DNA of 62,434 nucleotides, the filler included, from Sphacelaria rigidula (lineage: Eukaryota), in NCBI GenBank assembly GCA_964200075.2. It is 11 parts of 11 records of this genome, joined end to end, with 100 filler letters (N's around TTAATTAATTAA, not from the genome) between each part and the next. Parts side by side here need not be neighbours in the genome. Positions count along the whole stretch, not along the records: positions 1 to 5,585 come from CAXNAA020026097.1; positions 5,686 to 11,270 come from CAXNAA020026098.1; positions 11,371 to 16,955 come from CAXNAA020026099.1; positions 17,056 to 22,640 come from CAXNAA020026100.1; positions 22,741 to 28,325 come from CAXNAA020026101.1; positions 28,426 to 34,010 come from CAXNAA020026102.1; positions 34,111 to 39,695 come from CAXNAA020026103.1; positions 39,796 to 45,380 come from CAXNAA020026104.1; 3 more parts are not named here. The stretch is one strand, 5' to 3'. The notes beneath the pieces are model-generated. The model ran no database searches. It saw only the letters and a list, made by a program, of their open reading frames with translations, and was not told where the DNA came from. Below, one piece after another: positions 1 through 62,434 of the stretch. Positions within the stretch are counted from its first letter, which is position 1, and each line of letters begins with the position of its first letter. The translations under genes were made by a program, and so were the position numbers.

Positions 1-250
1 GGGGGCGTACTCATTTGTTGCTTGCCTTAGTTATTTGACCATTGATGTATTCATGGGGGGGGGGGAGGGGGAGGCACTCCTCCACAACAACGTACAAGTG
101 GTGAAAATATTTTGGTCATTTCTCGTGGAGGTGTTGAATAAACACAGCACCTGGAGTAGAGTGGTGCACATTGCTCGTCACACAACGACGAAAGGGGGCA
201 GTCTTGCTTCGTTCCTTCTCTTTTTGATGGTTTGATTTTCACGCCAGTAC

Positions 251-316
251 TCAACGAATCGGGCGAGGAAAACATAGCGTGAACTCGTGCGTCTCCACGT
301 CACTGCAATAAGTGTT
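251..316 (-). CDS. Possible terminal exon of the coiled-coil gene (NTYCSDVETHEFTLCFPRPIR*)
   Basis: Strong polypyrimidine + TTGCAG acceptor at 317-322 and an in-frame TGA. It would imply an unusually short 79-bp intron. Confidence 0.3.
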   Translation of the reverse strand, partial: NTYCSDVETHEFTLCFPRPIR

Positions 317-395
317 CTGCAATAAAACAAAAAGAGAAGTATGGAACAAATGAAAGGAAAAAAGAAGGGGGAAGATAAATATATAATATATGTAC

Positions 396-605
396 CTGTC
401 GATTCTCGACGGAGGGGCGACCTTGACTTCCCGAACCCACGCTCTCCCGCAACGGCGTCCTGAGCCTATTAGGGGAACCCCCCGCACCACTCCCTGGGTT
501 GCCCTTTGACGCAGGCGACAGACGGCTCTCCACCCCTTCCAATCTCGCGCGAAGGGTCTCCGCCTCTTTTTTCCACCGATCTGCCTGTAAGTTGGCCACT
601 CGTAC
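396..605 (-). CDS. Coiled-coil protein, exon D (VRVANLQADRWKKEAETLRARLE…ENRQ)
   Basis: AAG acceptor after a T-rich tract, CAG|GTAC donor, 210 bp, phase 0/0. The coiled coil continues across the junction (RLTEE|VRVANLQ). An alternative acceptor at 585 is possible. Confidence 0.68.
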
Positions 606-1430
606 CTTTTCCCGCGCAGGGGCGGTAGTAAAAAAGAAGAAAAAACACACAAACACATACGAGTATGTTTTATTTTATTTCAATTTATTTTAATTCTTCA
701 ACTAGTTCAGCCAACGTTAAATATTGATTATTCCACTGCGAGGGTAGGTCATGCGGTGATGCACTAATTTTTCCAAGTGAACTTGATGTTGATTTTACAA
801 TCGACTCAGGCTCTCCGTCGAAGGGTTTACTCCCGCACGCGCACAAAAAAAAACTGTCAAACGCGCTTCCGTCGTGGCTCAACTGAAGACATTGGCGGTG
901 GGAGCGCAAGAGGGTTGAGGGCGTTATACACAGTAGAATGAAGATAGGTAGAGCAAGAGCCTACCCCAGAGGTGTACAGTAGTGCACACTGCATGTCCAA
1001 ATTTCACCAACACGACTGGATGATGACTCGTACTGCCACGGATGACTGAACGAAGGACTACATTTCACGGATCGGACTAATCAGTGATTCGTCTGGAAAT
1101 TACTTGATTTTAGTGTGATTGATTCGTACCATACGAATCGATCCTTGGGCTTCGTTTTCAGCGTTGCAACCCAGGTACGCGCAGCCCAGGCACGTGGAAT
1201 AGCGCAAAAGTTGCGCGGGGACCATCTCGACCATCGGTGGACTTTTTTTCTTCTCTTTTTCGAGCAATCGGGCCTGAAAATATCGTGTATTTGGTGATTC
1301 GAATCGGCGATGATTCGTCCGAACCGTGCAATATATCGACAAAAATTGAAGGCTGACACGTCAACGTGCTGCCACTGCCGTCTCTCTCCCCCGGTCCATT
1401 TGCGTATGTGTCCGCCTGTCTCTCCCTCAC

Positions 1431-1538
1431 CTCCTCAGTGAGGCGTTCCACGGTGATCGCGGAGAATTGAACATCCATGCCTGCGGAAGATATGGATCTT
1501 TCGTTCGATCCTGTCAGCCCGTTCTCCTCGACGAAACT
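1431..1538 (-). CDS. Coiled-coil protein, exon C (SFVEENG…VERLTEE)
   Basis: CAG acceptor at 1539-1541, GAG|GTGAGG donor, 108 bp, phase 0/0. Joins exon B as EQEFE|SFVEE. Confidence 0.72.
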
Positions 1539-3450
1539 CTGCTCGATGTTATACAAAGCGAGCAGCAAACATTGACGACACACAAATAATAACAGCTCGA
1601 ATGTGAAGAAGAAAAAAAACGAGATAAATCAATAACAAACACAATTGTTGTGATGAAGGCACAACCAGTAAGGGCGTGTCTCATCACATTTTTCTTCCAC
1701 CGAAAAGTGCGGTTGAATCTGATGAATTCACTGCATTTTCGTTCCTAGCTGCCTTCAACTATTTTTTACAACTCCGAATAGTGGCGCGCGGAGAAGAACA
1801 AGTAAAAAACAGTATTGATACTCTACAATACTCGAAAATACTGAGTATTGAGTACAGTCTACATGTAGCTAAAGCTTCTTCGATCGGGAATATGCGGTTG
1901 AAAGAAACGAAGAGGCTCTCGACTTCTATCTTCAAGACTACCAGTTCAACACTTAGACGGCGAGATTAGTCTTTCTGGATCATGCACACTTTTTTTTCAC
2001 TTGAAATTGATGTTCAAGGGTTAAAGAACCGCGAACTCCACACAACTCATTCCCAGCGACCACCGCAACCCTGCAGCATAGAGCACGAGTGAGCACAGGG
2101 ATAGATATGCTGCAGCAGTTGGGTGTGCCATCTTTATTTTTTGTCGGCGAAACTCGAGCATCTTCTTCACGTACAGTGGGCAACCGGCTTGCGCACACGC
2201 TCATGGACAGTGCAGGCAGTACAAAGCTGCACGTTGTCCAAATTCTCTTCACGTCGCATTGCAAGCAGAGAGAACTGATAGTCCTGGGCTGTCTGCACTG
2301 CATGTTGTCCGATTCTCCTTCACATCCTTTTGCTCGAAACACCTATACCCGCACTCGAGACACACTGCATTCAAACAGTGCACAGACAGTACCGACCGTC
2401 TGTACTGTACACAGGCGACAAATATCAATTTTACCGCCCCTTTTTTTCAATCGTGTGTAGACACATCCTATGGGCCTGTCTTGGCTCGTTAGTTTTCGAT
2501 CGAAATTGTGCGGTGGAAAGCAAGAATCCCGATCTAGTGGCTCGTCATTTCAACCATCGTGAATTTCGACGATGGTTTACAACTCGACCTATCAAATCGG
2601 GATTATTGCTTGACCACGGGTTCGCGAGATCGGACTAATGTGCGGAAATAATAATAATAATAAATAATAAAACCGCACAATTTCGATCGAAAACTCATGT
2701 GCTGAGACAGGCCCCAAGGCTGGAAAAACAAAACACACTACACTTCATTCGTGATGGTACGAACTGAGGTCGGGAGTGAACGAAAACCAGACATCTTACA
2801 GGTCCCATCGGTTTTCCGTCAAAAAAAAAGAAAAGAAAAAAAAAGACAACAACGCATCCGCCTTCAGCACGAAAAATTATATTACTTGAGGCGAAAAAGA
2901 AGCAGCAAACAAACACGAAACAAAACCAAACAAACGATATTATGTGATACTGACTGTAACACCAGACACCATGATTGATAAATTGGTTGTCGCACATTAC
3001 AGCAGCTGGCTGCAAAAATACAGCCCGTTGTCGGGAACGGCAAAAATGAGTGGAGTCAGTATGAGAGAGGAGAACGGACAGGAAAAAATAGAAGCAGCAG
3101 CCACAGAAAGGAAAGAAGAAAGAAAACAGCGACACAGAAGGGTTGATCTCATAATAAGAAAGAATGAACGAGCGAGCGGAGGACCTCTTGACAACATAAC
3201 AAAAAAACAGGGATATACACGTTCGACGTTCCACAGCGTTACACGTCACGTTTTGGCCAAAACGTAACGTGAGTGTGATATTTTTTTCACGTGTGGACCG
3301 CGACGTGAACGGACCGTTAATTTTTCAAATAAAATGCTAACGTAACGTGAACGATATTTTTCTTCACGTGATGAACGTAACGTTAACGTGTATATCCCTA
3401 AAAAAATCAGGACGAACAACAACGCGGCCACCATCCGGGGGGTAGCTTGC

Positions 3451-3582
3451 CTCGAATTCTTGTTCCAGCTCCTGTATCTCCTCTCTGTGAGCCTCCCTCA
3501 TCTCTTCCATTGCGCCCTCCGAAGCCATGATCCGGTCTTCCAACAGCCCAATGTAACGCTCCAGCGGCCCACCAGGGGTAGG
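3451..3582 (-). CDS. Coiled-coil protein, exon B (PTPGGPLERYIGLLEDRIMASEGAMEEMREAHREEIQELEQEFE)
   Basis: Open 44-codon phase-0 exon in a frame the ORF track does not show. AAG acceptor after a pyrimidine tract; donor GAG|GCAAGC (GC-AG type). Confidence 0.72.
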
Positions 3583-4268
3583 CTTTCGGAAAACAAATCA
3601 CACAAATCACAGCCCGGTATGACGACCGATCACGAATCAACAAACACCATTAACGCAAGACGGAGCAAATTAGATACATACTCGGGCACAACTAAAATGA
3701 CGTGATACTTTCACGGCACCACAATTACGGGATATCCTGTGACTCACTCTAGGCTGTTATCCACGATAAGCCAGGTAATAGGTTCGCTTTCAACAATCTT
3801 AGCAGGATGCAGCTCATCTCTCATGCGACTTGCCAAACTAGTTTATCACGGCGCTTTGCGCTATTTGAACCCAAGCCTGGTTCGAAGCCCGGCGTGCTCC
3901 GTAGCGGCAGTGTCAGGATGCGAGATCAATCTTCTCTCGACCACGGCATGCAACATCGAGTATACCCCCACCCCCTAGTGCGTCAAGAACCCGGCGTGCC
4001 TTGTCCCGGCTATGTGGGGATGCGAGGCCAACGTTCTTGTAGCGATGGCATGCTAGAGAATGACTTCATCCTTCCCCCGCCCCCCATTGCACAATATTCC
4101 TGTTGTTGTTGCTGCTGCTGCAGCTGTCTTCACATTTAAAACCGTTCCGATACCTGCGCAGTACGACTCTGTACTGCGCATCTGATGCCGACGGCTTACG
4201 TCGTCACAAGCCAACTACCCAAAATAAGGTATCCGTACTAGAAAAACAAAAAAACGAACGCCACCTAC

Positions 4269-4538
4269 CTGATGTCCGATCCGTTCCCTTTCCGGCGACA
4301 GCGTCTTGTTCGCCAGGGTAGCCTTCAGCTTGGCCTTTAAGGTCTGGTTGTCCACCTGCAAGTTTTTCATGACAAGGTTGATGCTCTGCCGGGCGTCAAC
4401 GAGCCCGCTGTCCGACTCCGCCCCGGACATGTAGCCGTCTTCACATTGGACCTCCTCCTCATCCTCGCCACGGTTTTCATTGTCGTTCTCAGACTCGCAG
4501 TCCGTGTCTCCGGGGCTTCCGACCGCCCGCGGTGGAGT
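4269..4538 (-). CDS. Coiled-coil protein of unknown family, exon A (TPPRAVG…ERIGHQ)
   Basis: CAG acceptor at 4539-4541, CAG|GTAGGT donor, 270 bp, phase 0/0. Acidic low-complexity stretch, then heptad-like LVMKNLQVDNQTLKAKLKA. Confidence 0.75.
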
Positions 4539-5585
4539 CTGTCCAAAGTCAATGCATATATAACATACATAATGAAATGAAAAATAAAAATTCAAAGTCA
4601 GACATATATACAAAACAGAAAAAAAGTGAGGCAACAACACAGGGATCGGGTCACGACAAAATCAAGAAAACATGAGACTATCAACAGTGCCGTGTAACAC
4701 GGCGACGAGATGCCATGTCGGAACGGAACTTGACGTGATCTCACATGGTGGCGAAGGTGAACCTTGTGCATGAAAACAAGACATGTACGGTACTGTCTTC
4801 CCCTTGTCCAAAACTCCATTTAACAACGCAACCTCATCTCATCCACATCCCATCCACCAAAACCGAACATCGAACACCCATCAACAACTGTAAAATATCC
4901 TGACCAATTCATCCCATTTATCATGTTTATATTATATATATATAATCGCATGGGTAATATTTCAGTATCCAGGGATGGAACGTTTTCAGAAGAAAAATAT
5001 ATACTCCGTATATAAAAATAATACGCATACAGTGACCACGTATCAAGAGGGATGCTACGGTATGGGTGCAAAAATATTTTCTGGAATAAGGATTGTTAGG
5101 AGCCCTTCATCTCATTCAAAACACGACTTGTGAAATATGTGAGAGTACGCCAGGATTACTATTCCAACGTGCTAGGAATGTCCCGAACGGATTTACAAAC
5201 AGGGGTGCCCTGACCCATATTCTTGTGCGTGTAGATTTTTTAGGAGCCCCTGACCCAGACAAGGTTTTGCGCGAAAAGTGAAACCCTACCATACAGAACA
5301 GCCATTGAAAACGTTGAGCGCCATTACCACACATCCCCTTTTCCCTTCTCGTTCTCCGTAAGTACCCAACACCAACTATTTTTTACTATCCAGGGAAACT
5401 CATGTTCGAAACCGTGCGGGGAGCGATACACTACCAAGCCGCCCACGGCTATGTCGCTGGAAACAGCTAGCCAACCAACCACAAAACACTTTGGTGGACG
5501 GCACCTCGACTCTTACTGAAGGGGGGGGGGGGGGGGGGGCCAAGGTTGTCGGGCTTCGGCGGTCCGGTCAGGGGGAAACCACGAC

Positions 5586-5685
5586 NNNNNNNNNNNNNNN
5601 NNNNNNNNNNNNNNNNNNNNNNNNNNNNNTTAATTAATTAANNNNNNNNNNNNNNNNNNNNNNNNNNNNNNNNNNNNNNNNNNNN
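5586..5685. other. Artificial contig-joining linker N44-TTAATTAATTAA-N44 (also at 11271, 16956, 22641, 28326, 34011, 39696, 45381, 51066, 56751)
   Basis: Ten identical 100-bp spacers at an exact 5685-bp period. TTAATTAATTAA puts stop codons in all six frames. The intervening contigs are 5585 bp (last 5584), as expected for length-sorted unplaced contigs. Confidence 0.98.
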
Positions 5686-6313
5686 TTTTTTTTTTAAAAA
5701 GAAAAAAAAAAGAACAATTATTTATTTGTGGTTAAGTCCCCCCCCCCCCCCCCCCCCCTTGCAAATGAGTACGCCCCCCCCCGCTCCGCTCCCCCGAGTA
5801 GGAACGGTGCTCCGTCTCGCAAGGAATGCGTGATCAATGGTCCAACGACTAAGGCAAGCAACAAGTGGGTACGCCACCCCCCTCCCCCATTCCGGTCATT
5901 TTCAAAATGAGCGAAGATGATAACTGCATTTCCACCAAGCAGCTTCACATTCACAGCCCAACACGGCACAATATGCGAAGAAAACAGTACAATCAAGGCG
6001 TCTGCTTCATACTACATCTGCTTCGGTGCGCAGGGATTTTCAGAACAAAATACCATGCATACCTACACTGAAACCAAGCTCGCATTATGCAGGCCGTTTG
6101 TCAATACCAGGTGGTTGGTGCACGAAATCTCAATCAATCAGTTAGCTTTCTATCGATTTTGTTTTGGGGGGGGGGGGGCGTACCCATTTTTTGCTTGCCT
6201 TAGTCGTTTGACTATTGACCACGCATCCCTTTCGGGACGGGNNNNNNNNNNGATGCGGGTGGCGCGGCGACCACGTTGAAGTTGGTCCATGAGGTTATTA
6301 TCGTTTGTTTTGT

Positions 6314-6960
6314 GGGGGGGGATGGACGTACCCATTTGTTGCTTGCCTTAGTCGTTTGACTATTGACCACGCATCCCTTTCGAGACGGAGAATCATTCCT
6401 ACTCCTACTCCGATAATAGTAGGGGCACCTCTAACGTTCGGGTGCTCAATCTTCTCTTTCCATTAATCGTACACCAAACCTCTTACAAATCTTATCTCCG
6501 TTCTGTTTCGCCGTGTGTGGCCACCATATATCTCCTCGTATAGCCATCGTCTTCTCCCTTCTGCCTAACGCATCAAACGTTTTCATGCCACCTTCGATTG
6601 CTCCCCATGTTTCCCCCTCCAACACATCCCATTCCTCCTTGTACAGTTTAGACTCTGCCACCATATGAGTTCTACTCTCTATTGCTTTGCCTCACTGGTA
6701 TACCCCTTCCTTCTTTCTGGCAGGTCCAGATCCCCTACCCGAAATCGCAATTCCAGAATTTTCGCAGTCCGTTGGGTCATGCAGAGGTGTTTTCATCCCT
6801 ATCCCCTCCCTCAACCGGCCACACATCTTCAGGTGCACTTCCTCGTCTACTTTCCGTCTTCGCGTTTATTTTTCTTCCATTTCTATCAAGCCTCTTACTT
6901 TTGTCTTGTACCTTCCACGTTCACCTATGGACATTGGAGAGTTGCGGGGGAAGAAGAAAA
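6314..6960 (-). mobile_element. LINE ORF2 C-terminus (cysteine/zinc-knuckle region) plus 3' end, degenerate
   Basis: Translates to …GKAIESRTHMVAESKLYKEE…KTMAIRGDIWWPHTAKQNGDKICKRF, paralogous to 9340-9900. Ends in the shared tail motif and a G-run on the + strand. Confidence 0.8.
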
Positions 6961-8039
6961 CAGGCCTCAAAAATTCAGGGATAATCAACAAAGTTAGGAT
7001 TCAAGGCCAGGATATGATGAACTCCCTAGTTAAACCCCGACAACGAAACCCTGAGGAGAGACGTCTCCAGCAACTCAGGAGTAACTTTTAATTTTCGAAA
7101 TAATCCCCGAGTTGTGACCCACTCCGGAGCGTTCGCGCCAAACTTGGGGCTAGGAAACGGAACTAGACACCCCGCTTCACAACGACTAAGATGAGAGAAC
7201 ACAGCCGTAGGACAAATATCGTACGTGGGGCGATGGCAGCTCGTTCAAGAGGGCCACCCAAGGCTACGAGGAAGACTTGGAGGCGGGCGGGAGAGTCGAG
7301 ACAACACTCGACCTGGCTGAAAATGAGGCGGAGGGGCAGCAGTCGGTCACCCCTGCAGCGGCTAAGAGGACATCCACCAAATGGCCACCTAACGTCAAGC
7401 TTGTGTTGGCTCGCGTGAGTCCATCACCGATGGGTGGCCATTTCGTCGATGTTCTCGTGGCGGCTGCATGAGTGGCCGACTTCCGTCCTTCCGCCTCATC
7501 TTCAACCAGGTCGACAAGTGTCTCGGCTCCCCCGTCCGCTTCCACCCAGCTAGGATTACTGCGTAGTGTATGTGCTGAGGATGAACGTACTTGCTCAACG
7601 TTTTTACATAGACACACACCGGCATGTGTACAATTGTACTACAGAGAGTACAGAACTGTCTACAGACAGTCTATCAGGACAGTTCTCACAACTTGTGCTA
7701 GTGCTGTACCACACACCGACAGCTACAGCACTTGTGAATGACTTGCGGGCGCCGAGATACTGCTGTCGCGTATTCAAAGGTATAGGGGCAGCACAGACAA
7801 CTGTATACATGCTCTTCTGCGCTGTACGGGTAGCACCGCATGGGTAGGCGCAAACTACAAACGCAGAGCAGCACGGCGCAACTTTTACCTCTTCAACTCA
7901 CGACACCGACCACGTGGCACTCGGAACAGAAAATACTAACGCTGAAAAGTTGGCCACGGTCCACACCTACCTGGAAAAATAAAATAAACACAAACCTGGG
8001 GTTCAAGCGTGAACAATCCATCCGTTTTTCGCTCACCCA

Positions 8040-9231
8040 TGAGTTCAGATTTTTTTCTTCCCACAACTCTCCATCATCTCGTCTTGGTTTCCTCCAATCT
8101 CTTTTCTATACTTTCTCGACTACTCTATCCCACCTGATTCCAGCCTGCCCTTTCGTCATTTTCCACCATACAGCCCCGTCAGCTATGGCTGGCAATCTCT
8201 TTCTTTTCATGCTTCTTACAAAATATGACCACTTAATTTCCTCTTGTCTCTGTTTGTTTTAAGTGAGTACATTCCCATCTCTGCTCCCAATACTGTATTA
8301 CTCGTCGTTTTCCAGCATTCCAATTATTTTTTTCGATGTTGCCATCTGTACTGTTTCCAACTTCTTCAACTTCGCGCTCCCTCTCATACTTCTCCCGCAT
8401 GTTCCAGCCTTGGTACAATCACGTTCATCAGGATACGTCTCTTAATCCTAGAGTCTAGGTGCGAGTCTCTGACGATCACGTCAATCCTACCTTCCTGTAC
8501 CTTACCCTCTTCGATTACTCTACTCATGTGTGCATCCCAAGAATAATGTTTCGAGACCTCTACGTCAAGGTATGTTTACTGGTCTACTATCGGCAGTTCC
8601 TGGTCTCTCCCCTTCCATTTGATTTCTACCGGGTTCTCATCTTCGCTACATGGAAGTACCGCGCATTTGTTTACGTTCGCTGTCACTCTCCTTTCCCAGT
8701 GTATAATATCGCCTTCTCTATTTGCTTCTGCAATCGTTCTGGTGTATCTGATATTCCCATGAGATCATCCGCGAATTGATATCTGTGACGGTTTATAGGC
8801 AACCGATTAGACTACCGTATAGTCAGCGCTGACTGTACGGTAGTCAAATCGGTTGCCTATAAATCGCACAAAAGGTAGTCGCTGGTTCGATTTCCATCGT
8901 ACGCACTTTCTTTGAAGAAAAGAGGAAACCCCACCTGCAGTAAAGTTGCCTACAAATCGTCACATACCGAATCTTCCCCCACGTTGACTCCTTACTTTGC
9001 TCCTTCTTTTGCTAATATTAGGTGATTAACAAATATTTTGAATAAAGTGGATGATAACGTACATCCTTGACAAGAATATTTCGATATTCCCCCGCGTAGC
9101 ATCATGTCACTTTTCGCACATTGTCATCCGTTTCACCATTTTCCATATTTCTCCCCTCATGCCAGTTTCCCACATATTTTTCCACAGCCAATTTCTCCAT
9201 ACTGTCATAGGCCTTCGGTACGTCTAAAAAA
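8040..9231 (-). mobile_element. LINE reverse-transcriptase remnant (frameshifted), interrupted by a palindromic MITE
   Basis: Non-LTR RT motifs in order: FLDVPKAYD (~9200-9230), QGCTLSSTLFKIFVN (~9030-9075), FADD (8764-8775), then LMGISDTPERLQKQIEKA. Contains stops and frameshifts. Confidence 0.88.
8784..8963. mobile_element. Palindromic MITE-like insertion (TGTGACGGTTTATAGGCAAC termini; AGTCAGCGCTGACT core)
   Basis: Near-perfect palindrome 8784-8870 plus a second matching terminus at 8945-8963. It splits the RT between GEDSV and FADD. A related copy lies at 50999-51065. Confidence 0.75.
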
Positions 9232-9930
9232 CGGGGGGGGGGGGACGTACTATTAGTTGCATCCTTAGTCGTGCGACCATTAACCACGCATCACTCTCGA
9301 GACGGAACACCGTTCCTATTCCCGATGAAGACACCTCTGACATCTGGGCGCTCATCACGTTTCAGTACACAAAACGTTTTATACATCTTGTCACCTTACC
9401 GATTCGCCGTGTGCGGCCACCACCTATCTCCCGTAGTAGCATAGCCATCGTCATCTCCCTGCTGTCTCATGTATAAAACGTTTTCATACCGCCTTCGTTT
9501 ACTTCCCACATTCCCCCCTCTAGCACGCCCCGTTCCTCCTTGTATACTTTACATTCTGCCACTTTATGAGTTCTACTCTCGATTGCTTTGCCACAGGGGC
9601 AATTCTGTGCATCTACTTCCGCCTTCACTCGACTACTGGTATACCTCTTTCTTCTTTGTGGAAGGTCGAGGTCCCCCACCCGAAATCGCAGTTTCCATTG
9701 GGCCATGCAGATATGTTTTCATCCCTATTCCCTCTCTCAACTCGCCGCATATCTTCAGGTGCACTTCTTCGTCTACTTTTCGCCTTGGCGTTTTTTTCGC
9801 TCATCTTCATCACGTCTCCTACTTTGAATTTGTACCTGCTACATTTACCTTTCGACATTATTTAGTACTGGGCGCCTCACCTACTTCTTGTTCAGAAGGG
9901 TTCCTTCTCGCGACTACTCTTCGATAAGAG
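9232..9930 (-). mobile_element. Second LINE 3' fragment with CCHC-like knuckle, tail abutting the RT copy
   Basis: WKLRFRVGDLDLPQRRKRYT…CPCGKAIESRTHKVAECKVYKEER, then the shared 3' end and a G-run at 9232-9244. Confidence 0.85.
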
Positions 9931-10369
9931 TCGCAAGTGCTAGCGTCGGTAGATTTTGGTGAAATAAACATATCGTCTCCCCCCCCCCCCAGTACCAAAG
10001 TTAGTGTTTGTTGATTTTATCCGGCGACACGAGTAGATACCCCGTATATCAGCAGGGTGTTATTGACTGTGAAACACAGTTATTCAGCCCTAGTGCAATG
10101 AGTGGGTAATTAAAAAAAAAAAAACCTACACATTCCTTCACAAATACGACCGGGACAGGCTCGATCGACCGGAAATACCGAAGAGTCGGAATCTGGGCTG
10201 AAACGTGTCAGGACCTCCGATGACTGGTCAGCCTGTAAGTAATTCAATATTGAGTACATATGTTTTTTCCTTGGAATGTGGAGCGGACACAAGTATCTTC
10301 AAACCCTCAATGTGACGAGCAGTGGCCAGCGAAATAGCCTAAAAAAATCGGCAATCACGAAGAAATTAC

Positions 10370-10831
10370 AAAATGAAGAGTTCAGGCGCCCAGTACTGTA
10401 TCTCATCTTGGTTTTCACTCATATCCTTCCATACCTTCTCGACTACGCTATCCTACCTGATGCCAGCCTGCCCTTCCGTCATTTTCTTCCATACGGCCCT
10501 ATCAACGATGACTGGCAATCTCGTGGCATCCTCCTTTCGCCATACCGCCATTTCATTCTTCTCATGTCTCTGTTTGAAGTGGGTACAATCTCAAGTCTGC
10601 TCTCAATGCTGTATTACTCGTCGTTTTTGGACACCCAAGTATTTTCTTAGCTGCCGTCATATGTGCTGCTTCCAGCTTTTCATCAACTTCACGTTCCTCT
10701 TCCCATACTTCTCCTGTATATTTCAGCTTCGATACAACCACACTTATCGGAATAATATCTTAATTCAGTATCTACGTGAGTCTCTATCACCTCCAACTTG
10801 TCTATCTGTGTCCTACACTTTTCCATTACTT
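10370..10831 (-). mobile_element. Third LINE fragment (post-RT region)
   Basis: Paralogous to 8100-8500 at nucleotide level (e.g. ttctcgactacgctatcctacctgatgccagcctgccc). Its 5' truncation point abuts the G-run at 10832-10853. Confidence 0.75.
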
Positions 10832-10942
10832 GGGGAGGGGGGGGGGGGGGGGGGAGAGCCGGGAGGTCTCCCTGGCGGCTTTAGGGGGGGGTGCGTGTTA
10901 GCACATCATGGGGGGATCGTCTACCCTTTGCCNNNNNNNNNN

Positions 10943-11215
10943 TGACCTCGCATCCCTACAAAGCCGGGGCAGAGCACGCCGGGTTTTCGCCCGACCAGGC
11001 TCACACTCAATCACCAAGCGCGAAGCGCCGTGGTGTGTTCGGCGAGTCGTATGGGTGAGCTGCATCCTGCCAAGATTGTTCGGGCTGAAGACTACTGATT
11101 ATCTCGCTCATAGGGGAGGGGGGAAGGCTTCCCCCTACCCAACACAACTGGTTAGACACCCATGAGGCAGTGTAAAAAGCTGTGGCTGTCTCTGGAAGTG
11201 GCAATACCACAGAAT
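10943..11215 (-). mobile_element. Family-B short retroelement (SINE-like or second LINE 3' end); copies at 3845-4085 (+), 11371-11450 (+), 14885-15135 (-)
   Basis: Shared ccc/ggcgtgctc…gggatgcgaggtca block in at least four places. Its 3' end resembles the LINE tail (GGATGCGnGGTCAATGGTC…ATGAGTAC + C-run). Confidence 0.65.
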
Positions 11216-11592
11216 AAAGCAACTCATTGTTGGCTGTCACCCAAATACAAGATAATCAGTAGGCTTCGGGNNNNNNNNNNNNNNNNNNNNNNNNNNNNNN
11301 NNNNNNNNNNNNNNTTAATTAATTAANNNNNNNNNNNNNNNNNNNNNNNNNNNNNNNNNNNNNNNNNNNNTCCCGGCTTTGTAGGGATGCGAGGTCATGG
11401 TCAAACGACTATGGCATGCATGATCATGAGGACACCCCCTCCCCCCCCCGCCTCCCGAGATGGTCAATGGTCAAATGACTAAAGCAAGCAAGAAATGAGT
11501 ACGCCTCCCGAGATATATGCCACCCCTTGATTGTGCCGTGTTGAATGCGTTACTGTTTCGATACACCTTCATTTTTACGGTACTATACTCAC

Positions 11593-11696
11593 CGATAAAC
11601 GTTACGTCGGACAGCAGCTCGCTGTTTACCATTTCTCGCAAATTTCCGATCAACGTGCTTTCGGGAATATCGCAGCTCATCAGGTCGATGCTGAAC
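11593..11696 (-). CDS. LZTR1: LZTR1-like protein, exon entering the BTB domain (FSIDLMSCDIPESTLIGNLREMVNSELLSDVTFI)
   Basis: BTB start motif 'L..L..M…SDVTF'. GCAG acceptor, G|GTGAGT donor. Its phase matches the Kelch exon across a 2979-bp intron. Kelch-then-BTB order is the LZTR1 architecture; orthology not tested. Confidence 0.82.
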
Positions 11697-14675
11697 CTGC
11701 GATAAAAAAAAAAGAGACGAGAATCATTGAGAAAAAAAAAAAAAAAAACGAAGGAAATAAATGAAAAAAGAGATGACGATCACACGTTAAATCGAGAACC
11801 GCAACAAGCACGAAATTAGAGAAAATTAATTTACACTCCGTATATACAAGAATAGAAAAACGGTCAAAAGAGTACAGCGAGAAATGATCATGCTGGATGT
11901 TGTTTAGAGGACGAAACATAAGGAACTCCAGGAACCCACGGAACGCGCTCTCCACATGGAGGAAAAAAAAACAAGAAACAAGTACGAAGTGAAACAAATG
12001 AGCAAACAAAAATATACGACAGAAAAGAGCAAACATCAAAATATATGAGTTATCAAAGGCCCTCGCTGGCCTTTGGCCCGCTTCGGATCCCTTACTCCCG
12101 TGTTTCCTGATGATTCATGTCGTTTTTTGGAGTGCGTTTTGGCAACAGCGAAGCTCTTCGGAATGTGCGAAGAGGTTGAAGACGAAGGAAAAGTCGGAGA
12201 GTTGCCCGCATGGCATATACTTCAATCATAACCCTACTCTCCGCCCTCAACAAAGGCAACCCAAGCACCCACGGGCAAAGGGGGTACAAAGTGATCCCTA
12301 GACAGAGTGTGAGTTGTCAGACCTCAAATCGGAGCCTGCGGCGTCGATTAGGACGAAAACGCATGTTCCGCACGACAGAAGCACAGCCTCCATTAAAAAT
12401 CTGGATTTCGGGCGTCTACACTACAACCAAGACATGAATTTCCATAACCCTTCGAAGTGGTAAGCTATACTGCCCGTAGTACTAGTAAAAGCAAGTACAA
12501 ACGTTCAACCATGGGTGTACGCACATCCCAACATCAGCCTATGCAGCAGGACGTGTACGTGTACGTGCTGCGCTGTACTATTGCCGCACTGTTACGGGTA
12601 CGAATCGCGGGGGGTGTTAGCCCCCGAATTTTTTCAGGCCATTCGACAGAATTTTATCGATCGTAGACAACTCATCCTCGTTTCCCTTCTGCCATGTGAA
12701 TACACTTGGTTAAACAGATCATTAGAACGAGCAAATCGTGCGTTTAAGCGACGTCCTTCCTGTTCAGGCGTTACGTAGACGTCCACATCCCCGACACACA
12801 CTGCAAGATGACCTCCCTTTTCTCTCTTCTTGTAGCGTTCGCTGAAGCTCTGCAAAAAACATACTTTTTGCTGCCTGGTGTGCCGAGCGTGGGACGTTCC
12901 CGGAAAGCGAAGTCATCATAACATGCATTATGATTCCAAGCCCATGAGCAATGCACCTGCGGCAGAGTGTGTGATTTGCGCCGAAGGCTTTCCAGGGTTC
13001 TCTTGGAACCGACCGGACGGATCCTTTGTTTCTGACTGGCTAGCTTGATTTGTTCATCAGGAAGAGCCAGGAAACTTTTGGGGGAAAATTTCCTACATGT
13101 TTTGCGAGCGATCCGCACCCCTGTGTGCCCCGAGCTGGTCGTCCACACATATTCCCTTGCCTAGCATTCCATTGTCTCCGCTCGTTCGAGCGATGGTCGA
13201 GGGGGAGGGTGTGTGTGTGTGCAAATGTCGAAGCCCGCTGATGGTGTTTTCATGTGTGAATGTGTGTGATCATGTGCGGTACGAACATGAAAAAAACAAT
13301 GATACTGAATAAATAAATAATCGAGAAGGGATGGGAAATGACTCGATTCCCGTGAGGAGTACAGAGGCATGGGCAGCCAGAATATACGAAAACAAAAACG
13401 CAGTTTAAATCCAAGACGCTTGAGATATAAGGCCGTCGGGTCTTCCCAAGGCCGATCGAACAAGCGGTCGAGAGTAGCATATTGATGATGATAGTCGCCG
13501 CAACCATGGACCCGCTCGGCGATCAATCACCGTCATGGTTCGGAAGTTTATTCACGTCCATAATTTTTTTCTTCCTCGCGTTTCGACAAGACACGTACCA
13601 TATGCGAAAATGCAGAGGCGACAAAAATGATGCAAGACGAAAACGCAGTTCAATCGAGGACGCCCGAGAGTAAATGACACGTCCCACACACATACGGAAA
13701 ATGATCTCGCTCGTGAAACATGTATAATTCAGTCAATACAACAGAGCAAAGAAAAGAGTAAAACAAAACCTGCAGATAAACAAACGTTCCAAACGAAGGC
13801 CGCCGTAGAGACGAAGACAGTGAGGTCACTGTTGTATACACGAAACCACCCATAGGAAAACGGAGTTGAAAAAAAAAAAAACGCGAACATTCAAATGAAG
13901 ACATGTCCTATGCGCAAAAATAAATATTCTAGCCCGCACATGGTGTTCAAATGATTGAAAAAAAAAGCTGCAAAACGAAAGATGCAGTGCTTGCCCGATC
14001 TTTCAAGACAAAAAGTTCAACCGCGCTCTCCTATAATAACGCCCAGGAAATACAGGATGGCACACACACATGAACAGTATACACGTAGTCGATATCTTTC
14101 AATACGGGCATGGACGACGAGCAACCGTGGAAACAAGAACAAATGCAAGTGAGAGACCATGTGTTGCCGACACACGCAGCGGCATCGCGCTTGAGACACA
14201 CATGAAACCCGGCCGTGTGCAGGGGACTTTTTTCCTTCTTTTTTTCACACGAGCTTTCCAACCTTTATATATGCAAAGCCCGGGGCACGGGGGGCGGCAA
14301 GGAGGCGTTGGCAAAATACTGCGCTCACCTGCGCCCATGAGATTCTGTACGCTTGACATACATCAGTCACGATACGATAAGGGCGCGGGGGGGGGGAAAA
14401 CATTTCTTCCACGAAATTCCGGTTAAAATCGTCGTTAAAATCAGTAACAGTTGTTCGAACGCGCCTGTTACCGATGGATAACGCTTATTTATACTGCTTG
14501 ACACATTCTTGACCCAAATATAAGTGCACCGCGAGTGTGTGAGATCGTTCGATACACCCATGAGTCCCTTTTTCGTGCGATCATCTCCCCTCCACCCATC
14601 GTAGCATGGTTCACATATATATTATATATCAAAAGGTACGTTTTTCATCCTTCAGTCTGGGCCTCCGCACCATAC

Positions 14676-14800
14676 CTAAACTCTACAAGATCGTTGAGCC
14701 GGGAGGTCCCGTCGTAGCCGCCGAACACGAACATCGAATCCTTGTGCACACACGCCACGTGGCAAAAACGTTGGTTTGGCGCATTTCCCAGCGCTTGCAC
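14676..14800 (-). CDS. LZTR1: LZTR1-like Kelch/BTB protein, Kelch-repeat exon (VQALGNAPNQRFCHVACVHKDSMFVFGGYDGTSRLNDLVEFR)
   Basis: Canonical Kelch R-x-x-H…MFVFGGYDG…LND motif. CAG acceptor at 14801-14803, AG|GTATGG donor, ends in phase 2. Confidence 0.85.
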
Positions 14801-15344
14801 CTGTGTTGTATTTTCGTGTACATCGTCACATGTTGGCGGAAGGGAGGGAGGGAGGAAGAGGGGTGTACTCAGGATCTTCCAGGCCGTACTCATATGACAA
14901 TTGACCTCGCACCCCTACAGAGCCTTGGCGGAGCACGCCGGGTCTTCGCCGAACCAGGCTCACAATCCATCATCAAGCGAGAGGCGCGGTGACCTGCATC
15001 CTGCTAAGATTATTCGACCCGAAGCGTACCAGTTATCTTGCATTTGGATGACAGTCTCCAATGGGTTGCTTCATTTTCTGGCATCACCATTTCCAGATAC
15101 CGCCACGGCATAACTCTGCCTCATGGGTGTCTCACCATTCAAACACCATCAAGTATGATCATCCTCTTTGCCCGAGAGTGAGGTTCCCCCACCCCGCACA
15201 TCATGATCTAGCTAGACCACCATCATGGTAACCGCAAAAAAAAAACGCATGCGCACGAAAATGAGCGATAGCGTGGTTGCCTAGCTTGTGCAGTGGTGGC
15301 GTGTTCAACAGCGCCGTTGCCAACCGACGTCAACCCCAAGGGGA

Positions 15345-15854
15345 TTCCGTCCCTGTAAGGCCGCTTCTCATAGACTGAAGAAACATCTCTCTGAGAACCG
15401 CCCTTTTGAACCCTTCATCAGGGATTATTGGCGGAATATGGGCCTCGGCGGATTTGGCCTCCTCGGAACTATTTGCGATATTTCTCACGAGGATTCTAGC
15501 GCAACTTTTCCGATTGTTTGTAGGCCCAGCTTTACTTTTGACGGGGTTTTGATATGTTTCAGTCGCCCCCAAAAACGTTTAGTTGTCGGGAAGAAGACGT
15601 ACTTTTCCCCGACAACTCCAAGTTTTTTGTGCCGACTGAAAAAATCCAGAGTCCGGTCAATACTAAAACTGGGCGTACGAGAGATCGGACAAGCGCGCTG
15701 GGATCCTCGTGTAAAATATAGCAAATCTTTCCGTAGAGGCCCAATCCGCCAAGGCCCGTATTCCTCCAATAATCCGTGATGAAAGGTTCAAAAGGGCGGT
15801 TCTCAGAGATTTTTTTTTTCAGTCCATAAGAAGAGGCCTAAAGCCGGGACGGAA
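15345..15854. mobile_element. ~510-bp foldback (whole-length imperfect palindrome), MITE-like
   Basis: Arms pair from TTCCGTCCC…/…GGGACGGAA inward (e.g. tctctgagaaccgcccttttgaacc / ggttcaaaagggcggttctcagaga) to the centre agttgtcggg…cccgacaact at ~15581-15617. Confidence 0.85.
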
Positions 15855-18707
15855 CACGCGGGTATTGTGCTGAATCAGGAGGGAGAGGGGGGCAAGAATA
15901 TAATATATATATATATATAAAATTTCCCCCCTTTAAGAGGACAGAAGAAAAAAAATAGAAGAAACGCCTAACAGCGTATGTTTGCAAACCTGCTTTTAGT
16001 AACGCCCCTTCTGTTTCTTTTGCTCGAGACGGCAATGCATGAAGACCAACCGTGCCCATCGTACGTGCACATGTCCGGAAATATATGTCCAAAATCTGTC
16101 CGCATGTACGGTCATGAGAATATCCCGTTCGAGTACCGTAACAAACGTTTTCTTCTTGCGTATGGCCCAGTCACGATTTACAAAGGGTCCCGTGCCGCAG
16201 CAAACCAACACGAAACCACTAGGATAAGAAAAACAATTCCGCATACCCTGAGGTCCACGTCAACAACAATTGGTCATCAAAGGTTGGATACTACATATAT
16301 ATATATACAGCCAGACCATGAAGTCATATATACTGGAGTACGGTACTTAGTATGAAGATTAGTCTTGACTGCTGCACTAAGTACAGTGACGGGTCCCCAT
16401 AATGAGTTTTCCACGATTGAGCCAAAAGTTCTCAGCGAGGCGGGGAAGGATGGCGGGGGATAAAAACAGGTGATAGATTGATTCAAAAAGCCTTGATGAT
16501 GGTTGGCATCACCTGAACTTGATCCCACTATAATATAAAATCTGGCCGGCAGTCGCAGGATACACGAGCAAACCGAACCAGCTAGGGCAACTGAGACAAA
16601 AGAAACTCTCGCTGAAGGGAACTCGAGAAAAAACCCCGAAATGACTGAGGCCACCTCTCACGTGTAAAAAAAAAGAAGAAAACCTTTTGGTCCTTCTGCG
16701 TCGTTTCACGCCCCGAAAGAGGGCGAGGCGGATGTTAGACACACCTTGAGATAACTTGTTCAACTCGTCGAAAACGTTCCGGGACCCATTTTTGCTTTCT
16801 TGTGGCCACATTTTTTTTCTTGCCAAAGTTACAATTTTGTCCAAGAACGGTCAAGATACCCGGTAAAAAAAAAAATGGCGTTTTTTTGCTACTTTTTTTT
16901 TTTTTTTATTTTTCAATTTTTTTAATATAATATGCACATTTAGAGAAAAAAAGAANNNNNNNNNNNNNNNNNNNNNNNNNNNNNNNNNNNNNNNNNNNNT
17001 TAATTAATTAANNNNNNNNNNNNNNNNNNNNNNNNNNNNNNNNNNNNNNNNNNNNGCGACATTGGCTAGAACGAACCCAAGCGTGGGAATTCCCAGCTTC
17101 TCGTTGTGCTCAGCTTTTCCTATTTCGACTCACGTGAAAATTTTGCCTCCCAAAACCATGCACTTTTTTTTTGGGGGGGGGGGTATCGTTGAAAGTGTCG
17201 CACACTGGATGCAAACAGTGCAGACAGTACAGACTGTACTGTACAAAAGTGACCATGTACCGTTTCGCGAATTTCACCGTCTTTTTTTCATCAACGCTTG
17301 AAAATTCGCTCGGATCCAACTCCAGAGCGAATTCTGCTCAAATGAACTCCGCCGCCCCTTTTTCTCGATCGAAAAAGTGCTGTGTAGAAGAAAATATCGA
17401 TTTGATAGGTCTACGGCATTTCTCTTCCTAGCTGGTTTCAACTGTCTTCTATAATTAGTGGCGCGCGGGCAAGAAGTGAAAAACAAAAGAGCTGAGCTTT
17501 TTCGATCGAAAACATGCGGACGAGACGGACAAATGGGGTACTTGACTCCTACAGTAGTCAGCATCACAAGTCTGCGGAATTCGTAATTTCTTAGTTACTG
17601 TTGCTGTTACTGTTACTGTTGTTGTTGTTTTCACATTAAAAACCGTTCCGATATCTGCGCGGTACATTCGTACTGGGCATCTGATGCGGGCGCCTTCCGT
17701 GGTCACAGGCTAGCAATAAAACAAAAAAACAAAAAAGACCTAGAATAAAACTCACAAAACGCAATACAAGCTAAACAGGGATAAATAACAAAGAAGAAAG
17801 AGAGTACATATGGCTAACCTCAGAAGATCCGGTGCCGCAGGTGTGCCATTCGGACTTCAGGGGGTGGCACCCGGCTTCCCAACTCGACGCGCGAATTTTT
17901 ACCAGCGGAGATTTTCCAAAATTCTTTCGCTTACCACCGCTCATCACAGTGAATGTTTGATGCCAAAAACGGGTATCTGGAGACATAGAAATCTCTTGAC
18001 AAAAATCGAGAAAAAAATGCGGTCAATATTGAGTGACTCACGAGGCTTGACCGATCTTAGAAGGTCCTGCGAAAGTGAAACCCCAGGTTTGAGCTTTTCG
18101 GTATTTTGGGCGGGCCGACTCAATTCCGATCATATATATGTGAATACATCAAATTTATATATTTTTCATTATTTCCACCTTCTCGCTGCGCTAGAGCCGC
18201 AAGATTATGTTTCTTGGACCACTAACGGTCACAAACACCCTCCTGATAAACGGGGTCATTACTCTGTATCGCCCCCACAAAACCAACTTGAGAATTGTGA
18301 CGTGAGCACGATCTGCTTATTTTGCCAAAACTATCGACGCTAACACTTTCGAGTGCTCATGGAGAATAGTATGCGAAACCCCCACAAAAATAAGCCATCC
18401 ACGGAAAATGCCGGACTGAGGTCTGTGCAGTGTAGGAATCTATCCACGGAAAATGCTGGAACGAGGTCTGTGCAATAAAGAGTAGGGGGGAATGATCTCG
18501 ATCGTTATTTTGAAGAATCGTCAACATATTTATTTATCTGAATATCTACCGCTTTGTCCCGAAAAAGCCGGAAAATTGTCTTTATTGGACCTAAACGGTC
18601 AATAGCACTCTCCCAATAAACGGAGTATCTAGTACCGGGGAGAGATGGGTTGATCCCTTGAGACCACGGACTTGTCCCGAGGAAGGGAAGGGGTTCAGAG
18701 TACGATA

Positions 18708-18753
18708 AAATAATAATAATAGTAATAATAGTAACAATAATAACAATAATAAC

Positions 18754-18811
<58 letters not shown>

Positions 18812-18850
18812 GTAATAGTAATAATAGTAGTAATAATCATAAAAATAATA
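18708..18850. repeat. (AAT)n microsatellite with AGT/AAC interruptions
   Basis: Directly visible. It explains the poly-Ile and poly-Tyr ORFs. Confidence 0.95.
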
Positions 18851-18899
18851 TAAACTAGTCCGTATCGCCCCGAAACCACCAACTTGGGCCCTGTGGTTT

Positions 18900-19980
18900 G
18901 AGCATCTTCTTTGATGGAAGGGATCAGCGACGGAACGACGTGGCAGGGTGGGCGACCGACTTGCGTACACGCTCGTGGACGGTGCCGGCAGTACAAAGCT
19001 ACACGTTGTTAAAGTCCTTTTCACGTCGCATTGTAAGCAGAGGACATTGTATACAGATAGTCCCGCACGCTGCCCGCTTCTCTTTCACACCCTACTGTAC
19101 GAAACACGCACATACGCACTCAGCCACACTGTACACAAATGGCGCAGACGGTACAGTACTGTCTGCACTGTTGACAACAGAAACAGGTGTCGTTTTACGA
19201 TATTCAACGTCCTTTCTCGATCGAAAGCTTGAAAAATCGCTTGGACCCACCTCGAGAAAAACGAGCGAAGTTCGCTCGAATCAATTCCGCCTCTCTTTTT
19301 TTTGGATCGAAAATAAATGTGGTAAAACGCTCCCTTGGGCCAACTCTAATGGGAACCGTTCAAAATTCCTGTTGAAAGCTGCGTTTTGGGCCCTTCTCCG
19401 TCGATTCACGCCCGAAAAGGGGGCTAGGCGGATGTTGACGCCTTGGAAGGGCTTGCTCTATTCGTTGAGACCGTTCGGCAACTTTGCTTCTCCCGCTCGC
19501 CGCAGTTTGGTAATCGGCCAAAACAGGTCAAACGCTGGTTTCCAGTAAAAAACGGTCAGATGATCAAAATTCCCCTTGCTTTTTTATCGCTTGACAGTGT
19601 TTTATTGAAAATCCGTGTTTGGTCAAAACTAAAAGTGCAGCCAGTGGGAAATGCAGAGTTGCCTTGGAACGGCCTCAATGAGTACAGCAACTCATTCCAA
19701 GGTGTCTATATTCGCCCAGCCCTCTTCTCAGCCGTAAAACGACGGAGAAAAGCAATGAACATGCTACTTTCGGATACTTGCTTTGCCGTTCGCTTCTTTT
19801 CCAATCTCGCTACGGTGGGCCCTTGCTGCTTCAGCCCAACTCTCATGGGAGCCGTTTAATATTTCTGTCGAAAACCGCCTTTTGGGCCCTTCTCCGTCGT
19901 TTTACGCCAGAAAAAGAGAGCTAGGCGGATGTTGGCGCCTTGGAATGACTTGCTCTATTCGTTGAGACCGTTCTGAGGGT
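18900..19980. repeat. Interspersed non-autonomous repeat family with internal inverted repeats; related segments at ~1740-2560, 16680-16850, 17180-17530 and (inverted) 44380-45290
   Basis: Shared blocks 'gtacaaagct.cacgttgt…ttcacgtcgcattg.aagcag' and 'aggcggatgttgac.ccttggaa.g.cttgctcta.tcgttgagaccgtt' recur across four contigs. Confidence 0.8.
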
Positions 19981-21031
19981 TGACGTGCCGTATATTGTAC
20001 AGTTACAACAGTGAAAATCAGGGCAACGAGGGTCCCGCCATAGTGCGGTGCCCCCTCGCAGTGCGGCCAGATCGCTCCCCACAAAGTCCGATCCACAACC
20101 CTACTTTCCAAGCAAATACACTACGCATGTACAGCAGTGACAGAGGGTCCCAACATACTGTCATCACGCAGTGGTAGCAGTCGACTGCAGTATGGGGGGA
20201 CCTGCAACGTGTAGATTCTCAGCGCAAACATTTAGGGGTGAACCATTTGCCGTTGTTAGGGTTCGCTATGATGTGCACCAGGCCGTCCGCGAAGGCTGCG
20301 CTGGCTCTCCTCCTCTACTCCACGTCAACTTGAACTCCAAGGTTCAGAGTGTCCTGTCACAAGCTTTTCAGGAGACATTTCCAACGTTGCGCAACTTACC
20401 ACATAACTTTCATCTCCCACGGCAACCCGTTGGCGCAATCACAGCAACTGACGACACAGCGCTCACGCCCATGTCACATGATCGTTTTGATGAGAAAGCT
20501 GCCCTCTCAACACATGATACACATGATGTATCTTTTGAACAGCGCACAAGTCGGGCAAAACGTTCAAAACCTCAACGTCGCACAGCATGCGCAACATCTC
20601 TGCTGACCATACCGACACTGTTACTGCGAGTGCCTGGAGTCACTCTCTTGCGTGCCGTGCTTGTTACGTCATTGGCTCATGTATGGAGGCACAGAGGGGC
20701 CAGGGAGTGCGCACAGAACATCGTACACTACACCGCTGCACGTGTGTCGGTGGTTGAGTACTGTACAGATACTTGTAGACAGCGCGGTGGCGCTGTTCGA
20801 GTGGGTGACGCAATGCAACATCTTGTCAACATGGCTTTCTCGACCAGTAGAACGGCCGCGCCACCGAAGGCTACGCTTTTCAAGAGACATCGTCTAGAGC
20901 CTTGGTATTTGCGATCTTTTGGGAACAAGAGATATGCTGTTCATACGAAAACCAAGTCAGGACATGGGGGTGCTCTACCCCGTACCTCCCGTGCTGACTA
21001 GCGAACGGACTGACGACACCACAGCACTCAC

Positions 21032-21157
21032 CTGTGACACAGATTTCGAGAGGGGCGATGTTTTGGCAATTCCGCGCGAGAATGCCACTGGAGACTGCAC
21101 AAATGCATCTGCCACCAAGGAAAGGCAAAGCATCAGCATCACACTCAAGTACTTCAT
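21032..21157 (-). CDS. First coding exon of a probable plastid-targeted protein (MKYLSVMLMLCLSLVADA/FVQSPVAFSRGIAKTSPLSKSVSQ)
   Basis: ATG in ccaagATG context; hydrophobic signal peptide; A-D-A|F cleavage motif (ASAFAP-like); Ser/Lys/Arg-rich, acid-free transit-like segment; CAG|GTGAGT donor. A 5'UTR acceptor (ctctctacag) lies just upstream. Confidence 0.7.
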
Positions 21158-22219
21158 CTTGGCTGTAGAGAGGTAAAAGACACACGCGAAGAAAGTATCC
21201 GCGGTACTACCAGAAATGGACGAGGAAAACATCAACACATACGTGAGTGTGGATAATTTTCGTATTTGTTATCACAATATTTGATACATATGACATCACT
21301 CAGACCCGTTGATCGATAAGTGAAAGATACAAACTGGGCCGACCAAGAAACCTATGATGCGTCAGATGGTCACATCTATTGCACGGCACTAGGTCAGAAA
21401 AAAACTTGGTACGCGTTTGTAATTTTCTAGTCAGAACGGAGAAGCAGAGTCGTTCAGCATAGGGATTAGTCATGTTGGCGTCGCAAAATTTGCGTCTCCG
21501 TGTTATTATACGAGTACTGCACCACTCCTTTTTTTTGTAGAAACACAACAACAGACAGGCTGGTTCAGGGTGAATGGCCAAAATGTTGGAGCTCGGAAAT
21601 GGTTTGTCTAACCATTAACCAGTCAAATGGTTACGCGTAGCGCACTCATTAACCAGTTAAATATTACATGATGGTTTGATCATCGAACGGTACAACTGCG
21701 AACCAAAAAGCCCCCCCCCCGGGCAGAGGGGGCCCCGCCGGAGACGCGCCCTCGGAGAGCCCCGCCGTGCCGGAGGCACATTTGTACGCGATTTGGGTGC
21801 ACTAGAGCATTAAATTTGAGACAATTTTCAAGGACTGTATGTAGAATGCGTAGCCGGTAACGGCTTATCAAGCCGGTAACGGTGAAAAATGGTTTGAAAC
21901 CATTATCCAATTTTTTCATATAACCATTATTACCATTACTATTACCATTATTACCATTATAATGATGATGGTCGGTTATTATAACTGGTACCATTTCTGA
22001 GCTCTAGAAAATGTACTCACTCCCCAGCGATTGATTTCTCACGCCGTTTTATGTTTTTTCGACTTTTAGGCCGGATGTTATGGCACACGGATTTATGGCC
22101 CACGGATTGTTCACTTCTGGGACGTTTGAGCCACTCTTTAACCCCCAAACAACAGGGAAAACCGCCGACACACGTCTTGGACACTTTGCATCACCCCACA
22201 GATAGGAGCCTATATTATC

Positions 22220-22423
22220 GCCCACTTTTCAGATTTTCGCTTGGCTCCAAGGTTTCGAGATTGGCCGCTGAACAATACTCAGTGTGAAATAAAATCTACG
22301 GCGATCTCCACAGATTATTGGGCAAACTGCCATATGTTGGCAAGCACAGATTATTGCACACGGATTATTTTGTTCTGCGGCCAATCTCGAAACATCGGAG
22401 CCAAGCGAATCTGATAAGTAGGC
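22220..22423. repeat. ~200-bp inverted repeat / hairpin
   Basis: ttcgcttggctcc..ggtttcgagattggccgc.gaacaa pairs with ttgttctgcggccaatctcgaaac..cggagccaagcgaa. Confidence 0.8.
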
Positions 22424-23229
22424 TAGGCTGCTTCTGGGGGTGATGCAAGGTATCCGAGACGTAACACTATATTCGTGAGATTCAGAACGTAGTCTTGGAT
22501 TCAGAGTGAATGCTCTAGCGTTCCTAACAGGCAACTTCTTTTTTTTGCTTGAGCACACGTCCTGTGCATGCAGCTACCGTACAGTACCCCATTCGAGGAA
22601 TGCGGTGGTCTGGTTGGTGAGATACCGCACAAAGCATTTTNNNNNNNNNNNNNNNNNNNNNNNNNNNNNNNNNNNNNNNNNNNNTTAATTAATTAANNNN
22701 NNNNNNNNNNNNNNNNNNNNNNNNNNNNNNNNNNNNNNNNGGACTGCTGAACCCCTCTCGCGATAAAATAAAATAAAGGCAAGCACCGCAGGAGGAAGGT
22801 GGGGTATTAAAAACGAATAAAAAAGAAAAAGCTCCTGTGTTGTCCTTCCTCCTGTGTGGCCCCGGCTGATGCGCCCACATACACCGAAAGGTGTAGACTG
22901 ATACCCAGAATAAATGGGACGACAACACACAACAACACAACACTGGTGCGTAAAACTCAAAATCCCCTCAAACACGGTCTCAACAAGTATCTCTGTGAAA
23001 ATATGACATCACAAAAGCACAAGCGAATTTCTTGAACTCCATAGCAACAAGGACCCTCAGGCAACAGACAGATAGTACGTCAACGTTTGATTTGCTGGAT
23101 AGGGTGCGTGGTGAAGGATATCAATGCAAAGACAAGCAGCCCAGACATGAAATATTCCGGATCATGCCTGTTTCCACGTACGTCCGACTTTGAGTTTTCT
23201 TGAGGACAAGCACATGAATAATTTTCGGG

Positions 23230-24110
23230 TCCTCAGTGACTGTTGAGCATCTACATTTGCCTTTGCCTAAGCGTTGACGTATTCACCGAACTCCGTGTCG
23301 TACCTCCTCCCAATTATCGGCATCCCTGGTTTTCGGTAGTGCTCTGCTGCTACTCACCTCTTCTCCTTTGAACTGCTAGCCGTTGTACCATTCTGTGCTC
23401 TTAGTGTAGCTACCCCCTTTTCGTCTCTCCTTGCCTGTTTGCCCAGTACCCCCTCTATCCTTACTCACATTTGCTTCCTCCCGCCATCGAAACCTTCATT
23501 GTTTTTTGTTAGCTACATCTTTCCATATTCCCTTATTTTTTTTCTATCCATAATGTTCATCTCCGTTCTATCTCAAATATACTCTTCCCATCCTTTGGTA
23601 GTTTTACTCGATATATATCTTGCGTGGGCCTCTGCCCTTACTCTCACAGCCTCTTTTGCTTCCTCATCCCAACACTGGTCTGGTCTATTGCATACGATTG
23701 ATTTCTTTCTTATCACTTCTACTTGCTGTGATCTTGACCAGTTGCTTCCACCCTTCTGTACTCTTCGCCCCTGCCCGCTCCCATTCCGTTTCGGTATTAA
23801 CTGTACCTACCCTTTCTAACAGCTCGGAACAATTCAATGCATTTTTGGTCATTTCTTATCGAAACTCTTGCTGCTTTTCTTTCATTCCTAGTTCATCTAT
23901 TCTCCAATTATGCAACTTACCCTCGCCTGGTTCTTGTAGCTCTTGTCTGTTGGCTGTCTGCCCATATCAGTCAATGGTCTGTAGTTCCCGCGTCCGCTGT
24001 GCATATTTGCACTTTCAACTCCTAACTAATTGCGATTCAACCACTATATAGTCAAGATCGGAGCTTTCTCTCTCTTGTCTTCATTTCCTAGTCAAGGATA
24101 TGATGTGCTT
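23230..24110 (-). mobile_element. LINE ORF2 remnant: APE endonuclease C-terminus and EN-RT linker
   Basis: …DLDYIVVES…TADAGTTDH (APE 'IDY…SDH' motifs, ~23960-24060), then …ATLRAQNGTTASSSKEKR*VAAEHYRKPG…FGEYVNA*AKANVDA. Many stops. Confidence 0.7.
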
Positions 24111-24624
24111 GAAACGAGCATAAAATTCCACTAAACTTTTATGCGCCTCCTCCAGCCATTGCAGCAGCTGTCTGAAAGTGCCCCCTATGGCCTATGGCGA
24201 GACTCGTCACCCGTCAACGGAAAGGCTTCAATACTCCAAACTGTCATGGTTGCGGGTCTGATTCGGAAACGTTCAGTGATCAAAGAAAAGTTGTATTTTT
24301 TAACAAAGAACATTTTTGAAACCTCGAATACCCAATATTTCGCCCTCTCCTCGTGGTATAAGGCTCGCCTCGTGAGGGGATACTGTCAGAACGCCACAAC
24401 AAGGTCGCAAAGTAGGCGCATAAAGTGGGGCTTGCAACAAGGTCGCAAAACATTAAAAAAAAAAAAATGAGCATTAAACAAAACACAATGCGCTCACGAG
24501 GCTAAAGCCTAACTTTCGCACAATCGAAACGGCTCTCACCCAGGTGAGAGGAGGAATCTTCGTTGGCTTCCTTCGGGTATCATCGGCAATTGTTCTGGGA
24601 TCCTCTAAAACACCTCTCGAAATA

Positions 24625-25571
24625 CCGTAAGTTGCTCTGTGATCGCACAGGGCGTGAATTTCGCACAGGGGTCGTGAGAGCGCACCCCTGTGCGAGCAAA
24701 AACACGGTTTGAAATGATCGAATTCGTTTTTCGCACAGGGGGCGTTGTTTTCGCATAGGGGTGCGATATCAAGGATGAAATTCGTCTCAGCCACCTTCCG
24801 GGCGCGAGGACGCGTGCGCGCGGATGGGTCTTTGGGGCGGACAGCAGGAGTTGCCACGATTTTTGTCTTTATTCCACTCGTCGTCATGGGGCTTGTCTGG
24901 ACTACGCAGTGCGGTGTGGCAGTGTAGACACAAAAAACAGGCGGAGTGGTTTTCTTTTTCAATTTATTTTACTCCAGTTCTCGTCGTGCACCTTGGATGA
25001 AACCACCAAAGCCGAAACCTTTCACCAAACGCCAACAACGACGGAAAGAACGAAGCCCGAAAACAAACGCGTACTGGCACCGAAGGATATTTCTTGCAAT
25101 CAATCTCGTCTCTCTCTTCGACATTTCGTGTAACGGTAAACCGGTACCACGACAACTACCGTAGGCTCGTGCGGTGTGCTTGATGCTGTCGTGCTGTGGC
25201 TGTGTGCCCGTGTGCACTTGCTGCGTTTCAGGCATCTTCAGACCTTGTTCCTACGGCAGTACTGTTGCAGATTGTTCCTTCACACCGGCGAAGATTTGCT
25301 CAGTATCGCACATGGCGGGGTTATCGCACAGGGTGTGCGTTCAAAGACCCTGGTGTCATTAAAATTATTTACTCAATATCGTACATGTCGTTGAGATGGC
25401 ACAGGGGTGTGCGATGGGAAAGCAGTACCAAATGATTTAAAATCGATTTTCGCACAGGGGACGCGGTGTTCGCACAGGGGTCGTGAGAACGCACCCCGGT
25501 GCGAAAAAAAAATTTTTCGAAAACATTTAAAAATCGATCGCACCCCTGTGCGATCACAGAGCAAGTTACGG
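24625..25571. mobile_element. Non-autonomous Tc1/mariner (pogo-like) DNA transposon, TA TSD
   Basis: TIR CCGTAAGTTGCTCTGTGATCGCACAGGG with one mismatch at the right end. TA on both sides (24623-24, 25572-73). Multiple subterminal CGCACAGGGG motifs. Confidence 0.88.
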
Positions 25572-25573
25572 TA

Positions 25574-25574
<1 letters not shown>

Positions 25575-25620
<46 letters not shown>

Positions 25621-25698
25621 CTTCACATTGAAAAACCGTTCCGATATCTACGCGGTACATTCGTACTGGGCATCTGGTGCGGACGCCTTCCGTGGTCG
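25575..25698 (-). mobile_element. Retroelement 3' end with (CAA)n tail; copies at 4101-4214 and 17594-17714
   Basis: The same ~75-bp block (ttcacatt.aaaaccgttccgata.ct.cgc.gtac…gtactg.gcatctg.tgc) is preceded on + by a (GTT)n run in all three copies. Confidence 0.8.
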
Positions 25699-25802
25699 AT
25701 TAGACCCGTATATTGGTGGTATGCTCCTTGGACTCTGTGACCACGGGTTCGAGAGATCGAGCTACTGTGATGGATATAATAATAGTAATAATAATAATAA
25801 GA

Positions 25803-26857
25803 CCCCATGTCTGGTAATTCCTATACCGTACGGAGATAGCGTCCACACTAAAACCTGTATGAAACCCAGAACGATCCATTCAGCGGATGATGACGATTTT
25901 TGGTGTGAACCTTCCCTGGAGCACGGGGAGACGATAAATATACCCTCACCTTCACCCAATTCTTTATCTGTCTCGAGATATGGCGCACATAAGGTTCCAT
26001 GCTAAAACCAATATATTACGAGCAGAGGTACTAGATGCCCAAAATCTGGATATCGCGTCTCAGTTTTTGAGAGTTGTGTTATGAAATTTGGTATGGGGAA
26101 CCGCTAGTGTCCTATGAAACGAAAAAAAAACGGCTTTTTTTTTCTCGTTTTTTTCGCTTTTTTTCGTGTTTTTAGGGTAGTTTTGAGGAGAAATGAATAT
26201 TGCTTTTGGGCCTTATCTCAATTTTTTAGCTCAATTTTCAAAATTGTGATTTGAAACTTAGCATTTAAAACGCCCGGATCTCTCCCCCCCCCCCAAAATA
26301 AAATGGGCCTTCATTTTTACTGGGGGGGGGAGAGGTTCGGGCGTTCTCGTAAAAAAATGGTCATAATCATACTGAAACGCCCTACAAACCAGTGCAAATA
26401 TAAAAAAAACAAAAAAAATACCCACTGAGTTGTGTTGATTATTCCCTCTCGAGGGCCCACACGAAATTTCAATACACACAAACCAAACGTGGGCCGGTGA
26501 GTGACCTGCGGAATACTGTTCCGAATTTTTACCGACCCGGTTTTTAAAAGGCGAATGCGCCGGTCAATATTTAAAGTTGGAGCGTCAAATTTGGTTTGGA
26601 CAATGCATAGGGCATGAAAAAAAGTTAAAGAAGCACCAGAAGTTGGGTTTTTTTCGTGAGGTAGGGGCAATAATCAGTTTTCAGGTATGAGTATAACGCG
26701 CTTGAGTCACGAAAGAAAAAAAAAACTTCTGGGGCTTTTTTAATATTTTTTTTATGCCCTATGCATTGTCCATAACAAATTTAACGCTCCAACTCTAAAT
26801 ATTGGCCGGCGCATTCGCCTGCAAACTTCCAATCCGCCTCTGGGCTGGCCCAGCTCG
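25803..26857. mobile_element. Mariner-type MITE family copy (terminus CGAGCTGGGCCAGCC + TA), internal foldback at 26550-26820
   Basis: Right end ggctggcccagctcg|TA. Homologous in opposite orientation to 47919-48650 and to parts of 46144-47795. Confidence 0.7.
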
Positions 26858-28655
26858 TAATAAATTGGAACACCTCACCACAATAAAATCGATCAGTATT
26901 TACATCACTCCCCAATTCCATCCGTCTGTGCATATTTAACGTGATTGAGGGCGGCGGGTTGTAACCTTTTATAAGGCACGTCCCGCGCTCAGCAAAATAA
27001 TCGAAAACATACTCTTTTTCCAGAGTTTGAAAGAAGGGTAAGCTTGGTACGCACGCGGAAGAAGGGTTGAATCCCGGGGAGTGTCAGCTCGTGGAGGTGC
27101 ATGTGGCGTCTGAATAAGGAGGGCGTTCAATGCATGATTTCTCCATCTCAAGGATGTATAGCAACCTGAATCAAGCGTATCGAAAGAAAGGAAGAAACAT
27201 GCGGTCTATATCATGGTCGACAAAATGTTCTCGAACAGCCCGGACACTTCTCGGAGTTTAACACCCCTCCGACTAGCACCCGATCCTGGGCTGCAAGTCC
27301 TTATCTGCTAATATTAATAAAATATGGTTAACGTTAGGGCCACTTTTTGCTCTCCGCCATTTTTATTCAAAACCTCCACGCGTGCGAGACACGTGGTGTT
27401 GATAACTGCGTCACCGCTGCCACGCGCGTTAGTCGTGACTCACCACGAGCTGAAAATGACGAGCGAGAAGGAGGTCAGGCTTTTGTCCGTACTGTGTAGT
27501 ACGCTGAATGTACACTATTATATGCATGCGAGAAGGTGAGTTGTCGACAACATTGCCCGCCTCAATATCTATCCATTATAAGGGTCAATTGCGGTATTTT
27601 ATTTCACGTGTACTTGAGGTCGCATCCCCCCCTTTTTTGTTGACCTACTCTACGAGTTTTTGTAACGAGAGCTTTATGGAGGTGTCGTTCACAATTCCGC
27701 CGGCATCGAGTAACAGTGATCATATACTTGCACACTTTTTTTTCACACATAGATACAATGGCAATATCTCCTTCGTATTACCCCGGAGGATTATTCTGTG
27801 TCGGGTCCCACGAGGGGTGCTTCTTACGCTTTGATCGCACGAATGATTGCCCGAGAGCTTTCTCGGAAATTCATGATTTGAAACTAACCCCATCTATGTA
27901 GTCCTAGCCCTACCCCTAACCCTGACCCCGAGCAAGGCATACGAGAACCTTCGGGCAACGGGGGTGCAACGGTTGCTTTATAGGCAAAGTGGTTGGCGGA
28001 CCTCACATCGCCGCCTGCGGCGCCGAATGGTTCAAGAACAAAAAATGCGTTTTGTGCGAGCTCAATAATAGGACTGAGGAGTACTTGGGACTTCCAGTCA
28101 CTCTGAAGATTCGGATAACGCGGTGTGCACTCTAAAATCAACTAACCTACCATTCTTATCACCAATGCATAAGCTCTATAATACTGCCCTGAACAAGGGG
28201 CCTTACAGACTGGAAAACGGTTTATACCCCCCCCCCCCCCCCCCCCCCCCCCCCGCGGGCGCATGGAAGAAGAGAAAAAAAAAAGAGAAAAACACAACAC
28301 CCCTTTTTTTTTTCGCGTCACACACNNNNNNNNNNNNNNNNNNNNNNNNNNNNNNNNNNNNNNNNNNNNTTAATTAATTAANNNNNNNNNNNNNNNNNNN
28401 NNNNNNNNNNNNNNNNNNNNNNNNNCCCTCGAGACGACAAACTCATCCCGAGCAGGGAGGGAGGGGAGGGCGGGGGGGGGGCGGGGGGGGGCGTTGAACT
28501 GCGACGGAAAATGTTGAAAAATATAAGAAAGATGAGTGCGGTTCCTTATGCCCCGCTTTCCTGCCGCGGCTCGTTTGATGTACTGACTTTCCCGAGAAAA
28601 AACTAGGACGAATCTCGACACGAACACAAATACGATCCCTTAAATGACACGGCAG

Positions 28656-29041
28656 GTACGTCTTGTGGGGATCGCCGGTGGGAGCTATGTGCCAGCACAA
28701 TGCGGAGGTGGCCCACGCCGCGAAGCTGTATTCCGTGGCCGCGAAGTGGCAAGAGGTGCAGCTCATCATGGCCGGCCCACCCGGAGACGGATGCGAAATA
28801 CGCCCCCTTCCCGTCAACCCCTATTACCACCACCAAACCAGCAATGATCATTCTCCCGTTGCTGCTGCTGCTGCTGCTGCTGCTGGCCGTGGTGGTGGCG
28901 GGCTTTTCCGAGGGGAAGGGGAAGATACGGTATGGGAGCGGAATAGGGGGGGTGGTATCGGGCGTGGCGGACGGGGGCGAGGGGTATTCCTGGGGAGGGG
29001 GGGAGCGGCGGCCGGAGAGAGTGCTGGTGGCGGCAGAGATG
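28656..29041 (+). CDS. WDR24: WDR24-like (GATOR2/SEA2) protein, internal exon
   Basis: YVLWGSPVGAMCQHNAEVAHAAKLYSVAAKW resembles the WDR24 'Y.L.G.P…C.HNA.VA…VA..W' segment as I recall it. CAG acceptor, G|GTGAGT donor (phase 1). Confidence 0.75.
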
Positions 29042-30329
29042 GTGAGTATGTGTTTGTGTGCATGTATACACATGCGTGCGTGACCGGGATGGCATTGACA
29101 TACTCCCAGAGTTGCTTCGTGCTGAGAGTTTTTTTTTTTGTGTTGCTGTATGTTACCCTGCGCGTGGGGTGGGGAGTGGGGGGGAGCGGGAGGAGTGGGG
29201 GGAATGGAAGTGTGCACAGGATCGCTTCGTTCTGATAGTTTTTTTTTTGCAGCATGACTTTACTTCATGTGTAGTATCCATTTCACAATGGTTTTATACT
29301 GTTCGAAAATCCTCTCGCTTCCTCGTCTCGCGCACTATGCCCATCTTTTCCAGTGCGCGAGAGGTGGACTCAGTATCACGCGTGACTTATTCCAACACTT
29401 CAGTAGAATTGCGCCGTCTCGCGTACGTTAACTTAAATCAAACCGTATCGTGATGTATTATTCCGGTCGAAGATATCGAAGATTGTTTTTTTGGGTGAGT
29501 AGCAGTGTTTTCAGGTTTCTTCGGGAACCATGACTCATTACAGAGAACGAACGTTGAACACGACCATTTTTCGATCGATATTTTATATTGAGTATCCGAC
29601 ACAAGGTCCTGAAGGAAAATCAGGTCTGCGACCAAACTTTGAGCGGCTTACGGGCTAACCAGTCTTCGGGGGTCCTACGAGTTCACATCCCCAGGCTGTG
29701 GCACTTGAATACTTTCCCTCGATTGAACTACTCTCGATCGTCGTGGTGAACAATTATGTGGCCTCGGTTTTGTCCATTTGTAGCCGTCCATTGCGCTACA
29801 GTGGAAATAACGTCTTATCGGACCAACATACGCGTAATAACACCCCCTCCCCGGACACTTACATTCACATACACACGATCTTTTGGTTTTGCGCAATACC
29901 ACCCACGTTCATGCCCGATCGAGAAAAAGACGAAGCGTCGTGGAGACAAGTTGCGTCTCAGGTATTTCGGCCACCTTCTCTTGGGCATGAGCTCTCATCC
30001 GTGAACCCTACGGATCGAGGCTTCAAACTGCTACTTGCATACACCGAGAGGTGAAGAACACGCAGAGGCAAAGAGACATAGAGGGAGAGAGATATTGTGA
30101 GAGAGATACTGTTAACATACAGTAGAAGTGATGAAGCCCAAAGACACCGTGCAGTAGGGTAGATACAAACACACTACACACGGAACACCGAAAGACCACC
30201 GACCGAGGACAAAACAAAAACAACCGATAGAAACGGACAGGGGTACATTGCCTTTCGTGTTGGCCCATCGTTCTCCATTCATCGCTAGTCGGGTACAAAG
30301 CGGGCCATTCTCTCAGCCAGTGCCCTTCT

Positions 30330-30600
30330 GGGTTCCTCACGAGCTGTTGCTGTTGTTGCCTTGGCGGTAGCAGCTCTCAAATTGGCGCTTCTCAACGCAG
30401 CAGCTTCTCGTTTGTGGCGAAGGTCCGATTCGCGTTGTGTCTTCGCGTCACCACGTGTCCTCGAACTCTTCCACCCCTTTCTCGACTCCGAGATGCCGTT
30501 TGCCCATGATCCTCGCCGCAGAGTGACCCAGTCGTGAGCGTCGTCAACCTCCGTACCGTAGATTAACCATTTCCGTTGTGCTCCTTTGCATGGAAGGACC
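30330..30600 (-). mobile_element. Probable 3' coding end of an RTE-type LINE
   Basis: Trp-spaced, basic helix (WVTL…W…SRKGWKSS…RHKREAAA) downstream of and on the same strand as the RT remnant. Degenerate. Confidence 0.35.
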
Positions 30601-31539
30601 CCTAGTGCACGTGGGTTCTCCTAGATAATGCCCCCCCCCCCCCCCAGTGTTTCATGACAATGGCATGCATGATCATGAGTACACCCCCTCGTGTTTTGGG
30701 GGTCAGCCAGCCTCCTGAAGCCGTTGTGCCGCTAACCATTCGTGCATGGCGCGTTTTTGAAGTCGCATTTCGTTTTGCCAGGCAAGGGCTCCCGCGAACA
30801 AAAGTTGAGGCTTGTGGATGGTCATCTCGATACGTTTGCTGTTGGGCATCGCGGGCACAGCTCTTCACTAAGGAGTCTTGTAACCCGTTCGGTGTTTCCT
30901 GTGGAATCTAACCTCTCACCGCGAAAGCTTGTGATGGGTAATGCGGAGACTGTTGAAGTCTTCCGTGTAACACACCCGTACAACACAGCTTCTACTATAT
31001 CCAGCATTAATTGTTTGATTCATCAATTATTTGATTGTCGCAGCTTAGCTGACCCCCCAGGAGTCGTGGTCCAGCCGTGGTCAGTATCCACATGATAGAC
31101 ATCCCCGAGATGAGAACATTACTGAAACACCTGCTGAAGAAGTAAGAAAAATACGAAAAAGGTAACAGAACAACAGCATGGACGAGACAGAAAGTGAAAA
31201 TCAGAAAAAAAAAGAAGAAGAAAATGGGCGGGCTCTGCCACATGGCTTCGGCGGAAAAGTTCTGGCGCAGAGCCACACTCATCCCCAGTCGTAAAAAACG
31301 AATAGGATCGGGAAAAGTAGAGATTGAGACTCACCTACTACGAGCGCACTATTTGGGGTATGGATCCTCTCTTATATATGTCGAACTTAAGCAACCGGTT
31401 TTCAATGATAGCCATGCGTTCCGTCGATCGTAGAGTTGGCAGCTCTACTTTGGGAGACGTGCCCGCGCAGCGCTTGTGCGGCAGTTGATTTCGATGGAAA
31501 TTTATTCATCCGCGCGGACAGCATGAAGGTAGACCATCT

Positions 31540-32400
31540 TGGCCGTCTGCTTATACCGTTGACCTGCTGAGCTGATGTGCAGGGTGGTCTCTGCGGAGCT
31601 GGGTACTAGCCACAGGTGCGTGGACTGTTGTTTCACTTCCCGATACTGTCGGACCGAACTCCTGACAGGCCACCACAAACACGGCCATCATTATAGCAAA
31701 CCCGTCTGCGGACTCGAGGCTACGCTGGTGTCGTCTGTATATAGCATTGGCGATACCGCGCACCGTACCTTCTTCTGCGGCGTCTCTTCCGGAAGTTCAC
31801 CGCCGTCACCTTTTGGCGCATCATCTGGTTATACCAAGGCCGAGACGATGGCTAGGTCTGCTGCGAACGCTCGTTGTAGGATGGCATCAAACAAGGTTGC
31901 GCCGAAAATGTTGAACAATAACGGGGACAAAACACTTTTTGTCTTAGTCCTTGGCCTAAGTGTCACCACGCTGATGCTTCGCCATTATCCAGCTTCACCC
32001 GAGCTCGCATGCCATCGTTCAACATACAGGTAACCGTGATCATTTGCTGCGGGACTCCAAACCGTGCAAACACTTCCCACGAGAGCGTGGCGGTCTACCA
32101 CATCGTGGGCCTTATGCAGGTCGAGGAAGCACATATTTAGTGGGACGTTGCTCGCATGTCCCGACCCCTGTAGTCGGCGTACCACGAACATCATGTCCGC
32201 GCTCTGTCGTTGGCGCCGGAATCCGCACTGGTCTTCCGCGAAGATCCCTGCCTCCTCACAGGAATTGCTGAGTCTGTTGGCGACCATTTTCAGGAGAACT
32301 TCACCGCCATGTTCCGCGAGGGAGATGTCCCTGTAGCTACCACACTCGGTCGTATCCTTCTTTTTGTGTAGCACTTTGATAATGACATCTCTCCACTCGC
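31540..32400 (-). mobile_element. RTE-clade LINE reverse transcriptase remnant inside the WDR24-like intron
   Basis: LHKKKDTTECGSYRDISL…LLKMVANRL…EDQCGFR…DMMFVVRRLQ…MCFLDLHKAHD, followed by degenerate 'LSPLLFNIF' and YxDD-like segments. Frameshifted. Confidence 0.88.
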
Positions 32401-33481
32401 AGCCTAGCTCTAGCCCTATCCACGTTCACACGCTTTTCTCCTCGAGCTGCCCTTCGTTAGGGGCTGTTACTTCTTCTTACCTTACGGGCGAGTATTTTTT
32501 TCTGCTCCGATTTTTCGTTGCCACGTCAGTCATGGTGCCTACCTTTCGTTTTCGTCTCGCGGGTAGGGTGCAGCCTCCCCAACCCGCATTGGCCGCTAGC
32601 TCCAATTCCCCGAATCTGGTACTTCCTCATGCGCGTCTTATCTCGATCACCATGCCCTCCGTGTCAGTTCCTCAACTTCGGGTAAAGCTCCGCGGCTGCA
32701 GGATTGCGTTGGGATTCCAGCACAGAGTAGAACTCTCAAGCAGCAGGGTTTAGTTTTGAGGTTGACACTGCCGGCATGGCCTGCTGCCTAGACTGTGTGT
32801 TGCATCAACGCGGACTCAAAACGCAGACTAATCCGTAGGTCACGTCACTCTCTCCCACGCATGGTTGCGTCATTAGGTTTCTGGTCGGGGTTAGCTTACC
32901 CCGACACGACCATCCCCAGTCGGGAGGCGGTCGGGGGCCGGAAGATAACACAGCAAATGAAAGTCCGGCCCAAGTGGTGAGTGTCGTCAGGACGGCTACT
33001 AGAACTGAAAATGCCAATAGGTTTTCAAAGGCATGAATAAATCAGAAAAGCACAGTCGACCAGACCTCCCATCAAGGAGCAGAAGTATTCCGCCAAAATC
33101 TTGCCTGTCGGCGGCCTCAATCTTCTTGTCCCGCTGCTGCCGCTCCACAGAATCCTGCAGAAACTCATACCCGCTTGTCGGCGCTTCAAGGCGACCTCTT
33201 CACCTGCACATACTTCTGCCGATTCGCCACATGTCATAGTATGTGATGGAATAAGTGGGCATACCGATAATACTTCTCAGTTAGCCACCCCCGCTCGCTA
33301 CCTTATCCCCTCTTGCCAAGAGTCGGGGTCAAGTGCATACGATTGCGTCATCAGAACAAAGCTGCAGGATATCCTCCCATGTACATCCAGTGCGTTGACT
33401 CTCCTCGTGCTTTCCCGCTGCCCCCCTTCCCCCTCGCGCCCAACGTCGCTCACTTATCTCATCCATCTGTACCAATACCAG

Positions 33482-33902
33482 GGGCGCTCACCATAGACGA
33501 AGTGATGGACGACATCATCAACGACGATGAGGCACAGTCGCAGACAAAAGCAGGTCAGAAGACGTCCCGAAATAGCGGTAAGGCCGCGCACCAGGGAGGG
33601 TCTCGAAAACAGGGCCAGTACGCCTCCAACAATAGCGCCACCGGACCCTCGAAATTCGGGGGTGACGGACGAAACGGCTCTCGAGGGGGGGCTGGCTATG
33701 AGACGTGGCGGTGGGGGAAGGACGTCGACGAAGTCGAGGAGGAGCCGGACGGGGATAGTGAGGGACGGATTTGCGATTTCGATTCGGAGGACGAGGAGCT
33801 CGACGCGGATCCTATGTGGAAGGACTTGATCCCTCTCTGGTTGGAGCACCTCGTGGAGAGGGGGGAGATTTTTCATTGTGTCGCAATTTGCGAGGTGGTC
33901 AG
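33482..33902 (+). CDS. WDR24: WDR24-like protein, next exon (GALTIDEVMDD…WKDLIPLWLEHLVERGEIFHCVAICEVV)
   Basis: CAG acceptor with phase matching the previous exon across a 4440-bp intron. 'L.H..E.G+…V' resembles the WDR24/WDR59 'L..YAE.GDVQ..V' helix. AG|GTAC donor; an alternative donor at 33894 is possible. Confidence 0.72.
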
Positions 33903-35755
33903 GTACGCCCCACTTGTCGAGGTTGTGATGTGTTGGTACATGTTATGCGTGTACATATATCCACCACGTCTGGCCACCCTCCCCGCACCACAACCACACC
34001 AACGCCGACANNNNNNNNNNNNNNNNNNNNNNNNNNNNNNNNNNNNNNNNNNNNTTAATTAATTAANNNNNNNNNNNNNNNNNNNNNNNNNNNNNNNNNN
34101 NNNNNNNNNNTCGGAACTGAAACGATTAATTCACTGATTGACCGCTTTTCACCCTCAATCGTATCATCTACTCTCAATTTCACGAAAACACTGTTTACTG
34201 TAGATCGCCATAAAAACAGCGCCACATCGAGTGTCTAGCGTTTGATTGAGAGTTTCATTATTCGCTGAAACTTGGCCGAGTTTTCAATTCGTTTGGGTGT
34301 TTATTTGCATGCAACAATGCCGTTCGCTGCGCGTCGATATCCTTCTCAGGGATATCCGAGGTCTCAGTACCACGCTACTACAGCAAGCGCACCGGGCCAA
34401 GTCTGACGTCTGGAAATGCATATTAGTAACTCAACTGTTTCAGGCATCAATCGGTAATTTCCCAAGACCTGGAGTTATACATTTCTGCTCGTTGACAAGG
34501 CCGGATCAATGCAAAAAATGTACTCCGTACATTGAATTCATCTTATCACGACCCTAGCTTATACTCGAGCCTCGCCTGGACTGGCTTGAAGAACTATTCC
34601 CCACGAACACGAGCCGGGAAGGTTCAAGATTATCGACACATTGTGTTTCGGAAACCTGGGAATTCTTCAAACTACATCTAACTCTGCGTTCGGGCTCCTC
34701 CAACAATGAAGCGGCTTGATTTTTTCTCCTAATCTTCTCGGACAAGTCTGACTACTTGGGATGGCAACCAAGTACCTCGGAGAGTTGTCCTGTGTATACC
34801 GTGGCGCTCACGAGTTTTATTTCTAGTCATCAATGTCCGACAATTTTGGATATCTCCCGAAAAAGAAGTGTCGACAATATTAGGCCCAAGTGGATGAGGG
34901 CTTCCGATTCTTCGGGTTCTTACTGTAATGCGTGAGAAGACCGCGTGCTCAGGGGACTGCGGTGTAGTTCGAAACACCTCAGGATCGACGTTTTTTAAAA
35001 CCGATCGGGACAGTCCCTGCAAGGACCACGCCCCTGACCCTAACCTCAACACTAACCTTAACCATATACATGTTCAAATTCCACAGGGATGTTCAAATTC
35101 CGACGCGGTCCTCCAAGCACGGTCCTCTGACGCATTACCCTTACTCTCAGTCAAGTGCTAGGCACTCGATCTGCGAAAACTGTCGTTTACTACCGAATGT
35201 ATACGGGTGCTGTTTTTTTTCGTGTCATACTCGACGGAATATACCACTCGCCTTGAAAAACGGCAGTGACATGATGCTCCTCCTTGTGCTTGCCGAAAAA
35301 CAGGCAAACTGGACCCACCAAAAACAATTGGCATGGAACTACATAAGAGTACAGGTGTGAACGAATCTGCTGGCTCAAACCCCGCCACCCAGCATGCCCT
35401 TTAGCCCGCAAACTCCACAGCATGCTACCTTCGACAAGAAAACAGCATGACCTATACATGTCTACGACGCCAAATACAAGAAACAAAAAGTCAGACGGGT
35501 ATTATGACGTTCTTGCGTCTTCACTTCACAGGAGCCTCGAGAAGGACCTTGTGCTGTATGTACATATGAAAGCAGGACGTCGCCAAGAGTCAAAGGTGGG
35601 CCCACTTATAACTTCAGGAGGCTACAGATCCCTGGATCACACGCTCCACGGACCATCGTTACGTGCATCCTTCGACCGGTCACTGCGGCGACGATCAATC
35701 ACTGCGGTGACCACCAATGACTGCAGTAACGGCTGGTCGTTAGGTCAACGACCAA

Positions 35756-35874
35756 TCACTGTTTTTCTTCGTCTGGTTGCGGTTCAAGGTCTAGCCCGTC
35801 GAATTTGTCCTCCTTGTAGAATGACGCTGCGATCTGCCGCCCCCCGAAGAACCTTCCGTTCATCTCCAGGTAAG
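35756..35874 (-). CDS. RBM17: SPF45/RBM17-like splicing factor, last exon (AYLEMNGRFFGGRQIAASFYKEDKFDGLDLEPQPDEEKQ*)
   Basis: UHM signature NGR(F/Y)FGGR…FY…KF…L.P, a phase-compatible acceptor and a TGA stop. PUF60 is a less likely alternative. Confidence 0.85.
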
Positions 35875-36152
35875 CTGATCGGAGGCCAAAACCAGAAAAA
35901 AAAAAGGCAAGAACAGGCTTTTCAGGTCGTAGGCTGGCCCACCTCGTACACTTCAAAGACGACGATGTGAGCACTACAGTGAAATGATGGCCTAAACATT
36001 CGAACTATAATGACCTCTGGAAGTGCGTTATGGTGCACAAACAGCACACACCTTCTCCTTACCCCCCCTCATCATTTCGAGGAGGCAGGGTAGAGGGCTA
36101 AAGAGAATATTGTATAGTGAACACCGGCAAACACTTGACGCATTTGGCCCAC

Positions 36153-36225
36153 CTTTTACTGCGCTCTCCTGCTTCTCGAAAGCGACGAAAATCCTTACCC
36201 TCTCGGTATCGGGCGTTTGCCCTCC
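36153..36225 (-). CDS. RBM17: SPF45/RBM17-like splicing factor, penultimate exon (GGQTPDTERVRIFVAFEKQESAVK)
   Basis: UHM/RRM 'VRIFV.F' strand. CAG acceptor, AG|GTGG donor, phase 1. Confidence 0.82.
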
Positions 36226-37464
36226 CTGGCGGTGGAACACAAAATAGGGCATGAGAGGCCCACAGATCGGTCCAAACAACATGTTCGTGAGATTAGCAAC
36301 GGTTTCCTTTCTCGGAACGGGAGGTTTTTCGTGATTCACACACCAAGCCGATCGAATCGTCCGAAACGGCCTTCCCCCCCCCCCTCCCTGAAAGCCCTTG
36401 ATCTGACGGGAATTTTCTTGCAAAGATATTTAAAATGGACGTAGTCAGTGCAGAGCTACGAGGAAAATACGTGTCCAAAAACAAGTTAATAAAGAAATAC
36501 ACATTTTCGGCCGTGTCTCATGGACGGCGTCACCGATTTCAGACGACTCGACCGTCTTGGTATAAATCACGACAACCTTCCGAGAACAAAATCCGGTTCT
36601 AATCTTGCCAGCATGTTTTGAGTAGTTCGTTCTCTTGGAAAACAAGACGAGCAAAGACAAAATCCTGCGGCGATTCGGGTCGAGGTACCAACGATTAACT
36701 AGCGAGGGGCATGTTGATGTAAAACAGTATAAATACACGGTGCCAACTGAACAATGTCTTGTTGCTTCACTACTCGAGCGGCTTTTGACCTATGTACGAA
36801 ACAGCATATGTCCCGTATACTAGCTTCCTCTCTTTACAGCATCTTGGACAATGACGCGCCGTGACAAAATGGCGTCCCATACATACCGTAATCGCCGTCT
36901 AACGACTAAACGTGATAATCGGACACAACGCAAAAAAAAAAAACACGATGTCTGCTATGTACAAAAGGGACAGCACTCACTGTGTTTGTGCTTCTCTCAC
37001 CAGTGAAAACAAAACAAAAGTACGCTATGCCACCTCCCCCCACCCCGCCCAACGTCCCCTTTTCCTGCCATCGCTAGATACGGAGGAGTACCGCGAGGGC
37101 CTCCTATTGATAACTTCTCCGCAAAAACGCTTCAGCTCGTCTTGCTCCAACTAGTAGCATATCCGGCGTATGAAACCGGGCCAAAGTCACGACCTCACAC
37201 TAGTTATCATCTTCCCCCCGACATATTATCTCCTCTTTCTCGGGGAGGGTCTGTAGTCTCCGTCTCTCCCGGATCCCTGGTATTTTGGTATCGCGAATTG
37301 AATCATGACCATCAGCACGCCCGCACCACATGAACTTTGGTTGAAAATATCTTCCCTATTCACGTCCCCACATCTCCCCCGCCGGAAATCGGATACTTTC
37401 TAGTGAAACATCGCATACTTCGGGCTTCGCACCCCTTACCTGCCCTGACTGGCTAAAGACGTTA

Positions 37465-38800
37465 CAGTAGAGGGCCCGGTATAAGGCGGTGTAAATAAGG
37501 CGGTAGACCCTATATAAGGCGGCTGAAATCTGCGCGCACAACTCAGATCCGGGATAAGGCGCCGCGGCCACCGCCTTTTTCCGGACCGGGCCCCGTAAAG
37601 CGGTAACTCTCTGTCTCAAAACCGATATAAGGCGGTGAATATCTCCGCATTAGTACAATGCACCCTCCACGAAGCACCTGTAGTACCTCTCTGACACAAG
37701 GGACCTGAGTGAGTGAACAATCAACGCTCTGCTTGACCGAAAAACAAACATCACCGACGCGCGCACACGCCTCGTGCTTTGGCCGCACAAAACTGTATTT
37801 TTTTCGCAGTGGAATCCGACCATTCGACCGCCTTGCGCCGCACATCACTACATGAGATTCTTACAATATTATTTGCACATACGCCGTGTGCCCCGAGCAC
37901 TGAGACATAGCCCTACTCAAATATGTAACAAACAACACCTCGCCCGCGCGCAGAGACTGTTTGTCTTTCGCCGTCGCCTTGCTCCCAACTCTCCCAACAC
38001 TTCGGCCCCCTGGAGAGGGCGGCGGGGGAGTCTGGCAATTGCGAAGCCGCGCCCCTCCTTCATAAGGCCAAAATGGCGATGATCAAAGCTCACGCATCTA
38101 AACCCGTGCGGCAGTCGGACACGAGGAAGTTCATGTAGGCAGATAGATGGGTTCTTGGAGCTGTTATCTTGCATAGAGGAAGGGTTACTGCAACGAGTAT
38201 TTGAATGCGTTTGATCCACAAGCGCTGGGGGAAGTAGTGCTTAACTCGTACCCAAGGGCCGAGCGCCATGGACGCAGCTCGAAATGATTTCTTCTTCGGT
38301 GCTACAGTTTACTTTTCAGCAATGGCGTGGATCCATGCCGGCTTTTCTCTTTTGGTTTTGTTCTTCACGGAGGTATCATTATCGTTGTTCCTCGCATCAG
38401 CACCCAAGAGTAGGTGTTGGTTTGGGCAAGTTAGTCTCCAAAACCAGCAGAGGACTTGTACGGTATTGGATGTAATGTGCCGTACAAACATGGCCAGCGG
38501 GGTCGTTGGCATCAAATTTCAAGTACCTACCGCCGCTGGAATTATCAGGTTCAAGCACTTGGTTTTCGGGCTCCTGCTACCCGTGTTGGTACATAATGCG
38601 TGGCCATACCCTGTACCCTACGACGTGCCATGAGGTCATATCCACTACACTGGCAATCTCTCCTGGCTTTTGTTGGCCTTGAACAAGGTGGTCCCCGCTT
38701 CATGAGGCAATAACGGACCGTGAACAAGGCGGCTGTCCGATATAAGGCGGTAACCTTCACCACGCACGCCATCGCTTTATATCGCCCCCCCCCCACACTG
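37465..38800. mobile_element. pogo/Tigger-like non-autonomous element, TA-flanked
   Basis: TA|CAGTAGAGGG… and …CACACTG|TA ends. ATAAGGCGG motif repeated in both subterminal regions (37480-37640, 38720-38785). TIRs are degenerate. Confidence 0.6.
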
Positions 38801-40917
38801 TACCAGTTAGGCTACTGGGGCGCGGCGGCACTGTACAGTACACTACATATACGCCACCAATTTGTTTTGTCTCGGATATGTCTATCATGTGGATAATGAC
38901 CACGGCTGGATGCCTCGGGGATCAGCGAAAGTGCGGCAATCAATCAATCGATCAATTGATCAATCAAATTACATGTGAAAAATGCTCATGTTAAAGGCGG
39001 GGTAATGGAGTGATAGCTCTGAGCGTAATGGCCTCCGGGCGTTCCTCCATCGCGGGCCACTGCTGTATCGTGGGTACCAGATCGAACTCGAGTAGTCAAT
39101 ATACAACTTGACCTGCAGAAAGCCGCCAAAGCACCCTCCCTCTCATGGAAACGTAGTGGGTACAGTGCGAGATAAGGTATACGAACCACGGTCCACAACA
39201 TCACCATCTCCCGGGGGACGGGGTTGACGGAAGTCCGCAGTGTAGCTTGTGCGAGAAGGCTGTGATTAGTTTTTCCATCCACATATTACTTTGACACACT
39301 ATTCAAGTTCGAAAACCAGAGGAAAAAAAGTAAATAGTGCCGACTCGTTCATAAAAAATGTCCTGGTGAGGAATTGGGCCTCAGATTTTGAAAAAAAAAA
39401 CTTGGAAGCTTGCCGCAAGAAATTCAGCTCGAACCATGAGATAAAATAAGAAGTGGAGCGGCAGGAAATCGGTTAACATCGTGCTCCCAAAAAGAAACAG
39501 AGGAATATAGGGTAGGGCACATATACCATAAATCGCTTGTACGATGCACTGCAGGAGCTCGTCTGTACACAGTAAAAGTCCCAGCTGGGAAACTATTGCA
39601 AAAGTTCTGACCACGGGATGGGCGGGTACTGTAGGGTGAGACTGGCGTCCACGATGCCCCCCCCCCCCCCTCCCCGGATACCTATGAGGCAGTGTNNNNN
39701 NNNNNNNNNNNNNNNNNNNNNNNNNNNNNNNNNNNNNNNTTAATTAATTAANNNNNNNNNNNNNNNNNNNNNNNNNNNNNNNNNNNNNNNNNNNNCTGTT
39801 GCGCGAAGTTTTTCCGATTGTGTTTCATTCTCGACAAAAAGTACCATCCTCAACATAGATGATTCGCTGTTAGTAGAAGAACTACTACTACTCGAGAGTT
39901 GACAGAAGTTTGAAGATTTTACAATCCCTTTACCTCCTCACGTGAGAAGGCAAGCAGAGCCCTTGCTTGCTGACCATCTTTAAGCCAGGCACAAGGCGAG
40001 CATGACCATCTTCGACGCGGACGGTACACGTGACAATATCTCATGACCATAGTTTGAACCTGGCACAGCTCTCGAGTGGAAATCCTTAATTTTTGTGAAC
40101 CGAACTGTAAAAATCAGAATCTTGTATATGGTCGTCTTTGAATCTCGATCAAACGATCGCATCACCATCTCGCAAAAATATCATGGCATGAGTAGCTTGG
40201 TGAGAGGGGGGAAGTTTCCAGATGGTCATTATCAACCGGGTACATTTCTCCCATCATCATTCCACTGACCGGAGGGCGAGATTGAAATCTGACATGATCC
40301 TCTTTGAACAGGGCGCCACTCCCCGTGACTTTTGTTTAAAGCGGACGGCGCCGGTGAAAATCGAACGCCACCATATTCGAACGACTTCAGAAGCATGAAC
40401 ACGTGAAAATCGAACATAAAACGCCGACCACGTGAAAGACTTGGAATATTTCACTCCCTTGAAGGTGGATTAGGTCCTCCCACTAAGTACAGAGGGATGC
40501 GGACAAAACCCAGGGCTTGATTTTGTTCCTCCCAGCATCAAACGAAGGATTCACCCACCGCGCACTTCATTTTTGAGATAGTTACAAGTTGACTATTAAA
40601 AATACCTCGTACAGTAGGGGTTATTCGTGCGACATTCTGTGCCTGTGTGAAGGTCATCGCACACCAACCAGAGTAAGCACTACAGACACCCTTCGAGTAA
40701 GTCCAGTCACAACAAAAAGGGACACCAGACAACCCTGCACAGCCCGGAAATGGAGATACTCTAGACCACTTCTTAAGAGTAATAACGGGTATGTTTTTCC
40801 GCGCCCCCGAAATATACAAATTTTTCGGGGGAAAAAAATAAAATCTGCGAAAACGGCGAGAGCAGATGTTTCAACCAGGTCAGGCAATAGATTCAGTATA
40901 GTTTATAATAATAATAA

Positions 40918-41244
40918 GTTTACCACTTGAGAGGGTGGAAAAATTCTCAGATAGTTCGACTTGATTTTGGTGTGGACAGCGAAATTTGGATCTTTAATAG
41001 GGGTATGCTCCAAGCGTGCTCCTAGCTTGAGCAGAACGCGTTAGTGGCGAAATCGGCGCCTGGGGCGCTGATTTGAGGTTTGGCAACGCACCCTTTGCCT
41101 ACCTAACACTCTCCACCCCCTTGCCCGAGGGTTCTCGGTGTGCCTTCGTCGGGGTTAGTGTTACTGTTAGTGTTAGTGTTCGTGTTACAGTTTGTTCGAA
41201 GTAATAAATTTCTGAGAAATTTCTCACCCTCCCAAGTGGTAAAC
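40918..41244. mobile_element. PIF/Harbinger (Tourist-like) MITE, TAA TSD
   Basis: TIR GTTTACCACTTG(A/G)GAGGGTG at both ends, flanked by TAA on both sides. A diverged inverted relative lies at ~27855-28150. Confidence 0.82.
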
Positions 41245-41431
41245 TAACCTCAATAGATCAATCCAAAACTGACTACAGAATTCTCCCACTATCGACCTTC
41301 TGCTTTTTTTTGCGGCAATCGCTTATGGTACTAGGCGGGGGAAAAATCAATGCTTTCCACGCGCCGGACAGCTCATGAATTACCTGAAATAATCACGGGT
41401 CTACCTCACACTTGCCACGTGTCACGTCGTG

Positions 41432-41596
41432 TCACGTTTCACGTCAAAAGTTAAGCCGGGCTAGTACTACGGTGGGGGACGGGGACCACGTCAGGAGCCC
41501 TCTTCAAAAATCAAGTCAAATCAGGGCTGCCCACGTGATCCCCCACCGTAGCACTGGTCTGGCTCAACTTATGACGACTTTTGACGTGAAACGTGA
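41432..41596. mobile_element. Small foldback MITE with 20-bp perfect TIR
   Basis: TCACGTTTCACGTCAAAAGT / ACTTTTGACGTGAAACGTGA, with inner pairing ctacggtggggga / tcccccaccgtag. Confidence 0.8.
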
Positions 41597-41609
41597 ACAT
41601 AAATAATGT

Positions 41610-41711
41610 AGGCTTTTACCTATTATTCTAGCACGGTTTTACAGAATAGCAATCATCGTTTTCAAGATAAACGAATTCCAAAACCCGTGCTAGCATAATT
41701 AATAGAAGCCT
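41610..41711. repeat. ~100-bp inverted repeat
   Basis: aggcttt…ctagcacggtttt pairs with aaaacccgtgctag…aagcct. Confidence 0.6.
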
Positions 41712-42500
41712 AAACATAACGAGAATACCATGTAAATCCTTGGAAATAACTAATCGAAGAAGGTCCTCAGATCTGTTGACCAAGAGCACAAAGCACGTTG
41801 CAGCAGGATCCGAGAAACCGAAGCTCCACCTTTGCGCTTGTCGGCGTGCTCGACGTTCAGCGCTGTAGGGGGCAACTATGGAAAAAGGGGTCAGATGAGC
41901 TAGCTCATGATTATACGGATCAGTGCACTAATATTAAATAATATTTGGATAACTAGCTCATGAGCTGTCTGTCCGACGTGTGATTTTTTCGGAAAAAAGT
42001 GAAGAAAAATCTTGGAAAAAAACAACTGTTGACTAGACCCCTTGAGGGGCCAAAAATGCAAAACCGATAAAGATTGCCTATTATGGCCATTCGGCACCAT
42101 TTTTAGGGTCAAGAGGAGATCGCAAGGCACGCGTCGCCGCCTCGGAAAGACTATCTCTACTGTCTGACTGAGAGGAATTTGACACACACTTTGGTGAACT
42201 CTGGTGCGCGCAGTTTGACTCTGCTGAGTCGAAAACAAACAACACACGCACTTTTTATTGTACACGCCGTCCCGATTCACAGAAGCATAAAAAAATTCCC
42301 ATGCACTCGTAAATCGTTATGGCTTTGCACAACAGTATCAGCTTTCTCTCGTTTTTCACGAGCCAGAGTGTGCATGTGCCCTAATACTCGGGATGGGTTG
42401 ATGGCTTGTACAACAGTCAACTTTTTTTTTCCCCGGCCCAGGGTCACTTTGCGCGCACCGGAAATAGTCAAATTGTGCCGGAATTTTCTCGAAATCCTCT

Positions 42501-42668
42501 ACACCTTGGACAATATATGGTCAACAGTTGCAATAGACAATAAACATACTGCATAAAGTAAAGGCCTGTTGCGACTATTGTCGGCCGGCAATAGTCGCAA
42601 TAGGCCTATACTTCATGCAGTACACTTCTCGCCTACTGCATCTGTTGACCATGTATTGTTCAGGGTGT
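42501..42668. repeat. 168-bp near-loopless palindrome
   Basis: Symmetry centre at ~42585 (ttgcgactattgtcggccggcaatagtcgcaa), pairing out to acacc.tg.acaata.atggtcaacag / ctgttgaccatgtattgttcagggtgt. Confidence 0.85.
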
Positions 42669-44411
42669 GGAATCCTCTGAAACAGTAGAGTAAGTCATTA
42701 GGAAGTTATGCTGACAAGCAAAAAAGGGGGGGGGGGGCGTTCTGGAACTGTATACTATCCTGATCGCACAGTCTTCTTGCGTAAAACCTTGGTGGCAACC
42801 CGAAAATCGCATCCGTACTCGTTTGCTAATTTCGCTCGGACAGGGGGCACATCATCGAGGGTCCTTACTCTGTACCAAGTATATATGACACATGGCGCAC
42901 CGTGTGTAGCGGGATGATGTGGGCTGAGGCTCGGAAATGGTCTGTTGGTGAGCATATGCCTTCCTTTAGCCACCCTGTCCAGCACCGTTCGCACGGTGCA
43001 CGCCCAGACCAGCATGTCGTCGCTTCTATAGTCATTCCTATCTCGCGCCGCGAACTCTCGATCGCCCACAACGCTGTTCCCCTGCAGTCATTGATACATG
43101 TAGACACACACATATGCCACACATATCGAAACGGTACAAGAGCGGACGAAAAAAGATCAACGCCTGGCTCGTCCAGTATTCGTGAGCTTTTGACTTTCTC
43201 TCTCACACGACCCATCCGTCTATATTTGCATGTATGGTGTACACATATGGGGTATCTGGAATAGCTAGGCGGGTAAAAACCCACCTGAGAACGTGACCCA
43301 GTGGCTTACATTAGCGATAACTTTCTCTATTCCATAGGTTAGCTTGGTTGTTGGGTATGTATCAAATTAACGGAGGCGGGGGTGCTTACGACGCCATCAC
43401 AGGTACATGCATTGAGAGGCGAAATTAGGAAGATACTCATGGGAAGTAGCGAAAATATCCGAGTTAAATTGATCGACAACTGTTGGATCCAAGTTGCCCA
43501 ATTATAGGCCGTTTTGACCCTTTTTGGCCGGTATTTTGATGATTTCGGCAGACTTACAGTGACTTACAGAGCAAGTACGTGGCGTGTGGGGCGGGTAAAA
43601 TACCCCAGACAAGAATTTCCACGAGCAAAAGCTGACGTGCATCCTGGAGTGGTGATGTGGCGGGTGTTATTAGGCGACCGACGGAAAGTCAAGAAGGCCA
43701 GAAAAAAAAAAATGAAACCGTCGTTCACATGTCACACACCCATCCATCTCATCGAGGTCACCCATTTCATTGTACTTCTCGCTGCAAGCGTCGCAAAGCA
43801 TGCAAAACAACACGCAGTCAACACCACGTGTCGGAGCCGATGACATGTAGAGGTGTAGCATGTACTGCGAGCGACCTCGGTACCTTGCGTCTCTATCGGC
43901 GCCGACAAAAGGCACCTGGAAGAGGAGGCATGTTCTCTCAAACCCCTGGATGACCCAGAACTATCGATCCCCGAACCTTTTCCGAGGCGACGCTCACAGC
44001 CAAAGGGTTGACGAAATCACCGATCGGAATCTTACGGGTCCATCATCTGCTGGGCCTCGAGCTTTGTTCAAGGCGCCGAAACGCGGCGCCTGATCCTCGT
44101 TACCCGCAGCAACACTTTCCTCGACACCGCATGTGACTGTCTCTAAAACGGAACCTCCTGTGTCTGAGAGTTCGCGGTTTGCATTTCATTAGGGTCGGGG
44201 TAGGGGTTAGGGCTGGGGTTACGGTTGACGCGGGGCGAGTTGGGTCGTGGGTTCATGTGATATTTATCAGCGTCACAAGGGTGACTCGTGGACAGGTAAT
44301 AATACTTCGAGCGCCCACGGAGTCAATCATTCGACCGCCGGGGCAGGTCATCTGAGGCCTTGTCTTAGGCCAATTCTTTGACTGGGTTTGGAAAACAAAT
44401 CCTGTGTAAAT

Positions 44412-44787
44412 AACTGCCTTTTGGGCCATTCTCCGTCATTTTACGCCCGAAAAGAGGGCTAGGCGGATGTTGACACCTTGGAATGACTTGCTCTACTCGT
44501 TGAGACCGTTTCAGGGTAGCCTTGCGTTTCCCGCTTGTCACAGTTTTATTTTCGGCCAAAACCTTCCATTTTCGAAAACAAACGGTCGAGTTATCATATC
44601 ATTCATTACTCGATCGTTTGTTTTCGAAAATGCAACGTTTTGGCCGAAAATGAAACTGCGGCCAGCCGGAAACGCAGGGTTGCCCTGAAACGGTCTCAAC
44701 CAGTAGAGCAAGTCATTTCAAGGTGTCAACATCCACCTAGCCCTCTTTTCGGGCGTAAAACGACGGAGAAGGGCCCAAAAGGCGGTT
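44412..44787. repeat. ~375-bp foldback within the interspersed repeat family
   Basis: Arms of about 120 bp pair closely (gccttttgggcc…gagaccgtttcaggg / ccctgaaacggtctc…ggcccaaaaggc). Confidence 0.85.
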
Positions 44788-45303
44788 TTCAACAGGATTT
44801 CAAACCCTCAAGGGTTGGTCTCAGGGCGTGTCTTCGCACTTTTTCTTTCGATCGAATAAATGGAGCGATGGGATTGATTTGAGCGAAAATTGCTCTCATT
44901 TTTGTCGAGTTGGGTCCACGCGAATTTTTAAGCTTTCGATCGACAAAAAACAGCGAAATTCGTGAAACGATACGTAGTCATTCGTGTACAGTACAGACAG
45001 TCTATACTGTCTGCACCGCTTGCAAGCAGTGTGTCTAGAGTACGTGTGTGCGTGTTTGTAGAGGAGGATGTGAAAGAGAAGCGGGCAACGTGCAGTGCAG
45101 ACAGCCCAGGACTATCAGTTCTCTCTGCTTACAATGCAACGTGAAAAGGACTTGGACAACGTGCAGCTTTGTACTGCCTGCTCTGTCCATGAGCGTGTTC
45201 GCAACTCGGTTGCCCACCGTACCACGCAGTTCCGTCACTGATCCTACCATGAAATAAGGTGCGCAAGGTTTCGCCAACAAAAATAAACAAAGCATATCCA
45301 ACC

Positions 45304-45330
45304 TGTGTGTGTGTGTGTGTGTGTGTGTGT
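45304..45330. repeat. (TG)n microsatellite
   Basis: Directly visible. Confidence 0.95.
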
Positions 45331-45617
45331 TGTCGTCCCATTTGTTCTGGGCAGCAGTCTACACCTTTCGGTATATGTGGNNNNNNNNNNNNNNNNNNNN
45401 NNNNNNNNNNNNNNNNNNNNNNNNTTAATTAATTAANNNNNNNNNNNNNNNNNNNNNNNNNNNNNNNNNNNNNNNNNNNNATTGGTGTAAGCTACACCTG
45501 GCACATCTGATATAAGTCGCGAGTGATCAAATCCGATCCAGTACCTGCACGTCGGCCGAAGACGCGGGCTAAGGATCGCGATACCTCGAGCAAATATTTG
45601 GTTTTTCGGGGGCTCAC

Positions 45618-45798
45618 CTTTGACATCCCCGACTGAAGAGCCTTTTGGAAGGCCCTCTCCATACGGCCCCCAACCTCGGTCGCGAGACCGCGGTTGTGGA
45701 GGAAGAGCCCCGTGAGACGATCAAGCTCGAGAGCGACCTCCGGTGACGGCGTGCTCTCCATCCCGATCCCCGTCACGACATCTCCCGGCAGGGGGGAC
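45618..45798 (-). CDS. Probable internal exon of an unidentified protein (SPLPGDVVTGIGMES…FQKALQSGMSK)
   Basis: GC-rich open frame with coding-like codon use, GACAG acceptor and AAG|GTGAG donor. No recognisable motif. Confidence 0.5.
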
Positions 45799-46143
45799 CT
45801 GTCCGACGACAGTACAATCATCCCGACGTCATGACAGATTCACCATAATCGATCACTGTGAGGAGCACTCTGAATTCGATGATTCCCGCTCGAATCTTGG
45901 CTGAGACTCGTCCCAACATGTATTACCACGCAAGGCACGTGCAGGGAGGGGGGAGGGGGGGAGGCTCTCACCGACATATGCTGTATGTACGTTACGGGGT
46001 TGACAGCACTGCATTACTTCGTTGTGTCCTCAAACCTTGTAATAATGTTCAGTCGTGGCGAGGAAGCGAGGAACCGTGTAGTCATAATCATGGTCTGTGT
46101 CATACAACCCACGTAACACTTTAGCGCAGTCAGCAATGCGATA

Positions 46144-47795
46144 CGAGCTGGGCCAGCCTAGAAGCGGATTTGAAATTTGCAGGCCCATGCTTCCGCCAAT
46201 ACCTAGAGTCGGACCCTGAAATTTGGTATGGACAACGAATAGGGCGTGAAAAAAAGTATTACATCGGCACCAGAAGTTTTCATCATTTGTTACAGGTATC
46301 AGTAAAATACTAGAATCTCTATGACACTCTCGATCGATGCATTTAGCGGATGGAGACGAATTTTGGTGTGGAGAACGCAAAAGAGCCGAATAGAGAACAA
46401 AATGGGCCTGCATTTGTTTTTCGTAGAGGTTCAGGCGTTCTCGTGAAGAAATGGTGTTTACCGTAGTATAACGCCCTTAACCAGTGCAGGAAAATTAATA
46501 AAAGCAACCCGACCCACTTTGTTCTCTTGATTATGCGCTCAGAGAGCGCCCAACCAAAATATAATGCGCGAAGGTCAAAGATAGGCCAGTGAGTGGCCTG
46601 CGAAATACTATTCCAAATTTCTACCGACGCGGCTTTTAAAAGGCACATGCTCCCGCCAATGATTGGGGTTGGACCTTGAAATTTGGTATGGACAATGCAT
46701 AGGGCATGGAAAAAAAATTACATCGGTACCAATTTCTATTTTTTATTTCATGAGTTTAGGGCATTGCACTGATACTGAAAACTGATTATTGCCCTAGACT
46801 CATGGAATAAACAATAAAAATTGGTGCCGATGTAATTTTGTTTCCATGCCCTATCTATGCATTGTCCATACCAAATTTCAAGGTCCAACCCCAAACATTG
46901 GCGGGAGCATGGGCCTTCTCAAAGCCGGGTCGGTAGAAGTTCGGAACAGTATTTCGCAGGCCACTCACTGGCCTATCTTTGATCTTCGTGCATTATATTT
47001 TGGTTGGGCGCTCTCTGAGTGCATAATCAAGAGAACAAAGTGGGTCGGGTTGCTTTTATTAATTTTCCTGCACTGCTTTAGGGCGTAATACTACGGTAAA
47101 GACCATTTCTTCACGAGAACGCCTGAACCTCTACGAAAAACAAATGCAGGCCCATTTTGTTCTCTATTCGGCTCTTTTGTGTTCTCCACACCAAAATTCG
47201 TCTCCATCCGCTAAATGTCAGAAGAGTGTCGCGATGATCCCTTTGACGTGATCGCTAGAGTTGGCGCAATGGCACCTAAGCCAAGCAAGCAGACAAGCTG
47301 CTTTGGAGTGTAGACAGAAGATGATGTTCAAGGTGCCTCTTGCAGGCAAGACAGTCGAAACAACCCATCGTGTTGAACGGTCAACCGGGGAGAATGACTC
47401 ATGTATCACAACTGCTATCCCACATCATACCCTCACATCAGACCAAACCTTCGTGACCGGTACCTGCGATCCCAGCACTACATATATGTAAATATAAAGT
47501 CAGTACCATACGAAGCGTTGAAGAGCATGGCTTCACAGCCTCATCTTCTAACACTAAATGCATCGATCGGGAGTGTCATAGAGATTCTAGTATTTGCGTT
47601 ATCCCCCATAGGTATAGGGATTACTAGGCATGGGGTTCAACCAACGAGAAAAATATGACCCCAAACGTTTGAGCAAGTGGGCACCTTGCCCTTGATCAGA
47701 CGATTGATACCATATGTGGATCACGGCCCAACTCGTCTATGTCGATGAGATATTTCTTATCCAGCTGAAATCCGTTTTTAGGCTGGCCCAGCTCG
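46144..47795. mobile_element. Mariner-type non-autonomous element (28-bp TIR, TA TSD) containing a long foldback and a solo LTR
   Basis: TA|CGAGCTGGGCCAGCCTAGAAGCGGATTT … AAATCCGTTTTTAGGCTGGCCCAGCTCG|TA (2 mismatches). Internal inverted arms at ~46306-46762 and 46790-47594. Confidence 0.85.
47216..47553. mobile_element. Solo LTR (338 bp)
   Basis: TGTCAGAAGA…TCTTCTAACA termini and a 5-bp TSD CTAAA (47211-15, 47554-58). Removing it restores the reverse complement of the other foldback arm (cgatgcatttagcgg). Confidence 0.88.
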
Positions 47796-47918
47796 TACAG
47801 CAGCAGTGTCGGCGGTTGGGCTCGGGATTTAGTCAGTCATATATCCCGCAACGTTTGTGGTTGACCGTCTTACGATATCCTCCGACTTACTCTAGCACGC
47901 CACTCAGGCCGCTTCCTA

Positions 47919-48650
47919 CGAGCTCTGCCAGCCTGGAGGCGGATTTGAAGTTTTGAGGCTCATGCTCCCGCCAATATTTGGAGTTGGACCCTGAAATCTA
48001 GTATTTACAACGAAAAGGGCATGAAAGAAAAATGACGTCGGTGCCATTTTTGTTTTTATGAGTGGAAGGTATTTTTCTGAAAGCCAAAACTGATTGTTGC
48101 CCCAGACTGTTGAAAAAACTTTTTGGCACCGGGGTAATTTAGTTTTATGCCCCATTCGTTGTGCATACCAAATTTCAGGGTCCAACTCTAATTATTGGCG
48201 GGAGCATGGGCCTTCAGAAAACAGGATCGGGCGAAATTCAGAACAGTATTCCGAAGGCCACCCACCGGCCGGCGTGTGGTTTTCGTCTATTGAAATGTTG
48301 CGTGGGCGCTCTCCAAGGAAAAATCGACAGAACAAAGCAGGTCAGTTCTTCAATTATTGTTTTCACAGGTTTAGGGCGTTCTAATATGGTGAAGACCATT
48401 TCTTCACGTGAACAACCTAACCTCTACAAAAGAATCTCGGAAAATGAAGGCCCACTTATTTTTTTCTCGCAACACTATTGTGGTTCTCCGTGCCAAGTTT
48501 CAAATCATGATTCTAAAAATTGAGCCAAAACATCGAGATGAGGCCCAAGAGCAACGTTCGTTTTCCCCCAAAACTCCACTAAAAACACGAAAAACAAATG
48601 CAAAAATGAAGGTAAAACGCGCCGCTCTTTTGTATTTTTCCCATGCCTGA
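47919..48650. mobile_element. Further copy of the mariner-type MITE family
   Basis: Begins TA|CGAGCTCTGCCAGCC. Internal inverted repeat at ~47960-48215. Homologous to 26040-26857. Confidence 0.72.
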
Positions 48651-51199
48651 AGTCGTCGGGATGTAGGGTGCAAGGAGCAGAGGCAGATATTTTACGAACC
48701 CCGCAAAGCCCACCAGACGTTTTGAATCCCTCCAGAGATATTTCACGAACCCCATCTGAGGGGGAAGGTGATGGGTTTGGGGAGTGCCTCATTCCTTTGA
48801 CTTGAGACGAAACAGCCAACATCCCATGAAAGTTTCAACTGTGTGTAAAGAGCACTGCGTGCCAACAATATTTTGAGCAAATCAGGCACTCCCACCGGAG
48901 ATCAAACTGTCTCCACAAAGGCCTCAAGACGCCACAGCGCAGCGACACGTGCAACGCACAAGACAAACCATGAGTGTGTCTGTGCTACAGCACAGTCATA
49001 CAGCGCATGCTCCATTCGATAGTCCTTGCCCTGATTCCAGGTGGGTCCTCGATTTTGGCCCAGCGGCGATTTTCAAATGCTCGGCCATACTCCGGATTGC
49101 CGCGAAAATGCTTTACTTCACTTCGAGTTACCCCTATCTGTGCGAGGTGACCAGCTTTTTCGGAGTTTTATTTTTGTCTGTTACACGGAGCGGCCTCACG
49201 AGCGACTCGATACAGAACAGGCAGACCTTACTGTACCGCTAAAGAGGGGCGAGGTCGGTTGTTCTCACAATCTACGTTTGTCGTCTCGAACGAAATACCG
49301 CAAGTGTGGTGGAGGCCGACCCGGAAGACAATTACAATGAGTTCAAATCAGAGTTCAAGACTGTGCAAGCCCGCTCCAGCGAGTGTACGTCCAGCAACCG
49401 GAGCAAGGCTGGTTCCTACTCCCCTCCGTGAACTCCTCTGCATTCGCATCCGATTGCTGTGATCTTCCACCTTGAGGGAACGACTGCGAGGTGTGATCTA
49501 GGTGGGGTGCTGGTGAGGCGGGGTGGGTGATGTGCGGTTTTCATGTTTTTTCGTCTCGCGGAAGCACCTGCACTTGAGGTATCTTCAAGCTCTACTTTTC
49601 AGGGGCGATGTGCAGGTACGCCGCGGAACGAGCGCGTGTACCCGAGTTTGCCTGTACGCTCTTTGTGTTTGCAAACGGGAAGGTCGCGGCGAGATACGGG
49701 CCGTGACATACACGACAACATGGACGAGACAAGCTATTTTTGCAACTGTCTCGTGCATACTGTTGCCTTCAATCCTCATCATGAGGAACATTGCCGAGGA
49801 ACGCTGGCGATGCAACCTGCCCAAATACAATCCATTTACGTGGGACGGTGTTGAAACAGCATTTGCGCCGCGAAGTGAACACAACGAAAGTACAGATTTG
49901 AACCAGAACTTGCTTTGTCCATCTGTGATGAGTGTTTTGGCGTGTATATGCCCCTACGCCTGTGAAACTCATCAAGGGAGTTTCGATCGATGCTGTACAT
50001 ATGCCCGTATGCCTGTGACAAGTACTCGATAGCGCGCAACCTCAGAGTTTTGTGCGCATCGTAGTACCGGCTGGCGCTGGCGCTCGCTTCGACTCACGAC
50101 TGGCGTCCACCCCTCTGCCGCCAGTACCCCCTTCGCCACTCTCCTTTCCATCCGCTTCCCAAACAACAGCAGGCTTCACCCGCCATCCCATGCCCTTGAC
50201 TGCAGCCGGCTGGCCTCTGCCCTCGCGCGTCTCGCGGAACACTCCACCCCTTCAGGCGATCGACAACGTACTCAGCAGAAAGTCCGGAGATTGTACAAAA
50301 CAAAATGTCGGAGCAGTTACGACTGCAAAGGAGTTTACGAAGGTAGGTCAAAACGTTAAAAAAACTGGCTCAAAACCCTTGGTTAGTTGGTAATTTTCGT
50401 TGAGCGTGATGCATGCCGATGCGCCTATTTCGACACTGCATATCTCAGGGATCGCGGCGGCTGTCGGGCTAGGCAAGATTCCGACCGCGAGCGAACTAGA
50501 TAGATTACGAATAAGGTGAAGGTGAGGGTATTTATCATATCTCCGTGCTTCATCAATTGTACATACCAAAAACCATCGTTACCCGCTGAATGTATCGATA
50601 ATAGTAGGTGAAGACGGTATAGTACTGTACTGTATTGCCAAAGCACAGCTGCCTACTGTGCTCCCGAGTACAGCCCGTGCTCGCAACCTGGCAGAGTACA
50701 GCCTGTACTCGGACATGGAGTAGTCCAAGATAGCAAGTACAGGCTACAGCTGTGCCGTGTTTGCGAAGCATAGCCTATACTTGTGATGTCGTACTGTTCG
50801 CAAAATCCGCGGCCTGTATTGTGGCACCGCATTGTACTACTAACAACGTTTTCGTGAGATTGAGAGTAGAGCGCTGACTTAGTGGCTTTGATGATTCGCT
50901 GTAACTTCGCCAATTTTTCATTCCGTGTGTGCTTTTCTTCGCATCCATCGTGTGCTTACAGCTACACGTCAACATCCTAGTCAGGGGTATCAAGGGGCTG
51001 TGACGGTTTAAGAGACTACCAACTAGGCTACTGACCAGTCAGCGCTGACTGGTCAGTAGTCTAGTNNNNNNNNNNNNNNNNNNNNNNNNNNNNNNNNNNN
51101 NNNNNNNNNTTAATTAATTAANNNNNNNNNNNNNNNNNNNNNNNNNNNNNNNNNNNNNNNNNNNNTTTGGTTCCAAACGGTGTCAGGCAGTATAGATGA

Positions 51200-52480
51200 G
51201 CGTTATTGATCCACAACAAGCCTGTTTGGACAACCTTTGCTGCTTTCAACGACGATCTGACTCGAAATGCCGAGCAACATATGACCCAAAATACCCCCCC
51301 TCCTATCGTAGGATGACTCAGGGGCCATTAAAGTTTGGATCGGGATATCGCGAAGTACCATATTTCTGTTAGAAATCGTCCTCGTCTTGCGTATGAGGTG
51401 GTACGCGAGCAGAACCAAATCAAAGCAGCGAAAGTAGCCAGGGCAAACACTGTGTTGAGTGATGCGGTCAACGACCGTCCGGCGTGGAACATACATCGAT
51501 GGACATGGGTGTACAATGATGTGAATACCGTAACTCAGGGGGCTAGCCCCAATACGTCGTCGTTGGGGAAGCTGTCGAAGTCGAAACTATCCTTGAATTA
51601 GACTGGTACCTGAAAATCTTGGCGGTTGGGTCCTGTGGTGCCGCAATCGACAATAGTTCGGTAGGTGAGGAACTCTGGCATTTGGATTTTCACACTGATG
51701 AACCTGGTATCAAACCCAAAAAACGAGTATCGATGCTAAGGTGTAAACCGTGTCTGCTCCCACATGATGCATTCAACATGCCGAAACAATTGCCAATGGG
51801 TCTCAGTCAGTAGGTGTTGACCCACTGTGCCGCCAAGCTCCCCCGCGTATCACATGACGGTTGAAGATGCCAATGGCCCTCTTGAGCGAGTGGTGGTAGA
51901 TCGCATGTCGAGCCATCAATTAGTCCGAGGTCGAGGAGGTAAAATAGCGGTTATGTATCAGAGTCATTGGAAGGATATCATGCGTGTTACCTTTGTAGCG
52001 TGAGGTTGACGTACGTCACTTTCGTCGGGATATATTGCTGTGCTGGGTAGGAGATGCCGTCCTAGACCGCCCGTTGAAGAAGGGATAAAGGTCGATACGC
52101 AATGGAGCTGCCGCTTGGGAACTGGCACGAGAGCACTCGTCGCGGTTTGCCATACCAGGATATAGCATTCTCTCGCGTTCACAATACATGCAGTCTTTTC
52201 ACGGACAACGTTTGCCGAAGGGGGGCTAGTTTTGGTATAAGGCTTTGGATTCACTGTGGTGGTTGGGTAAGATTCATTTGATCGATCCTGCATCTGACAA
52301 CTCCCACTTTATCCGTTCCCTCGATGACCCGAGCCCCCTCAAGATTCGCTTGGATGATGCCTACTAGACCGAGGTGCCGAGCGCTCGCCAGGGATCCTGG
52401 TGCCTCCAACGACACGACAAAGGCGATCTCGACACAGCCGTTCTACGCAACACGGACACCGCTTGAGATGCAGATAACTC
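51200..52480 (+). mobile_element. Ty3/gypsy-type LTR retrotransposon pol C-terminus (post-integrase, GPY/F-like and chromodomain-like region), decayed
   Basis: …W.WVYN…KSKLSLN*TGT*K (degenerate WTGPYK)…KKRVSMLRCKPC…HQLVRGRGGKIAVMYQSHWK…FLDDP. Multiple stops. Family assignment is from recollection of algal gypsy elements. Confidence 0.72.
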
Positions 52481-53490
52481 GTGATGCCGCATCCGAGTCT
52501 ACTTCCCAATTCACGTTGCGTAGTGTACCACGTTCGAATGGCTTGTCTTGCGTCGTAGCGTCGTTGGAAAACCATGTGTTCCCCCCCTCCCTCCTTCATT
52601 TTTTCCCGCACGGTTGTAACCCCCGTTCCTCTAGTGGTTGTATTTTGTATTTTGTATTTATGTTCGGCTTTGAACCTTCTTCTTGTGTTTTCTTTTGTTT
52701 TTGTGTCGTTTCGTTTTCATTTTGTTTTTTAGTTGATACATGTATATATTGGTTATTTCTGGGTTCATATATCGGCGTATTCCGTGACGACCGTTACACA
52801 AGCATTCCTGACCCCGAGTCGGGAACATTTGAACCTTCGTCCTCCTCACAGTGCACTCACGACCATTCCGTCTACTGGAACGGTCAACACGAGTTGTTCT
52901 CTTTCCTTTCGTAGTTCCGCGCACCTTTCGTCTTGTTTGTTTATTATTATTTTTGTCTTGTATTATTATGTTTTGTCTAATCGATCGAGAGCTTCCGGGG
53001 CGAGCGCTGAACACGTCTGACCCCTCCGTCTGGGATACTCGCGCTTTTGTCCAATCGCTCCATACACGAAATACCGCCTCCGTCTTCGGAATCGGTCTAC
53101 ACGTGTCTTCTTTTGTGTGCGTTCCACGTTGGGTTTTATGTTACCATAGACGGTAGTACCTGGGGTCGAGAGTCCACGATGTTTTTACCTTCTCGGCTGA
53201 AGCACTTGACTCTACTTGCTTCGTACACACGACAACCGCTTCCGTTTATGGGGATGGTCGCCACATAATAATTTTCTGCTTCATTTTGCGTTTATTGTGT
53301 CTTCGCTGTTGCCAAGCGTACTTCTTATATTTTTCGTAATTGTGTTTGCCTTCGTTTGTTTTGCGCCAGTATGTTGGGAATTTCGTCACGAGTGTTCCAC
53401 CGTTCCTGACCGTTGGGTACAGAACACTTGGCCTACTTGTCTACGAGTCCTGCCCACGTGAAACCGACTTCGTTTATAGGAAGGGTCACG

Positions 53491-53931
53491 TGCAATACGA
53501 CGCAACTGGATGATTATATTTCGGTGATTGGTAGGATACAGCGTCGTCACCACTAACTACGTCGTACGCAACGACGTTGAGGAACGGTCATTGAAGCCGT
53601 GGTAGGTCATGTTGGAGTAAATTAGTATATTTGGGGAGGTCTACGACAAAGATCTACGATGTAGTGACTGACGTGACGTGTGGTGATCTGATTGGGTACA
53701 CGTGTAGGGTGTTACACCGCATTTAGGCGTTCCTTTACATACGTGAAGTCTTGACTTGGTGACATGAGGTATGTAGCTCGCACACCATCTCACTTAATCC
53801 CACCACCACAGTCAGACTGGCCGACCTGCTTTAATAAACTATATCAACAACTTTCCACGGGCAACCGAGGCAACCAACATACTAGTATTTTTCCCTACCG
53901 GTACGGCTCAACGCACGAAGACATGGCTACA
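53491..53931 (+). mobile_element. Probable LTR, preceded by a purine tract and followed by a PBS-like TGGGGG
   Basis: ataggaaggg at ~53476-53485 just before TG, and ends …GCTACA. It follows the T-rich 3' UTR of the pol remnant. Confidence 0.5.
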
Positions 53932-54017
53932 CGTGGGGGGGGGGGGGGGCGGGCCTATTCGTACTTCGGCCACAGATGNNNNNNNNNGGGCTACACGTGG
54001 GGGCGCTCAACAACAGC

Positions 54018-54520
54018 ATTCTTCTGACTACGGTTCGGAGAGAGGAACGGAGTCCTCTAAAACCGTAGGTCGCATTGCTCAAGTGGAAAGCACGATAGTG
54101 GCGTTCGGTCGTCTGCTGGAGAAGATGACACAGCGGCTGGACAACATGCAGCTCAGAAGCAACGGGGCGGGTGAAGCCGGTGGCGTCAGGAGCGGAGACG
54201 TCATCGTAAGCAGCGGCCCAGGAGGGGTGAGGACCGCAGCAACAAGTCAACCGCAACACACGAGGGGGCTGCAGGCAGCTGACCTTCGTGGCCATGGGGA
54301 AGGTAGTCAAGGTCCACATGGTTCGAGCTCGGGGGATGTCAAGGGGACATCAGGGGGCACGGCCCCCCAACGTGAGTCTTCCCTTAGGGGTGGATATGTT
54401 TTCGGTGTTGACGGTGTAGGATTACAAGGCGGGGTGTGTTCAAGCCAGTTTTGGGTAACATACATAGTACGGAAACTAGGGGGCCGCGGCAGACATATGG
54501 GAATTTGGGAAGCTGGATAA
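54018..54520 (+). mobile_element. gag-like N-terminal ORF fragment downstream of the PBS
   Basis: Open frame with a coiled-coil start (RIAQVESTIVAFGRLLEKMTQRLDNMQL) directly after LTR-CA + TGGGGG. No diagnostic motif. Confidence 0.4.
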
Positions 54521-57409
54521 AATCACAGCTCACCCGTGTATTGCAGAACAGACAGGAAGGCTTTCTAAGATAATGTACTACGCTCTTGATTGTTGATCAG
54601 CAAGGGGCTGTAGAGGGATGCTAGCAGCAGTCGACTGTCGTAGTAGTCAGGCTTTGCACAGTAGAGAGTAGGCTGTCGCAATGAAGACTCCGCAGTAAAG
54701 GAGGCTTGTCTGCAGTCATCTGAAAAGAAGAGACTAACATAACCGGAGGAAGTACGTCGTATGCATCGCGGAGGTTTCTCTCTCGGCTGGACGTGAAGTT
54801 TTCGAGGAGAAGAGGCGAGATACCCTGACCTGTGAAATGCTGTTCTCTCCCGGCCGGACGGAGGTTTCTGGGAGAAAAGATTAGCATACTGACCCATGAT
54901 ATGCTATTTGCTGCGTGAAGTTTTCTCTTTCGGTCCAAAGGAGTCTTCCGAGAGACCTATGAATTGTTATGTTTCGTTAATGTTGTGAGATGTGAAATGG
55001 TGGAGTATTGACTGTGGACGATTGAACGCATCGGAGTGTTGATTGGTTGCTTGTATGTATGCACGTTGCAGTCGGAAAATTGTTGACTGTGAGTTGGACG
55101 CGCAAGAGTGTGTTAAAATCCAATAAAGTTGTTTGACTGAGGCACGCGAGAGTACAGCAATCGTTGAACGTTGACTGAAGTTTTTCACAGGTGTACGGAC
55201 ACCTGAAACCTCTGTTGAAAGGCAATCGTAAGGAGACACAGAAAATTGAAACATTTGTTTGACTGTAATGGCGAGAGTGACCAGCAGAGATGAAATCCAT
55301 AGACTACTGTGGTGGAAACATGGGTCAGCAACGTAGATACGTAGACTGTTACAGCGAAGGTAGGCCGATCACAACGAGAGCTTTGCAGCGAAAAACATGG
55401 GCATAGGAATGATTCCGAAAATGACTGCAGGAGGTTGCATTATAAACAGTGAAGAACGATATGCAATAAATTTCGGTTATGATGTCAAGTGGTGGCCAGA
55501 AAAACTGCCGAGGGTGTAGGGTAATGAGATCATTTTGTCTTCGTCTTGGGGAGTACACCGGCAGAGTATCTATGAACTTTGACTGAGGGAGGGTCGAGGG
55601 TGCTGGAACACGGATTTTCTTCTGAGCGAATATGCAAGCAGTTGAGTTGTGGATTGTTGTAGCGTAATAAAATTGCCTCGGTTGACTGTAGTTGATTGGC
55701 TATAGGAATCAAACGCCAGAGTACGGTGATCGTTGAAAGTTGACTGAAAATTATCGCAGGGCCAGTGATTTGAAATTTTGACTGCTGAAGACGAACGCGA
55801 AGGGGTACGGTGATTGATTCTTTTAGATTGACTGTTGTAGTAACGAACGTATAGTGAAGGGCATGAATTATCCGGGAGACCACTGAAGCGCAAGGAATAT
55901 TGGGTCAGCAACGTAAACACGACGGACGGTCGTAGCGTTTGAAAGCCAGAAATACCATGATGTGTAAGCGCTGCAAAACATGAGAACAGTACACGATTTA
56001 GGAAAATTGATGTAGGAGTGCACCCCAGGTGGAGAAACGAGACGGCATGCGCTGCATTTCAATCATGGAGTCGAGTGACGGCCGGTGAATTGCCAACAGT
56101 TACGAGGAAATGTTAATTCATGGAGTCGCTTGTTTCGATGGAAGGAAATAGTGATTGGGTGAAGATGCAAAGGTAGATGACGGATGACGAGAGCTGTGTT
56201 GTCGGTAGAATGGAATATGACGAGACGTAAACTTGAGGCTGACAATCATATTTTTCCTGGTCCCTCATGCCCCTTTCGAGCCTACACTTCCGAGTGAGGT
56301 GTCGAACCCCAAATTGCCTGACCGACCCAGGTACTGTCAACGGGAATGGGACATGCACGAAGCGGCAGTGGTTTGGGGGCGAACGGTGACCGAAGATCAT
56401 GCACTACCCCCGGCTGCGACGGTATTCTCTTCACTGGAGCATACTGAACGGGGGGATTTTTGCTCGTGAATGAAGGAACCCTTTCCCGTGCTTTGGAGGC
56501 AAGGCGTAATGCAAGCAGGGAAAGGGAGGGGGGTGGCGGGGAAGTTGACGTGCATTGAGTATATGTTCAAAGGCGTTGAGCGGTAATGCTCAGCCGGTCA
56601 ACGAAGGAAAGGGGTGTGGACTGAAAATTTGAGAGCGAGCGGAATGTTACGCTATGCTATTATGCATTTTCCTTGTTTTGAGAAACGAATACTTATTTGT
56701 TGCTTGCCTTAGTCGTTTGACCATTGACCACGCATCCCTTTCGAGACGGANNNNNNNNNNNNNNNNNNNNNNNNNNNNNNNNNNNNNNNNNNNNTTAATT
56801 AATTAANNNNNNNNNNNNNNNNNNNNNNNNNNNNNNNNNNNNNNNNNNNNCGCCAATATGACGCGCTTCACGCAGCCTGAACCCAAACATCAGACGCTGT
56901 ATGGCCATATTTTTCGCGACACTTTTGGGCTGGTTTTTGGGGGGGGCTATCGTAGAAAGTGTCACCGTGTCGGCGAGACTCCCTTTTCGGCCTTGACCCT
57001 CTGCACAATATCACGAAATCAACAGCTCCAGTATGTACACAGATTTCCGGAAGCTGGTGAAGTTCATCATCTAAAATTGACAAATAATGGGAACAATTTG
57101 ATGCCGATTGGTCACCCATGCAGGCGGCCATGGGCTCATCATCGTGAGCTATCCACGAAGAACTGTAGTAACGCTTGGCATCGGCAGTGACTTGGTTGTG
57201 TCCGCCCGTTTGTGATGTGTGCTATTCAACTGCTCGAGGGGTAAACGACGTTGCCTTGGGTCCACGTATTCGCTCTTGTCAGCCTCAGCTGGAAGAAGAC
57301 GGTGCGAACGATACGTATTCTACAACACACCTGGCTGCGTTGCCAATCCTCCAGAGGTCACGACGTGTTGCACTATTGTCGTTGGCACTCGGGAAATCAT
57401 GACAATACC

Positions 57410-58260
57410 GCACACAACACAATGGCTGAGCGTTACAAATGTCGTCTTGCATTGACAAATCTTGTCCTGGGATAAAACTCCAGGGGTCGTACAATCAAGA
57501 TGATGTAGCCGGCCCGCCCTCCTCCCCCGCCCGTCGGCGACTTGAAGAGTGAAGAAATAGCTTCTCCAGAACACCTTTCTCCTCGGTTTTTCCACAAGTG
57601 TAGGGAATTGGGGCAAAACATTGTACGGTGAGCTTTGGAGTCTCCGTTGTTGCGTCTACAGAATGGCCTTCGAGGCGGGCAGGCCACTACACATCACAAA
57701 GCTGGGCGCAACAAATGCCATGTTCTATTTGCCCCGTTGTTCTGGGAAAAAACTCGAAGCGGTCGTACATAACACGATCAGAGTCAGGACGACCCCCCCA
57801 CCCCCTCGGCGGCCTCGAGAGTGAAGAAATAAGGGGTTGAAGAACATTGTTTTTCTATATTTTCCTCTGGGTCGTCACCAGTGCAAGAAATTGGACGATA
57901 ATTTGTACTGGGAATTTCGGGAGCCTCACTTGTTACGGCTGTATAATGGATTTCGAGGCGAAGATCGCTACACATCACAAAGTTGAGCGCTGCAAATGTC
58001 ACATCCTTTTTGCACTTTTATGCTGGGATAGAACCGAAGGGGTTATACGTACAAAAGAAAACAAAGGAGTCAGGCCCCTGTTCCCCCTCTCGGCGACGTC
58101 GAGAATGCAGAAGTAGGATCATAAGAACATTGTTCTTCTCTGTTTCTCTGCCAGCATTATCATGAATTAAACGATAGTATGTACTGGGATTTTTGGAGTC
58201 TCCTTTGTTTTGGCTACATGATGGATTTTGAGGCGCGCAGACGGCTACGCAACAAAGGGT
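57410..58260. repeat. Degenerate tandem repeat, ~280-bp unit, about 3 copies
   Basis: acac.tcacaaag.tg.gcg…caaatg recurs near 57410, 57689 and 57970. gagtgaagaaata-like motif recurs near 57547, 57818 and 58102. Confidence 0.75.
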
Positions 58261-58299
58261 TTCACCGGCACGATCATCCCGGGATAGAGCCCTCCCTCA

Positions 58300-59800
58300 A
58301 GTAACCCTCCATTATTCATTCAAGGAAAACACTGATTTACTAATGTTCCGGAGGTATCCAGTCGTGAACACGAGACGAACGTTTTTAAGGAAAATACTTG
58401 AACAAACAAAACACCACCCACGAGGGAAAACGTCAACGCCTGAAAATGAGGACTAAATCAAGGAAAACAAACGGTAAGGAAGAGCGACGACCACAAGAAT
58501 AACAGACAGAACGGAACGCCAAGCCTGGTGACGCCGAACCCAGACATATCTCACAAAAACACGCGTCAAACAAAATACATGAATAATCCAACTGGACATA
58601 AAACATGACGAGTCAATCAGGAGAGCGCACACTACGCGACGCCGCTGAGAAGGAATAAAGCAAACCACGCGGTCTTCAAATGCGGCCCAGGCGCTGCAAG
58701 CGGGGCGGTGATCGAACACACACAAGCACGTTACGACCCAGTACGGTCAACTTGCAGACATATAACGAAAAGAGCCCGCGAACCCAGGTTGAAAAAATCC
58801 CCACCGGTTTCGACTACAAGAGGTGAACGAAAATAACGCGGACACCCCTCCGAGCAGACGAGCAAAACCCGGGGAAGGCAAAGCACATGAGCGACGTACC
58901 CACACTACTTCCCACTACCCATCGACATCTTCCCATCTACGGCGTACTCGCTTCATTACGCCCGTGAAAGGTCAATAGTAGAACCTTGCGACAGCGTGGC
59001 CTGCGCTCCCCCAACGGTGCCGGGCGCCGGCGCCGAGTTGGGGGCACCGCCTTGCGCTCCCGTGGTGCTGGATGGCGCGGGCGCCGCAATTGCGGTGTTG
59101 TACTTGGAAGACGAGGCGTAGTCACCTACCCTGGGGATGCGTTTGTTCCTCGGGCTGCCCTTTGTGGGTGCGCCAGCTTGCTTCACCCGTGGGGGGTCAC
59201 GACGCCTTTTATCATGTGTGAGCTGGCCCCAGGTCGGGAGAACGATCTTCAATGCTGGGGTGTAGGCCGTCGAGCGGTAGTTCTCTAGCCTGAAGCTCTC
59301 CGGTATGAGCGTCAGTGACCGGTCGTGAGTGTTCGTGCTTGAAAACGTAAAGCGCAGACAACGAACGACGATTGGGAGCATGGTAGGGTTGTGCTGATTA
59401 TGCTGCCAAAGTCGTTTCTTATGCTTGTAATATTACCAAATACATTCCTCGTGACGTCGAAATTATGAGCGACGCATGCTTGTACTGTCGAGAAAAAAAA
59501 CATTAGTTACGCTCCGCACATGGATATCATGCTCCATCATGCTCGTCAAATCCTTTCTTCACCGGGCACACCGACACACGATTCGTTTCTTTTTCCCAAC
59601 CAATGTTGCTAGAATTTGAGATGTGATCAATTTCACTGTTTTTCAACGACAGGAAATATGCTGGAACGGTATATACTAGTCCACTTCTGCTGTACTGCTG
59701 CGCTGGTGCCGAACATGTTCGCAGCAGTAGACGATTACCCTGGTGAGTCCGTCCGGTGTAGTCGCAACAGGTTGCATTTTTGGTCACATATTGCCCAACA
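58300..59800 (-). mobile_element. Second gypsy-type remnant (pol C-terminus, T-rich 3' UTR, purine tract)
   Basis: KETNRVSVC parallels KPKKRVSMLRC in the 51-52 kb copy, followed by a T-rich UTR and aatggagggttac|ttg, like ataggaagggtcac|gtg. Confidence 0.5.
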
Positions 59801-60183
59801 ATGGAGAGCGACAATGTCGTGGCTACACAAAATTCGATATCACGGTCGATAAGGGAAAGGGACCGTTGGACCCATATCGCGAATAAAAATCAGGCACTAG
59901 TAGAAGAAAGAGGAATTCAACTCTTCTCTTGTGTCACCCCTGCTGATGCGCCCACGTATAGCGCAAGGTGTACACCGGCGTGAAGGATAAAATATAGGAC
60001 AGCACGCTCAGTAGTGCAGAATGGTAGGTCTTCATTGCAAACCCGCGGCCGATCGCAACTCTTCGGCCGAAACATGGGACAAGATGAGCACGTAGGCTAC
60101 TATTTACTAGTGAACACGTGACTACATGAGGTAGAAAGATGGTACTATACTTTCACAGTGCTTGCTGAAATCCCGCGACACTC

Positions 60184-60483
60184 AACAACGTTTTCGTGAG
60201 ATTGAGCGAAGAGCGCTAATTGAGAGTGGCTTTGATGATTCGCTATAACTTCGTCATTTCTTCATTTCGTGTGTGCCTTTCTTTGTGTCCATCACTGGCG
60301 TATGCTTGCAACTACACGTCGATATCTTGCTCAGGGATACCAAAAGCCTCAGTGGCAAGCTACTACGGTAAGCATATTGGGCCTCGGGGAGGGACATTTC
60401 GGAACTAAAACGATTCCGTCACTAATTGGCCGCTTTTCACTCTCAATCGTATCCTCTACTATCAATCTCACGAAAGCACTGTT
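60184..60483. mobile_element. ~300-bp MITE (TIR core TTTCGTGAGATTGA); partial copies at 34111-34330 and 50841-50990
   Basis: Inverted termini and shared internal blocks across three contigs. Confidence 0.72.
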
Positions 60484-61599
60484 ACTTGCGCTTTTCACAA
60501 AAACGATTTACTTCTTGTGCTACAAAGGTGAGAGTATCCGAGGTTAAGCTGTCATCCTTGGTACAATCCTAGGACGTGCTGGAGAAGTTCTCATACGTGC
60601 GCACAACAATAGGTGCAATGTGTGACTTAAAATCTTGTAGACACCGACAGGAGCGTGACGACGTGTCAATGCTAAACTTACACAGCACCCACAAAGAGAA
60701 CGGGGAGCTGTGCGGGCGGAGACAGCGCCGGACATGTAATCGAGGGCGAGGCTCGTGGCATATTCCATGCCGGAGGTCAGCTTCATGTGCTGCGGCTGAT
60801 TTTTCATTTTTTTTTCATGTACGTACAATAAAGAGTCGATGAGAGCATTTTTCTGTTCAGTTGCGGTACGATTCCCGCCCCGCCTTGATTTGTCTCCGCG
60901 ATAAGGCATCGTCGACAATGTTTGAACGACACATGTTACTCACTCTCGCAGACTGCCAGCACGTGGTGGCAAGGCAACCCCCATCTGAGCACATATCCGC
61001 AGCCGCACTCCATCTTGACTGGCTGGCCCGTGGAACCCCACTCCAGTGTCACCTGATTTTCCATCCTGAGGTTCGTCTTCATGGCTACCGTGTACTTGCA
61101 TTCAGAAGACGTCTTCATCAACAGCCCGTATGCCGCAACATGGAAAGGCAACGGTGTCGTCGAATGGCGAAGATGTAATTCGTGAAAGATGGTGACAAAG
61201 ACTCGGACAAGCGAGCGGCAACAACGTAGGATATACCTAAAAATCATCGACAACAGACCACGAGACCATCATGGACGACCGCGGCACGGTCGTGGCCATC
61301 ACAACTGAGCGCCGACAGCGACTACATATGTGCTACGCTGAAGTGGTTTACAGTGTAATATGCAATGGAGTTATTTGACTTACCTTTTAGACCATGAAAG
61401 CTCGCGATCTCGGACTTCTTCCAGCCAAGGTGTGAACACCTGACGGGTTCCTTCTTGAGTTGTGCGGCCTCGTGCAGCTTTTCCGCCACCATCTCTATCA
61501 CGCCCTTGGTGAAGTCGAATACTGGCCGCTCCCGCAACTGGACATCGCGCACAGAGGAAGAAGTGCGAACGACAGTTGTAGTTTGAAATTCATCCTAGA

Positions 61600-62317
61600 C
61601 GCAGGTGCTTCCGATGAAGAACATTTGAGGCCGTTGCAGCTGCCTAGAAAAGATAACGGGCGCACAAAGTCGTGGCTGTTCGCTGCTTACTGTGAAATAC
61701 ACGGTTTGCTCGTGACCTGCACGGCAAAGGGCGTACCACCGAAATGTCAATTGTGACAAACCGCTAGCGCTCATGTGGCCATTTCTCACGGCAACGGGGC
61801 CCCGATTTTACGCATTCCATAATACTTGTCGATAGCTGCAAAAAAACAAGACGCGATGGACGGACGGCGGGCGGTCACCACATCGACCCCACGCAGTATG
61901 CGCCTAGCGCGCAGACATTTTTACTCGGATCCTTACCGCGGCTCCAATCATGTTGTTGCAGCTCTCCACCATATTTGTCGTTATCTGGTCCCACACACGA
62001 TTGTCACGGCGTGTGTGGTACGCCCATCACGTGGGGTCAATTCTCATCCACTTCTCGTATGCCTGGGGTTTGTCGGCCTTTACCTTGTTCAGGAAATATG
62101 CGCTAGACGCCTCGATCGGGGCTCTCGCTGCGTTGAATATGTGCCCGAAGTTAGTCTGGCAAGAACAGCATCACATGCATGCGGACGGGTACCGCGAGAT
62201 GAGCAATGCATCGCGACGGGCGACAACAGGGCATCATGTCGGCCACTATTGGAGTTGGGTTCAGGGATGCGAGGCCGATGGTCTTGTGACTATGGTATAA
62301 TTAATTGATTGATTGAT
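61600..62317 (+). mobile_element. Highly decayed LINE 3' region ending …QGCEADGLVTMV* + (TTGA)n
   Basis: HGLLV…KGVPPKCQL resembles a LINE zinc-knuckle region. The terminal GGATGCGAGGCCGATGGTC echoes the other families' 3' motif. Confidence 0.4.
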
Positions 62318-62361
62318 TCTCTCAAGGCATGCATGATCATGAGTACCCCCCCCCCCCTTCC

Positions 62362-62434
62362 CGAAAGGTGGCATGAAATCGTTTGATGCACTAGACAGTA
62401 GGGAGAAAACGATGGCTATACTAGGGGATAGATG
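62362..62434 (+). mobile_element. 5'-truncated LINE fragment starting right after a C-run
   Basis: GGMKSFDALDSREKTMAILGDR matches the 6540-6600 copy (GGMKTFDALGRREKTMAIRGD). Confidence 0.85.

Follow-up and report, generated by a model that had tools for sequence, protein, structure and literature searches.

Do the LINE copies that lie between C/G homopolymers in Sphacelaria rigidula insert at such runs, or do they create them? APE-type LINEs are the textbook A/T-targeting, poly(A)-primed elements, and an earlier note on this DNA had proposed a C/G mirror image of L1 from runs seen on both sides of the copies. We returned to the same window, a stretch of 62,434 nt from assembly GCA_964200075.2. 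It consists of 11 separate contigs of ~5.6 kb each, joined by spacers, and features in different pieces are therefore not neighbors. All the C/G runs named in the note were found, at most 1-2 nt off, and the flanking of copies by such runs on both sides was confirmed: it is above chance in controls and holds across the genome.

The copies belong to two families: A, a LINE of about 5.9 kb encoding an endonuclease and reverse transcriptase (length from L191 and aligned copies), and B, a non-autonomous partner of 0.5-0.6 kb. No intact copy of A was seen in this genome, whose copies are broken. L212, at 89% identity to the family majority of this genome, has one intact frame (712-4992, 1426 aa) with matches to Exo_endo_phos (E 7e-13) and RVT_1 (E 1e-30); some 900 nt are missing from its own 5′ end, and no plus-strand frame of at least 100 aa was found upstream of its ORF. 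A carries a 63-bp array in its 5′ UTR, and its stop codon lies 5 nt ahead of the C-run. Pfam gave no match for the C-terminal frames. The two families share their 3′ end (52 nt at 83%, with the shared module given as the last 50-70 nt), suggesting stringent 3′ recognition, and there is weak homology between their 5′ ends (41 nt, 76%). B does not look like a tRNA-derived (Pol III) SINE: ARAGORN called 0 tRNA genes at five loci with long B copies, Rfam gave 0 matches to the 3′ two thirds of B (L115 1440-1880), and the head resembles the 5′ end of A itself. RNA folding of the 3′ ends was not significant (z of +0.7 to -1.2), and a TGGTC-N4-GACTA hairpin predicted in both families is not taken as evidence, since compensatory change was found in 0 of 14 pairs. 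The copies are old, with a median identity of 86% to the majority; the terminal 20-mer of family B has 2340 exact matches, and the best named relatives of the copies are Ectocarpus proteins, which points to a brown alga as the probable host.

At the left edge of the window, a 40-nt 3′ end of A (6..45, minus strand) has a G5 tail at 1-5, cut by the contig end, and 9 nt beyond its 5′ junction stands a G11-A-G5 run (55-71), a C-run on the minus strand. Two diverged pieces of B lie in tandem at 3742..4068 (plus strand), with a C-rich tract after each. Between C21 (5738-5758) and C9 (5774-5782) sits a 12-nt micro-copy of the A terminus (5762..5773, plus strand), recognized by eye and not called by the pipeline; its tail contains a 78-nt A copy (5796..5873, plus strand) with a C-rich tail of its own (5874-5888). 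An A 3′ end on the minus strand (6179..6240) has a G13 tail (6166-6178) and a 5′ side hidden by an N gap. Its flank matches that of the tail at 6314 (6151-6240 versus 6299-6388, 91%). The latter tail (G8, 6314-6321) ends a 5′-truncated A copy (6327..9230, minus strand) that starts within the RT and continues to the element end (~1640 nt of A sequence), interrupted by two inserts (about 6934-8075 and about 8776-8963). As had been noted earlier, one copy's tail stands against another's RT: the G12 tail (9233-9244) of a second 5′-truncated A copy (9246..10831, minus strand) adjoins the RT-truncated 5′ end at 9230. Of that second copy, 1083 nt of element sequence remain, split by an insert with inverted repeats (about 9867-10394), and a G-run stands in its 5′ flank (10832-10854).

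Family B follows with a minus-strand fragment cut by an N gap (10943..11107) and a plus-strand fragment that begins at the short-form start, with C5 shortly upstream, and is cut by the contig end (11149..11270). A B 3′ end (11371..11434, plus strand) has a C-rich tail (11435-11456), and the 43-nt A copy in that tail (11461..11503, plus strand) is flanked by a perfect 11-nt duplication (11451-11461 / 11504-11514). A near-complete B (14864..15363, minus strand) ends in a C-rich tail at about 14842-14863. An internal A fragment from the endonuclease-RT linker (23250..24093, minus strand) is missing both ends. A 30-nt B copy (30654..30683, plus strand) lies between C15 (30631-30645) and C5 (30684-30688); by eye its flanks resemble an aged duplication, which the strict test described below did not call. 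C14 precedes a short-form B start at a contig end (39657..39695, plus strand; by eye). The one exception in the window is an A 3′ end with no C tail (56690..56750, minus strand). Finally, a B 3′ end containing a short AT-rich insert (62263..62357, plus strand) has a C12 tail (62346-62357), in which an A fragment starts (62365..62434, plus strand; 97% to the family majority, cut by the contig end).

Across 964 kb plus the window, CCCC occurred within the first 10 nt at 174 of 204 3′ ends, and AAAA at 0 of 204. At the 5′ junctions, C≥5 was present within 30 nt in 97/166 cases (73/137 with stacked copies removed), compared with 522 of 20,000 random sites (2.6%); G≥5 was present in 2/166 and A≥5 in 11/166 (4.9% at random), and 69/166 of the 5′ flanks had no C≥5. 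Genome-wide, counting each site once and in one orientation from the 16-mer at -66, C5 lay within 16 nt upstream at 782 of 1940 sites, G5 at 11, and A5 at 26, a 71-fold strand-specific excess of C over G. The AAAA and A≥5 counts do not fit an assignment of A to the L1 clade or to Zorro3, with their poly(A) tail and A/T-rich target.

Strict duplications, those with a C-run plus 4-13 unique nt, were found for 26 of 158 copies; among permuted pairs the rate was 25 in 3127 (0.8%). At least one of the 26 (L154 B511) is spurious. Twenty-two of them begin at C≥4 and none at G≥4. The remaining 132 copies have no strict duplication, with pure-C duplications not scorable by this test, and only 1 of 41 long copies passes. 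A C-run stands on the sense strand at both ends, and the duplication is made of the C-run and the unique bases after it. The idea that 5′ ends begin immediately after a C-run was right about the run upstream and mostly wrong about "immediately," the unique second half of the duplication lying between the two. For 25 copies, the 3′ C tract had a median of 10 nt against 8 nt for the target run; it was longer than the target run in 13, by up to 14 nt, and equal or shorter in 12. The 3′ tract exceeds the target run by little, and the C "tail," with an overall median of 9 nt and a 90th percentile of 21, is mostly duplicated target.

The comparison of filled and empty sites called for in the earlier note was run on paralogs, and unfilled copies already carry the C-run. 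Another repeat has one end at which L007 and L028 carry an insertion, and 15 of 17 unfilled copies of that end have C≥5 at the spot; at a second repeat end the figure is only 12 of 27, with a motif that picks up further subfamilies as well as the reverse end. The window itself holds such an empty paralogous target, a C8 in the end of another repeat (56939..56946, minus strand), where other copies carry A or B. Judged from these empty paralogous copies, the C-run exists before insertion; no clean empty allele was seen among the short-read contigs aligned to the sites, which paralogous copies swamped. Insertion at random, with C-runs at element edges owed to biased retention or to later slippage and recombination, would be in keeping with the age of the copies and with the fast mutation of homopolymers (PMC3812793). 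However, it would not be expected to give the 71-fold excess at 5′ junctions, duplications in which unique bases follow the run, or the same run in empty paralogs, and we consider it highly improbable.

Our main reading, to which we give a probability of roughly 0.86, is that A, with its single APE-RT frame, and B use target-primed reverse transcription to enter C-runs that are already there. We imagine that the G-rich strand would be nicked within or at the edge of a G-run and that the G-ended 3′-OH would pair with a few C's at the element boundary of the RNA, which would most simply be read-through from the donor's own genomic tail. The reverse transcriptase would then copy from this G:C-primed start, often stopping after about 66 nt, and the second strand would be severed roughly 9 nt beyond the run. 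Each run would in this way become two, with tails then serving as further targets.

Consistent with the proposal that each insertion is a new target, C-runs are left at both ends and copies are found in the tails of others, 26 of 163 in the same orientation and 3 in the opposite one. Extra self-targeting on top of the C-run preference found no support: 2 of 23 copies in a systematic sample were stacked, and 3.7-10.8% of C-runs lie in tails. Stacking is roughly what C-run targeting would predict. The further proposal, that the element generates the genome's many long G/C homopolymers, leaves most of them unexplained; A or B ends account for only 27 of the 113 C≥8 clusters, and many other long C-runs are internal to a different repeat. 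An exact mirror of L1, in which a long poly(C) is added to the RNA and insertions create most long C/G homopolymers de novo, could account for the tracts that outgrow their target and for the surplus of C/G over A/T runs of at least 12 nt (27 versus 13 in 400 kb). It is very improbable given the short tracts and tails, the few clusters at element ends, the runs already present in empty paralogs, and the clustering of the longest runs at assembly breaks. What survives of the mirror image is insertion at existing C/G runs, C-rich duplications, and the L1-like geometry; a long poly(C) counterpart of poly(A) does not.

Might the runs instead reflect short-read misjoins or poly-G sequencing artifacts at homopolymers? 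The assembly is fragmented (27,214 contigs), the sequencing runs offer short-read contigs only, and of the 39 runs that reach 12 nt, 30 are no more than 150 nt from a contig end or N gap (background, 2.6%), which makes their lengths unreliable. But misjoins do not give rise to a sense-strand C bias, or to duplications whose unique bases agree on the two sides. Of the related contigs in other assemblies, those extending to the element end finish in the same terminus and C-run (4 of 4), a contig from run X1, possibly the source of the window itself, covers 9178-9511 and with it the tail/RT junction, and the Ectocarpus annotation was built on a near-gapless assembly. The probability of such an artifact is close to negligible.

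This is not a new system, as C-rich ends were already noted in one supplementary table. The 2025 Ectocarpus TE library lists RTEX-1, -2, -N1, and -N2 with "(C)n" ends and a "C-rich" TSD, in its supplement only (PMC12477816). RTEX-1_Ec32 and RTEX-2_Ec32 (5867 and 5582 bp) have, like A, a single EN-RT frame, a (C)n 3′ end, and C-rich duplications; the partners RTEX-N1/N2_Ec32 share 60 bp at 83% and, like B, are of 0.5-0.6 kb with weak 5′ homology; and tandem occurrence is common to both genomes (PMC12477816). This likeness to the published RTEX consensus is by description, the sequences compared being proteins of Ectocarpus sp. CCAP 1310/34 only, of which full-length P0122 is 53% identical to the L212 frame over 1365 aa. 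A sister lineage (P0013, P0017, P0024) stands at about 37% full-length identity. The RTE-X clade label for A is likewise borrowed from the Ectocarpus table rather than from an RT phylogeny. Ectocarpus TEs are mostly recent, whereas the copies here are old. On RTEX, the Ectocarpus annotation is silent about target statistics, geometry, and mechanism, and its supplement rows on these elements do not mention the 63-bp array or the 62- to 71-nt length peak seen here (PMC12477816). New here are measurements: of the strand bias, of the geometry of the duplications, of paralogs with and without an insertion, of how short the tail is, and of the peak at 66 nt. Our search, which left most subscription journals and Repbase Reports outside, found no literature on C-run-targeted retrotransposition beyond PMC12477816.

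Mammalian L1, which uses TPRT at 5′-TTAAAA with poly(A) priming, resembles A in having an APE and RT, 5′ truncation, tails re-used as targets, and duplications that open with a homopolymer and close in unique sequence (PMC3812793). Unlike L1, A uses C/G instead of A/T, has no long added tail, has a frame that runs to 5 nt from its end, and has its 3′ module in common with a partner, from which stringent 3′ recognition was suggested above. Zorro3 of Candida albicans also acquires homopolymers on both sides by integrating into existing runs; it differs in its poly(A), L1-clade membership, zinc-knuckle ORF1, and description without TSDs (PMC3956500), while the runs here are of C and the duplications include unique bases. 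Waldo, Mino, Kibi, Koshi, and Dong likewise target simple repeats, a choice ascribed to the endonuclease, with ACAY, AC, TC, TTC, and TAA as targets; mononucleotide C/G is not in that list (PMC3812793).

With a G:C-priming family, nature provides a way to ask which of the two governs target choice, the endonuclease or the pairing of the primer, and L212 and P0001 are intact relatives on which this could be assayed. We lean slightly toward an endonuclease that prefers G-runs; broad nicking, with G:C priming selecting the sites, is a serious possibility at a little under even odds. A joint reading, which we hold tentatively, is that the brown-algal RTE-X endonuclease itself recognizes and nicks G-runs, opposite to the T-run preference of L1 and with no need of poly(A), and that the last 66 nt are inserted as a discrete unit. 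Such a unit could be a fragment of RNA shielded by protein, or else a mini-element that propagates itself and has thousands of copies. Repeat annotation will miss thousands of sub-100-nt copies and their C-runs, which sit at many short-read assembly breaks. Among 46 copies, 21 stop 62-71 nt from the 3′ end; the last 66 nt are a conserved module that also encodes the C-terminus of the protein.

The C/G runs reported earlier around copies of the endonuclease/reverse-transcriptase (EN-RT) LINE, here A, and its non-autonomous partner family, B, are real. At 3′ ends, CCCC fell inside the first 10 nt in 174/204 copies and AAAA in none (0/204), with a median C tract of 9 nt (90th percentile, 21); among related contigs in other assemblies, all four that extend to the element end carry the same terminus and C-run. 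At 5′ junctions, at least five C's lay within 30 nt upstream in 97/166 copies, compared to 2.6% of random windows; runs of at least five G, A, or T were found in 2, 11, and 2. The 5′ C-run was seen in each set of loci (window, 7/10; systematic, 14/24; pattern-picked, 27/37; similarity-picked, 49/95) and in 73/137 copies once stacked copies were removed. By eye, a C-rich tract preceded 7/7 full-length heads inspected; an eighth copy examined with them lacked the head. For a genome-wide check, we took a 16-mer that starts 66 nt from the A end and is not natively preceded by a C5. Sites were read in the orientation that counts each one once (the other multiple-counts long runs and was left out); within 16 nt upstream of 1,940 such sites, C5 was found at 782, G5 at 11, and A5 at 26.

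These statistics draw on 964 kb of loci, including the window (11 spacer-joined contigs of ~5.6 kb each). The source assembly comprises 244 Mb in 27,214 contigs; the 400-kb systematic sample took the first 10 kb of 40 evenly stepped contigs and is biased toward larger contigs. Thirty pattern-picked loci were chosen by a terminal 18-mer and further loci by similarity. We retained 214/215 candidate 3′ ends; those interrupted within 35 nt by an N gap or by the end of the contig or locus were excluded (48 from 5′ tests, 10 from 3′ tests), and both sides were usable in 158 copies.

Target-site duplications (TSDs) proved C-rich, as the earlier note's targeting reading anticipated. A stringent test, requiring a length of 8 nt or more, no more than one mismatch, and three or more matching non-C bases outside the element, called TSDs in 26/158 copies, compared to 25/3,127 permuted pairs; 22/26 began with a run of at least four C's and 0/26 with a run of at least four G's. 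The test is conservative, since clear cases (loci L137, L138, and L153) go uncalled. Yield varied with length, with TSDs called in 19/77 copies under 150 nt and in only 1/41 over 600 nt. One call (L154, B511) was spurious and was removed before tails were compared. In the remaining 25, the unique part of the TSD beyond the C-run spanned 4 to 13 nt, and the 3′ tract was longer than the target run in 13, equal in 4, and shorter in 8. Median lengths were 10 and 8 nt, respectively, and therefore the "tail" is mostly duplicated target, sometimes with extra C-rich bases (up to 14) beyond it. Separately, two tails in the window (6151-6240 and 6299-6388) have ~15 nt of unique flank in common across an N gap; an insertion into the first tail that left a long duplication could explain this, as could overlap introduced in scaffolding.

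The insertion geometry matches what target-primed reverse transcription would produce, by analogy with L1 as outlined in PMC3812793 and PMC3956500. In this reading, the G-rich strand would be nicked first and the G-ended primer would pair with C's on the element RNA; either the nicking or the priming step may set the preference. In two cases examined by eye (window 11451 and L137), the element-terminal CG-CC directly matches the target, which fits microhomology priming.

Filled and empty targets could be compared at an abundant repeat, probably a MITE or DNA transposon, whose copies end in a common motif, with a C/G run immediately internal to it at both ends (window 56939-56946, 17173-17183, and 51294-51300; also L102, L118, L095, L105, and others). 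This repeat is a source of many genomic C/G runs and has been repeatedly struck by the LINE. At least five C's were present in 15/17 unfilled copies at one end and in 12/27 at the other, where three were filled. The runs therefore predate insertion, the comparison being between paralogs rather than orthologous alleles. At the first of these ends, L007 and L028 are filled at the C-run, L007 with a 16-nt duplication; L151, counted there as unfilled, is probably filled but hidden by a gap.

Copies do stack in each other's tails: 26/163 starts lay within 60 nt of another 3′-end word in the same orientation and 3 in the opposite one, compared to 0.6% of random windows. By eye, three of the seven full-length heads sit in or directly behind the 3′ end of another copy. 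In the systematic sample alone, 2/23 copies were stacked and 3.7 to 10.8% of C-runs were located in tails; C-run targeting alone thus suffices for stacking.

With similarity-picked copies excluded, 21/46 A copies were 62 to 71 nt long (binomial P = 7e-15 versus uniform lengths of 21 to 150 nt). Many of these (e.g., L156, L157, L158, L099, and L126) share a start base with flanks that differ per copy, and they are slightly closer to the family majority than long copies (96.5% versus 93.1% over 58 nt). Genome-wide 16-mer counts were 3,816 at -66 and 865 at -83, a ~1.8-fold drop over 17 nt after correction for long-copy match rates (0.50 versus ~0.21). The boundary lies near the point where A/B resemblance ends. 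A strong stop, a protein footprint, or an independent mini-element are possible causes; we found no support for RNA structure at the 3′ end.

Pieced together by walking across similar copies, A is ~5.9 kb and comprises a short head and a 63-bp tandem array as well as APE endonuclease and RT domains; its frame closes 5 nt upstream of the C-run. The 63-bp repeats vary in copy number in the 5′ UTR (L191, L207, and the L198-L203 5′ region). RT-like pieces in the window are mainly on the minus strand and interrupted by stops and frameshifts; no intact A copy was seen in the loci examined from this assembly, and identity to the family majority had a median of 86% and a maximum of 92% (275 alignments, overlapping loci included). 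A contig from another assembly (L212), 89% identical to the family majority, carries a single open 1,426-aa frame with Exo_endo_phos and RVT_1, both exceeding Pfam cutoffs. B (~520 to 585 bp) resembles A over its final 52 nt (83%) and over a 41-nt head (76%). ARAGORN called no tRNA gene in five loci with long B copies, and the 3′ two-thirds of B matched nothing in Rfam. A second preferred start gives a ~300-bp form of B, usually preceded by a C-rich tract (window 11149 and 39679; L103, L051, L099, L181, L036, and L047). Exact terminal words number 4,539 (A) and 2,340 (B) genome-wide, with 0 for reversed controls, and together the families make up 1.4% of the systematic sample.

The RT frame of one genomic A copy had its best named relatives in Ectocarpus sp. 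CCAP 1310/34 (62 to 64% identity) and also matched intact EN-RT proteins of 1,328 to 1,360 aa (68 to 74%); the host is thus probably a brown alga. A sister lineage of proteins from long contigs (P0010-P0047; ~50% identity in RT, 37% overall) keeps a similar C-terminal motif in three inspected members. The window also contains a distant RT fragment (32081-32395), 30% to the intact relative P0001, from another LINE family.

A table in PMC12477816 lists RTEX-1_Ec32 (5,867 bp) as "single EN-RT ORF; (C)n 3′" with a "C-rich" TSD, RTEX-2 with "(C)n termini/TSD," and RTEX-N1 (607 bp), whose 60-bp 3′ end is 83% like RTEX-1/-2 and which "can be present in tandem." The main text of that paper never uses the term "C-rich." A/B is a further member of this system previously annotated in Ectocarpus, matched by description and protein similarity rather than consensus alignment; the mechanism is putative. 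Our literature search found no dedicated study of C-run-targeted retrotransposition. The portion of PMC2837659 consulted describes 5′ poly(T) arising via twin priming, a structure unlike the C-runs here, and the accessible part of bioRxiv 10.64898/2025.12.07.692804 held nothing relevant.

The proposal of a C/G mirror of L1 poly(A) priming is largely right as to C-run insertion with C-rich TSDs. Its extension, that the LINE could generate the genome's long G/C homopolymers, holds only in that the family multiplies runs; just 27/113 clusters of at least eight C's (sample plus window) lie at recognizable A/B ends, so a main-source role is unsupported. The family's share would be somewhat higher if decayed or micro copies were counted. 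Runs of at least 12 nt in the 400 kb were C/G in 27 cases and A/T in 13. Of 39 runs at least 12 nt long, 30 lay no more than 150 nt from a gap or the end of a contig, compared to 2.6% of positions.

Palindromic MITE-like elements are also numerous (window 7278-7544, 8784-8870, 15345-15854, 18898-19749, 26160-26859, 44397-45266, and 46340-47217), some within LINE copies and several families recurring across contigs. A degenerate tandem repeat of ~280 bp occupies window 57412-58257.

Follow-up and report, generated by a model that had tools for sequence, protein, structure and literature searches.

The closest described systems are two LINE families of Ectocarpus, RTEX-1 and RTEX-2, which a supplementary table (PMC12477816, Supplementary Material 3) lists with a single EN-RT ORF, a '(C)n 3'' end and 'C-rich' target-site duplications (TSDs). 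In the part of this source available to us, full-length elements measure 5.5-5.9 kb, have no separate ORF1 and are accompanied by ~600-nt partners that have the last 60 nt in common with them, and the tail of the Ectocarpus RTE-1/2 elements is given as (CAA)n. Green-algal RTEX tails are tabulated as (CA)n, (CAA)n, (CCAT)n, (ACAATG)n and (CTTGTAA)n (PMC3747384, Table 3).

Here we analyse a 62,434-nt stretch of Sphacelaria rigidula DNA (GCA_964200075.2; hereafter the window, 11 joined parts of the assembly), in which a first-pass annotation had proposed a seemingly undescribed non-LTR lineage ending in poly(C). Since a C-tailed LINE already appears in that 2025 supplementary table, as RTEX-1/2, the headline is not a discovery, and the proposed novelty does not stand.

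Results

The exact 20-mer of the LINE 3' end occurs 3768 times in the genome (reversed control, 0), and CCCC follows directly after 2741 of 3557 exact 21-mers from the same end, in agreement with the annotated C-run straight after the conserved 3' end on the sense strand. When 75 copies were taken in contig order, the C fraction past the 20-mer went from 0.95 to 0.71 between +8 and +15, with neither A enrichment nor conserved sequence beyond the 3' end. The downstream base composition, whose tabulation had been proposed as a check, is C-rich, and the 75 copies have no shared continuation or poly(A). None of 269 A7+ runs adjoins an element end, and the poly(A) tail of the L1 clade was not seen in the Sphacelaria LINE copies. 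As to whether the LINE and its partner made most C-runs, we reject this: only 9 of 83 C7+ runs adjoin a recognisable element in 251,505 bases (the window and 19 arbitrarily chosen stretches of 10 kb), a lower bound, as the strict patterns used miss a few window cases.

The 3' ends annotated in the window are all present (Table 1): six were matched by the LINE 3' 27-mer with at most three mismatches (0 in 100 shuffles), and BLAST detected the copy at 9232. The copy at 56689 lacks a C-run, as had been stated. The C-run reported for 11460-11510 is absent, its C-rich bases being a 13-nt target duplication, and C-runs on the 5' side of elements (those beginning at 55, 5738, 11435 and 62346) had been overlooked. 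The 5' end of long copy A adjoins the C12 of copy B.

Table 1. Elements, fragments and C-runs in the window
Position	Strand	Feature
1-54	-	LINE copy, 5'-truncated; C5 at 1-5 (contig edge)
55-74	-	C-run at 5' side of preceding copy, inferred target
5738-5758	+	C21 run before head-to-tail stub pair, inferred target
5761-5782	+	3' stub of 13 nt + C9 (5774-5782)
5796-5888	+	~78-nt copy inserted after the tail of the stub; 66-nt 3' domain 5807-5872; C-rich tail 5874-5888
6166-6241	-	3' end with C13 (6166-6178); assembly gap cuts 5' side
6314-6934	-	Copy A (long, decayed): 3' part with zinc-knuckle region + C-terminus = P0003 aa 1151-1360
6314-6393	-	Copy A 3' end: 66-nt domain 6328-6393; interrupted C-run 6314-6326, with a C or C-rich stretch at 6314-6321
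8109-9230	-	Copy A continued: RT + post-RT = P0003 aa 815-1139; stops, frameshifts
8784-8870		Palindromic insert splitting copy A
9233-9859	-	Copy B (long, decayed): 3' part = P0003 aa 1176-1356; C12 at 9233-9244
10399-10830	-	Copy B continued = P0003 aa 1030-1150; C-run at 5' side, 10831-10858
10943-11107	-	Inverted piece, same partner family as next row
11145-11449	+	Non-autonomous partner, SINE-like, internal gap; 3' domain common with LINE; C-rich tail 11435-11449
11449-11514	+	40-nt LINE stub 11462-11501 at end of partner's C-run; no added C-run
11449-11461, 11502-11514		13-nt TSD of 11462 stub (identical copies)
14865-15364	-	Older partner-family copy, 73% identity
23240-24092	-	LINE EN-RT linker fragment = P0003 aa 373-657
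30631-30690	+	C15, then partner-family stub with short C-run
56689-56750	-	3' end without C-run; gap cuts 5' side
62263-62434	+	Partner 3' end, C12 (62346-62357), then LINE fragment directly behind run

The identification as a non-LTR element is confirmed by an APE endonuclease and an RT: RVT_1 was found in the LINE's own copies, and Exo_endo_phos together with RVT_1 in one ORF of full-length relatives (P0003, P0005, P0135), although no endonuclease was obtained from the Sphacelaria copies themselves. A fixed 3' end, variable 5' truncation and TSDs of variable length are likewise those of an APE-type element. Window pieces together cover aa 373-1360 of P0003, and no full-length LINE copy was found among 20 extended loci. 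The frame annotated as ORF2 probably represents one EN-RT ORF, the arrangement seen in the relatives (1328-1360 aa) and in the available Ectocarpus table. Its proposed stop ~5 nt before the C-tract is unreadable in both long window copies, the one at 6314 having TGG at this position (KASNKW) and the one at 9232 a deletion, but is found elsewhere: at locus L124, 129 open codons separate the knuckle region from the stop, after which come GTACG and C10, and the intact relatives P0003, P0004, P0005 and P0010 end in KASNK. The stop thus leaves a 3' UTR of 5 nt. This near-absence of a 3' UTR, presented as a special feature, is shared by RTE-like loci (L209, L221), in which the stop codon leads straight into a (TGA)n tail, and by relatives in G001, whose stop-to-tail spacing is that of the Sphacelaria LINE.

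Full-length relatives with APE and RT are 68-75% identical in the RT, and identity to the Ectocarpus clusters is 61-68%. In a quick tree, the Sphacelaria copies cluster with two Ectocarpus protein families (SH-aLRT 100), their nearest named kin with the same end motif, and fall outside the RTE-like (TGA)n-tailed clade (support 100); the tree holds no labelled RTE-X reference, and the label RTE-X is taken from the Ectocarpus table as available to us. The Sphacelaria LINE has neither the (CAA)n tail nor the RTE-clade RT of the RTE clade proper (Ectocarpus RTE-1/2). A scan of JGI metagenomes gave 79 loci, none with the Sphacelaria LINE 3' end, and distant relatives there end in (ATTCC)n, (TGTCAT)n, (TTTGAC)n, (TAC)n or (TGA)n; all six matches in an IMG/VR pattern scan were judged to be chance.

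Only one autonomous type was seen in the Sphacelaria genome. Its SINE-like partner, ~570 nt long and present in at least 1783 copies, has a ~66-nt 3' end in common with the LINE, as do the ~600-nt Ectocarpus partners with their own LINEs over the last ~60 nt. We liken it to RTEX-N1/N2_Ec32 (described, in the part available, as ~600 nt, non-coding, ~83% like the LINE over the 3' 60 nt, with C-rich TSDs and tandem copies) by 3' sharing and description, not by the bodies. A second autonomous family that might be the partner's parent was not found: a P0007-type C-terminus search gave only 35-47% matches, and the 20 loci inspected belonged to the same LINE family wherever a 3' end was found.

The last ~66 nt of the LINE overlap the ORF end (~20 last codons) and fold as a stem-loop domain. 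LINE L003 and partner L172 have the same three-way fold as their MFE structure. LINE and partner differ in 1 of 42 paired versus 6 of 15 unpaired columns, in addition to two replaced loops. Compensatory changes in the domain are seen in relatives from two further hosts, whose ends are (ATT)n rather than (C)n; three or four lineages contribute to this covariation, with helices chosen by eye. Single-sequence folding as proof of structure was discarded, since z-scores were not significant (+0.35 to -1.74 for algal ends, +1.07 for L307), and the basal stem P1 is not in the MFE structure of L307 or L309. The domain had no Rfam match in 5690-11600; three sub-threshold miRNA-type matches in that interval fall on palindromes. 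Covariation, and the presence of the domain in the partner, suggest that the LINE protein may bind it, as the ORF protein of a stringent-type LINE binds a 3' stem-loop on which mobility depends.

Most copies are truncated at the 5' edge of this domain: 52 of 93 are 59-71 nt long, as are 15 of the 21 TSD copies (64-71 nt), and only 4 of 93 measure 72-84 nt. At this edge lie both the basal stem and the point where LINE and partner cease to be similar, raising the possibility that the ~65-nt copies are a separate minimal element, with an RNA processed to the domain edge and mobilised as such. We consider this rather unlikely, although it has some claim. The 5' ends are scattered over ~12 nt, CTCC at the edge offers microhomology to C-rich targets, 22 copies in G001 show no truncation pile-up, and long copies are under-counted in a fragmented assembly.

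Considering the 5' side of the elements, C5+ lies within 25 nt of 64 of 93 copies (50/71 and 14/22), compared with a background of 67/2702, and G5+ within 25 nt of 2/71 and 1/22. We conclude that much of the C-run is probably duplicated target, the element inserting where a C-run already stands; the annotated 'poly(C) tail' is therefore correct in that C-runs stand in place of poly(A), and incorrect for the part of the run that is TSD. In the copies, a C-run and then a unique block precede the element, and the two follow it again in that order. A strictly duplicated unique block was found in 21 of 93 copies (4.5 in shuffled pairs), so that ~4-5 of the 21 calls are expected by chance and 72 copies lack a strict TSD; three or more C's stand ahead of the left block in 18 of the 21. 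Sixteen of the 93 copies lie behind another element's 3' end.

Read from the order of TSD parts in genomic copies, these data make it probable that a brown-algal RTE-X-type LINE and its non-autonomous partner use the C-run as both a short tail and a preferred target. An element that ended at GTACG(CC) with no tail, every C-run being duplicated target and any excess later replication slippage, would fit the median C counts (7 left, 9 right), the 13 of 21 TSD copies without clear excess and the annotation of RTEX-2_Ec32 as '(C)n termini/TSD' (PMC12477816, as available). However, slippage would be expected alike in both TSD copies, and at L057 (3 versus 7), L069 (3 versus 13), L380 (0 versus 18) and L098 the target offers only 0-3 C where the 3' side has 7-18, which makes a tail-less element improbable. 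Conversely, a long C tail on the RNA, added or templated, with insertion not directed to C-runs, could account for the >2 extra 3' C's in 8 of 21 TSD copies (5 of 21 have fewer; L069, L057 and L380 are examples of excess) and for a few copies with 25 or more C; it is very improbable, and as sole account is contradicted by the 5' runs in TSD order and by copies without added C (L060, L038, window 11462). Artefacts of sequencing or of assembly, such as the poly-G signal that two-colour chemistry gives or gap edges, may have inflated a few runs of 30-40+ C (L030, L159, L369, L384), homopolymer lengths being unreliable, but are refuted as the cause of the pattern and have practically no chance of explaining it, since runs follow the sense strand on both genomic strands almost equally (1389 and 1352 CCCC-flanked 21-mers), have unique flanks and TSDs, and are found again in an independent contig (C13 at L311) and in the available Ectocarpus annotation.

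Pairing between tail and target is an established part of TPRT in L1 and in LINEs with repeat tails, and genomic copies suggest how TPRT might proceed for a C-run that is tail and target. The protein would bind the ~66-nt folded 3' domain over the last ~20 codons, and the endonuclease would nick a genomic C/G run on its G-rich strand, whose G-rich 3' end could pair with the ...GTACGCC(C)n RNA end and prime reverse transcription. Slippage would add C's in varying number, which the copies show as excess C, and a second-strand cut ~6-16 nt past the run would give the C-run plus unique bases that form the TSD in the copies. Synthesis would mostly end near the domain's 5' edge, leaving the ~65-nt copies. 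A poly(C) polymerase would not be needed. Each insertion leaves a new C-run target, which results in the head-to-tail clusters observed.

Discussion

Mammalian L1 has a poly(A) tail and a T-rich primer. The Sphacelaria LINE resembles it in a homopolymer tail matching the TSD start and in RT similarity (E 5e-14), and differs in using C/G rather than A/T, in its putatively stringent 3' domain, in its clade and in a tail that is presumably not made by poly(A) polymerase. It shares with the stringent LINEs ZfL2-1/ZfL2-2 (PMC4176376) and with SINE/LINE pairs (PMC3747384), as far as these sources were available, a SINE-shared structured 3' end plus simple tail; unlike them, its structure lies inside the ORF and its repeat is a C homopolymer. 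RTEX-1_Ec32 and RTEX-2_Ec32 are most alike, with a single EN-RT ORF, (C)n end, C-rich TSD and thousands of copies, but belong to another genome and family, the comparison resting on table description and protein kinship. The available part of their table does not analyse tail against target and describes neither an RNA structure nor a peak of truncations. Beyond that table, our data suggest that the run is tail plus landing site, behind a folded RNA common to distant relatives with AT-rich tails.

More tentatively, and with the odds somewhat against it, an RTE-X sub-lineage may keep a ~66-nt RNA domain at the ORF end both in brown algae and in unrelated hosts, probably animals, with a joint switch of tail and target from (ATT)n to (C)n, an algal endonuclease that nicks G-runs, and the domain alone as the usual inserted unit. 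An account of such a domain-keeping switch was not found in the literature searched or in the available part of the PMC12477816 supplement, and a literature search on poly(C) tails in retrotransposons found nothing.

C-run targeting accounts for the head-to-tail clusters and for contigs broken at C-runs, not for most C-runs. Relatives with the same 3' domain and (C)n versus (ATT)n ends offer a test of tail-target pairing against endonuclease choice, and in a mobilisable domain of 66 nt TPRT biochemistry would have a compact handle. If the tentative account is true, G-run nicking would be the mirror image of the T-rich priming of L1, and ~66 nt plus C's would be a natural minimal template with which reverse transcription could be targeted to C/G homopolymers.

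A conserved 3′ end followed by a C-run

The first-pass annotation had listed positions of a conserved LINE 3′ motif in the window, and the motif is there at each of them, well above chance (6 matches, compared with 0 in 100 shuffles). The motif's exact 20-mer occurs 3768 times in the 244-Mb genome (control, 0), and genome-wide, out of 3557 perfect 21-mer matches that finish in GAGTACG, 2741 run directly into CCCC. Among 75 copies sampled by contig order, the C fraction was 0.95 to 0.71 at +8 to +15 past the 20-mer and at background level by about +30, with neither an A-run nor additional conserved sequence downstream. Since CCCC is this frequent and neither feature was seen, the proposal of a C-run in place of poly(A) stands against continuation past GTACG into conserved sequence and poly(A), or C-runs at random frequency. 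An independent contig (L311) carries an algal-type end with C13. The C-run annotated at 11460-11510 is absent: the copy at 11462-11501 has instead a 13-nt duplication (11449-11461 and 11502-11514).

It had also been proposed that the ORF stops about 5 nt before the C-tract. This is borne out by L124, a genomic copy in which the 129 codons between knuckle region and stop are open, with GTACG and C10 following, and by those intact relatives whose proteins terminate in KASNK, but it is unreadable in the long window copies, where the stop site is TGG (copy at 6314) or hit by a deletion (copy at 9232). A very short 3′ UTR is ordinary in the group, as L209 and L221 go from the stop straight into (TGA)n. 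The C-termini of distant relatives (P0014-P0033, P0046, P0048 and P0053) retain a G[CR]VVNG-like peptide, probably as a by-product of the underlying RNA domain.

Coding content and kinship of the LINE

Open stretches in the longer copies match RVT_1 and also the solved structures of L1 ORF2p and R2. A search among longer proteins gave 108 relatives, the best of which have one ORF of 1328-1360 aa that encodes both APE endonuclease and RT (RT identity 68-75%); two of the relatives' clusters contain Ectocarpus proteins. In a tree of 72 RT regions, made by a quick method without a labelled RTE-X reference, the element's own two copies group with the best relatives (SH-aLRT 97 and 100), outside an RTE-like clade. 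This kinship points to a brown-algal host. No full-length copy was found among 20 extended loci, and the window also holds several stubs.

Coordinates of LINE copies and palindromic elements in the window
Feature	Position	Strand
Long decayed LINE copy, interrupted	6314-9230	-
Long decayed LINE copy, interrupted	9233-10830	-
LINE linker fragment	23240-24092	
Palindromic element	7278-7544	
Palindromic element	8784-8870	
Palindromic element	15345-15854	
Palindromic element	22172-22462	
Palindromic element	42498-42671	
Palindromic element	44397-44800	
Palindromic element	46340-47217	

An RT fragment of another LINE (window 31985-32425, - strand) has 30% identity to aa 726-830 of P0003, one of the relatives of the window's LINE, and resembles RTE proper. 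The Ectocarpus protein model P0100 fuses LTR-type domains (PF17917, PF17919, PF08719) to the C-terminus of the window's LINE, probably a nested insertion annotated as a single gene. The many palindromic (foldback or MITE-like) elements of the window have arm identities of 74-92%; in the largest, 882 bases align at 92%, and one at 7306-7515 gave sub-threshold matches to miRNA families in Rfam.

The LINE is real, and its kind is already recorded in a supplement (PMC12477816, Supplementary Material 3). Entries there describe RTEX-1_Ec32 ('single EN-RT ORF; (C)n 3′', TSD 'C-rich'), RTEX-2_Ec32 ('(C)n termini/TSD') and the non-autonomous RTEX-N1/N2, which over their final 60 bp are 83% similar to the LINEs; the Ectocarpus RTE and CRE families carry terminal (CAA)n and (CA)n. 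The arrangement in Sphacelaria rigidula, a LINE plus a non-coding partner with a common 3′ end, is the same as in these Ectocarpus entries. Matching features and protein kinship, not an alignment, suggest membership in the RTEX-1/2 group. Saccharina likewise has an RTEX-1, with no tail mentioned in the available part of PMC4421812, and green-algal RTEX tails are described as short tandem repeats (PMC3747384). Literature searches turned up no account of the tail-target duality, of the ORF-embedded RNA domain or of the contrast between (ATT)n and (C)n, though Repbase reports, subscription journals or other supplements may have them.

The shared 3′ domain and the truncation edge

The partner is non-coding, about 570 nt long and present in at least 1783 copies; its last ~66 nt are common with the LINE, and a C-run follows its end in most of 30 copies. 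Both long partner copies (L170, L176) begin directly behind a LINE tail and carry an internal ~46-nt direct repeat, one unit near the 5′ end and the other immediately upstream of the 3′ domain. At window 62299-62325, an AT-rich insert with (TTGA)n splits a partner's 3′ domain.

Copy lengths (n = 93) show a truncation peak, with 52 at 59-71 nt, 16 shorter, 4 at 72-84 nt and 21 longer, and LINE-partner similarity stops at the same edge as the 5′ end of the 59-71-nt copies. The last 66 nt of L003, a majority-like LINE copy, and the matching 72 nt of L172, a partner copy, have the same minimum-energy fold, predicted to comprise a hairpin, a long irregular arm and a basal stem in which the -66 region pairs with the terminal GAGUAC. 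Folding energies are weak alone: z is -1.74 and -0.89, and close to 0 in other copies. Among aligned columns, differences between LINE and partner fall on 1 of 42 paired positions against 6 of 15 unpaired ones, and two loops are replaced (p 0.0008, helices being taken from the same sequences).

Relatives with ~40-45% protein identity to the algal ones lie on contigs binned into prokaryotic MAGs and presumably come from eukaryotic hosts, perhaps sponge-like ones. They keep the 3′ domain in their DNA, with the same stop position. Without a structure as input, RNAalifold predicted the long arm, in which both partners of a pair have changed (UA to CG, CG to GC). Across 15 sequences, 95% of cells were paired and 7 double-changed (0 of 500 shuffles; slid controls 12-54%), a covariation drawn from three or four lineages only. 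In each of the four families the hairpin pairs too, its sequence differing among them, and conservation of the basal stem is poorer beyond the alga. The MAGs concerned (L307-L336; CBDBCZ, CBDAOC, CBRFFM, CBDICC and DAOUKA contigs) are prokaryotic species representatives with Mb-size contigs full of eukaryotic LINEs, a probable host contamination.

One of these MAGs (G001) gave 108 motif hits. In it, all 22 ends with a called terminus run into AT-rich (ATT)n-like tails, not C (5 further ends had no called terminus), and in L365 one copy lies within another's tail. As a separate question, the 65-nt copies might be a processed minimal element; the peak at the domain edge would fit this, no pile-up at 65 nt was seen among the G001 copies, and we regard the idea as rather doubtful.

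The C-run as probable target and tail

Real long copies served as the reference for extending each copy to its 5′ end (87 copies, of which 16 were left out because of gaps or short flanks). Of the remaining 71, 50 have a C5+ run no more than 25 nt 5′ of the element (background 67/2702) and 2 have a G5+ run; a replicate set gave a C5+ run in 14 of 22 (23 found, 1 dropped). Under a strict search, 21 of 93 copies showed duplication of a unique block, compared with 4.5 (maximum 10) in shuffled pairs. These TSD copies read C-run, unique block, element, C-run, unique block, the arrangement expected if an element inserts at the 3′ edge of a pre-existing run. At least three C's precede the left block in 18 of the 21 (median 7 left, 9 right); the right side has more than two extra C's in 8 and fewer in 5, some copies having no added C. 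Because of the flanking C-runs, the TSD order and the left and right counts, we read the run as for the most part duplicated target, to which a true tail of variable length is added; the 72 of 93 copies with no strict TSD count against this. Target alone, to which copies without added C would conform, is improbable beside the excess C of the eight. Tail alone is very unlikely beside the runs upstream; an artefact is practically discounted.

Copies are clustered, 16 of 93 lying directly behind another element's 3′ end (window examples 5761-5888, 11449 and 62346). The elements as the source of most C-runs were rejected, since they explain 9 of the 83 runs in 251 kb sampled arbitrarily. Another repeat family, beginning AAACCAGCCC, starts directly behind C-runs (window 56880-56946, - strand; L046, L080, L161, L268, L269, L271, L383), and RTE-X copies often insert at the junction of the two. 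A second repeat, beginning CCCTATCGTAGGATGACTC, also lies behind C-runs (L038, L066, L152, L162, L180, window ~51294); both may be further C-run-associated elements. Telomere-like GGGTTA/TAACCC repeats occur at or near element junctions (L038, L027, L064), with nine such bases between left TSD and element in L038. Assembly gaps (window 5586-5685, 11271-11370, 56752-56851) have a TTAATTAATTAA spacer, and contig ends are often inside the LINE or at C-runs.

A model for insertion

Stringent 3′-end recognition has been shown for other LINEs (PMC4176376), and we propose it likewise for this one. We consider it likely that several steps act jointly. The ORF-overlapping 3′ domain would be stringently recognized and bound, and the G-rich strand of a C/G run nicked. 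The G-rich end would pair with the RNA's C-rich end, presumably derived from the donor copy's own run, and prime synthesis, with slippage adding C's. A second cut would fall 6-16 nt past the run, and early 5′ joining near the domain base may be aided by CTCC microhomology, 5′ annealing having been discussed in PMC4760211.
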